Assembly (NCBI RefSeq): GCF_000142905.1
Contig: NW_013657624.1
Coordinates: forward strand, 165,782 to 229,781
DNA length: 64,000 nt
Reading direction: 5' to 3'
Origin: Thecamonas trahens ATCC 50062
Taxonomy: Eukaryota > Protista > Apusomonadida
In this document: piece by piece, positions 1 to 64,000 of the stretch
Numbering within the stretch: position 1 is the first letter of the stretch
Layout: every line of letters begins with the position of its first letter
The notes under the pieces: generated by a model
Database searches by the model: none
Told to the model about the DNA's origin: nothing
What the model saw: the letters and a program-made list of their open reading frames with translations, nothing else
Translations under genes and position numbers: made by a program

Positions 1-2
1 AC

Positions 3-1412
3 CATCACCTCGACGACCTCGATGACGAGGGGAAGAACGAGATTGACTATACAGCATCGCCAGGAGGCCCTGCTTGGGATGGCGCAGAGTCGGACGGTGG
101 CTTGTCAGTCGACTCCGGATCGAGCTCCGGATCGGGCTCGGGCTCGGGATCGGGATCAGGCTCGTCGGCCTTTGAGGTTGATCCGGCAGTGGTGTACTCG
201 GCAGAGGTGATGGCGGCGTTTGGGGCCTTGTCTGAGGAGCAGCGGCTGCGGTCGCTGGCAGAGTACCGGCATACCAATAATGTACTGATGGAGAGGCTCG
301 AACGCGCCCATCAGCTGCTGGAGATCGAGGCTGAGTTCAAGGCCGTCGCCCATGAGGAGCTTAATGCGCTCCACGCCGAGAATCGCGGGCTGGAGGCCCA
401 GCTGAGCGAGGCTAACACCATGATCGAGGCGCTGCAGGCCGAGCTCGATGCCGCACTTGCGTCCAAGGCCGCCATCACCAAGGAGAAGCTCCGGGTGTCG
501 ACCCAGCTGAGCGAAGCCAACCTGTCGATGGCGGCGCTGGCAGATGGCGGCGACGACGGCGGAGTCAGCGATGCGGCCGAGGTAGTGAGCAGCGTGGGAA
601 GCGCGTCACCAAAGGCAGAGGCAGCGGCTGGTGTGCTCAGTGCAGCAAGCAGCGGGCCGTCGATGATGGACAAGTACCTCAGCGCCAAGGAAGAGACGCT
701 CGAGCTCAAGGCGCAGATCAAGGCGCTGGGCGGCGAAGTGGAGGCGGCGCGGGCGGCGTGCGCGCGAGCGGAGAGCGAGCGCGAAACTGCGCTGGAGGAC
801 AACGCCTGGCTCCGGTTCAACGCGCACTGCATTCCGTACCGCAAGCGAATGCGCAGCCTGGGGCTCGAGGCGCAGGCGCTGTATGCCCAGGCCAAGGCGC
901 GGCAGCTGGCGCCCGAGGGCTGGGGCGAGTTTGTGTATGGGCATGTACATGCCGGGCTTGAGTCTGGCAAGATCCGCGACTCGGAGTCTGACGACGGGAG
1001 CAGCGGCGGCGGGCGGGCGCGGCGGGTTGACTCGCCGCTGTACGAAACAGTGAGCTCGGACGGGGCGGACGAGTCGGTGCCTGTGGGAGCGTCGGCAGGC
1101 GGAACGCCGATCCGGTATGGCGGGCGGGCGGATCTGCTCGCTGGCGGCGGGAACAATAGCTCGATGGAGGGCCACATTTCGAACGCGTGGGTCCCGGACA
1201 AGCTGGTGACGCGGTGTACGCACTGCACGGCCAAGTTCACGCTCTTCCGCCGCAAGCACCACTGCCGGCACTGCCTTCAGATCTACTGCTCGGCGTGCTC
1301 ATCCAACTTTATGACCATCCCTGCGCTCAACTTTCTGGAGCCTGTGCGAGTCTGCGACGTGTGCGTCTTTCTTATCACGCCGACGATGCACGGCCTGCCG
1401 CCGGACGCCTGA
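3..1412 (+). CDS. Coiled-coil protein with C-terminal FYVE zinc finger (probably 5'-truncated by the window edge)
   Basis: The frame is open from position 3. The C-terminus WVPD..CTHC..KFTLFRRKHHCRHC..YCSAC..VRVCDVC has the WxxD, RRKHHCR and RVC FYVE motifs. Heptad-rich segments lie upstream. Confidence 0.9.
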   Translation, partial: HHLDDLDDEGKNEIDYTASPGGPAWDGAESDGGLSVDSGSSSGSGSGSGSGSGSSAFEVDPAVVYSAEVMAAFGALSEEQRLRSLAEYRHTNNVLMERLERAHQLLEIEAEFKAVAHEELNALHAENRGLEAQLSEANTMIEALQAELDAALASKAAITKEKLRVSTQLSEANLSMAALADGGDDGGVSDAAEVVSSVGSASPKAEAAAGVLSAASSGPSMMDKYLSAKEETLELKAQIKALGGEVEAARAACARAESERETALEDNAWLRFNAHCIPYRKRMRSLGLEAQALYAQAKARQLAPEGWGEFVYGHVHAGLESGKIRDSESDDGSSGGGRARRVDSPLYETVSSDGADESVPVGASAGGTPIRYGGRADLLAGGGNNSSMEGHISNAWVPDKLVTRCTHCTAKFTLFRRKHHCRHCLQIYCSACSSNFMTIPALNFLEPVRVCDVCVFLITPTMHGLPPDA

Positions 1413-1414
1413 GG

Positions 1415-4033
1415 TTAGGCTTGAGAGGACGGCCCGGCAGGCGCGGGTACAGCCGCAACTGCAGCCGCAGCTTCAGGCGGAGAGCTCGACGCGGTCATCG
1501 TTGCGGGCTCAACGTCGGGCTCGAGGATGTGGAAGACCGACGGAGTTTCGGCGGTTGAGACCTTGGGCGGCGAGTACGAGGCGTAGTCTTGGTCGATGAC
1601 GGACTGGAGGACGGCGACCCACTGGGCGGCCATGTCGGGGGTGGGCGCGACGAGAGTGTAGGTCCTGCTGACCGTGACGAGCGTGAAGCACGAGCCGCGC
1701 GCGACGCCGAGCTTGCCCTCGAGCGAGGCGTCCGAGGTCGGGGCGACTTCGGAGGCCTCGGCCATGGGGATGACGCCCTTGGGCTTGGTCACACTTGTGA
1801 CTGGCTCGTAGTACGAGAGCTTGATGTGCGAGATGGGCGTCGAGTCTGTGGGCACGATAAGAACAAACATGCGCTTCTTAAAGTTCTTGCGGACGCCGCC
1901 GCGCTTGTAAAGAAAGCCAATGTAGCGGGCGTTGCCGATAAACTGCGGAAGGACCGAGGCGACAGTTCGCGACTCTTCCTTGAGGCACTTCCACTTGTGC
2001 TTGTTCTTGGCGTCGAGGGCGAGAACGGCGCGCATCGAGTAAAACTTGCCGAGCATCCAGAAGGCTTTCTCGTGCGTGCAAAACTGAAAGGCGGCAAGGA
2101 CGCGCGAGACCGAGTCCAGCATGGTCTCGAGGAGCTCGCGCGCGGCGGCGCCGCGGCCGATGGCGGCGGCGAGAGCCGGGGCGAGATCGAGCCACTCGCG
2201 GAAGACGCCGAGGTGGAGCGGAGTGCTCGGCGCGATGGAGACAAAGTACTTGAGGACGATGGCAAGAGCGTTGACACGCTGGACGCCGGGCTTGGCCTTG
2301 GAGGCCTTGGCAAAGAGGACGCGACCGTAGACAAAGCGGGTGCCAAAGCAGGCGCGGTCGTGGTCGATGATGCTCTCGAACGAGGCCTCTGCGGTGTCGA
2401 GGTGGCGGGCGACGTCGAGCTGACTCGACGCCATCGTCGACGCCATGTAGTGGAGAAAGCCATGATTGATGATCATGTCGACCGGGACCGGCTTGCTTGC
2501 CTCGCGAAGCTCTGCAAGCGAGCGCTCGATGGTGGCGGTGGCGGTGGCGACAAGGCCGGGCAGGTCGACCGATGCCACGTCGGCCTCGCGGTGCGAGGCG
2601 CGGAGCCGCTTAACCATAAAAGCTTTGTAGCCGAGGGCGGCGGCGAGGTTGTTGAGCGCAACGACGTTGTGCGGCTGGACGGCAACGACCTCGCCGTAGC
2701 GGATGGCAAGGTCGTCGAGCTTGGCAACCGACTCGATGTTGGTGTCGAGTGCCGGGAGGCTCTTGTGGTCGCGCGAGGTTGAGACAAGTGACTTGAGCAG
2801 CAGCGGCTTGGCCTCGATCGAGTTAGCGATGTCCTCGGTCTCTACGTCGTCCGGGTGGATGGTAATGCGCTTGATGGCGTGTGGCGAACGCGGCGGTGGC
2901 GCGGTCGGCAGCGCGGGCGCTGAGGCCATGCCGCTTGGCGCGGCGCCGAGTCGGGGAGGCGAGGCCGGGAGCGGCATCGACGGCGGGCGGGTGGACGGCT
3001 TCTCGGCGTGCTGCACATGCCACGCAAGGCCACCCAAGGAGTGCTCGGTCTGGCGAACCCAGTCCGGTTTGTCGTGGCTGGCGGTAAAGTCGAGCTCGTG
3101 CTCGGGACTGGCGATGAGCGGCTCAGGCTGCGCGGCGGCGGCGTCTGAGGAAGCCGCCGAGACTGCAGCGGCTTTGCGAGCCTGCTGGATGTGCCAGGGG
3201 ACGTCGTTGTCGGCGGGCGGAGCGGGTGCGGGTGCAGGCGTGGGAGAAGAGGTAGTTGGGGAGGATTCGGCGGCAGCGGCTTTGCGAGCCTGCTGGATGT
3301 GCCAGGGGACGTCGTTGTCGGCGGGCGGGGCAGGAGTGGCCACGGGGGCAGCGGCGGCAGCAGCAGCAGCAGGAGACTGGGAGAGGCGCGAGTAGCCGGC
3401 GGGTGGCGGGGGCGGGAGGCGAGCGGCGGATGGCGAGACAAAGGCCGGCTGAGGATGCGGTGTGGGCGACGCCGAGGCTGTGATGACAGCGGCAGGCTGC
3501 GGCGTGGCCTGGATGGGCGTGGAGGCATGACTAACCACAGGTGGCGATGCGTACGAGGCAGCATGTCCCGGATACGACGCCATGGCCGCAGGCGAGGCCA
3601 CCGGCCGTGCCGAGTTTGCCTGAGCCGCCCCAACCGGCACGTCGGTCGGCTGCGTAGCTGGAGCAGGATGTGTGCTAGCTGGCGAGGTGTGATCCGCAGC
3701 AGCCGGCGAGATGGGCGGGGCGGAAGCCGGCGAGATGGGCGGGGCGATGACAGCGACGGGAGCAACGGCAGTGGCGGCGACTGGGCGGACAGGGACAGCG
3801 CCTGGAGCGTTTGCAATGAGTGAGCGAGAGACGATGGATGGTCTTGGTGCGACATATGCCACCTTTTCTTGTGATTGTATGGCAGGAGGGTGACCATGGC
3901 CATACCCACCACCACCATGACCATGGCTACCACCTGGTCCATGGCCAGCCGTCAGTAGGGGCGCAGACGGGTCATGGGCGGCAGGGAACTGGGCATGCTC
4001 CTCCACAAGCGGCTTGGATGCACAGCAGCCCAT
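1415..4033 (-). CDS. Dual-acylated (MGCC) Pro/Ala-rich protein with TPR-like helical region and C-terminal PH domain
   Basis: ATG at 4033 gives MGCCASKP. PH domain: GFLYKRGGVRKNFKKRMFVL...LSYY...KPKGVIPM...FTLVTVSRTYTLVAPTPDMAAQWVAVL. Confidence 0.85.
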   Translation of the reverse strand: MGCCASKPLVEEHAQFPAAHDPSAPLLTAGHGPGGSHGHGGGGYGHGHPPAIQSQEKVAYVAPRPSIVSRSLIANAPGAVPVRPVAATAVAPVAVIAPPISPASAPPISPAAADHTSPASTHPAPATQPTDVPVGAAQANSARPVASPAAMASYPGHAASYASPPVVSHASTPIQATPQPAAVITASASPTPHPQPAFVSPSAARLPPPPPAGYSRLSQSPAAAAAAAAPVATPAPPADNDVPWHIQQARKAAAAESSPTTSSPTPAPAPAPPADNDVPWHIQQARKAAAVSAASSDAAAAQPEPLIASPEHELDFTASHDKPDWVRQTEHSLGGLAWHVQHAEKPSTRPPSMPLPASPPRLGAAPSGMASAPALPTAPPPRSPHAIKRITIHPDDVETEDIANSIEAKPLLLKSLVSTSRDHKSLPALDTNIESVAKLDDLAIRYGEVVAVQPHNVVALNNLAAALGYKAFMVKRLRASHREADVASVDLPGLVATATATIERSLAELREASKPVPVDMIINHGFLHYMASTMASSQLDVARHLDTAEASFESIIDHDRACFGTRFVYGRVLFAKASKAKPGVQRVNALAIVLKYFVSIAPSTPLHLGVFREWLDLAPALAAAIGRGAAARELLETMLDSVSRVLAAFQFCTHEKAFWMLGKFYSMRAVLALDAKNKHKWKCLKEESRTVASVLPQFIGNARYIGFLYKRGGVRKNFKKRMFVLIVPTDSTPISHIKLSYYEPVTSVTKPKGVIPMAEASEVAPTSDASLEGKLGVARGSCFTLVTVSRTYTLVAPTPDMAAQWVAVLQSVIDQDYASYSPPKVSTAETPSVFHILEPDVEPATMTASSSPPEAAAAVAAVPAPAGPSSQA

Positions 4034-4190
4034 GGTAGTGTAGGCGATGGAGAGTGCGGTGTGCCCGTTCCCCCTGTTTCCGTCTCTGTCTCCATGTCTC
4101 CTGTGGCTGTTACTGCTCTGGGGGCCGAGCCCGTCCAACACATGCGCTGACTTGACTCGGGCGGAGGGGGTGGGGGGGGGGGGGGGGGGG

Positions 4191-4429
4191 NNNNNNNNNN
4201 NNNNNNNNNNNNNNNNNNNNNNNNNNNNNNNNNNNNNNNNNNNNNNNNNNNNNNNNNNNNNNNNNNNNNNNNNNNNNNNNNNNNNNNNNNNNNNNNNNNN
4301 NNNNNNNNNNNNNNNNNNNNNNNNNNNNNNNNNNNNNNNNNNNNNNNNNNNNNNNNNNNNNNNNNNNNNNNNNNNNNNNNNNNNNNNNNNNNNNNNNNNN
4401 NNNNNNNNNNNNNNNNNNNNNNNNNNNNN
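4191..4429. other. Assembly gap (N run)
   Basis: N run following a poly-G tract. Confidence 1.
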
Positions 4430-4550
4430 CTCAAGGCGATTCCCGCTCTCTAGCTTGATCTAGCACCATGATGGCTGCTTGATCGCTAGTTGGTGCTTGC
4501 ATGTTAGCTGGGTGCTGGCTTGGCGATAGGTGCATGCTGCATGAGTGACA

Positions 4551-4790
4551 GCTGGTTGATGGCTAGGTGATGGCTGGGTGATGGCTGGGTGGTGGCTTGG
4601 TGATGGCTGGATGATGGCTGGGTGGTGGCTGGGTGATGGCTGGGTGATGGCTGGGTGATGGCTGGGTGATGGCTGGGTGATGGCTGGGTGATGGCTGGGT
4701 GATGGCTGGGTGATGGCTGGGTGGTGGCTGGGTGATGGCTGGGTGATGGCTGGGTGATGGCTGGGTGGTGGCTGGGTGATGGCTGGGTGG
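4551..4790 (+). repeat. 11-bp minisatellite (GATGGCTGGGT)n, about 22 copies
   Basis: Directly visible tandem array with a few GGTGG variants. Confidence 0.95.
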
Positions 4791-4903
4791 TGGTCGACTG
4801 CCAGCCTGTGGACCCCTCCCCTCCCTGCTCCCCTCGGACAGCAGACAGGGACATAGGACATAGAGAGCAGACAGACTTGACTCGGCGCAGCAAAAGCAAC
4901 AAC

Positions 4904-6574
4904 ATGGCAGCAACTACGGTAGTGTCTGCCCCGGGCAAGGTCCTTCTCACCGGTGGCTACCTCGTCCTTGAGCGCCCGCACACGGGCATGACTGCTGGCG
5001 TCTCGGCCCGCTTCTACGTCTCAGCCACCACCACCACCGCCGCCACCACCGCGGCAGACTCGACGGCGACGACGGCTGCCGATGGCTGGACGACAAACTT
5101 TGTGGTTCGCTCGCCGCAATTTGGCGAAGTGCGCCGATACGCGTGGCAGAGCCTCGGGTTGGGCAAGTACCAATTTTCGCGCGCAGACGGCGATGGCGAT
5201 GGCGATGGCGATGATGGCTCCCCTGGGCCGAACCCTTATGTGGGGACGGCGCTGGCGTACGCGCTCGGTTATGTGTGCTGTGGGGCGGACGGGGTGACCG
5301 AGGCGGCGCGGGAGCGGCTGGCAGGCATGGGCGAGGTCGAGCTTGTGCTCGTGGGCGACAACGACTTTTACTCGCAGCGGGAACTGCTGCATGATCGTGG
5401 CCTGCCACTGACGGCGGACTCGCTGGCGGCGCTGCCGCCGTTCCTGGCTCTGGACCTGAGCAAGGATCTAGTGAAGACCGGCCTCGGCTCGTCGGCGGCG
5501 CTGATCACGGCGCTGGTGGCGGCAGTGCTGGAGCACACGGGCGCGCTGGCGCTGCCGCGGATTGTGTCTGCAGACGTGCACGCGCCTGCCGAGCCGCCTG
5601 CAGGAGCCGACGCCACTGCGGTGCGGGCCGCCAAGGACCGGGTGCACTACCTGGCCCAGGCTGCGCACTGCGCCGCGCAAGGCAAGATCGGCTCGGGCTT
5701 TGACGTCTCGTCGGCCACCTACGGCTCGCAAAAGTACACGCGGTTCTCGCCGGAGCGGCTGGCGGGCCTCTCCGAGGCTCTGGGCGAGGCCGGATGTGGT
5801 GGTGCGGGTGCGGCGTGGCTCGGCGTCTACGACGCGGGCATCTTTGCCAACCACGGCCCGGCGCTCGACGCCGTGGTCGAACCGTGGACACTGCCGCAGC
5901 ACATGCACCTCGTGCTCGGCGACTGCGGCGTCGGATCCAAGACGCCCGGTATGGTCCGGCGTATCCTGGCGTGGCGTGACGGCGATGACGGGGGCGCGGC
6001 TCGCCAGGTGTGGGACGCACTCGGCGCCGCGAACGCGGCGGTGGAGGGGACGCTGGGCGAGCTGGCAGCGGCTGCCACCGCTTCGCCGCAGGCCTACGAC
6101 GCGCTCGTTGCCCATGCGGCCGCACAGCCACTGGCGGCATGGGCGGCCGACGGCAGCGACGTCGGCGGTGAGGCTGCGCCGCTGGCGCTGCTTGCGCTCC
6201 GGTTGCGGAGCGAGTTCCAGGCTGTGCGGGCGCTGCTGCGCGAGGTGACCGAGGCAACGGGCGTGCCAGTCGAGCCGCCGGCACAGACGGCGCTCATCGA
6301 CGCTACCATGGCACAGCCCGGCGTGCTCTTTGCCGGCGTGCCTGGCGCCGGCGGCTTTGACGCCGTTTTTGCTCTTGTCCTCGGTGATGCCACCCGGCGC
6401 ACCATGGAAGACGCCTGGGCCCGCGGCGGTTTTAACGTCTGCCCGCTTGTCCTCGACGAGGATGCCCGCGGCGGCGTTGCCCGCGACATGCAATCCACCG
6501 CCGCCGCCGCGGTCGCCGCCGCCGCCGCCGGCACCAACATCCTCGCTCCGCTCGGCGCTGTCTCGCGGCTGTGA
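4904..6574 (+). CDS. ERG8: Phosphomevalonate kinase, fungal/plant ERG8 (GHMP kinase) type
   Basis: SAPGKVLLTGGYLVL, NDFYSQ, KTGLGSSAA, AHCAAQGKIGSGFDVSSATYGS, VEPPAQT and GVPGAGGFDA motifs. Confidence 0.95.
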   Translation: MAATTVVSAPGKVLLTGGYLVLERPHTGMTAGVSARFYVSATTTTAATTAADSTATTAADGWTTNFVVRSPQFGEVRRYAWQSLGLGKYQFSRADGDGDGDGDDGSPGPNPYVGTALAYALGYVCCGADGVTEAARERLAGMGEVELVLVGDNDFYSQRELLHDRGLPLTADSLAALPPFLALDLSKDLVKTGLGSSAALITALVAAVLEHTGALALPRIVSADVHAPAEPPAGADATAVRAAKDRVHYLAQAAHCAAQGKIGSGFDVSSATYGSQKYTRFSPERLAGLSEALGEAGCGGAGAAWLGVYDAGIFANHGPALDAVVEPWTLPQHMHLVLGDCGVGSKTPGMVRRILAWRDGDDGGAARQVWDALGAANAAVEGTLGELAAAATASPQAYDALVAHAAAQPLAAWAADGSDVGGEAAPLALLALRLRSEFQAVRALLREVTEATGVPVEPPAQTALIDATMAQPGVLFAGVPGAGGFDAVFALVLGDATRRTMEDAWARGGFNVCPLVLDEDARGGVARDMQSTAAAAVAAAAAGTNILAPLGAVSRL

Positions 6575-7222
6575 GCAGTATAGCTACGTCCTGTGAGGAC
6601 TTGCGAAGCTGGGCGTTTATCAGTGCCGCGCCTCTTGAATGACCCGTCACCGCCGCGCGCTCACACCTTTACAGTACGGAATGGACGTATTTGTCCATCG
6701 CGCAAGCCGCGCTCCGCGACGCTCCACAGACGTCGCAGCGTCCATCAATCGCGGTAAAAGAGTAGTACACTGTGTTTATGGCTGCTGTGGCCACTGGTGG
6801 GCTGCAACAGAACACTGGCGGCGATGCAGAGATGGACGCCGCGCGCGGCGCAAACGGTCCGCGGCCGCGATCGCTTACCATGAAGCTTCCGGCAGGCGAG
6901 GCAGCCGCATCGCAGAGCGGCTTGTTGGGGATAGTGGTGATGACGCGCAGCCGCTGCAGAGGAACGATTCCGCTTGCGCGACGTCGTTGAGTCTGGAAGA
7001 CGAGAGCAGTTTGCCAGGAAACGGCACTCGATCGAGTCCTACCACGCGAGAACAGCGAGATCGTCGCCCACGTCGCACACAACGGCGTCGCCGGGACGAG
7101 CGTCGAGCCGCAGGCCAAGCAGGCGTCGCGCAGCGTCGGCCAGTGACCTGAAAGTCAAGCATCATCGAGTTGTTCACTTTGGGACGAGCGACAACGCGTC
7201 CGAAAGATCGTAGCGTTAAGGG

Positions 7223-7678
7223 TTACGCGGCGAGAGGCGCAGCAGCTGCAGGCGCGGGTGCGTCAAACGGTGCAAGAGCCTTGCGAGTGCGGCGATCCCA
7301 GACAATGGTCCCGTTGCGCGAAAAGTAGCGGATGCGATGCGAGGGGATGGAGCCGAGGCCGTGGTCGAGACCCTCGTCCCACTGCTGAAGCGTCACCTCC
7401 TGGATGCCGGTGAACCGGTCCTCGTAGCCGAGGATCCAGGCGTCATCACTGAGCGCCGCGTCCCACCGGATGCGGGCGATGACGTCAAGTGCAGGGATCA
7501 TGCGCACCTTCTTCGGCGCGGCGTCGGTGGCATTCTCAGCCGCCGCCGCCTGGCGCGCCGCGTTGCGCTTGGCCTGGCGCGCACGCTCACGCGCACGCGC
7601 ACGCTGCTTCTTCCGCTCGCGCTTGGACATGGTCTTCTCGGGAAAGAGCTCAGCGTAGATCGCTGCAGGGTCCGACAT
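7223..7678 (-). CDS. Small MJ1316 (DUF504, RNA cyclic-phosphate-end recognition) domain protein, LENG9 N-terminal-like
   Basis: M..ALDVIARIRWD....WILGYEDRFTGIQEV...IPSHRIRYF...GTIVWDRR signature. Confidence 0.85.
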   Translation of the reverse strand: MSDPAAIYAELFPEKTMSKRERKKQRARARERARQAKRNAARQAAAAENATDAAPKKVRMIPALDVIARIRWDAALSDDAWILGYEDRFTGIQEVTLQQWDEGLDHGLGSIPSHRIRYFSRNGTIVWDRRTRKALAPFDAPAPAAAAPLAA

Positions 7679-8160
7679 GAGTAGATGTGCTTGCTGCTCT
7701 GGTGCTCGCTGTCGTAGTCGACAGTGATCGTGTGGAGCAAATCAAAACGGTGGAGATCATGCTGTGCGTCGCGCGGTTTTGTGGTGCTCTGGCTGCCGTC
7801 TCGAATGGAAAGGCGCTGCCTCCACCGAAAAAGAAGAACTCCTGTGCCGAACCGAATGGAAAGAAGCCTCGCCCTGCTCCGGTAGCAGCGTTGGCGAGCG
7901 AATTGACCAACAAACGGAAGAAGCGCGCGCTTTCGGCAGCAAGTTCGGCAGACTCAAGCCGGAGCCATACCTCACTCCACGCCGTAGCTCCAGCCAGCGG
8001 ACGTCAGACTTTGACCAACCGCTCCGGATCCCGTCTACCTGTTGCGCGTGTGCACATTGGCTGTGCATCTCTTGCCCAACCCGTCGCCTACGGCTGCATC
8101 GTCTACCGCCCACGCGTGTGGAACGAGCTTTTTCAGGAACACCTGAAAGTTGAGCGCGAC

Positions 8161-8964
8161 ATGGCTCACGAACCTTCGAATGGAACAACGCCCTCGCCCG
8201 CCTCCGCCTCGCCCAAGGCGGATGGTTCCTCCAGTGATGAATGGATTCAAGTTGAGGCCACCGAGGCCGAGCTTGGGCAGCAGCAGGAGGTGGTGAGCGA
8301 GTCGAGCTCATGGTGGTGGCCGTCGTTGCTGCCGAACCCGGCGGCGCTCTTTGCTGCTCCGCCACAGGCTGCCTTGGCTGACGAGGTCTATGATGACGAT
8401 GATGACGATGATGACGATGATGACGATGACGACGATGACGGCAACGAGAACCATGCTCCCGTTGATGGTGGCGATGGCAGCGAGGTAGCGTCGGTGGCCT
8501 CGGCTGGCTCGTCGTCGATTTCGTTTGTGGTCGTCGAGCACCGCGAGTACGACGTCAACGCCGTCCACTTTCCGGCGACGCTCATGCGGTCCGACTCGGG
8601 CTCGGGCTCGGGCTCGGGCTCAGGCTCAGGCTCGGGCTTAGGCATGGGCTATGGAGCCGCGGCCGCGGCCGCGGCCGAGACAGCCGTTGGGGCGGATGCT
8701 TCGCGCGGCGATGCCGAGGCAGAGCAGGCCGTGGTGGTCATGCCCAATGCCGAGATGGCGGCGCTGGTCGAGCGCAAACTGGAGCTGCTGGCGCAGAACC
8801 AGCGGGCGCTGTCGCCGCGAGAGCAAAAGGCGCAAACGCGGGCAGCGCTGGCGCAGGGCAACGCAGTGGCAACCCGCGGGGCGCGCAAGGGAGTGCGGGC
8901 GCGGGCCCGGCACAAGAACCCGCGCCGGCCGCGGCAGGCGTGCACGACACGCCGGCGGACATGA
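8161..8964 (+). CDS. Hypothetical low-complexity protein (acidic tract, GS repeat, basic C-terminus); start uncertain (ATG at 7760 is an alternative)
   Basis: Long ORF with GC3-biased codons from about 8161; no recognisable domain. Confidence 0.55.
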   Translation: MAHEPSNGTTPSPASASPKADGSSSDEWIQVEATEAELGQQQEVVSESSSWWWPSLLPNPAALFAAPPQAALADEVYDDDDDDDDDDDDDDDDGNENHAPVDGGDGSEVASVASAGSSSISFVVVEHREYDVNAVHFPATLMRSDSGSGSGSGSGSGSGLGMGYGAAAAAAAETAVGADASRGDAEAEQAVVVMPNAEMAALVERKLELLAQNQRALSPREQKAQTRAALAQGNAVATRGARKGVRARARHKNPRRPRQACTTRRRT

Positions 8965-8992
8965 GGCCGGCGGCAGGTGTAGGCATGAACGT

Positions 8993-9796
8993 TTACGATG
9001 CAGCAGGCGGCGTCGACGCCTTTTGCAGCATGTACAGATAGACCGGGGCCTCGTTGTCGCCGATGGCGTCGTTGGACGACTTGCAGGCGTCGACAATGTC
9101 GTCGGCAATCTTGGTGACCTCAAAGCCGAGCTCTGCGGCGCGGACAAAGAAGGCCGCCTCGCCCTCGGGGTTGCGCTCAGCAAAGCAGATGTGAATAAGG
9201 GTCTCACTGCCGGCGAGATGGCGTAGCGAGGCGAGGAGGGCTTCGTGGAAGTAGCCATTGTACACGCACTCGCAGACGACAATGTGGGCCGGGACCGGCT
9301 TGCCGTCGGCGGCCTCGCTCGATGTGTGCGACCACTCTTCGGGCGCGCGCCAATCTAGCGGAGCGACGGTACAGACGTCGGCGACGCCGTTTGCGGCCAC
9401 GTTGGCGTCGAGGACGGCCATGACCTTTGGCGCATCGATGTCGGTGAGGTAGACCTGGTCGAGGACTCTGTCCGACTCGGCCACGTCTCCACCTGCGAGG
9501 TACTTTGCCATAAAGAGGCCAACAAAGCCCGTGCCTGCGCCGAGCTCGACAACGGTGCCTTTGGCGAGCTCGAGGCAAGCTCCACCAGGCTTGCCCAGGC
9601 CATGACGCAGCATGTACCGGCACTGGACGAGGACGGCCTGCCACACCACCGTCGCCACGCCGCCCGAGTCGTCCTCGTGGATGACCAGCTCGTGCGAGTC
9701 ATCAATGGCGTACGTCACCGTCCGCTCAGGTGCCACTTCATGCGTGAGCGAGAGCGTGTGTGATTGAAGGTCCTTGAGGAGTGCCCGGGGGTCCAT
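8993..9796 (-). CDS. Protein lysine methyltransferase, METTL21/family-16 type
   Basis: GGVATVVW, VVELGAGTGFVG (SAM motif I), LTDID, LDW and ECVY (DxxY-equivalent) motifs. Confidence 0.9.
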   Translation of the reverse strand: MDPRALLKDLQSHTLSLTHEVAPERTVTYAIDDSHELVIHEDDSGGVATVVWQAVLVQCRYMLRHGLGKPGGACLELAKGTVVELGAGTGFVGLFMAKYLAGGDVAESDRVLDQVYLTDIDAPKVMAVLDANVAANGVADVCTVAPLDWRAPEEWSHTSSEAADGKPVPAHIVVCECVYNGYFHEALLASLRHLAGSETLIHICFAERNPEGEAAFFVRAAELGFEVTKIADDIVDACKSSNDAIGDNEAPVYLYMLQKASTPPAAS

Positions 9797-10397
9797 GCTG
9801 GAGAGCGTGCGAGTGTGTGAAGTGCTGCCGCCTGCCCGTCCCGTGCCGAAACAGACAAACGGTCGGCGGGCGGCTCAACGATGGTGAGCAACGGCGAAGG
9901 ATTGACGCTGGAGGCAGGAGGAGCCTGCAACAGCAGGTGGGCGATGGTGAACGATGGTGGGTGATTGGTGATTGGAGCTAGTGGCCGGCCAGGTTGACAG
10001 ACGCAACTCGGCGGGCATTCGCTGGGTGGTGTCGAGATACCCCGCAGCGTCATGTGCATGCATGGCGGTGGCAGGGGGGTGGCTTCGGCGCTGTCGAGCA
10101 GATACCGTTGACTGCCGTTGACCTCGTCCGCATAGCCACGTAGCCAATTTACGTACCAGAAAGCGGTCGAGGAGCAACAGCTAGACAGGAGCAGATGGCG
10201 GTGTACACCCCCCCCCCCAACCCACATCCCTGGAGTGTGTCAGGTGCGTGTGAGTCGTTTGGAGGCACAAGCGACATGAGCATGGTCGGTTGACAGGTAG
10301 CATTATCCCGCTTGTCACGCAAACGGTTCTCCGCTCGGACGAAAACCGCGACCCACCGAGGACCACAGCGGACCTGCCAGCCACTTCTCTCCCAGCC

Positions 10398-12694
10398 ATG
10401 GTGCGCGCATTGTTCCCACCGAGGTTGTTTGCCCTTCTCCAGGGCGGAGAGCACGATGATATCGTCCATTGGACAGATGACGGCAAGTCGTACGTTGTAT
10501 TCGGACAGGCCTCATGAGAATCCGTCCATGTCGTCGTATGGCCGAACAAGGGGTGGCCCAATTTTTTGGCCACGCGGCCACCCCCCTTGCTCCCCCCCCA
10601 CAGACACAGAGCCAATATCATCCTGTCAATGCACATGCCAGCGTTGCTACTGGTGTCCCCATACCATGCCCTCCCCCATAGCCATGGCGCCCTCGGCATG
10701 CGCACTCTTGGCTCCGCAGTCAATAACCGAAGCGGTCAGATTGGGGCACGCTGACCCTTCGCGAAGGTTTGCCTCGCACTCGGCCCGCAGCGTCACTGTT
10801 CGGTCTCTCGGTCGCAAACCCACCACCCTCTGCCGGCTACGGTCAGACCAAGCGATACTAGGCATAGTCATGAAGCACCATGTGTCTTTGTTTGGTGCGC
10901 ATTTGGCACTGTGGCCTCTGTTGGCGCCACTCCACCGCCCTTGGGGAAGGCATAGTCACACGAAGCGTCAAAGTTCCGCACGTGTGATCGACTTGCTGCG
11001 GGCATTAATTGGAGGTAATTGCCCGCACGTGTGATTATTTTTTTGGCCCTCCTCCTCCTCCCCCCCTCTCCCCTCTCCCCACTCACCCATCAACCGTCCT
11101 CGTCCGATGCAGCTTTGTTATCGAGAAGCTAACCGAGTTTTGTGAGGTTGTCCTCCCGTCGGTCTTTCGGCACAACAACTTCTCGTCCTTCCTCCGTCAG
11201 CTCTCGTTCTACTCATTCCGGCGCGAGGCGAACAACACATACTCGCATCCGCACTTTTTCCGCGATGGCGCAGCCGAGCTGGCCAATGTCAAGCGCAAGG
11301 CCTTTGACAAGAAGAGCAGCAAGAAGCGAAACAAGGCCCGCGACGAGCAGGCTAAAGAGATCGAGATGATGCAAGCCAAGCAGCAGGAGCTCGAGGCCGA
11401 GATCGCCAACCTCAAGAAACAGCTGGCCCATTCCCAGGTGAGCACGAGCACAACGGCCAGGGCGACCAACTCGGACACCGTCACTGCGCTTCACGACTCG
11501 AACAAGGTCATGTGGAGCGAGATCCGCAAGCTGCAGAAGGAATCGGCGCTGATGCGGTCGGTGGCGGTCGTCACCGCCACCTTTCTTGCTGCTGTGTTCA
11601 AGGGCCAGAACCCGCTCCGTGCCGCAGTCACCGCCGGTGAAGTCGCCATGGGGAGAAACTCGAGTGCGTTGCTCTCGCCGCGGACTGGTGCTGCCCTCGC
11701 CAGCAATTCGATGGTGTCACTCCCACTGACTTCAGCCATCTCCTCGCTCGTCGACTCGATCCTCCCGTCCGAGTCGAGTAAGAACTCGTCAGACCGCATG
11801 GCGACGGCAAAGGGCTCGTCCATCGACGAGCTCGATGACTCGCCGCAGCTGGAGAACGAGATGTCAGTGCCTAAGGCCGGCACGGGCTCATCCGAGTCGT
11901 CTTCACCCGGCGGGCCGTCGCCCACCGGCAAGCACGACGCCGACAACGAATTGGACCTCGTAGTCGACGTCGGGATGCCTAGCCCATCCCGTGACGCGAA
12001 GACTCCGATCTCGTTGCCGTCTGCCATGGCGCCACCGCCGTCAACCTCGGATTCGTTGCTCTCTGATGACGTGGCCGAGCTGCTGACCTCGGACGTTATG
12101 AACATGGTGGTTGCTGATCCTGCTGCGCTCGCCACCCTCTCGCCGTTTATCCAGACGCCGGCGCTGTTTGGCGATTCCAACCTTTCCGGTCTCTCGCCGA
12201 TTGAGCTCGGCGACCCGCTCGCTGGTGCCGCGCCGGGCGCGATGCTGCCGGCCGACGGCAACGCACCGCTATCGCTTCCATCGCCGTCGGTGCTGGGCAC
12301 CATGTCCAACAGCGTGCCTTTCATGTCGCCGCCCTCGACCGGAGGTGTCTCACACGTGCGGCCGCCGGCCGATAACGAGCCGCCGGCCAAGCGAGCCAAG
12401 GCGCTCAACGCCGAAGCTGTCACCCGCGACAAGCACTCCTCCTCGCAGTGGAGCCAGCTCCAACAGGAGGCTATTGTGCGGCTGACCAACCACCTCCTCA
12501 CCAAGATCGCCGACGAGATCGAGAACCGCGGCGGGGTCCGCGGCGTCGTTGGCCCGGGCGACGCCGGCGTCATTACTCCGGACATGCTCCGCTCCATCCC
12601 AAACTCGCAAGAGTTCTCGAGCTGCATGACCGACCGGCCGCTCGCCTTCCTCCTGTCCATTATCACATGGCTCGGCACTTTTCTCAAGCAGTAA
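10398..12694 (+). CDS. HSF: Heat shock transcription factor; exons 10398-10489 and 11113-12694
   Basis: Splicing GTACGT(10490)...GCAG(11112) joins FPPRLFALL...IVHWTDDGKS to FVIEK..FCEVVLPSVFRHNNFSSFLRQLSFYSFRR..YSHPHF, an HSF DNA-binding domain. Heptad oligomerisation region follows. Confidence 0.92.
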
Positions 12695-12776
12695 GCTCGC
12701 TTGGCGCGAGGTCTACGCTCCGCAACAGGCTACAAGGAGGTGGCCACTCTATATTTGTAAACACCCGCTCCAATGA

Positions 12777-13984
12777 TCACTTTCGAGGCGAGAGCGAGGT
12801 CTTGCACGCGTTCAGCACGCGTTGCCGCTCCTCGTATCGCGCCTGCAGCGCCGCAAGCATGGCGCCCGATCGTGGCGGCTCGGACTGTGCCGGTAGAGGA
12901 GCCGTCGTCGCCAGCGCCGGCGCCGGCGATGGCGCCGGCGCCCTCCGTGGGCTCGCCTCGCCCTCGATGGCGCGCACTTCTTCCAACCGCGCCACTCGAC
13001 CCTCGACCATGGACACGCGGGCAAGCACGTTGTCCAGTGCCGAGTCGACCCGCTGCTCCAGCTGGCCGAACCGGTCGGAAAGGCTATCAACGTGCCCTAC
13101 AAGCGTCGCCAGCAGCCGCTGGACCGAGTACCGGTCGGTGCCCGCATCGGCAGCGTCCGGATCGGCGGTGCCCGCTTCGGGCGGCGGGGATGGTGGGACT
13201 TCTTGGAGCCGCGGCGGGGTGACGGGAGTGGGTGGCGGCGCCTGCCGCGGGGCCACGGGCTCGTCGCCCGCCACCTGTAGCTCGACGCTGGCGAACGCTG
13301 CCCGTGCTGCGACCTCGGACCCATGGCCTGTAGTCGCCTCATGGCGCGTGGCGTGAGCAACGACCTCGGCAGCCGGCAGCGGAGGATAAGCAATGGCATC
13401 CGGATGCGGATCAGCAGATCGAGCCAGCTCCGGAGCAGCGACGATGCGCCGACGACGCGGCTGGCGGAGCTTTGTCAACGGTAGCTCGCCGGCGTCTCTT
13501 GCAAGATCAGCGTCCATCTGGACAATGGCATCAAGGATGGCGCGAAGGAAGAGCAGCTTGTGCTCTACAAAGCCCGGCGCAAAAAACTGTGCCGCAGAGA
13601 GCCGAGGCCGAATGCCCAAGAGACTCCGTCCGAGCTTGAAGAGTGCGTCCAAAAAGGCGCCAAGGCGCCGTCGGTCAATCCGCCCAACACAAATCCATCG
13701 TTGGCCAGCTTTCGCGTCACACGTGGTGACCATCTGGTGAGCACGTGTCCCAAGATAGGCAGCACCACCGCAGGCGAGCCACTCGCCAGCCCTCCGCCAT
13801 CATCACCGCCACCGCTACCGCCACCGCCACCGCCACCGCCGCCGCCGCCGCTGCTGCCACTGCCACTGCCACCGCCGCCGGTGGAGGAGAGAGGGATGGG
13901 GATGCCCAGTCGGTGCAGCTGCCGGTGGATGACCCTCACGTGGTTCTCCACGTCACCAGTCGCTTCAAGCTCATGGGTCGTCAT
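12777..13984 (-). CDS. CEP44: Centrosomal protein CEP44 homolog, frameshifted by an 8-nt tandem duplication at 13654-13669
   Basis: ATGDV...GSPAVVLPIL...WSPRV...TDGAFLDALFK...PRLSAAQFFAPGFVEHKL matches the CEP44 N-terminal domain once one GGCGCCTT copy is removed. Confidence 0.8.
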
Positions 13985-14628
13985 GGTCGTGAGAGGTGGT
14001 CCGAGACGTGGTCGTGGTCGCGGTCGTGGTGCTGGCGGGTGGGCCAATCGGGCAGGCTGTCAGCCGACGAACCGACGAGCCGAAGAACCGACAGACCGAT
14101 CGACTGGCCGACCGATCGGCCAACCGACGCACCGACCGATCGATTGACAGGTAGATAACTCGCTGGAGGAATTGGCAGAGGGACTGGAAGATGGAGGGGC
14201 GGAGAGGTTGAGAAGTGGGTTGAGCGGCGGGAGACGGGGAGCTATCGAGTTGGCGTCGGCTCATCGGGCGGCCGGCAAGGTATAGTGCACCACTTGCTGA
14301 TGGACAACGTGATGCGCCCACGATTGGGTAGATCTATGATCTGGATGGGTGTGTGCACTACTTGGATGCGATCTGAGTGCCGACCACCGCCCAATCATCA
14401 GTGCAGACAAGTCCCAGCTGGTCATGCCTGCAATCATGAACGCGATCACTGATCAAAAATACGACGCAACCGGCCAAGCCATCGCGCTGTCTTCCTCCCT
14501 CCCTCTCTCCGCGACACGCCACCTACATCGCCCTCCTTCCTCATCTACTACGTCCTCCTTCTCTGCCCTCAACACTCCAGATATCCTCTCCTACTCTAGC
14601 TGCATGCGTACGAGGACTTCAGGGTACC

Positions 14629-14729
14629 TTCAAAAACCCCCCCCAACCGTTGGCGCCAAAAAAAATGGCGCGGAAAGTGGTGTGAACAAGCGACAGACGA
14701 CGGATTCAAAGGGTTTTGATTTTGGCGCC
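14629..14729. promoter_or_regulatory. Cluster of E2F-like sites (TTGGCGCCAAA, ATGGCGCGGAAA, TTTTGGCGCC) and two CHR-like TTCAAA elements
   Basis: Motifs at 14650-14676 and 14720-14729, TTCAAA at 14629 and 14705, between divergent CEP44 and MKS1. Confidence 0.35.
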
Positions 14730-14844
14730 GGAGTTTGGCTAAGACGGGGGGGGAGGGGGGGATGGGTGTAGGTACGGGCATTACGAGCATTGGGGCACAC
14801 GACTCTCTCACTCACCACATCAAGGAGGAGCACTGTCGTGTGGT

Positions 14845-16678
14845 ATGTCCCTCACGATGCTTGGTATCGGACGGACTGTGGCGTACCACTCGCCTGACCC
14901 GCTCTCCACCTCATCCTCTCCTTCCGTGTCGTACAAGGCGTTGTCGGTCAGCCAGCCGGACTCGCACCCAAAGCCGGAGGCGGAGCTGGGCCGGAGCCAG
15001 AGCTGGAGCTGGAGCTGGGGCAGGCACAGGCACAAACACAGGCACAGGCACAAGCACAGGAGCTGGGGCTGGGGCTGGGGCTGGCTTGGGATCGATGGGA
15101 GCAACGGGCGGACGGACCGAGTACTCTGCGCGGGCACGGTGGAACGCACTGGTGGACGGAGATGACATGGATCGGTTCATGGTGGTGACGGAGAATGATG
15201 CGCCGATGAGTTTGGAGGCAGAGACACGACCGCTCGTCACTCGCTCGCAGCTGGCAGCTCATTCAAAAGCTGTCCAGGCAGAGTCGGATGCAAAGGCAAG
15301 GTCGGCGAACAAGTCTGCTGCGGGGGCTGGAGGTGGTGTGGCGGTCGATGGTCGTACGCCGGCGTCAAGCTCAAGAGCAGAAGCGGGAAAGAGTGCAGAG
15401 GTGACAGCTGTCTCGCCGTTGGTGGCAGCTGTGGTTGAAGCAAAGGCGGGGCAGGTCGATGGCCACGACGCCGATGTGGCAGGCAAGCATCTGGTGGACG
15501 AGGTGCCGGAGGAGATGCGGATTCTGTTCACGCCGCCCGGACAGGGCGGGGCAGAGCCGTTTATTGTCGCCAGGTTGGCGTGGTATGCGCAGGCCAGGAT
15601 GCTCGAGGTGACGCCAGGCTTTGGCGTGGCGCGCGAGGTGCTTGTGGGCAACGAGCGGTACGTGGTCGAGGTGACCAACGCTTCGGCCAGCGCGATGGGC
15701 GCGGACGAAGTGATCGAGCAGTACAAGGCGGCACAGGCCGAGGCGGCGGATGATGAGACGCGGCACAACGCGGCGGTGGGCCGGTTCTTCGAGCCGTCGC
15801 CACCGGCGTCGCACGTGTTGTACGTGGTGACGGGCGAGATTGTGTCGGGCGCCGAGTTTACCGGCGAGGCGCTGTACGTGCAGTACGCGTTCGAGGTCGA
15901 CGACTCGTGCTGGAGCGCCCGCCCGCTGCAGGCCGGGTCGGGCCGGGGCGGCAAGCCCGTGCTGGAGGGAGTGACCCAGCTGGCGCAGGTTCGGCGGGTG
16001 AGTGCGGCCGCTGCCGGGCTGCCTGACGGGCGGTCGACGCAGGCAACCATTCCTACAGCCATGTTTGGCCTCCCGCTCGAGGCGCAGTTTGAGTGGCGCC
16101 CACCGGCGGCGCGGCTCGGGCCCGACGGCGAGCCGCTCTCGCCGGACGACCACACCGAGGTGCCGGCCATGCCGCGGCTGCTGCTCAAGGTCGCGTCCTA
16201 CGACTGGTGGGAGCGTAACCGGCTCGAGGGCTACGCACACGTCGACCTCCCTGCGCGGCCGGGACACTACATGCTCGAGGTTCCGACGTGGAAGCCTGCA
16301 CTGTCGGTCCGGCAGCAGCTGCAGTCGTACTTTATCGGCGGCTCGCCCGAGCTCGCCGAGTTTGGCCACGCCGCAGTCCCGTCGAGCCATGAGGCTGGGA
16401 CCCCGCTCAACAAGCTCGGATTCGAGACCGAGTCTTCCGGCTCGCTCAAGATCCGTCTCAACGTGGTGCGCCGGTCGGCGTCTGTGCCAGGCTACACCGA
16501 GTGGGCTGCTCCCAACTACGGCCGCGAGGCCCAGAAGCCCGGCGCCGCCATCTCGCCGCTTGCCCGCATCGGGGCCTTCTCCAGCCGGCCTGCCTCATCG
16601 CACTACGCCTCGCTCCTCAACTCCAAGACGTGGAAGGAGATGAAGCGGGAGCGCGAGGCCGCCAAGAAGATTCTCTAG
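14845..16678 (+). CDS. MKS1: Meckel syndrome type 1 protein (B9-C2 domain, ciliary transition zone); probable frameshift(s) near 14905-14995
   Basis: B9 domain GEIVSGAEF..EALYVQY...GVTQ...FGLP...PRLLLKVASYDWWERNRLEGY...PG...VPTWKP...YFIGGSPEL...LNKLGFETESSGSL. The MKS1-like N-terminal AYHSPDPL motif lies in another frame from ATG 14845. Confidence 0.85.
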
Positions 16679-16823
16679 TAGTGAACGCTGTTCCCTTCCT
16701 CAATGCGCCCTCTGCGCGCCGTCTGTGTTTGCGCTCCTACTTTGAGCCGTGCGCCGAGTGACGCTTCCGCGGGATGAGCTTTGGTGTGTGCGCCCACCTG
16801 ACTCCCGCACGAGTACAGGCAGC

Positions 16824-18452
16824 ATGATTTGGCGAGGAGGGCGTGTCCATGTATTCGACCACAGCGCCTACGGTCTCGCCACTCTCCTTCTCCTTCTCCT
16901 TGTACTCCTCGCCACTGCCAGCTCTGCCCAGTGGTCGCCCTCGCCCTCGACAAACACACCGCTTGCTCCGTCGTCGGTGGCTCTGGAACAGGTTGGCCCG
17001 GTGACTGTCCCGGCGTTAGGGGGTTCGTTCTGGACTACTTTTTTTGAACTCGATGACGCTCTCGCCCGTTACGTCCTTAGAGTCCAGCGGGTCGACAAGG
17101 ACGGCATGCGGATGAACGGGAAGACGGGAACGCTGCTCGCGGCAGAGGACCAAGGCCCGGCGCTCTGGGGCTACGACACCAAGTCTGAGGCGGGCGGCGC
17201 CGTTGTCGTCGCTTTTAACGATCGTCGCCATCGCGGTGACCAGGATGATGCTGTGCGGCCTAGCAACGGTGTTGATGATGCTGGCGATGACAGCTCGGCT
17301 CGTGTTGAGGCGCACAAGTACGAGAACGTGGTGCTGACCCGGCTGGAGGCCAACGGAACGACGCCGTGGGGCCGATACGGCCTGTTGCTGTCGGACAACG
17401 ACGACTTTGAGCCGCAGCCGAGGGTGGTGCAGCGGGCTGACGGCGCCGATGAGTGGATGGTGGTCTGGCCGCACTTTCAGCGTAACGGGCACGAGCATAC
17501 CTGTATCCGCGCGCAGCGGATTTCCGCCGGCGGTGCCATGGGCTGGCCCTTTGGCGGCGTGTGCGTGTACGCCAACTCGCCCGAGGAGCCCGGCATGCTC
17601 TCGGTCGTCGCCGGCATGGCTAACGACGGGCAGCCGATGTTTGTGGTGGCGTGGATGAAGGATACCCGTCGGCACAAGGACCACTGGCTCCAGATGGCGG
17701 CCTACGACTGGAAGAGCGGCAAGCCGCTCTGGGGCGACGCGCCCATCACCATCTACTCGGCGAGTCAAATGGCGTCAGGCGTGTACCCGCAGCTCCGTAT
17801 CGGGCCGGCGTCCGAGGTGGTCCTCGCATGGTTTGTCACTACTCCGCACAACACCTTTGAGGCGTTCTGGCAGATGGTCGACGCGTCGGGCAAGGTGCTC
17901 TTCACTCCCGGCGGCGTGCCTGTCGCCGACTCTTCGGCGCTGTCGTACTTGGTGCCGATCCCGGCCTACGATTCCGAGCGCGGCGTGGTGTACGTGGTGT
18001 ACATGGCGGCAACGCATGCACAGGACGAGCGCGGCATCTATGTCTCGGCCTTTAACGTCACGGACGGCGGCAAGCCACTGTCGTCGGGCCCGTGGTCGCC
18101 GGCTGGCTGGCCCATCGTCCCGCTCGCGCCCACCACCCAGGTCAACGCCGACCAGCCGCTGCTGACCACCTATCCATCGGGCTCGACGCTCCTCCTCGGA
18201 TACTCGACCGGCCACCCGTACAACACGCTCCGCTTGCTGCGGATCGGCGACGCTCATAGCGACGCGACCATCGTGTGGAACGCCACGGTCTCGGACGCTT
18301 CCTCGTCAAAGTACGCTGTGACCATCGCGACGCCACTCGGTGAGATCGGCGAGGTCCCCATCGTGATGACGTGGGACGACAACCGCGGAGCGCAGTGGGA
18401 TGTGTTTGGTCAGGGCGTGACCGCAGACGGCCAGCTCGGCCCGCCGCAGTAG
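16824..18452 (+). CDS. Secreted repeat (beta-propeller-like) protein resembling bacterial extracellular proteins
   Basis: Signal peptide LLLLLLVLLATASSA/QW; about 7 repeats of [Q/T]R(I/V/L)xxxGxxxW..G; C-terminal WDDNR...DVFGQGVTADGQLG. Confidence 0.75.
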   Translation: MIWRGGRVHVFDHSAYGLATLLLLLLVLLATASSAQWSPSPSTNTPLAPSSVALEQVGPVTVPALGGSFWTTFFELDDALARYVLRVQRVDKDGMRMNGKTGTLLAAEDQGPALWGYDTKSEAGGAVVVAFNDRRHRGDQDDAVRPSNGVDDAGDDSSARVEAHKYENVVLTRLEANGTTPWGRYGLLLSDNDDFEPQPRVVQRADGADEWMVVWPHFQRNGHEHTCIRAQRISAGGAMGWPFGGVCVYANSPEEPGMLSVVAGMANDGQPMFVVAWMKDTRRHKDHWLQMAAYDWKSGKPLWGDAPITIYSASQMASGVYPQLRIGPASEVVLAWFVTTPHNTFEAFWQMVDASGKVLFTPGGVPVADSSALSYLVPIPAYDSERGVVYVVYMAATHAQDERGIYVSAFNVTDGGKPLSSGPWSPAGWPIVPLAPTTQVNADQPLLTTYPSGSTLLLGYSTGHPYNTLRLLRIGDAHSDATIVWNATVSDASSSKYAVTIATPLGEIGEVPIVMTWDDNRGAQWDVFGQGVTADGQLGPPQ

Positions 18453-18487
18453 CCGATAAATCGTGCAGTTTTCAGTCGAGAGTTGTT

Positions 18488-18551
18488 GGTCGGTGGTCGA
18501 GGCGCAGGTGATTGGGGGATGACGGCGGTCGGTGGTCGAGGCGCAGGTGAT
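18488..18551 (+). repeat. 25-bp direct repeat GGTCGGTGGTCGAGGCGCAGGTGAT x2 (39-bp period)
   Basis: Exact copies at 18488 and 18527. Confidence 0.9.
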
Positions 18552-18679
18552 CGGCTTGTCGGGCTACCGTCGCGAGGCCGAATCGCCGCTCACATCGACT
18601 CGCCGAGTCTCCAGGGATTGGAGGCGGCGGGCAACGGCTACCCACACCGCACCATACCACCGACCGGGACGCGTTGAGC

Positions 18680-19214
18680 ATGTCTGCCAGAGGCGCACTG
18701 TGTGAGTCTGCCAGCCCGGCGAGCCCCAGTTCGTGCGGCAGCAGTAGCGGCGACGACAACAGCGGCAGCGCTCGCTGTGGCTCGGGCTCGGACTCACTCG
18801 CAGCGGCAGCGCTCGTCGACTGTCTTCGCTTTGAGGTATTTGGCAAAGTGCAGGGCGTTTTTTCCGAAAGTGGACGAAAAAGACAGCCGATGCGCTGGGC
18901 CTTGTCGGCTGGTGTAGGAACAGGACGACGCGGAGGACGGTGGTTGGTGAGGTTCAAGGAGATGCCGAGGCTGTGGAGAAGATGTACGTGTCAGAATTAG
19001 CTCGATACGCCCCCATGTTACTTGCCATCTACCTGCACCAGACTGCTTGTGGTGTCCATCGCACTCACCTGCTTTCCCGACTTGATTGTCTTGCAGGGCT
19101 CGCTGGCTGGCGACCAAGGGCTCGCCCAAGTCGCGGATCGAGTCGTGCACGCAGAAGCGGTACCGCAAGCGCGGGGCAGCTGACTTTGGCGAGTTTACCA
19201 TTGTGCGCAAGTGA
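18680..19214 (+). CDS. ACYP: Acylphosphatase; exons 18680-18983 and 19097-19214; one base missing in T-run 18858-18863
   Basis: FEVFGKVQGVF[F]RKWT...LGLVGWCRN...TVVGEVQG...M/ARWL..KGSPKSRI...FTI; intron GTACGT(18984)...GCAG(19096). Confidence 0.88.
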
Positions 19215-19221
19215 GTGACAG

Positions 19222-20751
19222 TCACGGCCCTTGCTGGATGTGCAGGAGCGGCGTGGTGTCGACGATGACCCGCTTGACCTGTTCGAGATGATCGCCGAGG
19301 ACAGCGTTGCCAAGGGCGATGCCGACGCCACAGCGTGCGCGCGCGACGAGCTCTGGATCATCGACGCGGATGGCAAGCTGCATAGCGGTCTCGTAGTAGT
19401 GCTGGGCCTCGTCGTACATGCCCTGGTCGTTGACGTATTGGCCGAGGTCGGCGTAGGTCTTGGCTGCGGCCTGGCGGTCGGCGTCGGCGAGGAGGTCTGC
19501 GGCGCCGGCGTAGTAGCGGATGGCCGACTCGACGTCCGAGATGGCGGCAAAGAGGTCGCCGAGCTGAGAGTATGCGGTCGCCTTTTCGTGCACGTCGCCG
19601 AGCGCGTCAGCGAGCTCGACCCTGCGCTGGATGAAGCGCACACCCTCTTCGGGCGACGAGAGGCGGCCGAGGGCGGCGCCGAGCTGGCCGGCGGCCATTG
19701 CCTCGCCTGACGGGTCGCGGAGGGATGTGGCGAGCTCGAGAGCGCGCTCGTAGTGCTGGATAGCGAGGTCGTCTTGTCCGAGTGCAGTGTAACAGAGGCC
19801 CATGTTGTGCTGCGCAATAAACTGGCCGGCCTCGTCGGCGATCTCGGCATGCTTGGCGTGGCAGAGCAGGGCGAGCTTGTAGTTCTCGCCGCCGAGGACC
19901 TGGTAGTCGACGCCCATGTGGTTGTAGGCAAGCGCCTCGCCGAGCACGTCGCCGGCGCGGTGGCACGCGGCGAGATACTTGCGATAGCACTCGAGCGCCT
20001 TTTCGTACTGCGCCTCGTTGTCGTAGAGGATGCCCTGCGAAAAGTACGACTTGGCCTCGTTGCCGGAGAGCCCGGCCCGGAGCGAGGAGTCGGCGAGCAC
20101 TGCATGGTCCTTGAGCGAAGTGCGGACGGTGATGGCCACGCGTTTGGGCACGGCAGCGTTGGTGCTTGCGCTGGCGCTGCCGCCTACGCTGGCGCTGCCG
20201 CCTGCGCTCCGCATTCCGCCCGACCCTGCCGGCGAGGCTGGCCCGGCGGAGAGGGCGAGGCCGGCGGTGGCGGTCTCGCCGCTCTTGCCGGCCGGCAGCA
20301 GCGGCAGTGGATCAAGTCTGGGCGGCACCTCCCTCCGTCGCCTCAGCGGCGACCTCGCGGGCTTGCCCTTGCTCCTCCGCACCTCGTCCGCCATGCCCAG
20401 CAGCAGCGCGGCGATGTCCTTCTCGCCGCGGGGACCCTCGCCATCGGCGTTGTCGCCGGCGCCAGCGCCGCCCCGCTGTGGGCTCTGCCTGCTGGCCCGC
20501 CCGGACCGCGATGGCGAAGCGCGCCGCGGCGGCGACGAGCCACCGCCAGCACCCACGCCTGGCATCGCCGCCATGGCCGATGCCGCCGAGTTCAGCGCCG
20601 ACGGCGGGCCGCGGACGTCGCCCTGCGGGTGCAGCCGGATCGTCTCGTCCTCGAGCGACGGATCCCAGTGTGAGGTGCCCATGGCGCGGATGGTGTTGGT
20701 CGGGCGAAGATGGGCGTCCTGCGGAGCTTCGACATCGGCCTCGGAGCCCAT
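19222..20751 (-). CDS. Tetratricopeptide-repeat protein with disordered N-terminus (start uncertain)
   Basis: Tandem TPRs, e.g. AKSYFSQGILY..YEKALECY, ALAYNHMGVDY, AQHNMGLCY..AIQHY, AYSQLGDLF, TYADLG. Confidence 0.85.
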   Translation of the reverse strand: MGSEADVEAPQDAHLRPTNTIRAMGTSHWDPSLEDETIRLHPQGDVRGPPSALNSAASAMAAMPGVGAGGGSSPPRRASPSRSGRASRQSPQRGGAGAGDNADGEGPRGEKDIAALLLGMADEVRRSKGKPARSPLRRRREVPPRLDPLPLLPAGKSGETATAGLALSAGPASPAGSGGMRSAGGSASVGGSASASTNAAVPKRVAITVRTSLKDHAVLADSSLRAGLSGNEAKSYFSQGILYDNEAQYEKALECYRKYLAACHRAGDVLGEALAYNHMGVDYQVLGGENYKLALLCHAKHAEIADEAGQFIAQHNMGLCYTALGQDDLAIQHYERALELATSLRDPSGEAMAAGQLGAALGRLSSPEEGVRFIQRRVELADALGDVHEKATAYSQLGDLFAAISDVESAIRYYAGAADLLADADRQAAAKTYADLGQYVNDQGMYDEAQHYYETAMQLAIRVDDPELVARARCGVGIALGNAVLGDHLEQVKRVIVDTTPLLHIQQGP

Positions 20752-21394
20752 CAGCGTTGACCGGCGTGTGGCGGGCGTGAGCGACGAGTACGCCGCGTTG
20801 AACGCGAGCGAGCCGCTCGGAACCTCTTCCTCTCCCACCCCTCTTGATCCTGTGGACGGGCCGGGCCAAGGCGGTGCGGATGACAGGCAAGGCCACAACG
20901 GGCGATGCGACCGAGTCCGCGAACCATGCCGTTGGCGGCAAGCCGCGAGGAGGAGGATGGCCATAGGGCGTGCGGATCGAGTCAATTTCGTGGTGCCACC
21001 ACCATTGCATGCAACGATATTTCAATGTGAGTGACAATGGCTATACCCACGACCACAGGTACCATGACGAGGTCCATCCTCCCCTCCCCTGTCCCCTCCC
21101 CTGTCCCCTCCCCTGTCCCCTCCCCTGTTCCCCCCCCCCCCTCCCCGAGCACGTCGACATGGCCCGACTCTTGTCCGTACCGCGTGTGACCTTGCGGACA
21201 TGGTACAGGCCCTCTGCAGCCTCTGCATGGCGGAATAGATGGACAAAGTTGGCAAGAGGGGAGCTCATTCCTCCCGTTGCTCTCCCGCTTCCGTCCTCTC
21301 ACGTCGGCAAAGAAGAGTGTCACCGCCGTTGGTCCGTTGCCGCTCACTGTCTGCCCGCCCGCCACTCGCCGCACCACCAACGATAATTTCAACA

Positions 21395-21734
21395 ACAAAT
21401 GATCGTAACGAATGATCACATGGCAACGATCACCACCAACAATCACCACCAACAATCACCCCCACAACGATCACCACCAACAATCACCCCCACAACGATC
21501 ACCACCACCACCACCATCACCAACCACCAACGATCATCCCAACGATAAAACAATCGTTTGACTGACAAATGATCGTAACGAATGATCACATGGCAACGAT
21601 CACCACCAACGATCACCACCAACAATCACCCCCACAACGATCACCACCAACAATCACCCCCACAACGATCACCACCACCACCACCATCACCAACCACCAA
21701 CGATCATCCCAACGACAAAACAATCGTTTGACTG
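21395..21734 (+). repeat. 170-bp tandem duplication (2 copies) built of CAC/AAC-rich subrepeats
   Basis: Copies at 21395-21564 and 21565-21734 differ at about 2 positions. Confidence 0.92.
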
Positions 21735-21788
21735 CTCGACCGTTTTTCGCCGCTACACGTGACGCACCTGACCGTGAGCCCGTCGAAC

Positions 21789-22856
21789 ATGATGAACGCA
21801 GGCAGGACGTGTATGGTCCTCACACTTTTGCTGATGTGTGCGTATGCCTTGGTGGCTCCGCCTCCGCTCCCCTCGTTCACCTGCACGCGGCCGGAAACGC
21901 CTCCACCGCCGGCAGCGTCCATGCGGAGCCTACACCCGGGCAACGTCGATGTGGTCATGGCTTTGGGAGATTCGATCACGGCGGGCTTTGCCATGCGTGG
22001 CGTCTTTCCTGCCGATGTTCTCGAGTGGCGAGGCGATGTGTACTCGATGGGCGGGAACAAGGGCGCGCTGACGGTCGCCAACTTTATCAAGACGTACAAC
22101 AGTCATGTGGTCGGCGCCGCGACGGGAACGAGCCTGCCGCTGACAAAGGGCAAGGCGCTTAATGCTGCTGTGTCGGGTGCAAAGATCTCAGACGTGCCGG
22201 CACAGATCGAGTATCTCGAGCACACGTTCAAGACCAAGTACGCCTCGACGTCGCTGGCAGACTCGAACAAGCTGCTCACGCTCTGGATCGGCGCCAACGA
22301 CATCTGCGGCGCGTGCAAGCACGGCAACATCTCAGCGCAGGCTGCGGCGTACGAGGCCAAGATGGAGGCGGTGCTCGACAAGGTCTTTGCCACATTTCCG
22401 CGCACCTTTGTCTCGGTCCTCACCATCTTCAACGTCTCGGACGTCTACGTCGCCGGCCAGCAGAAGGCCTACTGCCGCGAGATCTTCAAGATCGTCCAGT
22501 CCGAGTGCGGATGCATGGAAAAGTACGGCTGGGAGGGCCGCGCCGCCATGGGCGAGGCCGTCGTTGCCTTCAACAACGTTACCCACGCCGTCGTCGCCAA
22601 GTTCCAGGCCAAGCTCGATCCGGCCACCTCCTGGGTCGTCGTCCAGCCACAGAACGAGCGTGCGAACATCCCAGCCATGGGCGAGGACTACCTCTCCGAT
22701 CTGGACTGCTTCCACCCGTCGCTGTTTGGTGACAAGGCCTTTGCCATCGGCCTCTGGAACAACATGTTCCTCCCGCCCGATCGCAAGGTCCACACCCTCA
22801 ACCCGACCGTCGACGGCCATATCTACTGTCCGACCTCTTCAGACGTCATTCAGTAG
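21789..22856 (+). CDS. Secreted phospholipase B1-like SGNH/GDSL lipase
   Basis: Signal peptide; LHPGNVDVVMALGDSITAGF, LNAAVSGA, TLWIGANDIC and DCFHPS..AIGLWNNM motifs. Confidence 0.92.
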   Translation: MMNAGRTCMVLTLLLMCAYALVAPPPLPSFTCTRPETPPPPAASMRSLHPGNVDVVMALGDSITAGFAMRGVFPADVLEWRGDVYSMGGNKGALTVANFIKTYNSHVVGAATGTSLPLTKGKALNAAVSGAKISDVPAQIEYLEHTFKTKYASTSLADSNKLLTLWIGANDICGACKHGNISAQAAAYEAKMEAVLDKVFATFPRTFVSVLTIFNVSDVYVAGQQKAYCREIFKIVQSECGCMEKYGWEGRAAMGEAVVAFNNVTHAVVAKFQAKLDPATSWVVVQPQNERANIPAMGEDYLSDLDCFHPSLFGDKAFAIGLWNNMFLPPDRKVHTLNPTVDGHIYCPTSSDVIQ

Positions 22857-23097
22857 TCACCCCTCCGCCTGCCCGCCAATTCCCACAACCTCTGGCCGCA
22901 CCGCGCCGAACCCAACCTTGACTCGATCGCAGCGCAAAGTCGGATCGGATCGAGTCCGCCTTGGCGAGTCGAACGCGTCGTTGTCGGCTGCGGGACCGAT
23001 TGTTTTCATTTCACACACACCACTCTCGCCTCCGGTCCGCCCCCGTGCGGTCCGCTCCCCCCTTTCTTCTTCCTTCCTCCACCCCATGTGGACCCCC

Positions 23098-23116
23098 TAG
23101 CCAATGAGTACGTCAC
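23098..23116 (+). promoter_or_regulatory. CCAAT box (TAGCCAATGAG) adjacent to a CRE-like TACGTCAC
   Basis: The identical 11-mer TAGCCAATGAG recurs at 56033 in the MOT1/XRN2 divergent promoter. TAGCCAAT also occurs at 10141 and TACGTCAC at 47582. Confidence 0.45.
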
Positions 23117-23289
23117 ACGCCATGCCTCCCCTCCTTGCCTGCATACCCTACAGACGCGCGTCCTTGCGGACGGCGGCTGTGTAGGGGCTGTGGGTTGGGC
23201 TATTTTTTCGAGATGGTGAGATTGTCGCGGCTGCGACTTCCCCCAAAAAATCGATGACTGCGCGCTCAGCGTGCTCTCGATGTCGCGGT

Positions 23290-23369
23290 GTACATGATGA
23301 GACGTAACGCTTGGCTACTGAATAACCATGTAGACTAGCAAAACAATATATCTTCTTTCCACTGATGCC
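23290..23369 (+). ncRNA. Box C/D snoRNA with two antisense elements to LSU rRNA
   Basis: Box C ATGATGA 23294-23300, D' CTGA 23318-23321, C'-like ATGTAGA 23328-23334, box D CTGA 23362-23365. Guides AACGCTTGGCT and TCTTCTTTCC are complementary to conserved LSU sequences AGCCAAGCGUU and GGAAAGAAGA. Confidence 0.8.
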
Positions 23370-23864
23370 CTTCCTCTCCATACGCTCCTGTCCGAGGAAG
23401 CGTGGAGATGGTCGGCACGACAATCCACCTTTATTTTTGTGTGTGTGTGTGGCCCCCAATTATTTCACGACCTTTTCTCACCGCTCCACGTCATCCTCAA
23501 CGAACACAGCTCGCTCTTTCTGCTCTCTATTCCGCCGCCCGCCTGTCCGTCACCAGCCTCAGGGTCTGCACGTCTCTTGTCCTCTGTCGATCAGACTGAC
23601 CCTTTTCCCATCGCTTCAGGGATCCTCCTCGATCGGAGCTTGCTCCACTTGGACTAACCGGACCGTATCCCTCCCTCCTCCCCCTCCCCACACTCCCCAC
23701 TCCCACCCCTACCCCCCCATCCCTTTTTCCCGCCTGCCCTTATTCCCATCCCTTCCCCCCTCTTCCCCCCCCCCCCCCCACACACACAATTGAAGCAAAT
23801 CTCGCCAATCTCCTCTCCTCTTCCCCCACAGCCGCACACCCAACTCGGCCCATACCCTGCATCG

Positions 23865-24623
23865 ATGGCCACCGACAGCCTTCCCGAGTGGGCTACGGAC
23901 CACGCATGCGGCAGCCTCGCCACGGTCTGTGTGGTCAACGAATGGTTGAGTGTGGCAGAGGAAGAACTCCTCCTGCACAAGGTGACCACCGTACCGAGCA
24001 AGCGATGGAAGGAGGTCCGCGGAAGGCGAGTCCAGTCATGGGGTGGTACGCCCATGGCCAAGGGGATGATTCCCCTTGCTCTCCCGCCTTGGCTCAAAAA
24101 TCTGTGCCAACGCCTCTCGTCGCCATCATCATCATCATCATCATCATCATCGTTGTCGCCACTCTTCTGCGACTCACCGGCCAACCACGCGCTGATCAAC
24201 GAGTACGCGGCCGGAGATGGCATTGCTGCCCATGAGGATGGGCCTCTGTACGAGGGCAAGGTGGCAATTGTCTCGCTGGGCGCGCCGATCGTCATGCAGT
24301 TCTTTGACAAGGTGTCGCGGGAGCAGATTGCGGCTGTTTTCCTCCCGCCGCGCTCGCTGCTTGTCTTTGCCCATGCCGCCTACACCGATGTCCTCCACTG
24401 CATCGACGCCCGTGAGCACGACGTCATAAGCCCCGAGACTGTCGACAACTACGCCGACGCCGCAGCTTGGTGCGCCGCCCATCCCTCCGCTGCCACTGTC
24501 CTCCATCCGCCCGCAACTGCCCCGCTCCCTGCTTCCCCGGCGTACACCGTCCCTCGCGCTACCCGTACCTCGATCACCATCCGCCGCGTCCTCAAGGTCT
24601 CCAAGTTCAAGCTCCGCCTCTGA
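23865..24623 (+). CDS. ALKBH6: AlkB-family 2OG-Fe(II) dioxygenase, ALKBH6-like
   Basis: WKEVRGRRVQSWGG...LPPWL...ANHALINEY..GDGIAAHEDGPLY...SLG...PRSLLV...LHCI...RTSITIRRV. Confidence 0.9.
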   Translation: MATDSLPEWATDHACGSLATVCVVNEWLSVAEEELLLHKVTTVPSKRWKEVRGRRVQSWGGTPMAKGMIPLALPPWLKNLCQRLSSPSSSSSSSSSLSPLFCDSPANHALINEYAAGDGIAAHEDGPLYEGKVAIVSLGAPIVMQFFDKVSREQIAAVFLPPRSLLVFAHAAYTDVLHCIDAREHDVISPETVDNYADAAAWCAAHPSAATVLHPPATAPLPASPAYTVPRATRTSITIRRVLKVSKFKLRL

Positions 24624-25121
24624 TCGCGCCGCCGTCCCACATGCGCACGCCGTATCACGCCACACGGTACCATACCGTGACGTCGCGCCTGGCTTGCGAG
24701 TCCCTTCACCACATCTGGGTTGCCGCCTGCCGGCTCAACGGCGACTCTACGGGCTCGATGACTCTTGGAGAGAGAAAGAGAACGAGGCTCTCTTCCAGTC
24801 TGCCCCTCTCCATCGCATCGCTACCACTCGCATCGTGCCTGCGTCCTGCCCACCCACCATCCCATCAGCGCTCTATCGCCGTCCATGCACCATCGACCTG
24901 ACGGGGTTTGGAAAGCGTAGCCAGGATCAATCGTTCGCTCCAGTATGACCTGCTTCGCCCAGCTGCTTTGCTCAGCTCGGGGCACGGCAGACAGGCACGG
25001 CCAAACAGCGAGGCGGTTGAGCATATGATTCAATACAATTGATTGAACGACAATGGCGTGCGGTAATTGCTACCACTCGTCTTCTTTCACAGAGACAACC
25101 AAGCTTTACGAAACTACCATC

Positions 25122-26129
25122 ATGTCTGCCAACACCGAGCAGTACGTTACCTCCATACCATCTCCTGACATCTTTCCCAACCTCTACCAGTACCACATGT
25201 ACCTCTGGTATTGGTACTCTCATAACTTTGCCCATACCCGCTACCTGTGGCAAAGCTGTCAACCCCCCCCCCCCCCCCCCACCCCTCACGGGGGGGAGGG
25301 GGGGGGACAGCCGGTTGTGGATGCGGCCATTTTTTTGGTGGATGGCGAGTTCGTCAAGCCGTCCCCCACACCCGTTCTGCACCTGCTACATGAGTGTTAC
25401 GGCTGTTGCGAGCATGCGCAAATCAACTACGACTTGTGCCACATCTCCATCATCCCCATACCCCACTTTCCCGCTCTCTATATCCTCTTCTTCCCCCACA
25501 CCACCCTCGGCCATCCCCGCCCCGCTCTGTCGGATTGATCGAGCCTCGCTCGGATCCTGACTCGGTCGGCCGGTCCTGAGGGGCTTCCTCAACCCGTAAC
25601 GGGCTTGCGGTATTTCCTTTGACGCGGAAAAGAAGCAGGATGGACATAGCGCATGTCGAACTATGCACCTACCTCGTTTTCCTGCCTTGTTCAGCTCATC
25701 TCCGCCATTGCGCCCGCCTTGCGCCATGTTTATGGAACACGGTGGGTGGCAAATTGGTGGCGGCGAGGAAGGCAGGCGAAGAAGCAGGGTCATGACGACC
25801 GCATGCGGAGGAGAGCAGGGTCATGACGACCGCATGCGGAGGAAAGCACATTGCGATGGACGACTCACACGCGATCCCCCCCCCCCCCCCCCTCCCCCCC
25901 CTCCCCCCCTCTCTCGGTACAACAGTATTGACAACCCGCCCGTGGAGTCGGGCATCCAGGGTGACATCACCGACGCCGACATCGACTCGAACTGGTTCGA
26001 GGTTGTCGAGTCGTTCGACGACATGGGCCTCCAGGAGAACCTCCTCCGTGGCATCTACGCCTACGGTTTCGAGCGCCCGTCTGCTATTCAGCAGCGCGCG
26101 ATTGTGCCGGTTCTGACTGGCCGTGACGT

Positions 26130-26162
<33 letters not shown>

Positions 26163-27135
26163 GGCGACGTTCACGATCTCGATCCTCCAGTCTGTGGACA
26201 CCTCGCTCAACGAGACGCAGGCTCTTGTGCTCGCGCCGACGCGCGAGCTTGCCACGCAGATTCAGTCGGTGATGATCGCGCTGGGCGACTACATGTCGAC
26301 GACTGTGCACGCGTGCATCGGTGGTACGCTGGTGCGCGAGGACATGCGCACGCTCGAGCAGGGCATCCACATCATTGTGGGTACGCCCGGCCGTGTGTTC
26401 GACATGATCAACCGCCGCGCGCTCCGCGTCGACCACCTCAAGATGTTTGTGCTCGATGAGGCTGATGAGATGCTCTCGCGTGGCTTCAAGGACCAGATCT
26501 ATGACATCTTCTGCCTGCTCCCGTCCAAGGTCCAGGTTGTCCTCCTCTCGGCCACCATGCCGCTCGATGTGCTCGAGGTGACGCAGCGCTTCATGCGCGA
26601 CCCGATCCGGATCCTCGTCAAGCGCGACGAGCTGACCCTTGAGGGTATCAAGCAGTTCTACGTCGCCGTCGAGCGCGAGGAGTGGAAGCTCGACACGCTC
26701 TGCGACCTGTACGAGACGCTGACCATCACCCAGGCCGTCATCTTCGTCAACACCCGCCGCAAGGTCGACTGGCTCACCAACATGATGACCGAGCGCGACT
26801 TTACCGTCTCGTCGATGCACGGTGACATGGAGCAGCGCGAGCGTGACCTCATCATGCAGGAGTTCCGCACCGGCTCGTCGCGTGTCCTCATCACCACCGA
26901 TCTGCTCGCCCGTGGTATCGATGTCCAGCAGGTTTCGCTCGTCATCAACTTTGACCTCCCGTCGAACCGCGAGAACTACGTGCACCGCATCGGCCGCGGT
27001 GGTCGTTTCGGCCGTAAGGGTGTCGCCATCAACTTTGTCACCAACGATGACGTCCGCATCCTGCGCGACCTCGAGGCTTTCTACTCGACCTCGATCGAGG
27101 AGATGCCCGCCACTGTTGCCGACCTCATCTCGTAA
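25122..27135 (+). CDS. EIF4A: Eukaryotic translation initiation factor 4A; exons 25122-25141 and 25926-27135
   Basis: [26 protein letters not shown] and HRIGRGGR motifs. MSANTE exon is joined by GTACGT(25142)...ACAG(25925). Confidence 0.96.
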
Positions 27136-27217
27136 GGCACTGTGCTCTGGACTCTAACAAACAACAAAGCTCTTTCGCTGCGTGGGCGAGTGTGTGCGTG
27201 TGTATGCAAGGGGGGCG

Positions 27218-28203
27218 CTAGTGCCATGCCGAGATGTTGCCCTTGGTGCGCGCGTTAAAGCCCGGGAGGCGCGACAGGTCCGACTGGCGCGAGGCGTTGG
27301 AGAGGTACGACGAGGCATACGACTCGTCGAGGCGCGAGGCCGAGGTTGAGGCGGTGCCGGGCGCGCGGTCGCGGCGGCGGCGACGACGGGCGGAAGGCGG
27401 CGGCGACGGGACGGCGTCGGGTGGGAGCGTGCCGAGGATCATGTCTGGGAACTGCTCGGCCATGGCCTTGAGGCCGCCGACAAGGAGGACCACGTTGTTG
27501 AAGCCCTGCTGAAAGAGGAGCTGCGCCACGCGCGGCGCGCGCTTCTCGGCCGAATCGTAGACAATAACGATCGAGTCGGTCTTGTTCTTGTACCTGCGGA
27601 GTTCTGGCGTAAAGACGTTGCACGAGCGGGAGAGGCGAGCTGCCGGAAAGTGGACTGCGCCGTCGAGGTGGCACTCTGCGTACTCGTCCTCGGTCCGGAT
27701 GTCGACGAGCAGGTAGCGGGGCTCAAAGTCCGGCTCGCCGCCCTCGAGGAACGACTCGATGGGTGACGCCGGTGAGGCCGGCCCGCGGAGCAGCGAGCCG
27801 CACGACGAGACCGACATGAACGACGACGCGGTCGACGGCCGCATGGCCCGCTCCGGCACCTGTGGCGCGCCCACTCCGCCGCGGACTGAGGGCCGGTATC
27901 GAGCTGACGACGAGTTGGCCAGAAGCGGAACCTCCTGGTCGGCCGTTTCGGGTGTCGCTGCCCGCATAGCGCTCACCGGCGACACCTCGGGCCCGTCGAG
28001 CGTCGGGAGCGGGCGCCCATCGTCATCGCCACCGGCATACGGAATCGGCGTCTGCGGCTCGCTCCCGGGAAACAGCTCACCACCTACGGCGTCCTCGTAC
28101 TCGCCCATGTTCTCCAGCGCCCGCATGTGCTCTGTCTGCACCAGCCGCATGAACTTGCGCGGCACAATACGGCGGAAGAGCTCACCCTTGCGCGGCGCCT
28201 CGG
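27218..28203 (-). CDS. CEP41: Centrosomal protein CEP41 (rhodanese-like domain), main exon; probable first exon at 28695-28657 across the gap
   Basis: ELFRRI motif; YLLVDIR..EY..CHL.GA..FPAARLSRSCN.FTPEL..YKN....VIVYD.....A.....QGFNNV.LL.GGLK. Acceptor CAACAG ends at 28204. Confidence 0.88.
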
Positions 28204-28311
28204 CTGTTGATCGACCGCCAGCCAGCCATATAGCCATGTCCACAGCCGAGGACGATGACCATGTACCGGAACCATTCCGATCATCGAAAATAAGTTACCA
28301 AACTCCCCCCT

Positions 28312-28572
28312 NNNNNNNNNNNNNNNNNNNNNNNNNNNNNNNNNNNNNNNNNNNNNNNNNNNNNNNNNNNNNNNNNNNNNNNNNNNNNNNNNNNNNNNNN
28401 NNNNNNNNNNNNNNNNNNNNNNNNNNNNNNNNNNNNNNNNNNNNNNNNNNNNNNNNNNNNNNNNNNNNNNNNNNNNNNNNNNNNNNNNNNNNNNNNNNNN
28501 NNNNNNNNNNNNNNNNNNNNNNNNNNNNNNNNNNNNNNNNNNNNNNNNNNNNNNNNNNNNNNNNNNNNNNNN
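28312..28572. other. Assembly gap (N run)
   Basis: N run, probably inside the CEP41 intron region. Confidence 1.
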
Positions 28573-29042
28573 TTTTTTTTTTTGCCCCGGGGCGGGGGGG
28601 GATGGGGAGGGGGTGCCTGTGTATGTGTGTGCCTGTGCATGGTGGGGACTACATACCCGCTCCTTCTTCTTCCGTGTAGAGTACGAGTACGGCATGTGGC
28701 AGAGATAGGTACAACCACCAGCTGTCTCGGTTGCCGCTCTTCCTCTTCTGGCGCCAACCTGGGACAGGCAAGCGCCAACCCATCACCACCCATAAAAATT
28801 TTTTACACCCACCCCCCACCCGCTACATCCCCGACTCCCCCTTCCCCCCCCCCCCCGCCCCACTGTCCCGCCAGCACGACCACCAGCGCGACAACGGGGA
28901 GGTGGCCAGGGACGCGAGTCAAGGACGACGACCACCTCACCCTCTCACCCTCTCACCGCCACGGACCTCAGAGCACGTTCGGCAGGTACAGCACGCACCC
29001 CCTATACCCCTATACCCCCCACCCTCCTCCTCACGTAGCCCT

Positions 29043-30781
29043 ATGCCGAGCGGACCGACGGCGAGCCGGCCGGGAGCAAGGAGGTCGTATGCTGGCTTCT
29101 ACCAAAACGCCACACTCCTCGCCGTGGGACGGACACCAGCAGCAAGACGGAAGGTCAACCCAAAGGCATTCCTTCCTGTTCCCTCGACACCCAATCGGAA
29201 CACTTCGGTCACTCTTTTCCGGCTGTCACTGCCGGTGGTGTGAACAATGCCAGTACGGGCAAGGAGGCTGAGACGGGCAGCTCAACTGGCAAGGCCATTG
29301 ATGGGCAGGGCCATCAGCATCGATCTCCATCATCATCCTCTGCTCAGACAACAGCAGCAGCAACAACAGCAACATCATCATCATCACCAGCAACAACAAC
29401 GACAACGTCATCGACTACAGCATCGTCGTCGTCCGTCCCGGACACCGCTGCCATCAACGCTACTTCATCGTCAGACAAGTCTGCCGTTCCGGCTGGTGGT
29501 GCTACTGCTGGTTCGGATGGAGTGGTGGCTATGGACGAGTCGTCGGCGGGAAGTGGGGCGGTGGCGGCGGCGGCTCCGCCAAAGGGCTACGAAGCTGTCA
29601 GGCCGTGGGCGGTGGTCGAGGATCTGCTGCTGGCCCATGCCGTCATGGCCTCAAAGATCGAAAAGCCAGAGACGACCGAGCATTGGGTCACCATCTCGCA
29701 GATGATCAAGGACAAGGTGGCCAACTCTGTGCGCGAGCCGGCGTTCTTCTCGCCGGCGCAGTGCAAGCTCCGCTACAACGAGCTGGTGGAGGAGACCATT
29801 CACAACACGCGCGGCAAGGCATCCGGCACGGCACAGGCCTCGCCGGGCGAGCAGGTTGTCCAGTCGCTCCTCCACAAGCGCCTCCGCGAGCTCAAGTCGT
29901 CACAGCGGATCAAGGAGAAGCTCATCAAGTGCATCGCCACCCAGATCGGCGACATCAAGTCCGGTGTCCTCGACGACGACCTGCACTACGTCATTGAGGC
30001 CAACGGGACGTACCCGGTCCGTGACATCTCCATGAACGGCATCTTTGCCTCGCCGCCGCCGCTCATCCACCGCAAGATCCAGCCCGGCATCGTCCTCTCC
30101 GGCTCGCTCAACCTCACACCGCTGGCCGACGACGTCGCCCCCTCGCGCTCCTCACGCTCCGCTCGGACCCCGGCCAAGGCCTCGGCATCAAAGTCCAAGG
30201 CCAAACCGAGCGCCACGCCCAAGGCCTCGCGCTCGCGCCGCAAGCGCTCGCGCTCATCTTCGGTCGCCGTCGAAGGCGACTCGGCGGCCTCCCCCGCCCC
30301 CGCCGCCGGTGACGATGGCGACGACGGCGACTCGAGCCCCGCTCGCTCGCGCAAGCGCCGCAAGGGCCTTACCGGCGACGACGGCATCGACGACTCGGAC
30401 ACCTCGGACGCCGGCGTCAAGAAGCGCGTGGCCAAGCTCAAGTCGCTCCTCAGAGTCATCACCTCGCACGCCTCGGCAAACCCGTTCAAGACGCCTGTCA
30501 CCGAAGACGTCGCCCCGGGCTACTTCTCCGTCGTCTCCAAGCCCATGGACCTCTCCACCATCCGCGAGCTCATCCGCGACGGCTCCATCACCACCTTTGC
30601 CGCCTTTAAGAGCGCCTTCCAGCTCATGATCGCCAACGCCCACAAGTACAACCCCAAGGGCAACGTCATCCACGAGATGGCCACCGAGATCTCAGAGTTT
30701 GGCCTCTCGCTCATCGCAAAGTATGCCACAGGCGCAGAGGCGGCGGCCACTCCGGGACGCCGCTCCCGCCGCACAGGCTGA
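29043..30781 (+). CDS. BRD8: BRD8-like protein (SANT-like N-terminus plus bromodomain); predicted exons 29043-29086 and 29254-30781
   Basis: W..EDLLLAHAV...W.TIS..IK...FFSPAQCKLRY.EL; bromodomain ANPFKTPV..DVAPGY...VSKPMDL...IANAHKYN. The first exon is inferred from an in-phase GTATGC...CCAG. Confidence 0.8.
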
Positions 30782-33700
30782 TCTGCTCCTGCCGGACAGC
30801 AAGATTAACACGAGCTCGTCGTCCTGACCCACCAGCGCATTGCTCACATGAGCTGGGTAAACACCAGCTCGTCACTCGCGATCGACAGCTCGCCCACCAT
30901 CTTTGCCACTCGCTCCCGCCACACCCCCGCCGCGCCCCGGCTCGCGCCAGCACCCGGACCATGGCGTGCTCCGCCGAGTGCCACTCCCCTCCACGCCCGC
31001 CGTCGCCGATGGCTCGCAGGACGGCAGCCCACCGGCGAGCCCATCGAGCCACCGTATCCGCATCGGCCTCAGCGATCCGCGCGTACAAGCCAGCAAACGC
31101 CACGTCGCACCCGACGTCTGCGCCTACCAGCATGACATTCTCGCACATGGCCGCCACCCCGTTCACGCTCGCCAGCACCTCCCGCTGCCAGCCGGTCTCA
31201 TCGAGTTCAGCCTCCATGCTGTACGCCGCCACGCCGAGCGCAGCGCCGGCCCAGCGGTGCGCGGCGCAGAGTACCGCCTCGTCAAGCACGTTGTCCCGCC
31301 AGCGGAGCACGCTAAGCGCCACAGACACCAGTCCGCGCGCCGCGAGTGAGTCGGGCGTGGCGTCTGCCGATGCCAGCGCGCCGCGGAGCCACGCGACCTG
31401 GCCCAGCCACGCCTGCAGCTCGCCGCGGAGTGGAAGCGACTCGGCATCGGCCTTTTTCAGCCGTGCGTGCAGCGTCCGCAGCGTCTTGGTCGCCGCACCC
31501 AACACCCCATCAGCACGCGCCTTGATCTCGGCCTCTAGCCGCGCCCGGAGCTTGGCCTCGGCTGCTGGCAGCGCCCGCGCCATGCCAAGCTTGCCCGCCG
31601 CACTCCGTACACCTGCCGACGCGCCCACCGGCGCAAGGTGCTCGATCGTCGCCGTGAGCCGGCGCTTCACGCTCGCCACCAGCGCCGAGAACAGGGCACC
31701 CTCGCTCGCGTGGACAACAGAAAACGCCGCCGCAGACGTCTGCGACCGCATCGTCGCCTGGGCAAAGACGTTGACTGGCTCCTTGTCCGCATCCAGCCGC
31801 CGCCCGTGCTCCAGAACCAGCACTGCCCGCATTTGCTCGCCGAGCACGGCGTCGACCCGCGCCAGCGCCCCGCGCGCCACGCTCGCCAGCGTCTCATCCA
31901 CGCCGTTGGCCACGCACGCAGGCACCGCCACCGCCATCACGGCGTCGAGCGTCTTGTGCTGGTGGAAGAACCACGACGAGAGCGCGTCGATGTGCTCGGC
32001 CTCGAGCGAGATCGCTGCCTCGGTGAGGCCGCCAAAGAGCACCTGCGACTGGCTCTGCACAGGCCGGACCAGTCGCGTCCGCGTGTGTACCGCCCGCGCA
32101 GGGTGGTTGGCCACAAGCTCCATCTTGGCCGCCTCCTCCATCAGCGCCCCGAGCCCGCTCGACATGTAGCTCATTGCACTCGTTGAGAACGAGTACGCCA
32201 CGTCGTCCGCCCCATCGACCGCAAGCCCGGCCTCAAGCCGCCTGTTCTCCTCCTCGCTTCCGCCTAGCGCCTCGACCACCGCCGCGGTAGCAGCACGTAC
32301 ATCGAGCTCCTCTCCCAGCAGCGACTCGATGGGCCAGCCAAGGACCGCCGCAAGCTCCACAATGCACTGCAGACAGAGCCAGTAGTTGCTGCGCCGAGCC
32401 GCCGACTCACAGGCCTCCTTGTCGACCACACTCGCCGCCAGCCAGCGTGCAAGCGACTCCAGCGCGTGCCGGACACGGACACACTCGGCATCGTCGTCCA
32501 TAACTGAGCAGCCGACCGCTGAGCGAAAGAAGGCGGTCACCGCAGGAATGGCCACCACAAGCGCCCGGCGGAAAAAGCCATGCGCAAGCGCAGCGAGCGG
32601 CGAGAACGGAAGCACCATCGCAGTCGCAGACAGGTCCGAGTGCGCAAAGGCGAGCTTGGTCCACAGCGGCGAAAAGGTGAGGAAGCCGAGCATCCGGGCA
32701 AGGACGACCGGATCAAGGACGTTGCGGGCGGAGAGCTCCGCAGGCGCCTTTGCCGTCTCAGGAAGGACCTCGCCCCGGGCAAAGAACATGGATGATCCCG
32801 ATGGAGGGTAGCTGAGCTTGCTACGGAGCATCTGGGTGACCTGCGAGGCAAAGACATGAGAGTCAAGGGCATCGAGGACGAGGAAAACGCAAAGTCGGCG
32901 TCGCCGAACACCTGCTCCGCCGCCTTGACCACGCTCTGCTGGCGGACGAGCGTCATCTTGCGACCCATGGCGCGATGTTTGGCCTTGACGCTCGAGAGCA
33001 TGGCCGAAGACCGCCCATTGCTTCTGCCCCGGCGCCCGCGCCCGCGATCGCCATGGCCCTTGCGCGAGCCGCGTCCTCTGCCTCCGGCCCGGGCGTCGCG
33101 GCCAGACCTGCGACTGCGCGACGAGGTCGCGCCGCTCGCGCTGTGTTTGTCGTTCTTGGCTGGCGTGCCTGACGACAGGCCCATGCGGCGCTCGAGCTGC
33201 GAGAGCTTGGCGCTGCCGACCTTGACCTGGTAGTTGGAGGCGAGAGCGGCGGCAGCGGCATCGGTGTCGGCAGCAGACATCACCGAGCCAGCCTCGGACG
33301 ACGCATAGTGGATGCCGAGCAGATCGTCGACAAAGACCCGCGCCAGGTACGAGTAGTTGTTCGGCTCGACGTCGACAATGAGAGTGGCGATGGCCTCGTC
33401 GAGCACCTGGGGTGACGCCGCCAGGTCAGCCTTGCTCACCCGCGACGCGAGGCGGACGACGGCCTTGAACGCCGATAGTGCCCGCTCGCGGTTGTTAAAC
33501 AGCTTGTTCTGGTCCGGATCCTTGCCCTTGGCATTGTCCGAGTGCTGCAGCTGCGTCGTCATCGACGGATCCACAGGCAGCGAGTGCGCTCCGCTAGCGA
33601 GCTCATCGTACACTTGCTCGATCCGCGCGCACGTTGCGGGCGCCACCTCACTCAGCAGCGAGTGATGGGCAAGCGCACCTAGTCCGACCACCCCGAGCGC

Positions 33701-34748
33701 TGGCCACGCCATTGGCATATCGCCCAGCACACGCCCAGCCAGCGCTACCGCCACGCGCGGCCGCATCAGCCACGCCAACGGTCCGGCTCCCGCGCTGCAG
33801 CATGAGCTGCTCCCTCCTGCTGCCGAGCTGCTGCCTGACACGCTGCCGGCAGACAAGACCGGAATCGCAAGCAGTATCCGAACCATCTTGCGCACAATGT
33901 CGAGCATGGCGGCAATGGGCACAGGCGCGTTACGGGCATGCCGAGTCAACAGCGTTGCTAACGCCTCGACAAGCGCGGCCTCGTTGGCAGATAGCTGCTC
34001 TTCGCCAATGTCAGGCGGCAGATCGGAGCAGGGCGCAGGCGTTGATGGCGCTGGTGGTGGTGACGGTGATGATGTGGAAGGCTGCGGCTGCGGAGGACCC
34101 AACCGCGCCGCAAGGCGCTCCTCCAGCTTGGCGAGCTGATCGTTTGGAATCTCAGGCGCAAGCTGTGCCGGCGTTGACGACGTCATAGCGCCCCAGACAG
34201 ACGGCGGCGCTGTGGTCGGCTTGACCCGACGCCGAGCGCTCGAGCCTGATGCTGGCGACGCTGATTGCGCTGCGGGAGGCGCTGGTGACGGCGACACAGG
34301 TGATGTCTGCGCAGCCGAGCCAGCGGACGAGTGAGGTGATGCCAGCGGCACCCGCCGTGGTGATGAGTTCGACGAGAGAGCCGAAAGTCGCTGAGCGAGG
34401 AGAGGGCGGGCGTGGTGCGGACGGAGGCGTCGGTTGAGACGGTCGTGGCGGTCGAGACGGTCGAGTCGGTCGCGGCGGCGGTCGGTAGTGTGGTAGCCGA
34501 GGTCGTAGCCGAGAATGACTTTTGTTCGAAGTAAAGGCGAGCGGCAAGCGGTCGAGGAGGCAAAGGACTGCGTCAGCCGGTGATTTTTCCTGTGGTGATT
34601 GGCTGCATGCAGCGAGTGGCGCAGGAGCATCGAGCTGCTGGCGACGACCGTCCGAGTTGTCTTTGGCCAACGGTGGCGGCGAGAGGCCATGGACGGCGAG
34701 GTAGCGTGAGAGGGCAAGAAAGTCGTCATTGCCCAGCCACCGCTTCAT
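30711..34748 (-). CDS. CDAN1: Codanin-1-like protein with several single-base frameshifts (about 32885, 34383, 34548); termini uncertain
   Basis: RRRVKPT, FNNRE, KLSQLERRM, F[F]LVLDALDSHVF, LARMLGFLTFSP, AIPAVTAFF and WFFHQH segments occur in codanin order across frames. Confidence 0.65.
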
Positions 34749-35220
34749 GTCGAAGCGTATGCCACGTGGCTACCCCGGAGTTCCAAACTTGAGTCAAGTT
34801 GCGCCTCTTGCCCCTGGTTACAGCCTTTGCCCTGGTCAGCTCGCCCAAGAGCCGAGGAAGGCACAGGTCGTCAAAGTGCGACCTTTTTCGGATTGGAGCG
34901 AGCCGTTCGGTGACAAAGGTGGCACAGGCTGACATGACGGCCAGGTACACTGACGTGCAGCTGCCGTGGTCGGAGGACAAATCGTTTGCCAGAGGCGAGT
35001 ACGCAATCAATAAGCAGTTGTATCTCGCATTGCGTCGTTGAGGTATCGCAGTGGTGAGCTCTACACTCGCGATGCAGGCGTGACGCGGGCATGCGCGGAC
35101 GATCGCCATCTATGGATGGGTCTGTGACGAGAGTGTGGTTGATCGATGCGCGCGTGCGGTGCATGTGACGGCCGCAAAAGGGGAGAGAAAGACGGGGGAG
35201 GATGGGAGAGAGGGGCGGAT

Positions 35221-37899
35221 TCATGGACGATGAAAGTGGTAGGCCGAGGAGAACTGCGGTCGCTGGGCAGCCGATTGCGGGGAGAGGACGGGAGTGGACT
35301 TGTTGAGGAGCGAGAGCGAGGTTTGGGCGGCGGCGACTTGCTGGTGCTGGTTGATGACGGCGAGCGAGGTGGTGTCCTGATCTACTGGGTCTGGGACGGT
35401 GGTGGAGACCGAGGACTCGTCGTCGGCGAGCAAGCGATCGGCCTTGGAGAGGTGGTGCATGAGAGTGTCGCGGGCCTCGGACGAGATGCGGGTGTTGCGC
35501 TTGACAGTCGGGCCCTGGGATGGGCCGTAGGCATGGGCGAGATCAGTCTCTGTCGGCTCAACATCTGGCTCAGCGAGAGCAGCCATGGGCAGCTGGCCGC
35601 CGGCGGTGACCCAGGAATGGACCTTGATGTCGGCGATGGTGGCGCGGGTGGCCGGGTCCTTCTCGAGGAGGGCAAGGAGGAGCGACTTGAGGCCCGGCGA
35701 GAGGGTGACGCCTGCGGCGGCCTGGGCCGAGTTGAGCGGCGGGTCGGCGTTGCGGATCTTGTCGTAGATGGCAAACTCCGAGTTGGCCATGAACGGCAGC
35801 GAGCCGAGAACAAGCATCCAGAGAGTGATGCCGAGAGCCCAGACGTCGACAGCGTCGGTGAGCTGGATCGAGTCTTCCGAGACAGTTTCTGGGGCAAGGA
35901 AGGCCGGCGAGCCCTCGGTCCGCGCGACGGCGGCGTTCTGAGTCGAGAAGACGTGTGAGACGTTAAAGTCTGCGATCTTGACAGCATCGAGCGCGTCGAG
36001 CAGCAAGTTCTGTGGCTTGATGTCGCGATGGATGATGCCGGACGAGTGGAGGTACTCGAGGCCCGCGACGACGTCGCGAAAGTAGCGGCGGGCGCGGGCT
36101 TCGGACATCGGCTCACAGCGAATGACGTCGCCGAGGAGTGCGCCGCCGGGGACGTACTCCATGACCAGGTACAGCTTGTCATTGGACGGATCGTCGATGA
36201 CCTCGAACAGGCGCACAATGTTGGGGTGGTCGAGCTTCTTCATGATGGCGATCTCGCGGCGAACGTCCTCAAGGAGCGAGGCCGAGAGCAGACCGCCTTT
36301 GCGCTTGCGCGAGAGGAGGAACTTGTTGCAGATCTTGACCGCGACGCGGGTGCCGTCCTGGGCGTGGATGCCGAGCTTGACCTTGCCGTACGTGCCGCGG
36401 CCGAGGGTCTTGAGCAGAATGTAGTCATTAATCCACTTGTAGCCATCCTCGTCGATGTACCGCTGCAGGCGAGTCGTCGACTTGACTGAGAGCGTCCCCT
36501 TGCCGAGAGTTGACGGGACGTGCTGGTGCATGTCGAGCGAAACGACCGAGGCGCGGCGGAAGGCACGCTTGGTGTCGGCGCGCGGGCGCCGCTCGATGGT
36601 CGAGTTCATGGTGTTGAACGAGGACGAGGTCGAGGACGAGGACGAGTCGTCCGACGACTCGATGATGTCGTTGGTGACAGTGAGTGCGCTCGACATGGTC
36701 TTGCGCATGGTTGGCACCATAAAGTCGTCCGCCGACGCGACTGCATCCAGCCGCACAACCCGCGTCGCTCCGCCGGGGTTGGAGACTTTGTGCCGGACGC
36801 CGAGGCCCTTGAGCAGCTGCGCTTCAAGCTCGATCCATGACTCGGTCCGGCCGCCGAGCTTCTTGTTCTCAAAGTCAGTGATGATCGGGGTTGACGACCG
36901 GCGGCGGCGGAGGACTGCATCCGTCAGGCCAGGTGAGGGGCCAGGTAGTTGATGCCTGGCCGTGGGATTTGACCTTGACTCTGGCTCTGGCCTGGCCTTT
37001 GCCTTTGCCTTTGCCTTTGCCTTTGCCTTTGCTTTCGCCTTTGCCTTTGCTTTCGCCTTGGACTTGGATTTGGCCTTTGCCTTTGCCTTGGACTTGGCCT
37101 TCTTCTTCTTCTTCTTCTTCTTCTTCCTCTTCCGCTTCTTCCGCTTATTCTTGGTCTTGGTCTTCTTCTTGTCCTTTGCATCCTTGGCGCTCTTGGACAC
37201 TTTGGCGACGGGAGATGCAGCGAGGGCAATGCCTGACGGCTGCAGAGCAACAACAGACGATGAGGTGACGTGACCGTCAACGCCGGCCACCGCCCTTCCC
37301 GTGTCATCAGTGACGGTAAAGGGCTGCAGCCTTGGCTCGACCGACATCTGTTGACCATGGAGCGAGCCCGACGAAGTTCTGGCGATGTTGGTGTGGAACG
37401 AGTGAACGGCCGTCGAGCTCGAGCTCGAGCTTGTCTCTGTAAGGGCCAGCGACGAAGAGGCCGAGTTTGAGGATGACGATGATGCGGAAGCGGATGACGA
37501 TGCGGAGGATGACGAGGAGGACGATGATGAAGAGGACGAGTCTGACGATGCTGACGATGAAGAAGATGACGAGTCTGACGAGTCCGAGCATGTTCCTGGA
37601 CTTGCCACAGCATCAGCAGCCGCGACCTTGGCCGACGCTCTCAGCGTGCGTCTTGCCAGTGGTTGCTCCTCCGCCGTACCTGCTTCGATGGCGTTGTCGA
37701 CGTTGTCCACGTTGTTGGGGTCGGTATGAACAGCACGGTCAGCAGAATGGGTATGACTGGTCTGGTGAGGGTCGGCCTGGTGCGGGTCGGCCTTGCGGCG
37801 GTCGGTGACGACGTTGTTGGTCATAGCCACCTGCGCACCACCTCCTTCATCTTCACCAGAATTCTCCACACGCCCAGGCCGCGAACAACACGAGCCCAT
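35221..37899 (-). CDS. CaMKK/GRIK(SnAK)/Sak1-family Ser/Thr kinase with MGSCC acylation signal and poly-Ser/poly-Lys tracts
   Basis: INDY..LKTLGRGTYGKVKL, VAVK, REIAIMKKLDHPNIVRLFEVIDDP..DKLYLVMEY, HRDIKPQNLL, DFNVS, GSPAFLAPE, DVWALG. Confidence 0.92.
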   Translation of the reverse strand: MGSCCSRPGRVENSGEDEGGGAQVAMTNNVVTDRRKADPHQADPHQTSHTHSADRAVHTDPNNVDNVDNAIEAGTAEEQPLARRTLRASAKVAAADAVASPGTCSDSSDSSSSSSSASSDSSSSSSSSSSSSASSSASASSSSSNSASSSLALTETSSSSSSTAVHSFHTNIARTSSGSLHGQQMSVEPRLQPFTVTDDTGRAVAGVDGHVTSSSVVALQPSGIALAASPVAKVSKSAKDAKDKKKTKTKNKRKKRKRKKKKKKKKKAKSKAKAKAKSKSKAKAKAKAKAKAKAKAKAKAKARPEPESRSNPTARHQLPGPSPGLTDAVLRRRRSSTPIITDFENKKLGGRTESWIELEAQLLKGLGVRHKVSNPGGATRVVRLDAVASADDFMVPTMRKTMSSALTVTNDIIESSDDSSSSSTSSSFNTMNSTIERRPRADTKRAFRRASVVSLDMHQHVPSTLGKGTLSVKSTTRLQRYIDEDGYKWINDYILLKTLGRGTYGKVKLGIHAQDGTRVAVKICNKFLLSRKRKGGLLSASLLEDVRREIAIMKKLDHPNIVRLFEVIDDPSNDKLYLVMEYVPGGALLGDVIRCEPMSEARARRYFRDVVAGLEYLHSSGIIHRDIKPQNLLLDALDAVKIADFNVSHVFSTQNAAVARTEGSPAFLAPETVSEDSIQLTDAVDVWALGITLWMLVLGSLPFMANSEFAIYDKIRNADPPLNSAQAAAGVTLSPGLKSLLLALLEKDPATRATIADIKVHSWVTAGGQLPMAALAEPDVEPTETDLAHAYGPSQGPTVKRNTRISSEARDTLMHHLSKADRLLADDESSVSTTVPDPVDQDTTSLAVINQHQQVAAAQTSLSLLNKSTPVLSPQSAAQRPQFSSAYHFHRP

Positions 37900-38405
37900 A
37901 CGCTATATTCTCCACACAATCTCCTCCTCAGAGAGCTGTCTGCTTCTCGTGTCCTCGCTCTATACCTCTCCGAGCCACCGCTTGCAAGACTGGCTTGTCC
38001 CCCCCCCCCCCCCCCCCCCCCCCCTCCGGCCACCTTGTCGACACTCGTCGCACCTGTGGGATCGCTTCAGTTGTTTGGCATTTCGTGTGGTGTTACACCA
38101 CCTTACACCGCAATCGTCAAGGTCATCGAGGTCATCAAGGTCATCGAGGTCATCGAGGTCGTCGTGCTCGTCCCTCTTGTTGTTGTTGGTGTTGTGGTGG
38201 TGGTTGAGAACGGATGATCATAAGTGATAATGGAATTTGATGGGTGTGGGTGGAGTGATGGATGTGGGTATGGGAATGGTGTGGGTTTGGTAGTGAGATA
38301 AGGAGGTATCGTGAAAGGAGTGTGATAGGGTCATTGATGGGTGTGAGGGATGATTGGTTTGGTTTGGAGAAAGAGTTATGATCAGTGATGGGGAGGGGGC
38401 AGGGG

Positions 38406-38617
38406 GGGGAGCGAATTAATCAATGGAAATGATGAGGAATTAATGGTTGTCTTGGTTGGGTGGGGAGCGAATTAATCAATGGAAATGATGAGGAATTAAT
38501 GGTTGTCTTGGTTGGGTGGGGAGCGAATTAATCAATGGAAATGATGAGGAATTAATGGTTGTCTTGGTTGGGTGGGGAGCGAATTAATCAATGGAAATGA
38601 TGAGGAATTAATGGTTG
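38406..38617 (+). repeat. AT-rich 56-bp tandem repeat, about 3.8 copies
   Basis: GGGGAGCGAATTAATCAATGGAAATGATGAGGAATTAATGGTTGTCTTGGTTGGGT units start at 38406, 38462, 38518 and 38574. Confidence 0.95.
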
Positions 38618-38690
38618 ACTTTGAGGCTGTCCGTTTCACCACTTGTCGCCCCAGTTGTGGTGGAGGGTGGGCAAGGACAAGCGGGAGAGA

Positions 38691-41114
38691 ATGGAGGGAC
38701 TGAGCATTGTGACAGAAGGCGGAGAAGGAGCAGGGCAAGAAGTCATGTCTGACTTTGGTGACATGTCGTCAACACCGTCCTCACCCAACGTAGCAGCTCT
38801 CGCCACTCCACCCTCCAACTCTCGTGTGCTCCTCTCGTCGTCATCATCATCATCATCATCATCATCAGCATCATCAGCTGACATCGATGGCAACGACAAG
38901 GTGGAAGTGGCCAGAAAGAAGGAAAAGCTTCCACAGTCTTCGTCCCATTCCGATGTCCTTGCACGTGCCGTCGAGATGGTCGCCAACTACTCTCCGCATG
39001 ACGATCATGATGACAATGTCGACAAGCAAGCCGACCGCGATCACGGGCATGATGCCAACCGTGGTCACGAGCATGATGCCTACCACGGCCATGGTGATGT
39101 AGACGACGACGTGCGTCGGGCAGCAGCAGGCTCGGCGTCAGGATCAGGGCCACGGTCGGGATCGGGGTCGGGGTCGGACTCGGCCTCCGACTACGAGTCT
39201 TACTCGGGGTATTCGGCGAGCGGTGCGGCAGCGGCGGCGCTGATGGTGTCTGAGGGCGAGTTGACGCGGCGGTTGATGGAGTCAAGGAAGATGTTGACCG
39301 AGTCGCGGGCTAGCATGGGCTCCGAGACTGGGTCTGCCAACGGCGGGAGCGAGACAGATCGGGTGCCGGCGCCGGCGCTGCTACGGACGCGGCGATTGAG
39401 GGCTGGCTCGCGAGTCCAGTCGATGCGACTGGCGGCGGTGGACGAGTCGGAGGAAGAGCTTGCGCTGGACGCAGAGGAGCGGCTTCCGCTGGTACGGCGG
39501 GTGCTTGTGGCGGCGCACAAGATGCTTGTAGCGACGTTTGATGGCCAGGATGCACTCGCTGACGAGTCGCAGCGGCTGGCGGGCGTAGTGAGCGAGGTGC
39601 GGGCCAAGCTTGGCGAGGCGGGGCGGGACTCAACGGCGGTGGCGTCAGGCCTTGCGACGGTGGAGGTGCAGGCGGCGGCGCTAACGACGGCGACAACGCG
39701 AGTTCTACACATCGGAGCGACTGAGGAGAACTACGACGCGGTGGCGACAAGTATTCGCGAGCTGGTCACCGGGCTCTCGCTCTTGCTGGCGACGTTCCGG
39801 TTCAAGCGGGCGTTTGCCGGCGAGGGCGAGGAGGTGCTGGCGTTCTGGTACTCGCTGGCACAGGGCAACCCTCTGGTGGGCTCGTCGGACACGTCGAGTC
39901 GCCGCGGCTCGTCCGGCGATTTGATGGACATGTACATGGACGTGGCGCTCGGAGTGGCTTCCGACTCGCCGAATCCGCTGGTCATGCGGGTGGCGTCCGA
40001 GCTGGCGGCCATCGAGCGTCTTGCCCACGAGCACTCGACGCCCGGCGGCTCGGGCCGGGGCTCGTCGGCGAGTCCCGGCACACCATTCATGCCGGCCGAG
40101 CCTCCGGACGACGGCGAGTGGTGTACCGAGTCGACAATCGACGAGGCGCTGCTGCTTGCCGGTGGCTTTGAGCCCATCGATGAGGCCGACGGCGGACCGG
40201 GTGGGCCCGAGGAGGCGCCGGAGCCGCGCCAGCCGCGCCAGCCGCGCCAGCCGCGCGCGACGGGGCAGGCGGGCGAGCGGCAGCGGCGGCGGCGGCGCAA
40301 GGCCCGGGCAGCGTCGAGCATCAACACGTCGACGGCATCGTCGAGCTCGTACTCGACCACCTCGAGCTACTCGAGCAGCAGCTCGTCAACGGGCGGAAGC
40401 ACGAGCCGGAGCACGACGGGAGGAGGCCGGGCAGGCCGGGCACGGCGGGTTTCGACGTCAACGGACATTACGCTCTCGTCGATGGACTCGGACGTCTTGC
40501 GGGCAGCGCGGCAGGAGGGCACATTTGGGCGACTGGCAACGTCGTCGACAGCGGCGTGGGCACACGCTCGACTGGCAGCCCCCGAGCCGCTCAACCGGTC
40601 CGAGTCGAAGATCGGCGCGTCGGTGTTCCGGGTCACCGACGCAGCAGCAGCAGCAGCAGCAGCGGCAGAGCGAGCGCGACGCGAGGACGAAGCGCAGCGG
40701 GCGCAGCTGGCGGAGGCCGAGCGGCAGGACCGGATTCTTGTGGCGGCGCTTCTGCAGTCGCTGCGGAACCAGGACCAGCTCAAGGCGCGGCTGGCGCAGC
40801 AGCGGGCGAGGGTGTCGGAGCAGGAAGTTGTCAAGGCGCGGCTGGAACACAAGATTCAGACGATGAAGAAGCGTGGGTACATGCCGATGGCTGAGCGGCG
40901 GCGGCAGGAGCGCAAGCTCAATGCCTCGCTGGGCGGCGTTGCCGTCGGCGACGTCTCCGAGCTCCTTCGGCGGGCTACCCAGGACTCGCTCGACCTCCCT
41001 CCGCCCGAGTCGCTCGACGAGGAGATCGACATGCTCGAGGCTGAGCTCGGCACCATCGACAAGGTCCTTTCACTCGACGTTGTTCAACCGTATCTCTCAC
41101 AGCCGTCGTTGTAG
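38691..41114 (+). CDS. Hypothetical protein with helical-bundle region, Ser-rich linkers and C-terminal coiled coil
   Basis: 2.4-kb ORF with typical codon bias; no family recognised. Confidence 0.7.
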   Translation: MEGLSIVTEGGEGAGQEVMSDFGDMSSTPSSPNVAALATPPSNSRVLLSSSSSSSSSSSASSADIDGNDKVEVARKKEKLPQSSSHSDVLARAVEMVANYSPHDDHDDNVDKQADRDHGHDANRGHEHDAYHGHGDVDDDVRRAAAGSASGSGPRSGSGSGSDSASDYESYSGYSASGAAAAALMVSEGELTRRLMESRKMLTESRASMGSETGSANGGSETDRVPAPALLRTRRLRAGSRVQSMRLAAVDESEEELALDAEERLPLVRRVLVAAHKMLVATFDGQDALADESQRLAGVVSEVRAKLGEAGRDSTAVASGLATVEVQAAALTTATTRVLHIGATEENYDAVATSIRELVTGLSLLLATFRFKRAFAGEGEEVLAFWYSLAQGNPLVGSSDTSSRRGSSGDLMDMYMDVALGVASDSPNPLVMRVASELAAIERLAHEHSTPGGSGRGSSASPGTPFMPAEPPDDGEWCTESTIDEALLLAGGFEPIDEADGGPGGPEEAPEPRQPRQPRQPRATGQAGERQRRRRRKARAASSINTSTASSSSYSTTSSYSSSSSSTGGSTSRSTTGGGRAGRARRVSTSTDITLSSMDSDVLRAARQEGTFGRLATSSTAAWAHARLAAPEPLNRSESKIGASVFRVTDAAAAAAAAAERARREDEAQRAQLAEAERQDRILVAALLQSLRNQDQLKARLAQQRARVSEQEVVKARLEHKIQTMKKRGYMPMAERRRQERKLNASLGGVAVGDVSELLRRATQDSLDLPPPESLDEEIDMLEAELGTIDKVLSLDVVQPYLSQPSL

Positions 41115-41312
41115 AGCACAGCTGTGTGGTTGCCGAGCAACGATTGCAGAGACAACAAACAATCGTTGTCGATTACAGCATCAACAAACAATCGTTGGCC
41201 AGTCCCCACCACCCGACAGCTTGGCAACAATAAGTTCAACAACAAACAATTGATAGGCGGGCGGACGGGCGGGTGACTACCCACTTGACTCTGCCGCAGG
41301 ACGAAGGAGCAC

Positions 41313-44300
41313 ATGGGAGTAGGCAACCATGTCGTGCTCGGCTTGCTCCTGGTAGCTGTTGTGGCATGGAGTGCGTCAGGACAAGACTGCGTGCCCAAGG
41401 TCACATGCATCCATGGAACATACAACTGCATCACCACAAGCTGTGACTGTGACCCTGGTTGGCGTGGCGTCAACTGTTCACGTACGCTCAACCCCCTCCA
41501 GCCCCCTCCCTTCCCCCCTCCCTCCCCCTTCCTCCCTCCTTTCCCGCCCGAACGATGATTCCGTACAAGAGTTAATCGATGACGTGTCATTGCCTTCCAT
41601 ATGATGAGCATTAATCATGGCGTTCGTTCGTTTGTTTGTTTGTTTGTTCGTTCGTTCGGTTGTTTGTTCGTTCGTTCGGGGAATGTCACGCTTGTGCGAC
41701 GTGACGTCGTCCGGCTTCCCAACCCCTTCTTCCCCCCCTACTATGCGCATGAACTCACTGTGGAAGAACATTATGGAATACGGATGAACTTGGGTGATAT
41801 GTGTCACATATAGTGTGTATTCCGCCCACCCACAACAGCTCTGACACCAGCAGCAAGGCGCTGTTCCACGAGGTCATGGCTGTGTCGGGTCAGGCGGGGC
41901 GGTCGATGATGGCGAGTCGGGCGACGACGACGGGCGAGGCGACGACGAGCGGAGGCGGAAGTGGCTACAATCCAAGTATGGATGCGTGCTCGATGAATGG
42001 GCATGAGGCCAAGTGCTCGACGTCGCTCATGCCGTCGTTCAACACCTCGCATCAGCTGCAGTGCGATGTGCCGGATGCCTCGGTCTCCAAGCTCCTTGAT
42101 CTGCAGGATGGGATCATTGCGCTCGACTGCGTGACCAACGGGACAACGTGTGGGGTGTATGTGTGGCACCACCAGAACGGGCCGCCGGAGATCTTCAACT
42201 GTGTACTCGAAGAGTGCGGCTACGAGTACAAGGAGAACCACGTGACGCTCAAGTGCGCGACGACGAGGTGCGTGCATGGGCCCAACTGGACGCCGTCTGA
42301 AATTCTGGAGAACATTCTGACGTCGCTCAAGGGATGGATGTCGTTTGACTGTGACTTGCGGAACAATCACTGTGTGATGGCGCAGGAGGAGCTGCAGGAG
42401 CTCATTATTCCGCTGTCGTGCTACTCGGGCGATTGCGTGCCGTACGACTTTCATCCGCCACCGCAGTACTACCCGCCGTTCTGGACTCGCGAGAACAAGA
42501 TCATTGTCGGGTCGATTGCGGCGGCGATGGGGCTGGCAGCGCTCGGGGCTCTTGCGTACTACTTCCACAGGCGGCGGCAGGCGGCGTATGCCAGGCTGCT
42601 GGAGGAGACAGCGGTGCTGGACATTGACGCGCTTGCGGCGGACGAGCTCGACAAGTACATGTTTGATCTCGGCTTTGCGGACCTCAGCGTGGTGGTGAAA
42701 GACAAGACGATTCTGCGGTCTGCGAGCGGATACTGCGCGCCTGGAACAGTGACTGCGATCATGGGCCCGTCCGGCGCCGGCAAGTCGACGCTGCTCAACG
42801 TGCTCGCGGGGCGGATCTCGTTCTCGGACATGTCTGGGCAGGTGCTGGTCAACGGTCAGCCGCGGTCTACGGCGTTCAAGCGCATTGCCGGGTACGTGAC
42901 GCAGGACGACTTTCTCATTCCGACGCTCACGGTCCGCGAGACGCTCAACTTTCACGCGCAGCTGCGGCTAGGCAACTCGGTGTCTGCGGCGACGCGGGTG
43001 GCGCGGGTGGAAAAGGTCATTGCGCAGCTGGAGCTCACGCACGTGGCCGACTCGCGGATCGGCGACCGGCTCATCCGCGGCATTTCCGGCGGCGAGCGGC
43101 GGCGGGTGTCGATTGCCACCGAGCTGGTTACCTCACCGCGCATTCTGTTTCTCGACGAGCCGACGTCTGGACTCGACTCGTGCACAGCGTCGGCGATCAT
43201 GGCGACGCTGCGCGAGCTGGCGACAAGCTCTGCGCTCACGGTCATTCTCTCGATTCACCAGCCGCGGTCGTCGATCTACGCCTCGTTTGACAACCTCATT
43301 CTGCTCTCCAAGGGCTCGACACTGTACAACGGGCGGGCAGCTGGGGCGACGGGCCACTTTGCGCAGCTCGGGCATCCGTGCCCGCAAGACTTTAACCCTG
43401 CCGACTTTCTCATCGACTTGGTGACGGCGTCGCCGGCGACGACGCTCGACACGCTGGCGTACCACTACACGACGTCGCCGGCGGCGACGACGCTCAACAA
43501 TGTGCTCGACGACCTTGTCCAGCGCGGCATCTCGCCGCCGGTCCCACGGCGGATTGCGTCGCTCTCGCCTGCCGTAGGCGACGCGGCGGGCCTGCTTGCG
43601 CTCCTGCCTGGAGTGCAGGGCGCGCGGAGCGAGAACCGCGAGCGCACCGTTTCGGGGCGGCTCATCGACACCTTTACGATCGGAACCGAGGAGACCGAGG
43701 AGGGGAGCGAGCGGAGCGGGCGGTCACGGCTGAATTCGGGCGCGCCCGCGGTGCCGCGGCTGACGACATCAGCAACGTCGCTTCAGGCCGAGGCCGGGTC
43801 TGCCGACGGGCGCGGGAGCGGGCCGGCGTCTGCGCGTTCGGATGCGTCTGCGCGGTACGAGGAGGTGCTCGACGCGGCGGGCACGGGAGGCGACGGGAGC
43901 GGAAGAGGCGAGATGGTGCGTGTCTTTTACGACAACCAGGCACAGCTCTCGCCGTACGCCACGTCTGCACTTGCGCAGACATGGATTCTCTGCCAGCGAA
44001 CCGCGCTCAACGTGGTGCGCAACCCGGCGCTCGGGCTCGCGCACTACGTGGTCACCATTGTGGTCGGACTCATCATCGGCGGCATCTACTTCCAGGTTGG
44101 TGACGACTGGCCCGGGCTGCAGAATCGGGCCGGCTCTGTCTTTTTCATCATCTCGCTGCTATCGTTTGGCTCGCTCTCGGCACTCGAGCTCTTCATCGCT
44201 GAGCGTGCGCTCTTCCTCCACGAGCGGTCGAACGGGTGCTACCGGTCGTCGTCATACTTTGTGAGCAAGCTGGTGTGCGACCTCATTCCACTGCGGATTG

Positions 44301-44800
44301 TGCCGCCGGTCATCCTCGCCGTCATCGCCTACTATCTCATCGGCCTCCGGGCCGGGGCTGAGCACTTTGTCTGGTTCGCCTTTGTCCTCGTCCTCGTCGA
44401 CATCAACGCCACCGGCATGTGCATGGCCATCGGGGCGATTGTGCCGTCTGTGGCGGTCGGCAACCTCATCACGGTCCTGGTCATGCTCTTCTACATGCTT
44501 TTTGGTGGTTTCCTCCTCAACAAGTCCACGGTCGGCCCGCTCTTTATCTGGCTCAAGTACCTCTCGTTCTTCAACTACGGCTACGAGGCCGCGCTTGTCG
44601 ACCAGCTCAAGGGCACCGTCATCAACTTTGAGACCTCGCCGGGCGTCTCGGTCCTTCTCACGGGCGAGGCCGTTCTCGCCCGGCTCTCGCTCAACCCGGC
44701 CAACTTTGATCGCGACATCCTCATCCTCATCGGCATGGGTGCCGGTCACCTGCTGCTGGCGTATCTGATGCTTCGGGTCAGGGCGTGGCTGCGGCGGTGA
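41313..44800 (+). CDS. ABCG half-transporter with N-terminal EGF-like Cys-rich ectodomain (ADP1-like); exons 41313-41481 and 41814-44800
   Basis: Signal peptide; CDCDPGWRGVNCS/LC joined across GTACGC(41482)...ATAG(41813); GPSGAGKST, ISGGE, LFLDEPTSGLD, IHQP; multi-TM C-terminal domain. Confidence 0.93.
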
Positions 44801-44886
44801 GCATGGTAAAGAACGGTGTGTATGTGTGTGATATGCGTGTGTGTGTGTGTGTGTGTCTGGTTTTACTGCGGAGAGCACAGCATCGT

Positions 44887-46116
<1,230 letters not shown>

Positions 46117-46273
46117 CTGTGGGCGGGTTCAAGTCGAGTGTAGCCTTCTGAGCTGACGTCTGCTGGCTTGGGTCGCTGGGCGGGTTTTGAGCGGGTGGCG
46201 GGGGCGGGGGTGGGGGCGGGGGTGGGGGATGGGGGATGGGTGTGTCAGAGTGAGGGGAGGAGAGCGGGTGTAC

Positions 46274-47392
46274 TTAGTCCTTGACGGCCTGGACGTTGAC
46301 AATGCGCGACTGCTCCTTGGCGACTGCTCCTTGGCATCGTCCTCCTTGCCGATCTTGATGGTAAGGACGGTGACCATGCAGGCATCCTCACCGGCATCGC
46401 TGGCCGAGATCAGCGTCGAGCGAGTCCGAATCCGGGAGCGGGACGTCCTCACGCATCTCACCGTCGTTATCCATGATATCCATGAGGGCAAGGAAGTCGT
46501 CGTCGGTGATGTCGCACACGGTGTAGGTCTCGTTGGCCATGGTGAAGTACTTGAAGACCGAGTGGTGGGTGAAAATCTCCGTGAACTTGCGGTCGGTGAG
46601 GACGCACTTGCCGGTCACGAACTTCTTGGCGTGGCCGTGCTTGCCCGGACGGGAGAGCTTGACGTCAGTGATCTTGCAGACGTTCTCGCCTGTTGGTTGT
46701 CGGGTGGTTGGTTGCGTTGGTGGCATGGGCATGGCGGTGAGTGGCGGGCGGTGGACGGAGGCGAGCCATCCCACACACAGGGTTGCGGGAGAGGCGCAAG
46801 CGAGGGGGAGGCCAAGGGGGAGATAGAGGGGATATGAAGAGCGAGAAACCGGGAGGGTATAAAGCAAGTAGGCATGTAAACACTTGGCAAGTTGGCAAAG
46901 GAGTACGCATGGGTGTGCGTTGTAGAGGGCGAGAGGGGGGAGAGCAAGCGCCTCGCCAAAAAATACCAAATATCGACCGTAGGCCGCTTCTCGGCGCCAA
47001 GGGAGCGACGAAAGGAGGTACAGGTGGGGGGGACGTGGGGAGAAGCGGGAGACAAGTCAGGGGTATGACTGTGTGGATGATACCCGTGGGCATGTGGTAG
47101 GCAAGTTGGGAGCTCTGGAGAGTACGGCAGTAGCGATGGGGAGGGAAGGAAGGCGGGCGGTGGGCGGGCGGTGTGGGGAGCTTCGATGGTGCACACACAC
47201 ACCACAATCCAATATTGTCATTGCTGGTTGGAGGTATGGGCATTGGCGGGAGAAGGAAGGAGTGGAGAAGCAAGATAGTTGGGCGGGAGGGGAGGGGATG
47301 AGATGAAGAAGGAGCATGGGTATACGTACCCTTGATAACGCAGTACGCGTTGTTCTTCAGGTCGGGAAGTGCATCTCAATACCGGCAGCCAT
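46274..47392 (-). pseudogene. EIF5A: Divergent eIF5A gene with multiple frame disruptions (pseudogene or mis-assembled gene); exons 47392-47330 and 46689-46274
   Basis: DLKNNAYCVIKG/ENVCKI...SRPGKHGHAK...MREDVPLP...MVTVL. Lesions: -1 at about 47365, 9-nt duplication 46468-46485, frameshift plus TGA at about 46388-46400, 14-nt duplication 46307-46334. Confidence 0.75.
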
Positions 47393-47897
47393 GGTGAACG
47401 GGGGTTGTGAAAAGTCGAGTGGTGGCCTCCCCCCGTTTCGCAGGAAGGAGACCACGCTCAACGATAATATCAACGAGAGAATCATGATGACGGGCCAAAG
47501 GGCGGCCGGCCTGCCGCCCTTGCGCTATTTTTAATCATCATTTCGTGCCTCTGCCTCTTCATCGTTTGAATTAACAAGCAATACGTCACGCAGCATCCTG
47601 TTGTAGCAAGGTGCAGCCATGACCAAGCATGGCTTGTTCCTCCCGCCATTTAGGGTGCCATTCAGAAGCGAGAGCGAGGACCAGGGCTAGAGCGAGGCCA
47701 ATTCTCTTCACATCGGCTGCCTTTTTTGAGCTATTACTTTTTCACCTCCCGCATTTCCCCCTCGATGATACCATCACATGGTAGCCAGCCTGGTTTGAGT
47801 CGCTCTCACACCTGACTTTGTCATTGCAGCTGTACCGTGGGTATACGACGACGACTACGTGTGAGTGTGAGAAACTTGAGACATAAGCGTGTCTGTC

Positions 47898-50025
47898 ATG
47901 TGTATGTGGTGGCGGTGAGTATGGTGATGGGCAGCGGTTTGGCTGAAGACGCAGACGCACCTGTGGACGACGTTGCCAGCATGTTGTTCGGGGGATGGGA
48001 TGGGAAGGAGGATGGAGGAGTGCATGCAGGGTAAAGGCGATGGCGAAAAGAAGCTATTTGGTTGACTCATGTGATGGGAGAGCCCAGCTGAAGCCGACAA
48101 GGTCGCCGTGTTGCAGACCAAGCTGAAGAAGACGCTCGAGGTGGCCAAGGCAGCGGTGCAGCGCGGAAAAGATGCGCAGGCCAAGGCGAATGCCGAGGCA
48201 GAGCGGGCTGATGCTGCCGAAGGCAAGGTGGCCGAGATGGAGGCGCGGGCGGTGGCGGCCGAGAGCAAGGTGGCCGAGATGGAGGCGCGGGCGGTGGCGG
48301 CCGAGAGCAAGGCGGTGTCGGGCGTTGAGGCGGTGGAGGCTGAGCTCGAGGCGCTCAAGACAAGGTACAAGAAGGCCGAGGGCGGGCTACGGACGGCAGT
48401 GGAAAAGTACAAGGCCGAGGTGGCCAAGACTGCCGCTCTCAACTCACAGCTTGCCGAGATCCAGGCGCAAATCAGTGTGTTGGCTGGCGAAAAGAGCGAG
48501 CTGGAGGCCAAGGTTCAGGCTGCCGAGGCTCGGGCTGCCGAGGCCGCCGCCGGAGCAGGCGAGGCAAGTGAGCTCCAGGCACAGATCGCCACTCTGGCTG
48601 GCGAAAAGAGCGAGCTGGAGGCCAAGGTCCAGGCTGCCGAGGCTCGGGCTGCCGAGGCCGCCGCCGGAGCAGGCGAGGCAAGTGAGCTCCAGGCACAGAT
48701 CGCCACTCTGGCTGGCGAAAAGAGCGAGCTGGAGGCCAAGGTCCAGGCTGCCGAGGCTCGGGCTGCCGAGGCCGCCGCCGGAGCAGGCGAGGCAAAGTGA
48801 GCTCCAGGCACAGATCGCCACTCTGGCTGGCGAAAAGAGCGAGCTGGAGGCCAAGGTTCAGGCTGCCGAGGCTCGGGCTGCCGAGGCCGCCGCCGGAGCA
48901 GGCGAGGCAAGTGAGCTCCAGGCACAGATCGCCACTCTGGCTGGCGAAAAGAGCGAGCTGGAGGCCAAGGTCCAGGCTGCCGAGGCTCGGGCTGCCGAGG
49001 CCGTAGCTGGGGCAGGCGAGACAAGTGAGCTCCAGGCACAGATCGCCACTCTGGCTGGCGAAAAGAGCGAGCTGGAGGCCAAGGTCCAGGCTGCCGAGGC
49101 TCGGGCTGCCGAGGCCGTAGCTGGGGCAGGCGAGGCAAGTGAGCTCCAGGCACAGATCGCCACTCTGGCTGGCGAAAAGAGCGAGCTGGAGGCCAAGGTC
49201 CAGGCTGCCGAGGCTCGGGCTGCCGAGGCCGCAGCTGGGGCAGGCGAGGCAAGTGAGCTCCAGGCACAGATCGCCACTCTGGCTGGCGAAAAGAGCGAGC
49301 TGGAGGCCCAAATCGATAACGCATCAAGTCCGACTGCGTCCAATGTCGACGTCGACGCCGTGGTCGACGAGAACAAGAGCCTAGCAGCTCGGGTGGCCGA
49401 GCTCGAGGCCGAGGTCCGCGCCTCGCGAGCTGCCAGCGACTCGGACGCACTGATCGAGAAGATGCGCGGCGAGCTCATTGAGGCCGAGGCAAAGATCAGC
49501 AAGCTGGAGCGCGAAGTGGTAACCGCCACGACTGCCGCCGTTTCTGCCGCGCCTGCTGCTCCAGCCCCCGGGCCTCCGCCGCCACCGGCAGGCGGCCCGC
49601 CACCACCGCCGCCACCACCGCCACCACCGCCGGCCGGAGGGGGGCTGCAGAAGAAGAAAGCCCGCACCATGCCTGCCGGCGGCATGGCTTCGCTGGCGGC
49701 CGCAATCCAGGGCGCGTCTCTGCGCAAGACCGACGGGCCCGGGAGCGGAGGCGGCGACGACGGCAGCGGAGGCGGCAACGGGCCGGTCGGCATGGGCGGC
49801 ATCCTCGCCGCACTCAAGGGTGGCGTCAAGCTCCGCAAGGCTGCTGCCCGCCGCAAGGAGCCCGAGAACGCCAAGACCGAAAACGACGAGATCGCCAACA
49901 TGGCTGCTCGCCTTGCCCAGCGCCGTGCCAAGAACCCACAAACCTGGCGCCACTCGGTCAAGATGTCGCTCTCGGAAGCCGACGAGCTCTCCAAGGCGCT
50001 CGCCGAAGAGGGCCCTTCGTCGTAG
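47898..50025 (+). CDS. Coiled-coil repeat plus polyproline plus two WH2-like motifs (shootin-like actin regulator); exons 47898-47901 and 48088-50025; extra A at 48794-48796
   Basis: ATGT/GTATGT...CCCAG/CT gives MSEADK; 38-aa heptad repeats; PPPPP tracts; LAAAIQGASLRKT and ILAALKGGVKLRKA. Confidence 0.8.
48460..49308 (+). repeat. Coding 114-bp tandem repeat, about 7.5 copies (ELQAQIATLAGEKSELEAKVQAAEARAAEAAAGAGEAS)
   Basis: GGCGAAAAGAGCGAGCTGGAGGCC recurs 8 times at 114-bp spacing (115 at the frameshifted unit). Confidence 0.95.
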
Positions 50026-50031
50026 GCCGGT

Positions 50032-53000
50032 TTACTCTTTTGTAGGCATGCTCTCCAGAAACGCACCAAGATCAAACTGATCCTGATACTCGCCGTCGTC
50101 CCACAGCTCGCCCAACGAGTTGAGGATGGCGCCCAGCTTGCCACCCTGGCCCGACGAGCCGGCGGCCGACTCGGCGGCGGCGGCGGCGGCGGCGGATTCT
50201 GGCGCGGCCGAGCCTGCGGCGGCGCCGGATTCCGCGTCGTCGCCAAGCTCAAAGAGATCGATGAGGCGGTCCGTCGACATGGTGAGCATGGACGAGTTCT
50301 CGGACGAGACCACGGTGTTGGCCACGTTGAGCTTGAACTGCTGCAGGCCCATGATTTTGTCTTCGAGCGTGCCCTTGGCAATGAGCCGGTAGACGTTGAC
50401 GACCCGCTTCTGCCCGAGCCGGTGGGCCCGATCCATGGCCTGCAGGTCCTTCATCGGGTTCCAGTCGTGGTCCATAAACACCACCGTGTCGGCGCCGGTC
50501 AGGTTGAGCCCGAGCCCGCCGACCGAGGTCGTGAGGAGGAGTACGTCGATGGTCGGGTCCGAGTTGAACTTGTTGACCACGGCCTGTCGCTTCGACGACG
50601 CCACCGAGCCATCGAGCCGCATGTACGTCACGCCCGGAAGCACGCTCTCAAACACGTCGCTCTCGATAAGGTCCAGCAGCGCCTTGGACTGCGCGAAAAT
50701 GAGGACGCGATGCCCGCCGCCGCCTGTCCGCGTCTCCGGTGCGCCGGTGATCCCGCACTGCTCCAGCAGTTCGGCAAGGACCTTGAGCTTGGGAGCCTGT
50801 GCCAGCGTGTGCAGCGCCTTGTCTGGCTGCGCGTACCGTCCCATGACCTCGGCATACATGCCGTGCGACGGCGTGAGCGCAAGCGTCGGATGGTTGATCA
50901 CCTTGCGCAAGTACTGGAGCGTTCGGAAGATGTGGACCTTGGACGACGCGCCCTTGCCGCCAAGCCCGACCTCGTCGACCGCTGCGTACAGCTCGCGTTG
51001 CAGCGGCGAGAGCGTGCAGTACACGTCCTGGATGATCTTGGGCGGCAGGTCGTCGAGTACCTCCTCCTTCAGCCGCCGCATGAGGAACGGGAGAACCTGC
51101 CGGTGGAGCGCCTCGAGCGCCAGCGCCCCGGCCTCCTGCTCGGCCTCGGAGCACTTGGCGTCGCGCGACGCCACAATCGGCTTGCCGTACACAGCCTGGA
51201 ACCGCCCCTCGCTCCAGAGAAAGCCCGGCATGAGAAAATCAAAGAGCGACCAGAGCTCCAGCACGTTGTTCTGGATCGGCGTGCCAGAAAGAATGAGCCG
51301 GTGCGAGGCAGGCACTCGCTTCACCGCCTGCGCCACAAGCGACTTGGGGTTCTTGATCACGTGGCCCTCGTCAAGGACGCAGTACCCGAACGGGAGCTGC
51401 GAGAGGAGCTCCACGTCGTTGCGCATCACCTCGTATGAGCACACAACCACCGGCAGCGCCTGCGACGGCCGCTGCTCCCGTGGCGCCCACGCGAGCGGTG
51501 GCGGCGGTGGCGGCGGCAGCGCACCCACAGCAGGCTCGCCCTTGCCACCCTTGGCGCCCTTGGCGCTCTTGCCTGCCTTCCGCACTGCCTTGATCCACGC
51601 TGCGTAGGCATCGACACCGGTGACCCAGCCGCGGAGCGCTTCCAGCCGCTTCTTGGGCGGCCCACGGAAAGCGATCGGGCAGAGAATGCCATCGGGCACA
51701 AACTTGGTCATCTCCATGGCCCAGTGCTCGACGAGCGTCGTCGGCGCGACAACCAGGGTCGGCAGGCCGAGTGAGGCCGGCGTGGCGTGTGGCGCGGCTG
51801 CAGCCTCCACCGCCGACGCCGCCACAATGGCAATGGTCTGCAGCGTCTTACCGAGGCCCATGTCGTCGCAGAGGACGCCATGGAGGGCGTACTTGCGGAG
51901 AAAGGCGAGCCAGTTGAGCCCGTCCTGCTGGTACGAGCGGAGTGTGATGCCACCCTTGAGCGTAAACGGGAGCTCGTACGGCTCGAGCTTGGTCGGATCG
52001 AGAAGCTGGTCGAGGAACGACCGCTTGGCGCTCCGCTGGGCAACAAGCTCGGCCGACATGCCCGCGGGCGACGGCGCGCCCGCCTCGAGCGGCATGAGCT
52101 TGATGAGCGAGCCAAAGGTGTTGGCCATGGCGGTGCGGACGGCGGCAACAGGATCCGACATCCGCCCGAGCACCGGCACAATGATAAAGACGAGATACGG
52201 GAGCACATCGTCGCCGAGCGCGTCGACAAGCGCGTCGACGGCTGCTGCCGCGCCCAGCCGCCGCAACGGCGACGTGCCGTCGTCGAGGAGCGGAAGGACA
52301 GAGGAGATGACGGTCTGCATGACGGTCAGCGTAAAGCTGCCAGCAAGCGCGGCAAGTGCGCGTGACGCGCCGTGGCGGACAGCCGCGTTGGCGACGACCA
52401 GGCATGCAAAGACACCCGGGAGCAGGCTTGCCACCTTGGCCTCGACCTCTGGCGAGACCGCAAGCTTCGGCGCAAGCGTGGCAAGAAGTGCAAGGGCGCG
52501 GACGGCGGCCTGCGGCTCGGTCGCCGGCGACGCGAGGCCAGCGGCTAGGATCTTGGTTTCGAGGTGTGGGAGGAGCGAGAAGAGCGAGGCGCCAAGCGAG
52601 TCTGCGAGTGCGTGGAAAAAGGCGGCGGCACCGATGGCAGCGCGAGCGGCACGGTCGGCGTCGGCACCGATCAGCTTGGGCGGATTAAGCTCCGCAAGGT
52701 TGGCCGGGAGCAGAGCCGGCTCGCGGTCTGTGCCGGCGAGAGCCTCAGGCCAGTCGGCGGCAGCGACGGTCGCCGGGTCGCCAACCAACGCGTTGAGCAT
52801 CGAGCCGCAGATCTTATTGGCGGGGCCCTTGGGCAGCCGCGGGAGGACAGCCTCGACTAGGGCAACGAGGTGGGCGGCAGCGTCGGCCTGCAGCAGGGGC
52901 ACATCGAGCTTCTTGACGGCGGCGACAAGTGCCTTGACCAGCGGGTTGAGCTTGGGCGGAAAGTGGGCAAGTGCGACAGCAGCGCCGGCAGCGGTCGCCT

Positions 53001-55719
53001 GTACGCACAGGTGGAACTTGTCCTGCAAGCTCTGGAGGAAGCCGATGGTCTCGAGGAGCTGGTCCTGGGCAGCGGTGCGGGCGGCAGCGGCGTCGCCGGT
53101 CCGTGTCAGCGGCATGTCCCGGTCCATGGCGGCAAACGCGGTGGTGGCAACGTAGGCGGCGGCGGCGAGGACGTCAGTCTCGGCCGATGGCGCACCGGCG
53201 AGCGCTTGTGTTGCCTTGGTCTGCGGGAGGCCGTGCGAGGTGAAGAGACTCACCAGGTTGCCCATCTGGGCGCGAAGCCTCTCGAGGAGGAGCATGAGCT
53301 CACCGTAGAGGGGAACAGCGCTCGCTTTGGTCCCGAGGCAGGCGAGGACAGCATCGAGGAGCGGCGAGCGGAGATCGGGGGTGTTCGGGGCCCAGCGGGC
53401 CAGGATCAGAGCACCGGCCTGGCGCTCAACCGAGAGCTGCGAGGCAAGAAGCGACGAGAGGAGCGAGACAAACGGATTGGCCTCGGTTGGAAGCGCGGCG
53501 GCGTACGCGGCGGCAAGGAGGCCGAGCGCAGCCGACCCGTTTAGCCGCATCCGCACGCCGGCAGTCCGCGACGAGATGCCGTAGACTGAGGAGAGCGCCG
53601 GATCGGCAGCGAGGCCGGAGGCCGGCTGTGTAGAGGGCGGCGCTGGCGCGGGAGCATTGCTCGACGAGGCCACCTCCATGGGCTGCGGCTTGGCACCCTC
53701 GCGAGTCGCCTTGGCAGTCGACCGAAGGCGGGCCGAGTGCTGCGGGATAAGGAGGAGCGAGGCGTCGAGCTGGGTGCCCGACGGCGTGACAAGCAGCTTT
53801 GTCCACGCCAGCAGGTGCGGCGAGGTGACCGAGACGATAAAGGCGGCCGAGTCGTCGAGGGCGAGGAGAGCGGACCACAGTTTGCGCGAGGCGGCGACGA
53901 GCGACGGCTTTGTCTCGAGAAGCATGTTCTGGAAGAGGAGGCGGAAGAGCGGACCCATGCAGGTCTCTGCGGAGAGCCATGCGCCGGACGAGCGAGAGAG
54001 GAGGGTGGAGAGGGTGGTGAGGGTGGCGGTGCGGACGGCGGCGTCGTTGTGGCGGAGAAAGGGGAAGAGGCGCGGGATGAGGTGCGCGAGGCGGGCCGGC
54101 GGCGCGCCATGGAGCATGTGGCTCGACTCGGCCGAGCCGGCGGCGGCAATGTCCGCGGCCGCGGCTGCGGCCGGATCGGCGGTCTCGTCGTAGTTGTACA
54201 GCTTAAAGTCCGAGTCAGGCGGGGCAGCGGCGTAGGTGGCAGCGAGGAGCTCGAGCGAGGCCGCGGTGGAGACGGTGAGGTCGTCGAGGTAGAGAAGGGC
54301 GTCCCAGAGGACGGAGAGGAGAGGGCCGACGAGGCGCGGGAAGGCGTCGACGATGTGGGAGGCGAGCGGGGCGAGGGTCTGCGCCGCGACAGCGCGGACG
54401 TCGTCTTCGCCATCGGAGAGATGGCGCATGACCGGGCGGAGGATGAGCGGAAGCCAGGCGGCGACGAGGTCCATGCGAACGAGGACGACGTACTTGATGC
54501 CGAGGAGGCCGCCGTGGCGGACTTGCCAGTGCGGATGGTCGAGGAGGGCGAGGAGGGCCGAGACAAAGCGCGGGACGTTGTCGTCGACCATGTGGGCGAC
54601 AAGAGCACCCATGGTCTGAGCCACGGTCTCACGGACGGGAGCGACGACGAGGCCAGAGACGTAGTCGCCGAAACGGTCGAGGAGGAGGACGCAGAAGAGG
54701 CGGAGAGCGGTGTCTTCGACCCATGCGGCATGGAGGGCTGCGTTTGCAGCCGGGCTCACGCCGTTGTGCATGCCCGCCGTAGCGGCATGGTGCTTGAGGA
54801 TGTCGCGGAGGGCGGCGGCGGCGCCATGGCGCGTCTCCCAGCGGTCGTTGAAGATGTCGTAGAGGAGCTCGTCGGTGAGCGGCTCAAACGGCCACTCGGG
54901 CGTGGCGTATTGTTCCCACTCTGTGGCGGCCGGGTCGTCGTCATCAACAGCCTCGACCACGATCTTGTTGCCTGCTACAGCGCGTTTGCGGGCGAGCTTC
55001 TTGGTCTTTTTTGTCGGCGGAGCCATGACCGACGAGACGGCGCCGGTCTCGCGGGCGCGCTTGCGGCGGGCGTCGCGCTTGAGCTGGTTCCGCTCGCGGG
55101 CCGAGAGCCCATCGAGGTCGGCGATGACCTCTTCGGCGGCCGGGGCGGAGCTGGCCGAGGAGCCCGCCGGCTGCGTCGTCGCCTTCATCTCCAGATCGTC
55201 GTCGGCAATCATGTCTGCGAACATGTCGCCGCCGATGGTGCTATCGCCGAGGCCGAGACGCATGTTGAGCGCCTCCCGGGCGGCAGCGAGCCGGGTGGCG
55301 CGATTGGCAGAGAGCGAGCGGGGGTCGAGGTCGTACTCTTGCCCGGCCGAGCCGGCAAGCGGGCGGGCGTTGGCGAGGACGGCGTCAATATCAAACGAGT
55401 CAAAGGAGAGCAGGCGCGAGTCGGCGGAAGGGCGATCTTCGACCGACGACGAGGAAGCGCCGGCAGCCGACGGCGGAATGATGACCGGGTTCCACGGCGG
55501 AGTAGCCTCAGCCAGGGCACCCATGGCAGCACCAGCTGCCGTCCGTGTCTCCCACTCTGGCGATGTGAGGAGCGGTCTCACCTTTGCCACTAGAGGGAAC
55601 AGATGAGAGGCATTGGCTTTGACCAGAGAGCCCAATTGGGACGCTGCCGCCTTTCGTGTTGCCGTAGACGAGCCTGTGGTGAGAAGGGTGAGCAGTCGGT
55701 CGAGATGGGTCTCTGCCAT
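50032..55719 (-). CDS. BTAF1: TBP-associated SNF2-family ATPase MOT1/BTAF1
   Basis: LDRLLTLL.TGS..TRKAAA.QLG, LDRFGDYVS..VVAPVRET, HEAT repeats, LCDDMGLGKTLQT, DEGH, SGTPIQNN, WNPMKDLQAMDRAHRLGQ. Confidence 0.97.
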   Translation of the reverse strand: MAETHLDRLLTLLTTGSSTATRKAAASQLGSLVKANASHLFPLVAKVRPLLTSPEWETRTAAGAAMGALAEATPPWNPVIIPPSAAGASSSSVEDRPSADSRLLSFDSFDIDAVLANARPLAGSAGQEYDLDPRSLSANRATRLAAAREALNMRLGLGDSTIGGDMFADMIADDDLEMKATTQPAGSSASSAPAAEEVIADLDGLSARERNQLKRDARRKRARETGAVSSVMAPPTKKTKKLARKRAVAGNKIVVEAVDDDDPAATEWEQYATPEWPFEPLTDELLYDIFNDRWETRHGAAAALRDILKHHAATAGMHNGVSPAANAALHAAWVEDTALRLFCVLLLDRFGDYVSGLVVAPVRETVAQTMGALVAHMVDDNVPRFVSALLALLDHPHWQVRHGGLLGIKYVVLVRMDLVAAWLPLILRPVMRHLSDGEDDVRAVAAQTLAPLASHIVDAFPRLVGPLLSVLWDALLYLDDLTVSTAASLELLAATYAAAPPDSDFKLYNYDETADPAAAAAADIAAAGSAESSHMLHGAPPARLAHLIPRLFPFLRHNDAAVRTATLTTLSTLLSRSSGAWLSAETCMGPLFRLLFQNMLLETKPSLVAASRKLWSALLALDDSAAFIVSVTSPHLLAWTKLLVTPSGTQLDASLLLIPQHSARLRSTAKATREGAKPQPMEVASSSNAPAPAPPSTQPASGLAADPALSSVYGISSRTAGVRMRLNGSAALGLLAAAYAAALPTEANPFVSLLSSLLASQLSVERQAGALILARWAPNTPDLRSPLLDAVLACLGTKASAVPLYGELMLLLERLRAQMGNLVSLFTSHGLPQTKATQALAGAPSAETDVLAAAAYVATTAFAAMDRDMPLTRTGDAAAARTAAQDQLLETIGFLQSLQDKFHLCVQATAAGAAVALAHFPPKLNPLVKALVAAVKKLDVPLLQADAAAHLVALVEAVLPRLPKGPANKICGSMLNALVGDPATVAAADWPEALAGTDREPALLPANLAELNPPKLIGADADRAARAAIGAAAFFHALADSLGASLFSLLPHLETKILAAGLASPATEPQAAVRALALLATLAPKLAVSPEVEAKVASLLPGVFACLVVANAAVRHGASRALAALAGSFTLTVMQTVISSVLPLLDDGTSPLRRLGAAAAVDALVDALGDDVLPYLVFIIVPVLGRMSDPVAAVRTAMANTFGSLIKLMPLEAGAPSPAGMSAELVAQRSAKRSFLDQLLDPTKLEPYELPFTLKGGITLRSYQQDGLNWLAFLRKYALHGVLCDDMGLGKTLQTIAIVAASAVEAAAAPHATPASLGLPTLVVAPTTLVEHWAMEMTKFVPDGILCPIAFRGPPKKRLEALRGWVTGVDAYAAWIKAVRKAGKSAKGAKGGKGEPAVGALPPPPPPPLAWAPREQRPSQALPVVVCSYEVMRNDVELLSQLPFGYCVLDEGHVIKNPKSLVAQAVKRVPASHRLILSGTPIQNNVLELWSLFDFLMPGFLWSEGRFQAVYGKPIVASRDAKCSEAEQEAGALALEALHRQVLPFLMRRLKEEVLDDLPPKIIQDVYCTLSPLQRELYAAVDEVGLGGKGASSKVHIFRTLQYLRKVINHPTLALTPSHGMYAEVMGRYAQPDKALHTLAQAPKLKVLAELLEQCGITGAPETRTGGGGHRVLIFAQSKALLDLIESDVFESVLPGVTYMRLDGSVASSKRQAVVNKFNSDPTIDVLLLTTSVGGLGLNLTGADTVVFMDHDWNPMKDLQAMDRAHRLGQKRVVNVYRLIAKGTLEDKIMGLQQFKLNVANTVVSSENSSMLTMSTDRLIDLFELGDDAESGAAAGSAAPESAAAAAAAESAAGSSGQGGKLGAILNSLGELWDDGEYQDQFDLGAFLESMPTKE

Positions 55720-56103
55720 GGCTTGTTGTCCACGATGTTGATGGTTGTGGTTGTGATTGTGGTGGTTGTGGTGGTTGTCGTCAACTCTGTGTCACTCGGG
55801 TGGGTGGCTGTGGTGGCTATGGTTGTACTTGTGCACACAGTGGTGGTGTGTACAGTTGTTGTTGTTGTGGTGCGTATGGTAGTTGTGGTGGTGTGTATGG
55901 TTGTGGTGGTGTGTGTGTGGTGGTGACGGTGGCTGTGGCTGTGGTGGTGGCTGTGGTGGTGGTGGTGTCAGTATCCGTCCGAGTTGGTCTCCTTACTCTG
56001 TGACATGGTCGCTCGCCTCTACTTGGCCTGCGTAGCCAATGAGCTGACATGACGGACATCGAATCTGACACTCTCGACTCTTGAACGTAGTTGTTGGAGA
56101 ACA

Positions 56104-59100
56104 ATGGGAGGTAAGTATATGCCTGCTCCTGTGCTTGATGTGGTGCCTGTTATGGCTGTGGTGGCCATGAGCGTGGTTGTGGTAAAGGGGCGGGGAGAGG
56201 GGGGGAGTGCAAGAGGATGGATGACATGCGGGTTGGGCTGGTGCCCGAGCTCGACTGGAGCGAGCAAGTCGGACAAGCCGGGCGGGATGGGCAAGCTGTG
56301 ATATGATGTGATATGGTGTGGTGTGATGTGGTGCGTCTTGTACTCATGGTGATGGTGATGATGACGATTATGACGATGGTGACCATGATGATGACCTTGA
56401 TGATGACGATGTTGATGACGATGTTGACGATGATGATGACATCCGTCCCGTGACAGTGCCTGCTCTGTTCAGATACCTCTCCAAGAGGTACCCACGGATT
56501 GTGGTGGATGTCAAGGAGGATGTGCCGGATGAGGGCAAGGATGAGGTGGATACGTCCAAGGCCAACCCAAACGGAATGGAGTTTGACTGTCTTTACCTCG
56601 ACATGAACGGCATCATCCATCCGGCGTCGCACCCCGAGGACAAGCCGGCGCCGTCAACCGAGGACGACATGTATCTGGCCATCTTCGAGTACATCGACAA
56701 GGTCTTTGCCTGTGTCCGGCCACGGAAGATTCTGTACATGGCCATCGATGGCGTTGCGCCACGGGCCAAGATGAACCAGCAGCGCGCGCGCCGGTTCCGC
56801 GCGGCACAGGAGCGCGAGATGCGGGCTGCGGCCGAGGTCCAACTCCGCGAGGAGTGGCTGCGGCTCGGGCGCGAGGTGCCGGAGGAGACCGAAGGCGGCT
56901 TTGACTCGAACGTCATCACCCCGGGCACGCCGTTCATGGCGAAGCTCTCCGTCTACCTCCGTTGGTACATCTCGCTCAAGCTCTCGACCGACCCGGGCTG
57001 GGCTGGCATTGAGGTCATTCTCTCGGACGCGCAAGTGCCTGGCGAGGGTGAGCACAAGATCATGGAGTTTATCCGGGTCCAGCGGGCGCTACCCGGGTAC
57101 GACGCCAACCAGCGTCACGTCATTCACGGCCTCGACGCCGACCTCATCATGCTCGCACTCGCCACCCACGAGCCCCACTTTTACATCCTCCGCGAGCGCA
57201 TCATCTTTGGCCCGCCACTCATCTGCAAGGTGTGCGGCCAGCCTGGGCACGCCGAAGACAAGTGTAAGTTTGCGTCGGCCGAGGCCAAGGCCGCGCTGGC
57301 CGGCGAGCGCAAGGAGACGAGCGCAGCAACGCCGTTCCAGTTCCTCCGCATCCCGGTCCTCCGCGAGTACCTCGCCAAAGAGTTTGAGGGCCCCCACTAC
57401 TCGGTTGCCGGAGGCATGGACCTTGAGCGCATCATCGACGACTATGTGTTTCTCTGCTTTCTCGTGGGTAACGACTTTCTCCCGCACCTCCCCTCGCTCG
57501 ACATTCGCGAGGGCGCCATTGACCGACTCATGGAGCTGTACAAGTCGCTCTTCCCCACCATGGGTGGGTACATTACCGAGAACGGGCGTCTGATCTGGCC
57601 GCGGGCGCAGGCGGTGCTCGCGGCGCTCGCAGTCGACGAAGAGTCGATCTTTGTCGAACGGGCGGCCGATGCAGCCAAGCGCGACGCTCGCGACGAGCAG
57701 CGGACGGCTGAGATTGCGTCGCGGGCGGCTGAGCGCGAGCACTGGAACCTCGTGCGCCGGTACGCCACTCACGTTCCGCGTGCGCCCAGCGATGTCAAGG
57801 CCATCGAGGACGCGCTGGCGGCCGGCAAGACGTCGTCGGCAACGGCGCGGCAGGCGATGGCGGGCGGCGGTGCCCGCGAGGCGTCGCAGTACTCGGCCGA
57901 GGATCTCGCGGCGATGCTGACGCTGTCGGCATCGGAGCCACGGCGCGAGCTAGCGGCGCGGACGCCGATCCGCGACGCCGACCTCCTCGCCCTCTACGAC
58001 GGCATCCGGCAGGTCGCCTCGGGCCCGCCGGGCTCGGTCAAGGTATTCTCAGAGCTATCGGGCTTTTACCGCGCCAAGGGCCACGCGTACGCAGAGACGC
58101 TCGGCCTCGAGCACGACACGCTTGGCGGGCACCCGCACCAGGCGCTGCGCGTGACCAAGACTGGCAGCAAGCCTATCGACGACGCCACAGCCTTTGCTGC
58201 CGACCTCAAGAGCGCGGTCAAGAGCGCGGCAACCGTCTCTGACGCCGACGCCGAGAACAAGACGCGTCTCGGTGACTTTGGATGGCGCGAGCGGTACTAC
58301 GAGCTCAAGTTTGGCAGCGCCGGAACCGATGTGAGTGTGGTGGCACACGCGTACGTGGAGGGCCTCGCCTGGGTCCTGCAGTACTACTACTCGGGCGTGC
58401 CGTCGTGGAACTGGTACTACCCTTATCACTATGCGCCGTTTGCGACCGATCTCGCGTCACTCGAGACGTTTGAGGCCAAGTTTGAGCTCGGCAAGCCATT
58501 CAAGCCGTTCCAGCAGCTGATGGCAGTCTTCCCAGCTGCATCCGGACACGCCATTCCGGCGCCGTTCCGCGCGCTCATGACTGCTGACGACTCGCCGATC
58601 CGCGACTTTTACCCGCTCGACTTTGGCCTCGACATGGAGGGCAAGCGCTACGCATGGCAGGCCGTAGTCCTCCTCCCGTTCATCGATGAAGCACGGCTGC
58701 TGGCGGCGCTCGAGCCGCTGGAGGCCGAGCTCACGCCCGAGGAGCGAGCTCGCTCGCTGCCGGGCCTCACGTACTACGCGGTCCGGGCTGACGCTTCGGT
58801 GGCCCAGACGCTCGAGCTCTCAGAGTTTGCCGCGAGTGCCGATGCTGCCGCGCCTCAAGCCAACAGCGGGAAGCAAAAGCCTGGATGGGCGCTAGCACTC
58901 GTCGCGGCGGGCTGTAAGGAGTGGCCTGGCGCCATGGCTGGCTTTGTCTGGCCGTGCGGCGCAACCCGCCGGCCGGCCTCTATTTATCCTGCCGAGCCGT
59001 TCAGCGGGCGCGACCCGTCAAAGTACTCGATGATCCCGTTCGACAACAATGCACTGATCCTCGCGTACGGCCTCCCGCCCAAGCGGGCCCACCGACCGTT

Positions 59101-59176
59101 TCTCATCCCGGGCGCCCAGCGGCCCAAGCCGATCCTGCGCGCACACGACCGCCCGGTCCGCGGGCGCGGACGCGGA

Positions 59177-59211
<35 letters not shown>

Positions 59212-59827
59212 ACGCGGGCGTGGACGTGGGCGTGACTACTCGCGCGGCTATCAGCAGCCCGGGCGCGGGGGCTACTCGCGGGTGCCGCAACGCGACCAGC
59301 CGCGTGGCTTCCAGGCTGCGCCAAGCCTCATGCCACACGTCCACGGCCATCTGCCTGCGCGCCGGATCATGCCGACCGCGCACTGGACACCAAACCCATT
59401 CCCGCACCCGGGCCCTGCTCCGTGGGCGGGCGGCGGCGCAAGCGGCGGCGCGGCCAGCAGTCACAACGGCAGCAACGTGTCGCGGCCGCCCCTCCCTGCT
59501 GCGCCGCAGGAATGGGTCCCGCCGCGGGCACCGGGCGCGCCACCGGCGCCGCAGCGGCCTGGCGGCCCCGCTTCGTTTGGCGGGATGTACGCGCCGCCGC
59601 CGGCATCGTCTGCGCCAGCACCGCCGTCGCGCAAGCGGCATTGGCGTCCGCAGTCGGGTGACACATCAGCTGGGCGCGGAGGGCAGAACAGCGGCGGGCG
59701 CGGCGGTCGGCGCGGCGGCGGACGCGGTGGTGGGCGCGGTGGAAACCGGTCGGCAGCGGCATCGATCCGCGAAATGCTGCGCAAGAAGCGCAAGGGTCTC
59801 GATGGCGACTTTATTGTCCCACAGTAG
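56104..59827 (+). CDS. XRN2: 5'-3' exoribonuclease 2 (Rat1/XRN2); exons 56104-56110 and 56457-59827
   Basis: MG/VPALFRYL joined across GTAAGT(56111)...ACAG(56456); LYLDMNGIIHP, DGVAPRAKMNQQR, PGEGEHKI, GNDFLPH; zinc knuckle CKVCGQPGH..DKC; RG-rich tail with NLS. Confidence 0.96.
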
Positions 59828-61351
59828 CTCGTGTTTCAAGCGTTTACGCCCAGTCTCTGCCTCTGCGCTCGGGCACATGTCTGTGAGCCGTGGATGCGGG
59901 GGATTGTTGTCGACTATGCAGCACAGCGATTGGCAATTTCATAGCCAGCAACCTTCATGAAGACTCGCCGGCAGGGACTGCCCTGCGGAGCCGCAGCAAG
60001 AGTTGATAATGCCGTTTGCGGGCCGTTTGCGTGGCTCGCAGTGATGCTTGTCGGGTAGCCGTGCCTCTAAGGCGCTGCGGCTGGTGGCGACTAATGTGTC
60101 GGTGACAGGCAGCGCCACACGTGTGTGCGTCGGATGCTCGCGTTTCCACTACGTTTGACATGGCTGGACAAACGTCACGCGGTGCATTGGTAGCTCAGCG
60201 AAGCTGGCTGATGCCGGAGGGAGTGTCGCTGTAAAGGCTAGATGCTTGCGGATGGGGCGAGAAGCTGTTGTACGGTTGTTGGGGCGCTTTCTGTCGGCAG
60301 TGCAGGCGTACGGGGAGATGCGGGATGTTTCATGGCTGGTTCAGGTGGTTATTTGCCGGAGTGAGTGTCTGCGCGGGTTGTTGCCAATCACTTCTAATTG
60401 GAGGTACCTCGGTGGATTTTTCGCCGACCTTGACCAGACGAAACAGAAATCCCGCATTGTGCGACACCCCACTCTGCCGACTCGTGAGGCCCCTTCTGGA
60501 GCTAGCAGGTATTTTTCTGTCCCTCCAAGGTCACCAACAGGTATGTTGATACGTATGGTAGTTGGCGCGCGTTATGGTGTTCGTATGGTAAATACTTAGT
60601 CCTATGTAGCTCCCCCTCCCCCCTAGGGAACACCGTTGGGTTGGGCCGACTTTTGGTCAGCGGTCAAAAAATGCCCGCATCAGTCGTTCGTCTGGTCTCC
60701 GTTGCCAGCCTCATCCCCTGAAAAATGTTCCATGAAAAAACGGCAAAGGTTGATCGAGATCTATCCAGCTTGCCACCACTCGACTTCATTCAGTGCATCG
60801 TACGGTATGTGAGTTGGCCAGCCAACGCATCCGCAATTGGGCAATGTGCGGCCATGCCATGCCTACCATGGTGAATGATGTGTGTGTGGGGAGGAAGGGG
60901 GGGTTCTTTGGGATGCCTTCGGCATGGTGTGTCGGTTCCGGCCCCCTTTGTCATCCCCGTGGGCGTGTGTATGTGGCAGCTGACGAGGTCCGCGACTTGG
61001 CTTCGCTGTCACTACGTAGACTCTGGTCAACCGAAGCTTTTTTCGCTCGGCTTCGTGAAGGCTGGTGCTTTGAGGCAATTTGCACGTACGTTTGGCATGG
61101 TTGGCATCATCCCACGCGAGCGTTTGTTTTTTGTTATTGAGTTGACCAGGTGCGGAGAAGGGGCGGGGGGCAGTGGTCGACGACCCACAGAACGTTGCCC
61201 ACCTCCTATCCTCTTGCCCCCCTTACACCTCACTTACATCCCCATCCTCCACAAGTATAGCATCTTGACAACATCCCCGGCGTCTTGCTTCCCTGGAATT
61301 GACCCAGTCGTTACCTAGTTTCAACCAATCCAAGCCGATACCTCTGCTGAC

Positions 61352-63943
61352 ATGCCGAATCGCAAGCGTGTCTCGCAGGCGTGCGATTTTTGCAGAACAA
61401 ACAAGCGTCGCTGCTCCGGCTGGCCGCCATGCACGCAATGCGTCCGCCGCAAGCGCGAGTGCACCTTTGAGATGGACCGCATCCGGCGGCCGGCAGTGAA
61501 GCCCGGCTCGGTGCCCATCGAAGAGGTCGACCGTATTGCCACCGAGCGCCGGAATGCGGCCAAGGAGGCCAAACGCCGTAAGTCATCTGCCTCAAAGAAC
61601 AGTTCGGGCTGCCCGAAGCCGTCGACCGGGTCAGGCTCGGGATCAGCGCCGACGACTGCGAGTGGCGCGACTGTCCCGCAGGCGAGTGAGATGCCAACGC
61701 CGGTCATGGCCGCTACCTCCGGGTTCGTCGGTGGCTACTCGCCCGGCAGTTTTTCGTCGTCTGCGGCGTCATCGGTGCAGCCGATGCCTGGGCTGTACGC
61801 CGGCGCACCGCTAGCTGGGGCTCCACCGGTGACCTACTCGCGGGTGATGGCGACGGAGATTCCGACGGTGCCGTCGCCGCTGGTGGCGGACCCGCCACTG
61901 GCCGGCCGGGTGGCTAACCGGGTCGGCGGCCTCCAGCTCGACTTGCTTAATGTGGTGGCCAACGGTCTTCCGCCGGGCCTCGACACCTGGTCGCCGCTTC
62001 CGAACCTCCTCACGCTCTCAAACATGACCGAGACTGAGCTCTTTGGGCCGGCCGAGGTGCCTGCGGCCGGCGCCGAGGCCGGCGACGCCTCTGCGGCGAA
62101 CAGCAAGCGGCGGCGCGACGATGACGGCGAAGGCCACCTCGGCGCAACCGATGCGTCGCGGCCGCGCAAGATGGCGCGGCCGCTGCAGGCGCCGTCTGGC
62201 TCTGTCTCGCCGTCGCCAATCGGCATGGTGAAGCTTCCGCCCGGCCCGCCGCTCCCGGCGATTTTCCAGACGACCGAGTCGAAGCAGGTGCTTGCGCTCC
62301 TCGTGGAGACGTACTTTACGTACATCAATGCGATTCCCGGCCTTGTGGTGCGGCGGAGCGAGTTTGAGGCGCTTGCGGCCGGTGGCACGCCCCCGAAGCT
62401 CAGCATTGCCGTCCACGTCCAGTTCTACGTGGCGATGGCGCTTGCGGCGTCGGGACTCAAGCACGCGGTGATGGCGGCGCAGCTGATGCAGCGCGCGTCT
62501 GAGCTTGTGCCGCAGCTCGCGGGTGCGCGCGATGTCGACACGGCCGTCGCCCACACGCTGCTCTTCCTCTCGTACATGGGGGTGAACAACGAGCTGGCGG
62601 GCACGTTCCTCTCGGCAGCGCACACGGTGGTGAGCGCGCTTGTCGACCGCAGCTCCGTTGTGGCGGCTTGTGGCGACTCTGTGGAGCTCGACGCGCTCCT
62701 GACCAAGTTTTCCACAGGCATGGTCCTCTCGTCGGCTCACCAAGAGCAGGCGCGGTTTGTGATGGCCAACCTCTTTGCACTTGTGCACGCGGACACGCTG
62801 GCCAAGATCGAGTCGACTGACGCTGACGCACTGTTTTCGATTGGAGAGGCCAAGCTCCGCGAGCACTGCCCCGAGTCGGCGAGCGTGCGCGGGTACCGGC
62901 CGCTCTCACGCGAGATCGCCACGCTCCTTCTCTCGGCCATTCCGACGGACAAGCTCTTCTCGATGGTCTCGATGCTCCTCGACTCACCAGGGCTGACCGA
63001 GGTCGAGCGCGGGTACCTGGCTGTGGTCCGTGCGGCGGTCGACACCTCGGTGATTGTGCTCGACCAGTGGGACCCGGCGTTTTCGTCACTCCCCGAGCTC
63101 CGCGCGCTCCTCAGCTCGTTCACCACGACGCACCCAGTCGGCTCGTCGCCGGCCGAGGTCGAGTCCCGCAAGCGTGCGCTCGCCGACGCGGCGCCGCTCC
63201 TGGACCGTATGCTCGCGCGGCTGATGGCCATCCGTACGCTCTTCCTCCGTGACGTGGCGGCCGGAGTGCCCAACCCCGACCTCGCTTTTGGTCCGCTCAC
63301 CCTCCTCGTCCTCGCCACCGTCTCGACGTTCATCGGCTTTCTTCACGGTATTGGTGGCAACCAGGAGAGCATGAACAAGATGTGCCGGTCGGCGGTCGAG
63401 TACATCGAGCTCGTGCCGCCGTTGGGCGCACGGCTGCTGCACTCGACGGCGCTGCCGGCGGTGCCAACGCTTGTCACGCTGGCGTTTGTCTTTTTCCGCG
63501 CTGGCGACAGTGCGGCGCTCGCGCGATCGACAGTGCTCCTCTCGGCACTGGCGCGCTCGTCGCGTGTTGCCGCTGCCGCCCTAGCGCTCATCGAGTCATT
63601 GACCGACCCGATTCAGCAAGTCGCAGCTATGACCGGCACCTCGGCACAACAACTATTGGCGCAGCAGCAGCTCGCGAACGGCATCGGCACCAAGAACGCC
63701 CAGCACCAGGCCCGTAACGCTCTTCTCAACCGCAAGTTTGGCGTCCAGCAGAGTCATCCATCTGGCCGCGTCGACTCGTCGCCGCAGCCGGGCGACGTTG
63801 ACACGCTCGGCAACCCTGGCCTTGGCCTCGGCACGCTCAACGTTCGCACGGCAGACTTTCTCTCGGCCGCCCTCAAGACGCCCAAGACTACACCCGGCAC
63901 CGACTACAATCCCGCAGACATGCTCGCTTCCATGGATCTTTAA
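61352..63943 (+). CDS. Zn(II)2Cys6 binuclear-cluster transcription factor with a fungal-TF-like middle region
   Basis: ACDFCRTNKRRCSGWPPCTQCVRRKRECTF (CxxC-x6-C-x5-CxxC-x6-C); LVETYFTYIN..P.LVV....F segment. Confidence 0.9.
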   Translation: MPNRKRVSQACDFCRTNKRRCSGWPPCTQCVRRKRECTFEMDRIRRPAVKPGSVPIEEVDRIATERRNAAKEAKRRKSSASKNSSGCPKPSTGSGSGSAPTTASGATVPQASEMPTPVMAATSGFVGGYSPGSFSSSAASSVQPMPGLYAGAPLAGAPPVTYSRVMATEIPTVPSPLVADPPLAGRVANRVGGLQLDLLNVVANGLPPGLDTWSPLPNLLTLSNMTETELFGPAEVPAAGAEAGDASAANSKRRRDDDGEGHLGATDASRPRKMARPLQAPSGSVSPSPIGMVKLPPGPPLPAIFQTTESKQVLALLVETYFTYINAIPGLVVRRSEFEALAAGGTPPKLSIAVHVQFYVAMALAASGLKHAVMAAQLMQRASELVPQLAGARDVDTAVAHTLLFLSYMGVNNELAGTFLSAAHTVVSALVDRSSVVAACGDSVELDALLTKFSTGMVLSSAHQEQARFVMANLFALVHADTLAKIESTDADALFSIGEAKLREHCPESASVRGYRPLSREIATLLLSAIPTDKLFSMVSMLLDSPGLTEVERGYLAVVRAAVDTSVIVLDQWDPAFSSLPELRALLSSFTTTHPVGSSPAEVESRKRALADAAPLLDRMLARLMAIRTLFLRDVAAGVPNPDLAFGPLTLLVLATVSTFIGFLHGIGGNQESMNKMCRSAVEYIELVPPLGARLLHSTALPAVPTLVTLAFVFFRAGDSAALARSTVLLSALARSSRVAAAALALIESLTDPIQQVAAMTGTSAQQLLAQQQLANGIGTKNAQHQARNALLNRKFGVQQSHPSGRVDSSPQPGDVDTLGNPGLGLGTLNVRTADFLSAALKTPKTTPGTDYNPADMLASMDL

Positions 63944-64000
63944 TCTATAATGAAACACAATCACACGCTGAGAGCGCTTGCTGGCGGTGGTGTGGCGGGT

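Follow-up and report, generated by a model that had tools for sequence, protein, structure and literature searches.

Here, we report that most introns of the intron-poor marine protist Thecamonas trahens, an apusomonad, carry a hexamer, ACUCAY, which we regard as a genuine consensus of the major-intron branch site, followed by use of the first well-contexted AG as acceptor; the probability of this explanation as a whole is put at about three in four. The penultimate A of the hexamer is presumed to be the branch adenosine. To our knowledge, every described eukaryote with a strict branch site has (A/U)CU(A/G)AY, which gives the best pairing with the invariant GUAGUA of U2. ACUCAY is a real and unusual new variant of this known signal. 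What was observed directly comprises where the motif lies, its strand specificity, how general it is, the AG-exclusion zone and a single RNA-verified junction. That the lineage uses ACTCAY as its branch-site consensus is supported both in the window (the whole 64,000-nt stretch of contig NW_013657624.1 that was analysed) and in independent loci.

Eight introns of the window, with lengths of 113-888 nt, form the core of the evidence. Each contains exactly one ACTCAY over its full length, found at the place where the initial annotation had put it, and the distance from the presumed branch A to the final base of the intron is 18-110 nt. The donors (GTACGT in four introns, GTACGC in two, GTATGT and GTAAGT in one each) and acceptors (seven CAG and one TAG) also agreed with that annotation. 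All eight thus have the GT-AG borders and U1/U6-type donors of U2-type introns, in the form of GTAYGY or GTAAGT ... YAG. The yUnAy element of this class was found as CUCAY, 18-131 nt upstream of the acceptor with no YAG in between. CTAAC and CTGAC had been said to be absent near the 3' ends, and indeed CTRAY did not occur in the last 150 nt of the eight introns; the few CTGAC sites lie at least 362 nt from the 3' end. The motif is not enriched over the window as a whole, where 41 matches were counted versus 49.8 expected from shuffles. These 41 matches correspond to a density of ~3.2e-4 per nt per strand; by our own arithmetic, the chance of an ACTCAY in a 115-nt zone is p ~0.036, and that of its presence in 8 of 10 introns is p ~1e-10.

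The junction of the eIF5A intron (46690..47329, minus strand; donor GTACGT at 47329, ACTCAC at 46742-46737, CAG acceptor ending at 46690) was verified at the RNA level, the only one of the eight: spliced metatranscriptome contigs from two RNA runs (X2 and X5) omit exactly 640 nt, GT..AG, on the minus strand. When exons were searched against Pfam separately, not as joined protein models, domains were found to be cut in mid-profile at five of the eight predicted junctions. For eIF5A, exon 2 begins at position 24/63 of the IF5A-like_N profile. In the HSF gene, whose intron (10490..11112, plus strand) has its GTACGT donor at 10490, ACTCAC at 11081-11086 and a CAG acceptor ending at 11112, exon 1 starts at ATG 10398 and continues in phase 2 into the HSF DNA-binding motif, and exon 2 begins at HSF_DNA-bind position 27/100. 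The acylphosphatase (ACYP) intron (18984..19096, plus strand) is only 113 nt long, with a GTACGT donor, ACTCAC at 19063-19068 and a CAG acceptor; the final 30 codons of exon 1 correspond to positions 25-52/85 of the Acylphosphatase profile, and the translated frames indicate that exon 2 carries the family motif onward in phase 2. The XRN2 intron (56111..56456, plus strand; GTAAGT donor, ACTCAT at 56342-56347, CAG acceptor) follows a first exon of only 7 nt. The first residue of XRN2 exon 2 matches XRN_N position 4, and the three residues absent from this exon are exactly the 'MG' and split V encoded by exon 1. The fifth case is the mitochondrial-type ACP, whose exon 1 finishes in phase 0 and shows the N-terminal helix expected of an ACP and whose exon 2 begins at PP-binding position 19/67. 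Since an assembly gap (45246-45350) lies within the ACP intron (45064..45951, minus strand; donor GTACGC at 45951), which also holds a (TA)n run, its length and donor-acceptor continuity are not fixed by the sequence; the ACTCAC (45089-45084) and the CAG acceptor ending at 45064 are on one side of the gap and hence unaffected. Another assembly gap (28312-28572) overlaps none of the eight introns.

For the other three introns, the junctions were placed by reading frame and coding potential. The eIF4A intron (25142..25925, plus strand) has a GTACGT donor, ACTCAC at 25863-25868, a C-rich tract and a CAG acceptor; the DEAD domain was found in exon 2, and exon 1 is defined by ATG 25053 and phase. 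The ABCG-type gene has a plus-strand intron at 41482..41813 (GTACGC donor, ACTCAC at 41753-41758, TAG acceptor), and its predicted exon-2 start, 41814, is 5 nt from an independently computed coding-potential start; the profile search of the exons gave no Pfam support for this junction. The putative 'WH2' gene has a first exon of 4 nt and an intron at 47902..48087 (plus strand; GTATGT donor, ACTCAT at 48065-48070, CAG acceptor), which was placed by the ATG, by phase and by the proximity (5 nt) of its acceptor to a coding-potential start; no metatranscriptome contig spans this junction.

The choice of acceptor follows the motif closely. In every intron the acceptor is the first YAG after ACTCAY, as the initial annotation stated: the XRN2 filler consists of ~107 AG-free nt with GAT/GAC repeats, and across the eight introns the stretch from motif to acceptor contains no AG other than the skipped AAG at +8 (ABCG) and GAGs at +10 and +12 (WH2). 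Over 1018 nt of motif-to-acceptor sequence there were 16 RAG, versus 51 RAG and 16 YAG in the adjacent upstream 1038 nt; in other words, YAG is absent and RAG is depleted ~3-fold. Therefore, 'first YAG' amounts to ordinary branch-to-AG scanning with its classical hierarchy and a general AG-exclusion zone, and does not represent a new rule. When the first YAG after ACTCAY was taken as the acceptor, 15 of 41 cases were within 12 nt of an independently computed coding-potential start, against a background of 14.6% (p = 4e-4). The pyrimidine fraction between branch and acceptor varied from 0.29 to 0.83 in the eight introns.

To assess the generality of the motif, we used 151-154 coding-segment starts, defined by a home-made coding-potential segmentation, in ~340 kb comprising the window and 46 other loci (~1.2% of the genome). 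ACTCAC was the most strand-asymmetric hexamer in the 150 nt upstream of these starts, with 23 sense and 3 antisense occurrences (22/3 after de-duplication); the corresponding counts were 8/2 for ACTCAT, 0/0 for ACTAAY and 2/1 for ACTGAC. The purine before the branch A that characterizes WCTRAYN was rarely seen, the 151 upstream zones containing 30 ACTCAY, 3 ACTGAY and no ACTAAY. Intron candidates with YAG acceptors were also collected blind to the motif: ACTNAY without an intervening YAG was present in 15/22 of them versus 2/26 RAG decoys (Fisher 1.4e-5), and in 11/15 versus 2/24 (4.8e-5) when the window was left out. Few introns were caught by pairing two adjacent coding segments, because first exons are tiny. 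About one quarter of the motif-blind candidates have ACTTAC or ACTGAY, so that the 'near-invariant' motif of the initial annotation applies to the eight introns analysed in the window but is too strict for the genome; about three quarters of sites have C immediately ahead of the branch A, and none has A there. That ACTAAC is not used as a branch site in T. trahens is thus supported. A further approach looked for k-mers enriched after every donor-like hexamer; as the majority of these hexamers lie in coding sequence, the noise was too high and it was dropped.

We propose that ACUCAY would be a lineage-specific, tightly constrained form of the general yUnAy branch site, and that its sole departure from the ACUAAC/CURAY of other strict-consensus lineages would be that a C replaces the purine next to the branch A on its 5' side. 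Once the branch site is chosen, the spliceosome would take the first well-contexted CAG or UAG, 18 to ~130 nt downstream, so that YAG would be excluded from the interval and RAG depleted there; no polypyrimidine tract would be required. The C would most likely be imposed or tolerated by protein, either the KH pocket of SF1/BBP or SF3b, with the GUAGUA of U2 unchanged. In canonical U2, U37, G36, A35 and G33 can pair with the A, C, U and final Y of the motif, and only the C faces U34. ACUCAY would thus fit canonical GUAGUA, used here in place of the organism's own U2 (which was not recovered), at four of the five pairing positions. With regard to the protein, the base at -1 has only water-mediated, purine-type contacts in Msl5, where it is sandwiched by Val165 and Lys196 (PMC4338336), and the KH-QUA2 relative GLD-1 binds UACUCA with the C packed on Val222 and Leu226 (PMC4081071). 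T. trahens SF1 reads NFLGH at the residue packing on the -1 base, a Val-to-Leu change, and keeps the conserved core around the adenine-specific branch pocket. Among 152 retrieved homologs, Leu was present at this column only in T. trahens SF1 and its 99% twin, the others having I (102), V (23), F (17) or M (8). Altered SF1 specificity is accordingly a live idea from these alignments, and the substitution, conservative and in a column already varied among hydrophobics, may be taken as a lead and not as proof.

On the other hand, an unchanged U2 should favour ACUAAC or ACUGAC, yet these are absent or rare, which counts against our explanation and is what a recoded U2 would predict. It is possible, if somewhat doubtful, that branch recognition has co-evolved, through either a U2 with G opposite the -1 C or an SF1/SF3b pocket that now reads a pyrimidine; ACUCAY would then be optimal and not merely tolerated, and ACUAAC would be actively disfavoured. 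The U2 version alone, in which GGAGUA or a similar hexamer would form a perfect bulged duplex with ACUCAC, appears rather improbable. It is favoured by the spectrum at -1 (mostly C, some U or G, never A), which suits a G partner better than U or pseudouridine, and by the compensatory U1 changes of Entamoeba and Mastigamoeba (bioRxiv 10.1101/2022.06.08.495308). Divergent snRNAs are also conceivable, as the assembly yielded no canonical U2 or U6 and the lone U6-like element is aberrant: this single weak candidate scored 26 bits, where the cut-off is 44, and has CGC at the position of the AGC triad. No U2 gene was found in the whole assembly by Rfam RF00004 at E up to 10, nor by six patterns of the conserved 5' region, among them ones that left the branch-pairing positions free and a GCG variant guided by U6. 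However, a U2 that is canonical except for its branch-pairing hexamer was absent from the assembly when searched with a pattern that left six positions free and allowed 2 mismatches, and so was a U2 14-mer with 1 mismatch, which would cover GGAGUA. A custom covariance model of the U2 5' domain, built from real U2 genes of metagenomes, gave no accepted U2, the best matches scoring 18.6 bits (L065, in a coding region) and 17.6 bits (L026). The latter (G000:C17:419331-419381, minus strand) is non-coding, with 17/18 U2 core bases and a stem-loop-I-like hairpin, and this only U2-like core found keeps GUAGUA. L026 was rejected as a U2 gene: it has no Rfam match, its fold stability is ordinary (z = 0.19), it has no upstream motif in common with the U6-like locus, and 31% of random 20-mers pair at least as well with the U6-like RNA. 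An Rfam scan of locus L024 and the window detected only two tRNAs, both on L024, and 150 kb of other loci gave no match at gathering score. Also against recoding, T. trahens is reported to have a standard U1 despite a preferred C at intron +4 (Roy and Bowser preprint, bioRxiv 10.1101/2022.06.08.495308). The GTACGY donors of the window agree with this reported +4C preference. Taken together, the fit to GUAGUA and the standard U1 would lean, as indirect evidence, against a recoded U2.

A shifted register on canonical U2, with the C bulged (A-U37, C-G36, U-A35, [C], A-U34, C-G33) and branching at C or a shifted position, would offer five uninterrupted Watson-Crick pairs with GUAGUA by base-pairing reasoning and would account for the retained pyrimidine. 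Nevertheless it is very improbable: known structures show the branch pockets of SF1 and SF3b to be specific for adenine (PMC4338336), that of T. trahens SF1 retains its conserved core, and branching at C is inefficient in the systems studied. The least credible reading is that ACTCAY is no branch site, being instead an introner-like remnant, a sequence bound by some other intronic factor or a consequence of C-rich composition; introns are often C-rich and CCTCAC is also somewhat strand-asymmetric (13 vs 4), but no single-base variant of the hexamer retains the asymmetry, the motif stands in a constant relation to the YAG that follows and is accompanied by an AG-exclusion zone, 20 aligned sites show no conserved column outside the hexamer, and intron lengths and contents are wholly different. 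An introner-like mobile family was rejected on these 20 dissimilar sites and the unrelated intron bodies. A U12-type (minor) branch site (TCCTTAAC) was rejected as well: in that class a TCCTTRAY box lies 10-20 nt before the acceptor and the donor is ATATCC or GTATCC, whereas the box occurred in 0/8 3' zones and the donors are GTAYGY or GTAAGT.

A fixed C facing U34 (or pseudouridine) of U2 would break the (A/U)CU(A/G)AY rule, in the same way that the donors fix a C opposite a U1 pseudouridine. A recoded GUAGUA, if true, would have no precedent in U2. The lineage would offer a natural experiment on whether the consensus of splice signals is set by pairing with snRNA, by proteins that read the signal, such as SF1/BBP, or by the demands of fidelity. 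In practice, 'GTAYGY ... ACTCAY ... first YAG' predicts introns here, including those behind start-codon-proximal micro-exons that annotation has missed.

Strict branch sites include UACUAAC in Saccharomyces, ACTAACC in Cyanidioschyzon and WCTAACA in Trichomonas, with the general form WCTRAYN (Irimia and Roy 2008, PMC2483917). Like these strict-consensus eukaryotes, T. trahens is intron-poor; its introns are 5'-biased and have tight donors, and one hexamer dominates, with the A, C, U, branch A and final Y at corresponding positions and the 3' site chosen downstream. Unlike them, it has C in about 3/4 of sites and never A where every listed lineage has a purine (PMC2483917), and its acceptors lie at long and variable distances from the branch site (18-131 nt). 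Mammals have degenerate yUnAy branch sites, AG-exclusion zones and distant branch points (PMC1431707). CUCAC fits yUnAy, and T. trahens resembles mammals in using the first AG, in the hierarchy CAG/UAG > AAG > GAG and in long AG-free zones with distant branch points; in contrast to mammals, C is fixed at the 'n' position, constraint extends over the entire hexamer and the polypyrimidine tract is dispensable. The STAR/KH-QUA2 element of GLD-1, UACU(C/A)A, has the same hexamer core and allows C at the same position, and its reader domain is homologous to SF1 KH-QUA2; however, GLD-1 is a translational regulator that still prefers A (PMC4081071), whereas the C form would be preferred here. Finally, the preprint of Roy and Bowser deals with the donor and U1 only and does not describe a branch-site consensus or U2 (bioRxiv 10.1101/2022.06.08.495308); the +4C donors that it reports resemble the branch site described here in that both signals place a C opposite a U or pseudouridine of the snRNA.

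Here, we confirmed that ACTCAY (ACUCAY in RNA), the proposed branch-site hexamer, is present in all eight introns delimited earlier in the window (HSF, ACYP, eIF4A, ABCG, ACP, eIF5A, XRN2 and the gene labelled 'WH2' by the initial annotation), and that this observation holds well past the window. Pattern search recovered the motif at each of the eight claimed positions, and every intron, with lengths of 113-888 nt, contained exactly one copy. The donors could be re-derived as described (GTACGT four times, GTACGC twice, GTATGT and GTAAGT), and the acceptors were CAG in seven introns and TAG in one, with 18-110 nt from the penultimate A of the motif (the presumed branch A) to the last intron base. 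The absence of CTRAY from the 3' zones of the eight introns bears out the reported lack of CTAAC and CTGAC. The same is true of the AGs said to be skipped, since only one AAG (ABCG, +8) and two GAGs ('WH2', +10 and +12) were found between motif and acceptor, and of the stretch of about 107 AG-free nt in XRN2, which is built of GAT/GAC repeats (window 56348-56453). Across the whole window, 41 copies of ACTCAY were found versus 49.8 expected. Because the hexamer is not over-represented window-wide, its clustering in short 3' zones far exceeds chance (approximately 1e-10).

Evidence for the introns themselves came from transcripts, protein domains and coding potential. The window matched marine metatranscriptomes, and its proteins occur in NCBI and EukProt. 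In two of the metatranscriptome runs, spliced contigs skip exactly 46690-47329 with GT..AG borders, which confirms the eIF5A intron (minus strand). In Pfam scans of each exon separately, matches began at profile position 27 of 100 in HSF exon 2, 19 of 67 in ACP exon 2 and 24 of 63 in eIF5A exon 2, and the end of ACYP exon 1 matched positions 25-52 of 85. The first residue of XRN2 exon 2 corresponds to profile position 4 of 241, and the 7-nt first exon of this gene ('MG' plus a split Val) supplies exactly the residues before that position. For the eIF4A, ABCG and 'WH2' introns, the basis is the ATG, the phase, and acceptors lying a few nt from an independently computed coding-potential start. 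One assembly gap (28312-28572) is outside all eight introns. Another (45246-45350) lies inside the ACP intron (minus strand), adjoining a (TA)n run (window 45351-45400), so the length and physical continuity of this intron are unproven; the gap does not separate its motif from its acceptor, and the ACP domain carries on over the junction in phase 0.

Several further features of these gene models were noticed. First exons of only 3-7 nt recur, consisting of ATG alone or with a few more bases and directly followed by GTAYGY (window 56104-56110 and 47898-47901; near 2815 in locus L015 and near 4600 in locus L042, both outside the window), and such exons are easily overlooked in annotation. In eIF5A exon 1, the transcript contigs of two runs have one additional base at a C-run (window 47363), without which the exon reaches a stop after 11 codons. 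In exon 2 of the same gene, contigs and assembly differ by indels of 14, 17 and 9 nt (at 46306, 46398 and 46468), in a region in which the assembly changes coding frame. All these discrepancies in eIF5A are likely to be assembly errors or strain differences. The gene following the 'WH2' intron (48093-50022, plus strand) has strong coding potential up to 48797 and continues in another frame from 48799, which suggests an assembly frameshift or a very short unrecognised intron. A (GTTY)n simple repeat occurs inside the ABCG intron (window 41620-41680). Two additional pairs of ACTCAY and first YAG (window 21032-20849 and 7682-7662, both minus strand) have predicted acceptors that coincide with coding-segment starts and only weak GTGAGC-type donors upstream; they are possible further introns.

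The generality of the motif was examined in a 340-kb sample, made up of the window, 200 kb taken from 20 further contigs and about 80 kb from other loci, in which coding segments were defined by a codon log-odds score trained on long ORFs. Within 150 nt upstream of 154 segment starts, ACTCAC ranked first among all hexamers in strand asymmetry (23 sense, 3 antisense). In the same zones the sense/antisense counts were 8/2 for ACTCAT, 0/0 for ACTAAC, and 2/1 for both ACTGAC and ACTTAC. After de-duplication ACTCAC remained at 22/3, and the asymmetry was lost in every single-base variant. We also collected intron candidates blind to the motif (strong donor, ATG-initiated exon 1, correct phase and AG at the coding-potential start). 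ACTNAY without any YAG between it and the acceptor was present in 15 of 22 YAG candidates versus 2 of 26 RAG decoys (Fisher 1.4e-5), and in 11 of 15 versus 2 of 24 (4.8e-5) when the window was left out. These 15 sites were divided into ACTCAY (11), ACTTAC (2) and ACTGAY (2), and no A was seen at -1, the base directly 5' of the branch A. Thus, the consensus is strong, but with four of 15 sites deviating it is not invariant, and the near-invariance claimed earlier does not hold. On this basis, a full intron set would be expected to show C at -1 in about 70-75% of sites, U and G in about 10-15% each, and A in about 0%.

With regard to the choice of the 3' splice site, 20 high-confidence sites showed branch A-acceptor distances of 18-131 nt and the acceptors CAG (16) and TAG (4). 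The motif-acceptor intervals (1018 nt) contained 13 GAG and 3 AAG, compared with 32 GAG, 19 AAG and 16 YAG in equal-length stretches just upstream (1038 nt). A polypyrimidine tract is not required, because the pyrimidine content of the intervals varied from 0.29 to 0.83, and no conserved column was found outside the hexamer in the 20 sites except a mild preference for C just 5' of it (11/20). The predicted first YAG after ACTCAY fell within 12 nt of a coding-potential start in 15 of 41 cases versus a background of 14.6% (p = 4e-4). The use of the first YAG is no new rule: 3' choice is classical branch-to-first-AG scanning (CAG/UAG > AAG > GAG) with an AG-exclusion zone. In sum, ACUCAY, with its C at -1, is a genuine branch-site consensus specific to this lineage, combined with ordinary scanning, and the earlier interpretation was half right.

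One explanation for C at -1, offered by the initial annotation, is a recoded U2 snRNA, which we consider unlikely. Under established pairing rules, the A, C, U and final Y of ACUCAY can form pairs with U37, G36, A35 and G33 of canonical U2 (human numbering); the branch A bulges, and only the C opposes U34. Even at E = 10, the Rfam model detected no U2 in the genome, and none was found in the assembly with six sequence patterns, including one that left all six pairing bases open (2 mismatches) and a 14-mer searched with 1 mismatch, which covers GGAGUA. A custom U2 5'-domain model, trained on genuine U2 genes recovered from metagenomes, gave nothing beyond an 18.6-bit coding match and a 17.6-bit match in locus L026. 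Because all these searches were negative, the assembly can be said to lack a U2 whose only departure from the canonical form is a recoded hexamer, and the U2 of this organism is either unassembled or very divergent. The L026 match (L026:1490-1540; G000:C17:419331-419381, minus strand) is non-coding and has 17 of 18 bases of the universally conserved U2 core, with GUAGUA intact and a stem-loop-I-like hairpin preceding the core. Its covariance-model scores were not significant and every further test failed (Rfam, fold stability, upstream motif against the U6-like locus, and pairing to the U6-like RNA), and it is improbable that this is the U2 of T. trahens. A canonical U6 pattern was also absent from the genome. 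The sole U6-like element (L002:1501-1605; G000:C7:485429-485533, plus strand; 26 bits against a cut-off of 44) has a 5' stem-loop, ACAGAGA, an ISL-like hairpin and a T-run terminator, with CGC at the place of the catalytic AGC triad. On the metagenome contigs L049, L051, L058, L059 and L060, genuine U2 genes of unknown eukaryotes have G in place of U immediately 5' of GUAGUA (AAGGGUAGUA), and L059 carries a canonical copy (147 bits) beside a weaker variant (56 bits).

U2 recoding is less likely than a canonical U2 combined with proteins that impose or tolerate the C. An SF1/BBP homolog was identified (L064:1504-2478; G000:C44) with conserved helix-hairpin, KH and QUA2 parts and no zinc knuckle in its ORF. 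In the 1.8 Å structure of Msl5 with UACUAAC, contacts to the -1 adenine are exclusively water-mediated and of the purine type, and Val165 and Lys196 sandwich this base (PMC4338336). In the complex of GLD-1 with CUACUCAUAU, the equivalent C packs against Val222 and Leu226; according to the authors, the remaining preference for A reflects the larger surface of purines (PMC4081071). In T. trahens SF1, Leu occupies the Val165/Val222 position (NFLGH...GPRG, KH domain). In 152 SF1-family sequences retrieved, this column was I in 102, V in 23, F in 17, M in 8 and L in 2, the two Leu being T. trahens SF1 and a 99%-identical environmental copy (P0003, from an ENA metagenome contig). It is reasonable to infer that the bulkier Leu side chain may favour a smaller base at -1.

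Full-text literature searches gave no report of a branch consensus reading ACTCAC, ACUCAC or CUCAC. According to Roy and Bowser (bioRxiv 10.1101/2022.06.08.495308), who did not describe the branch site, C is preferred at intron +4 in T. trahens, and the one strong U1 candidate of this species has the standard pairing sequence; the GTACGY donors of the window agree with this preference. It is by analogy with such +4C donors, used with a standard U1, that a canonical U2 with a protein-set C may be favoured. The ACUCAY consensus bears on the evolution of splicing signals: the branch-site signal itself is known from other systems, and what is new is its ACUCAY form.
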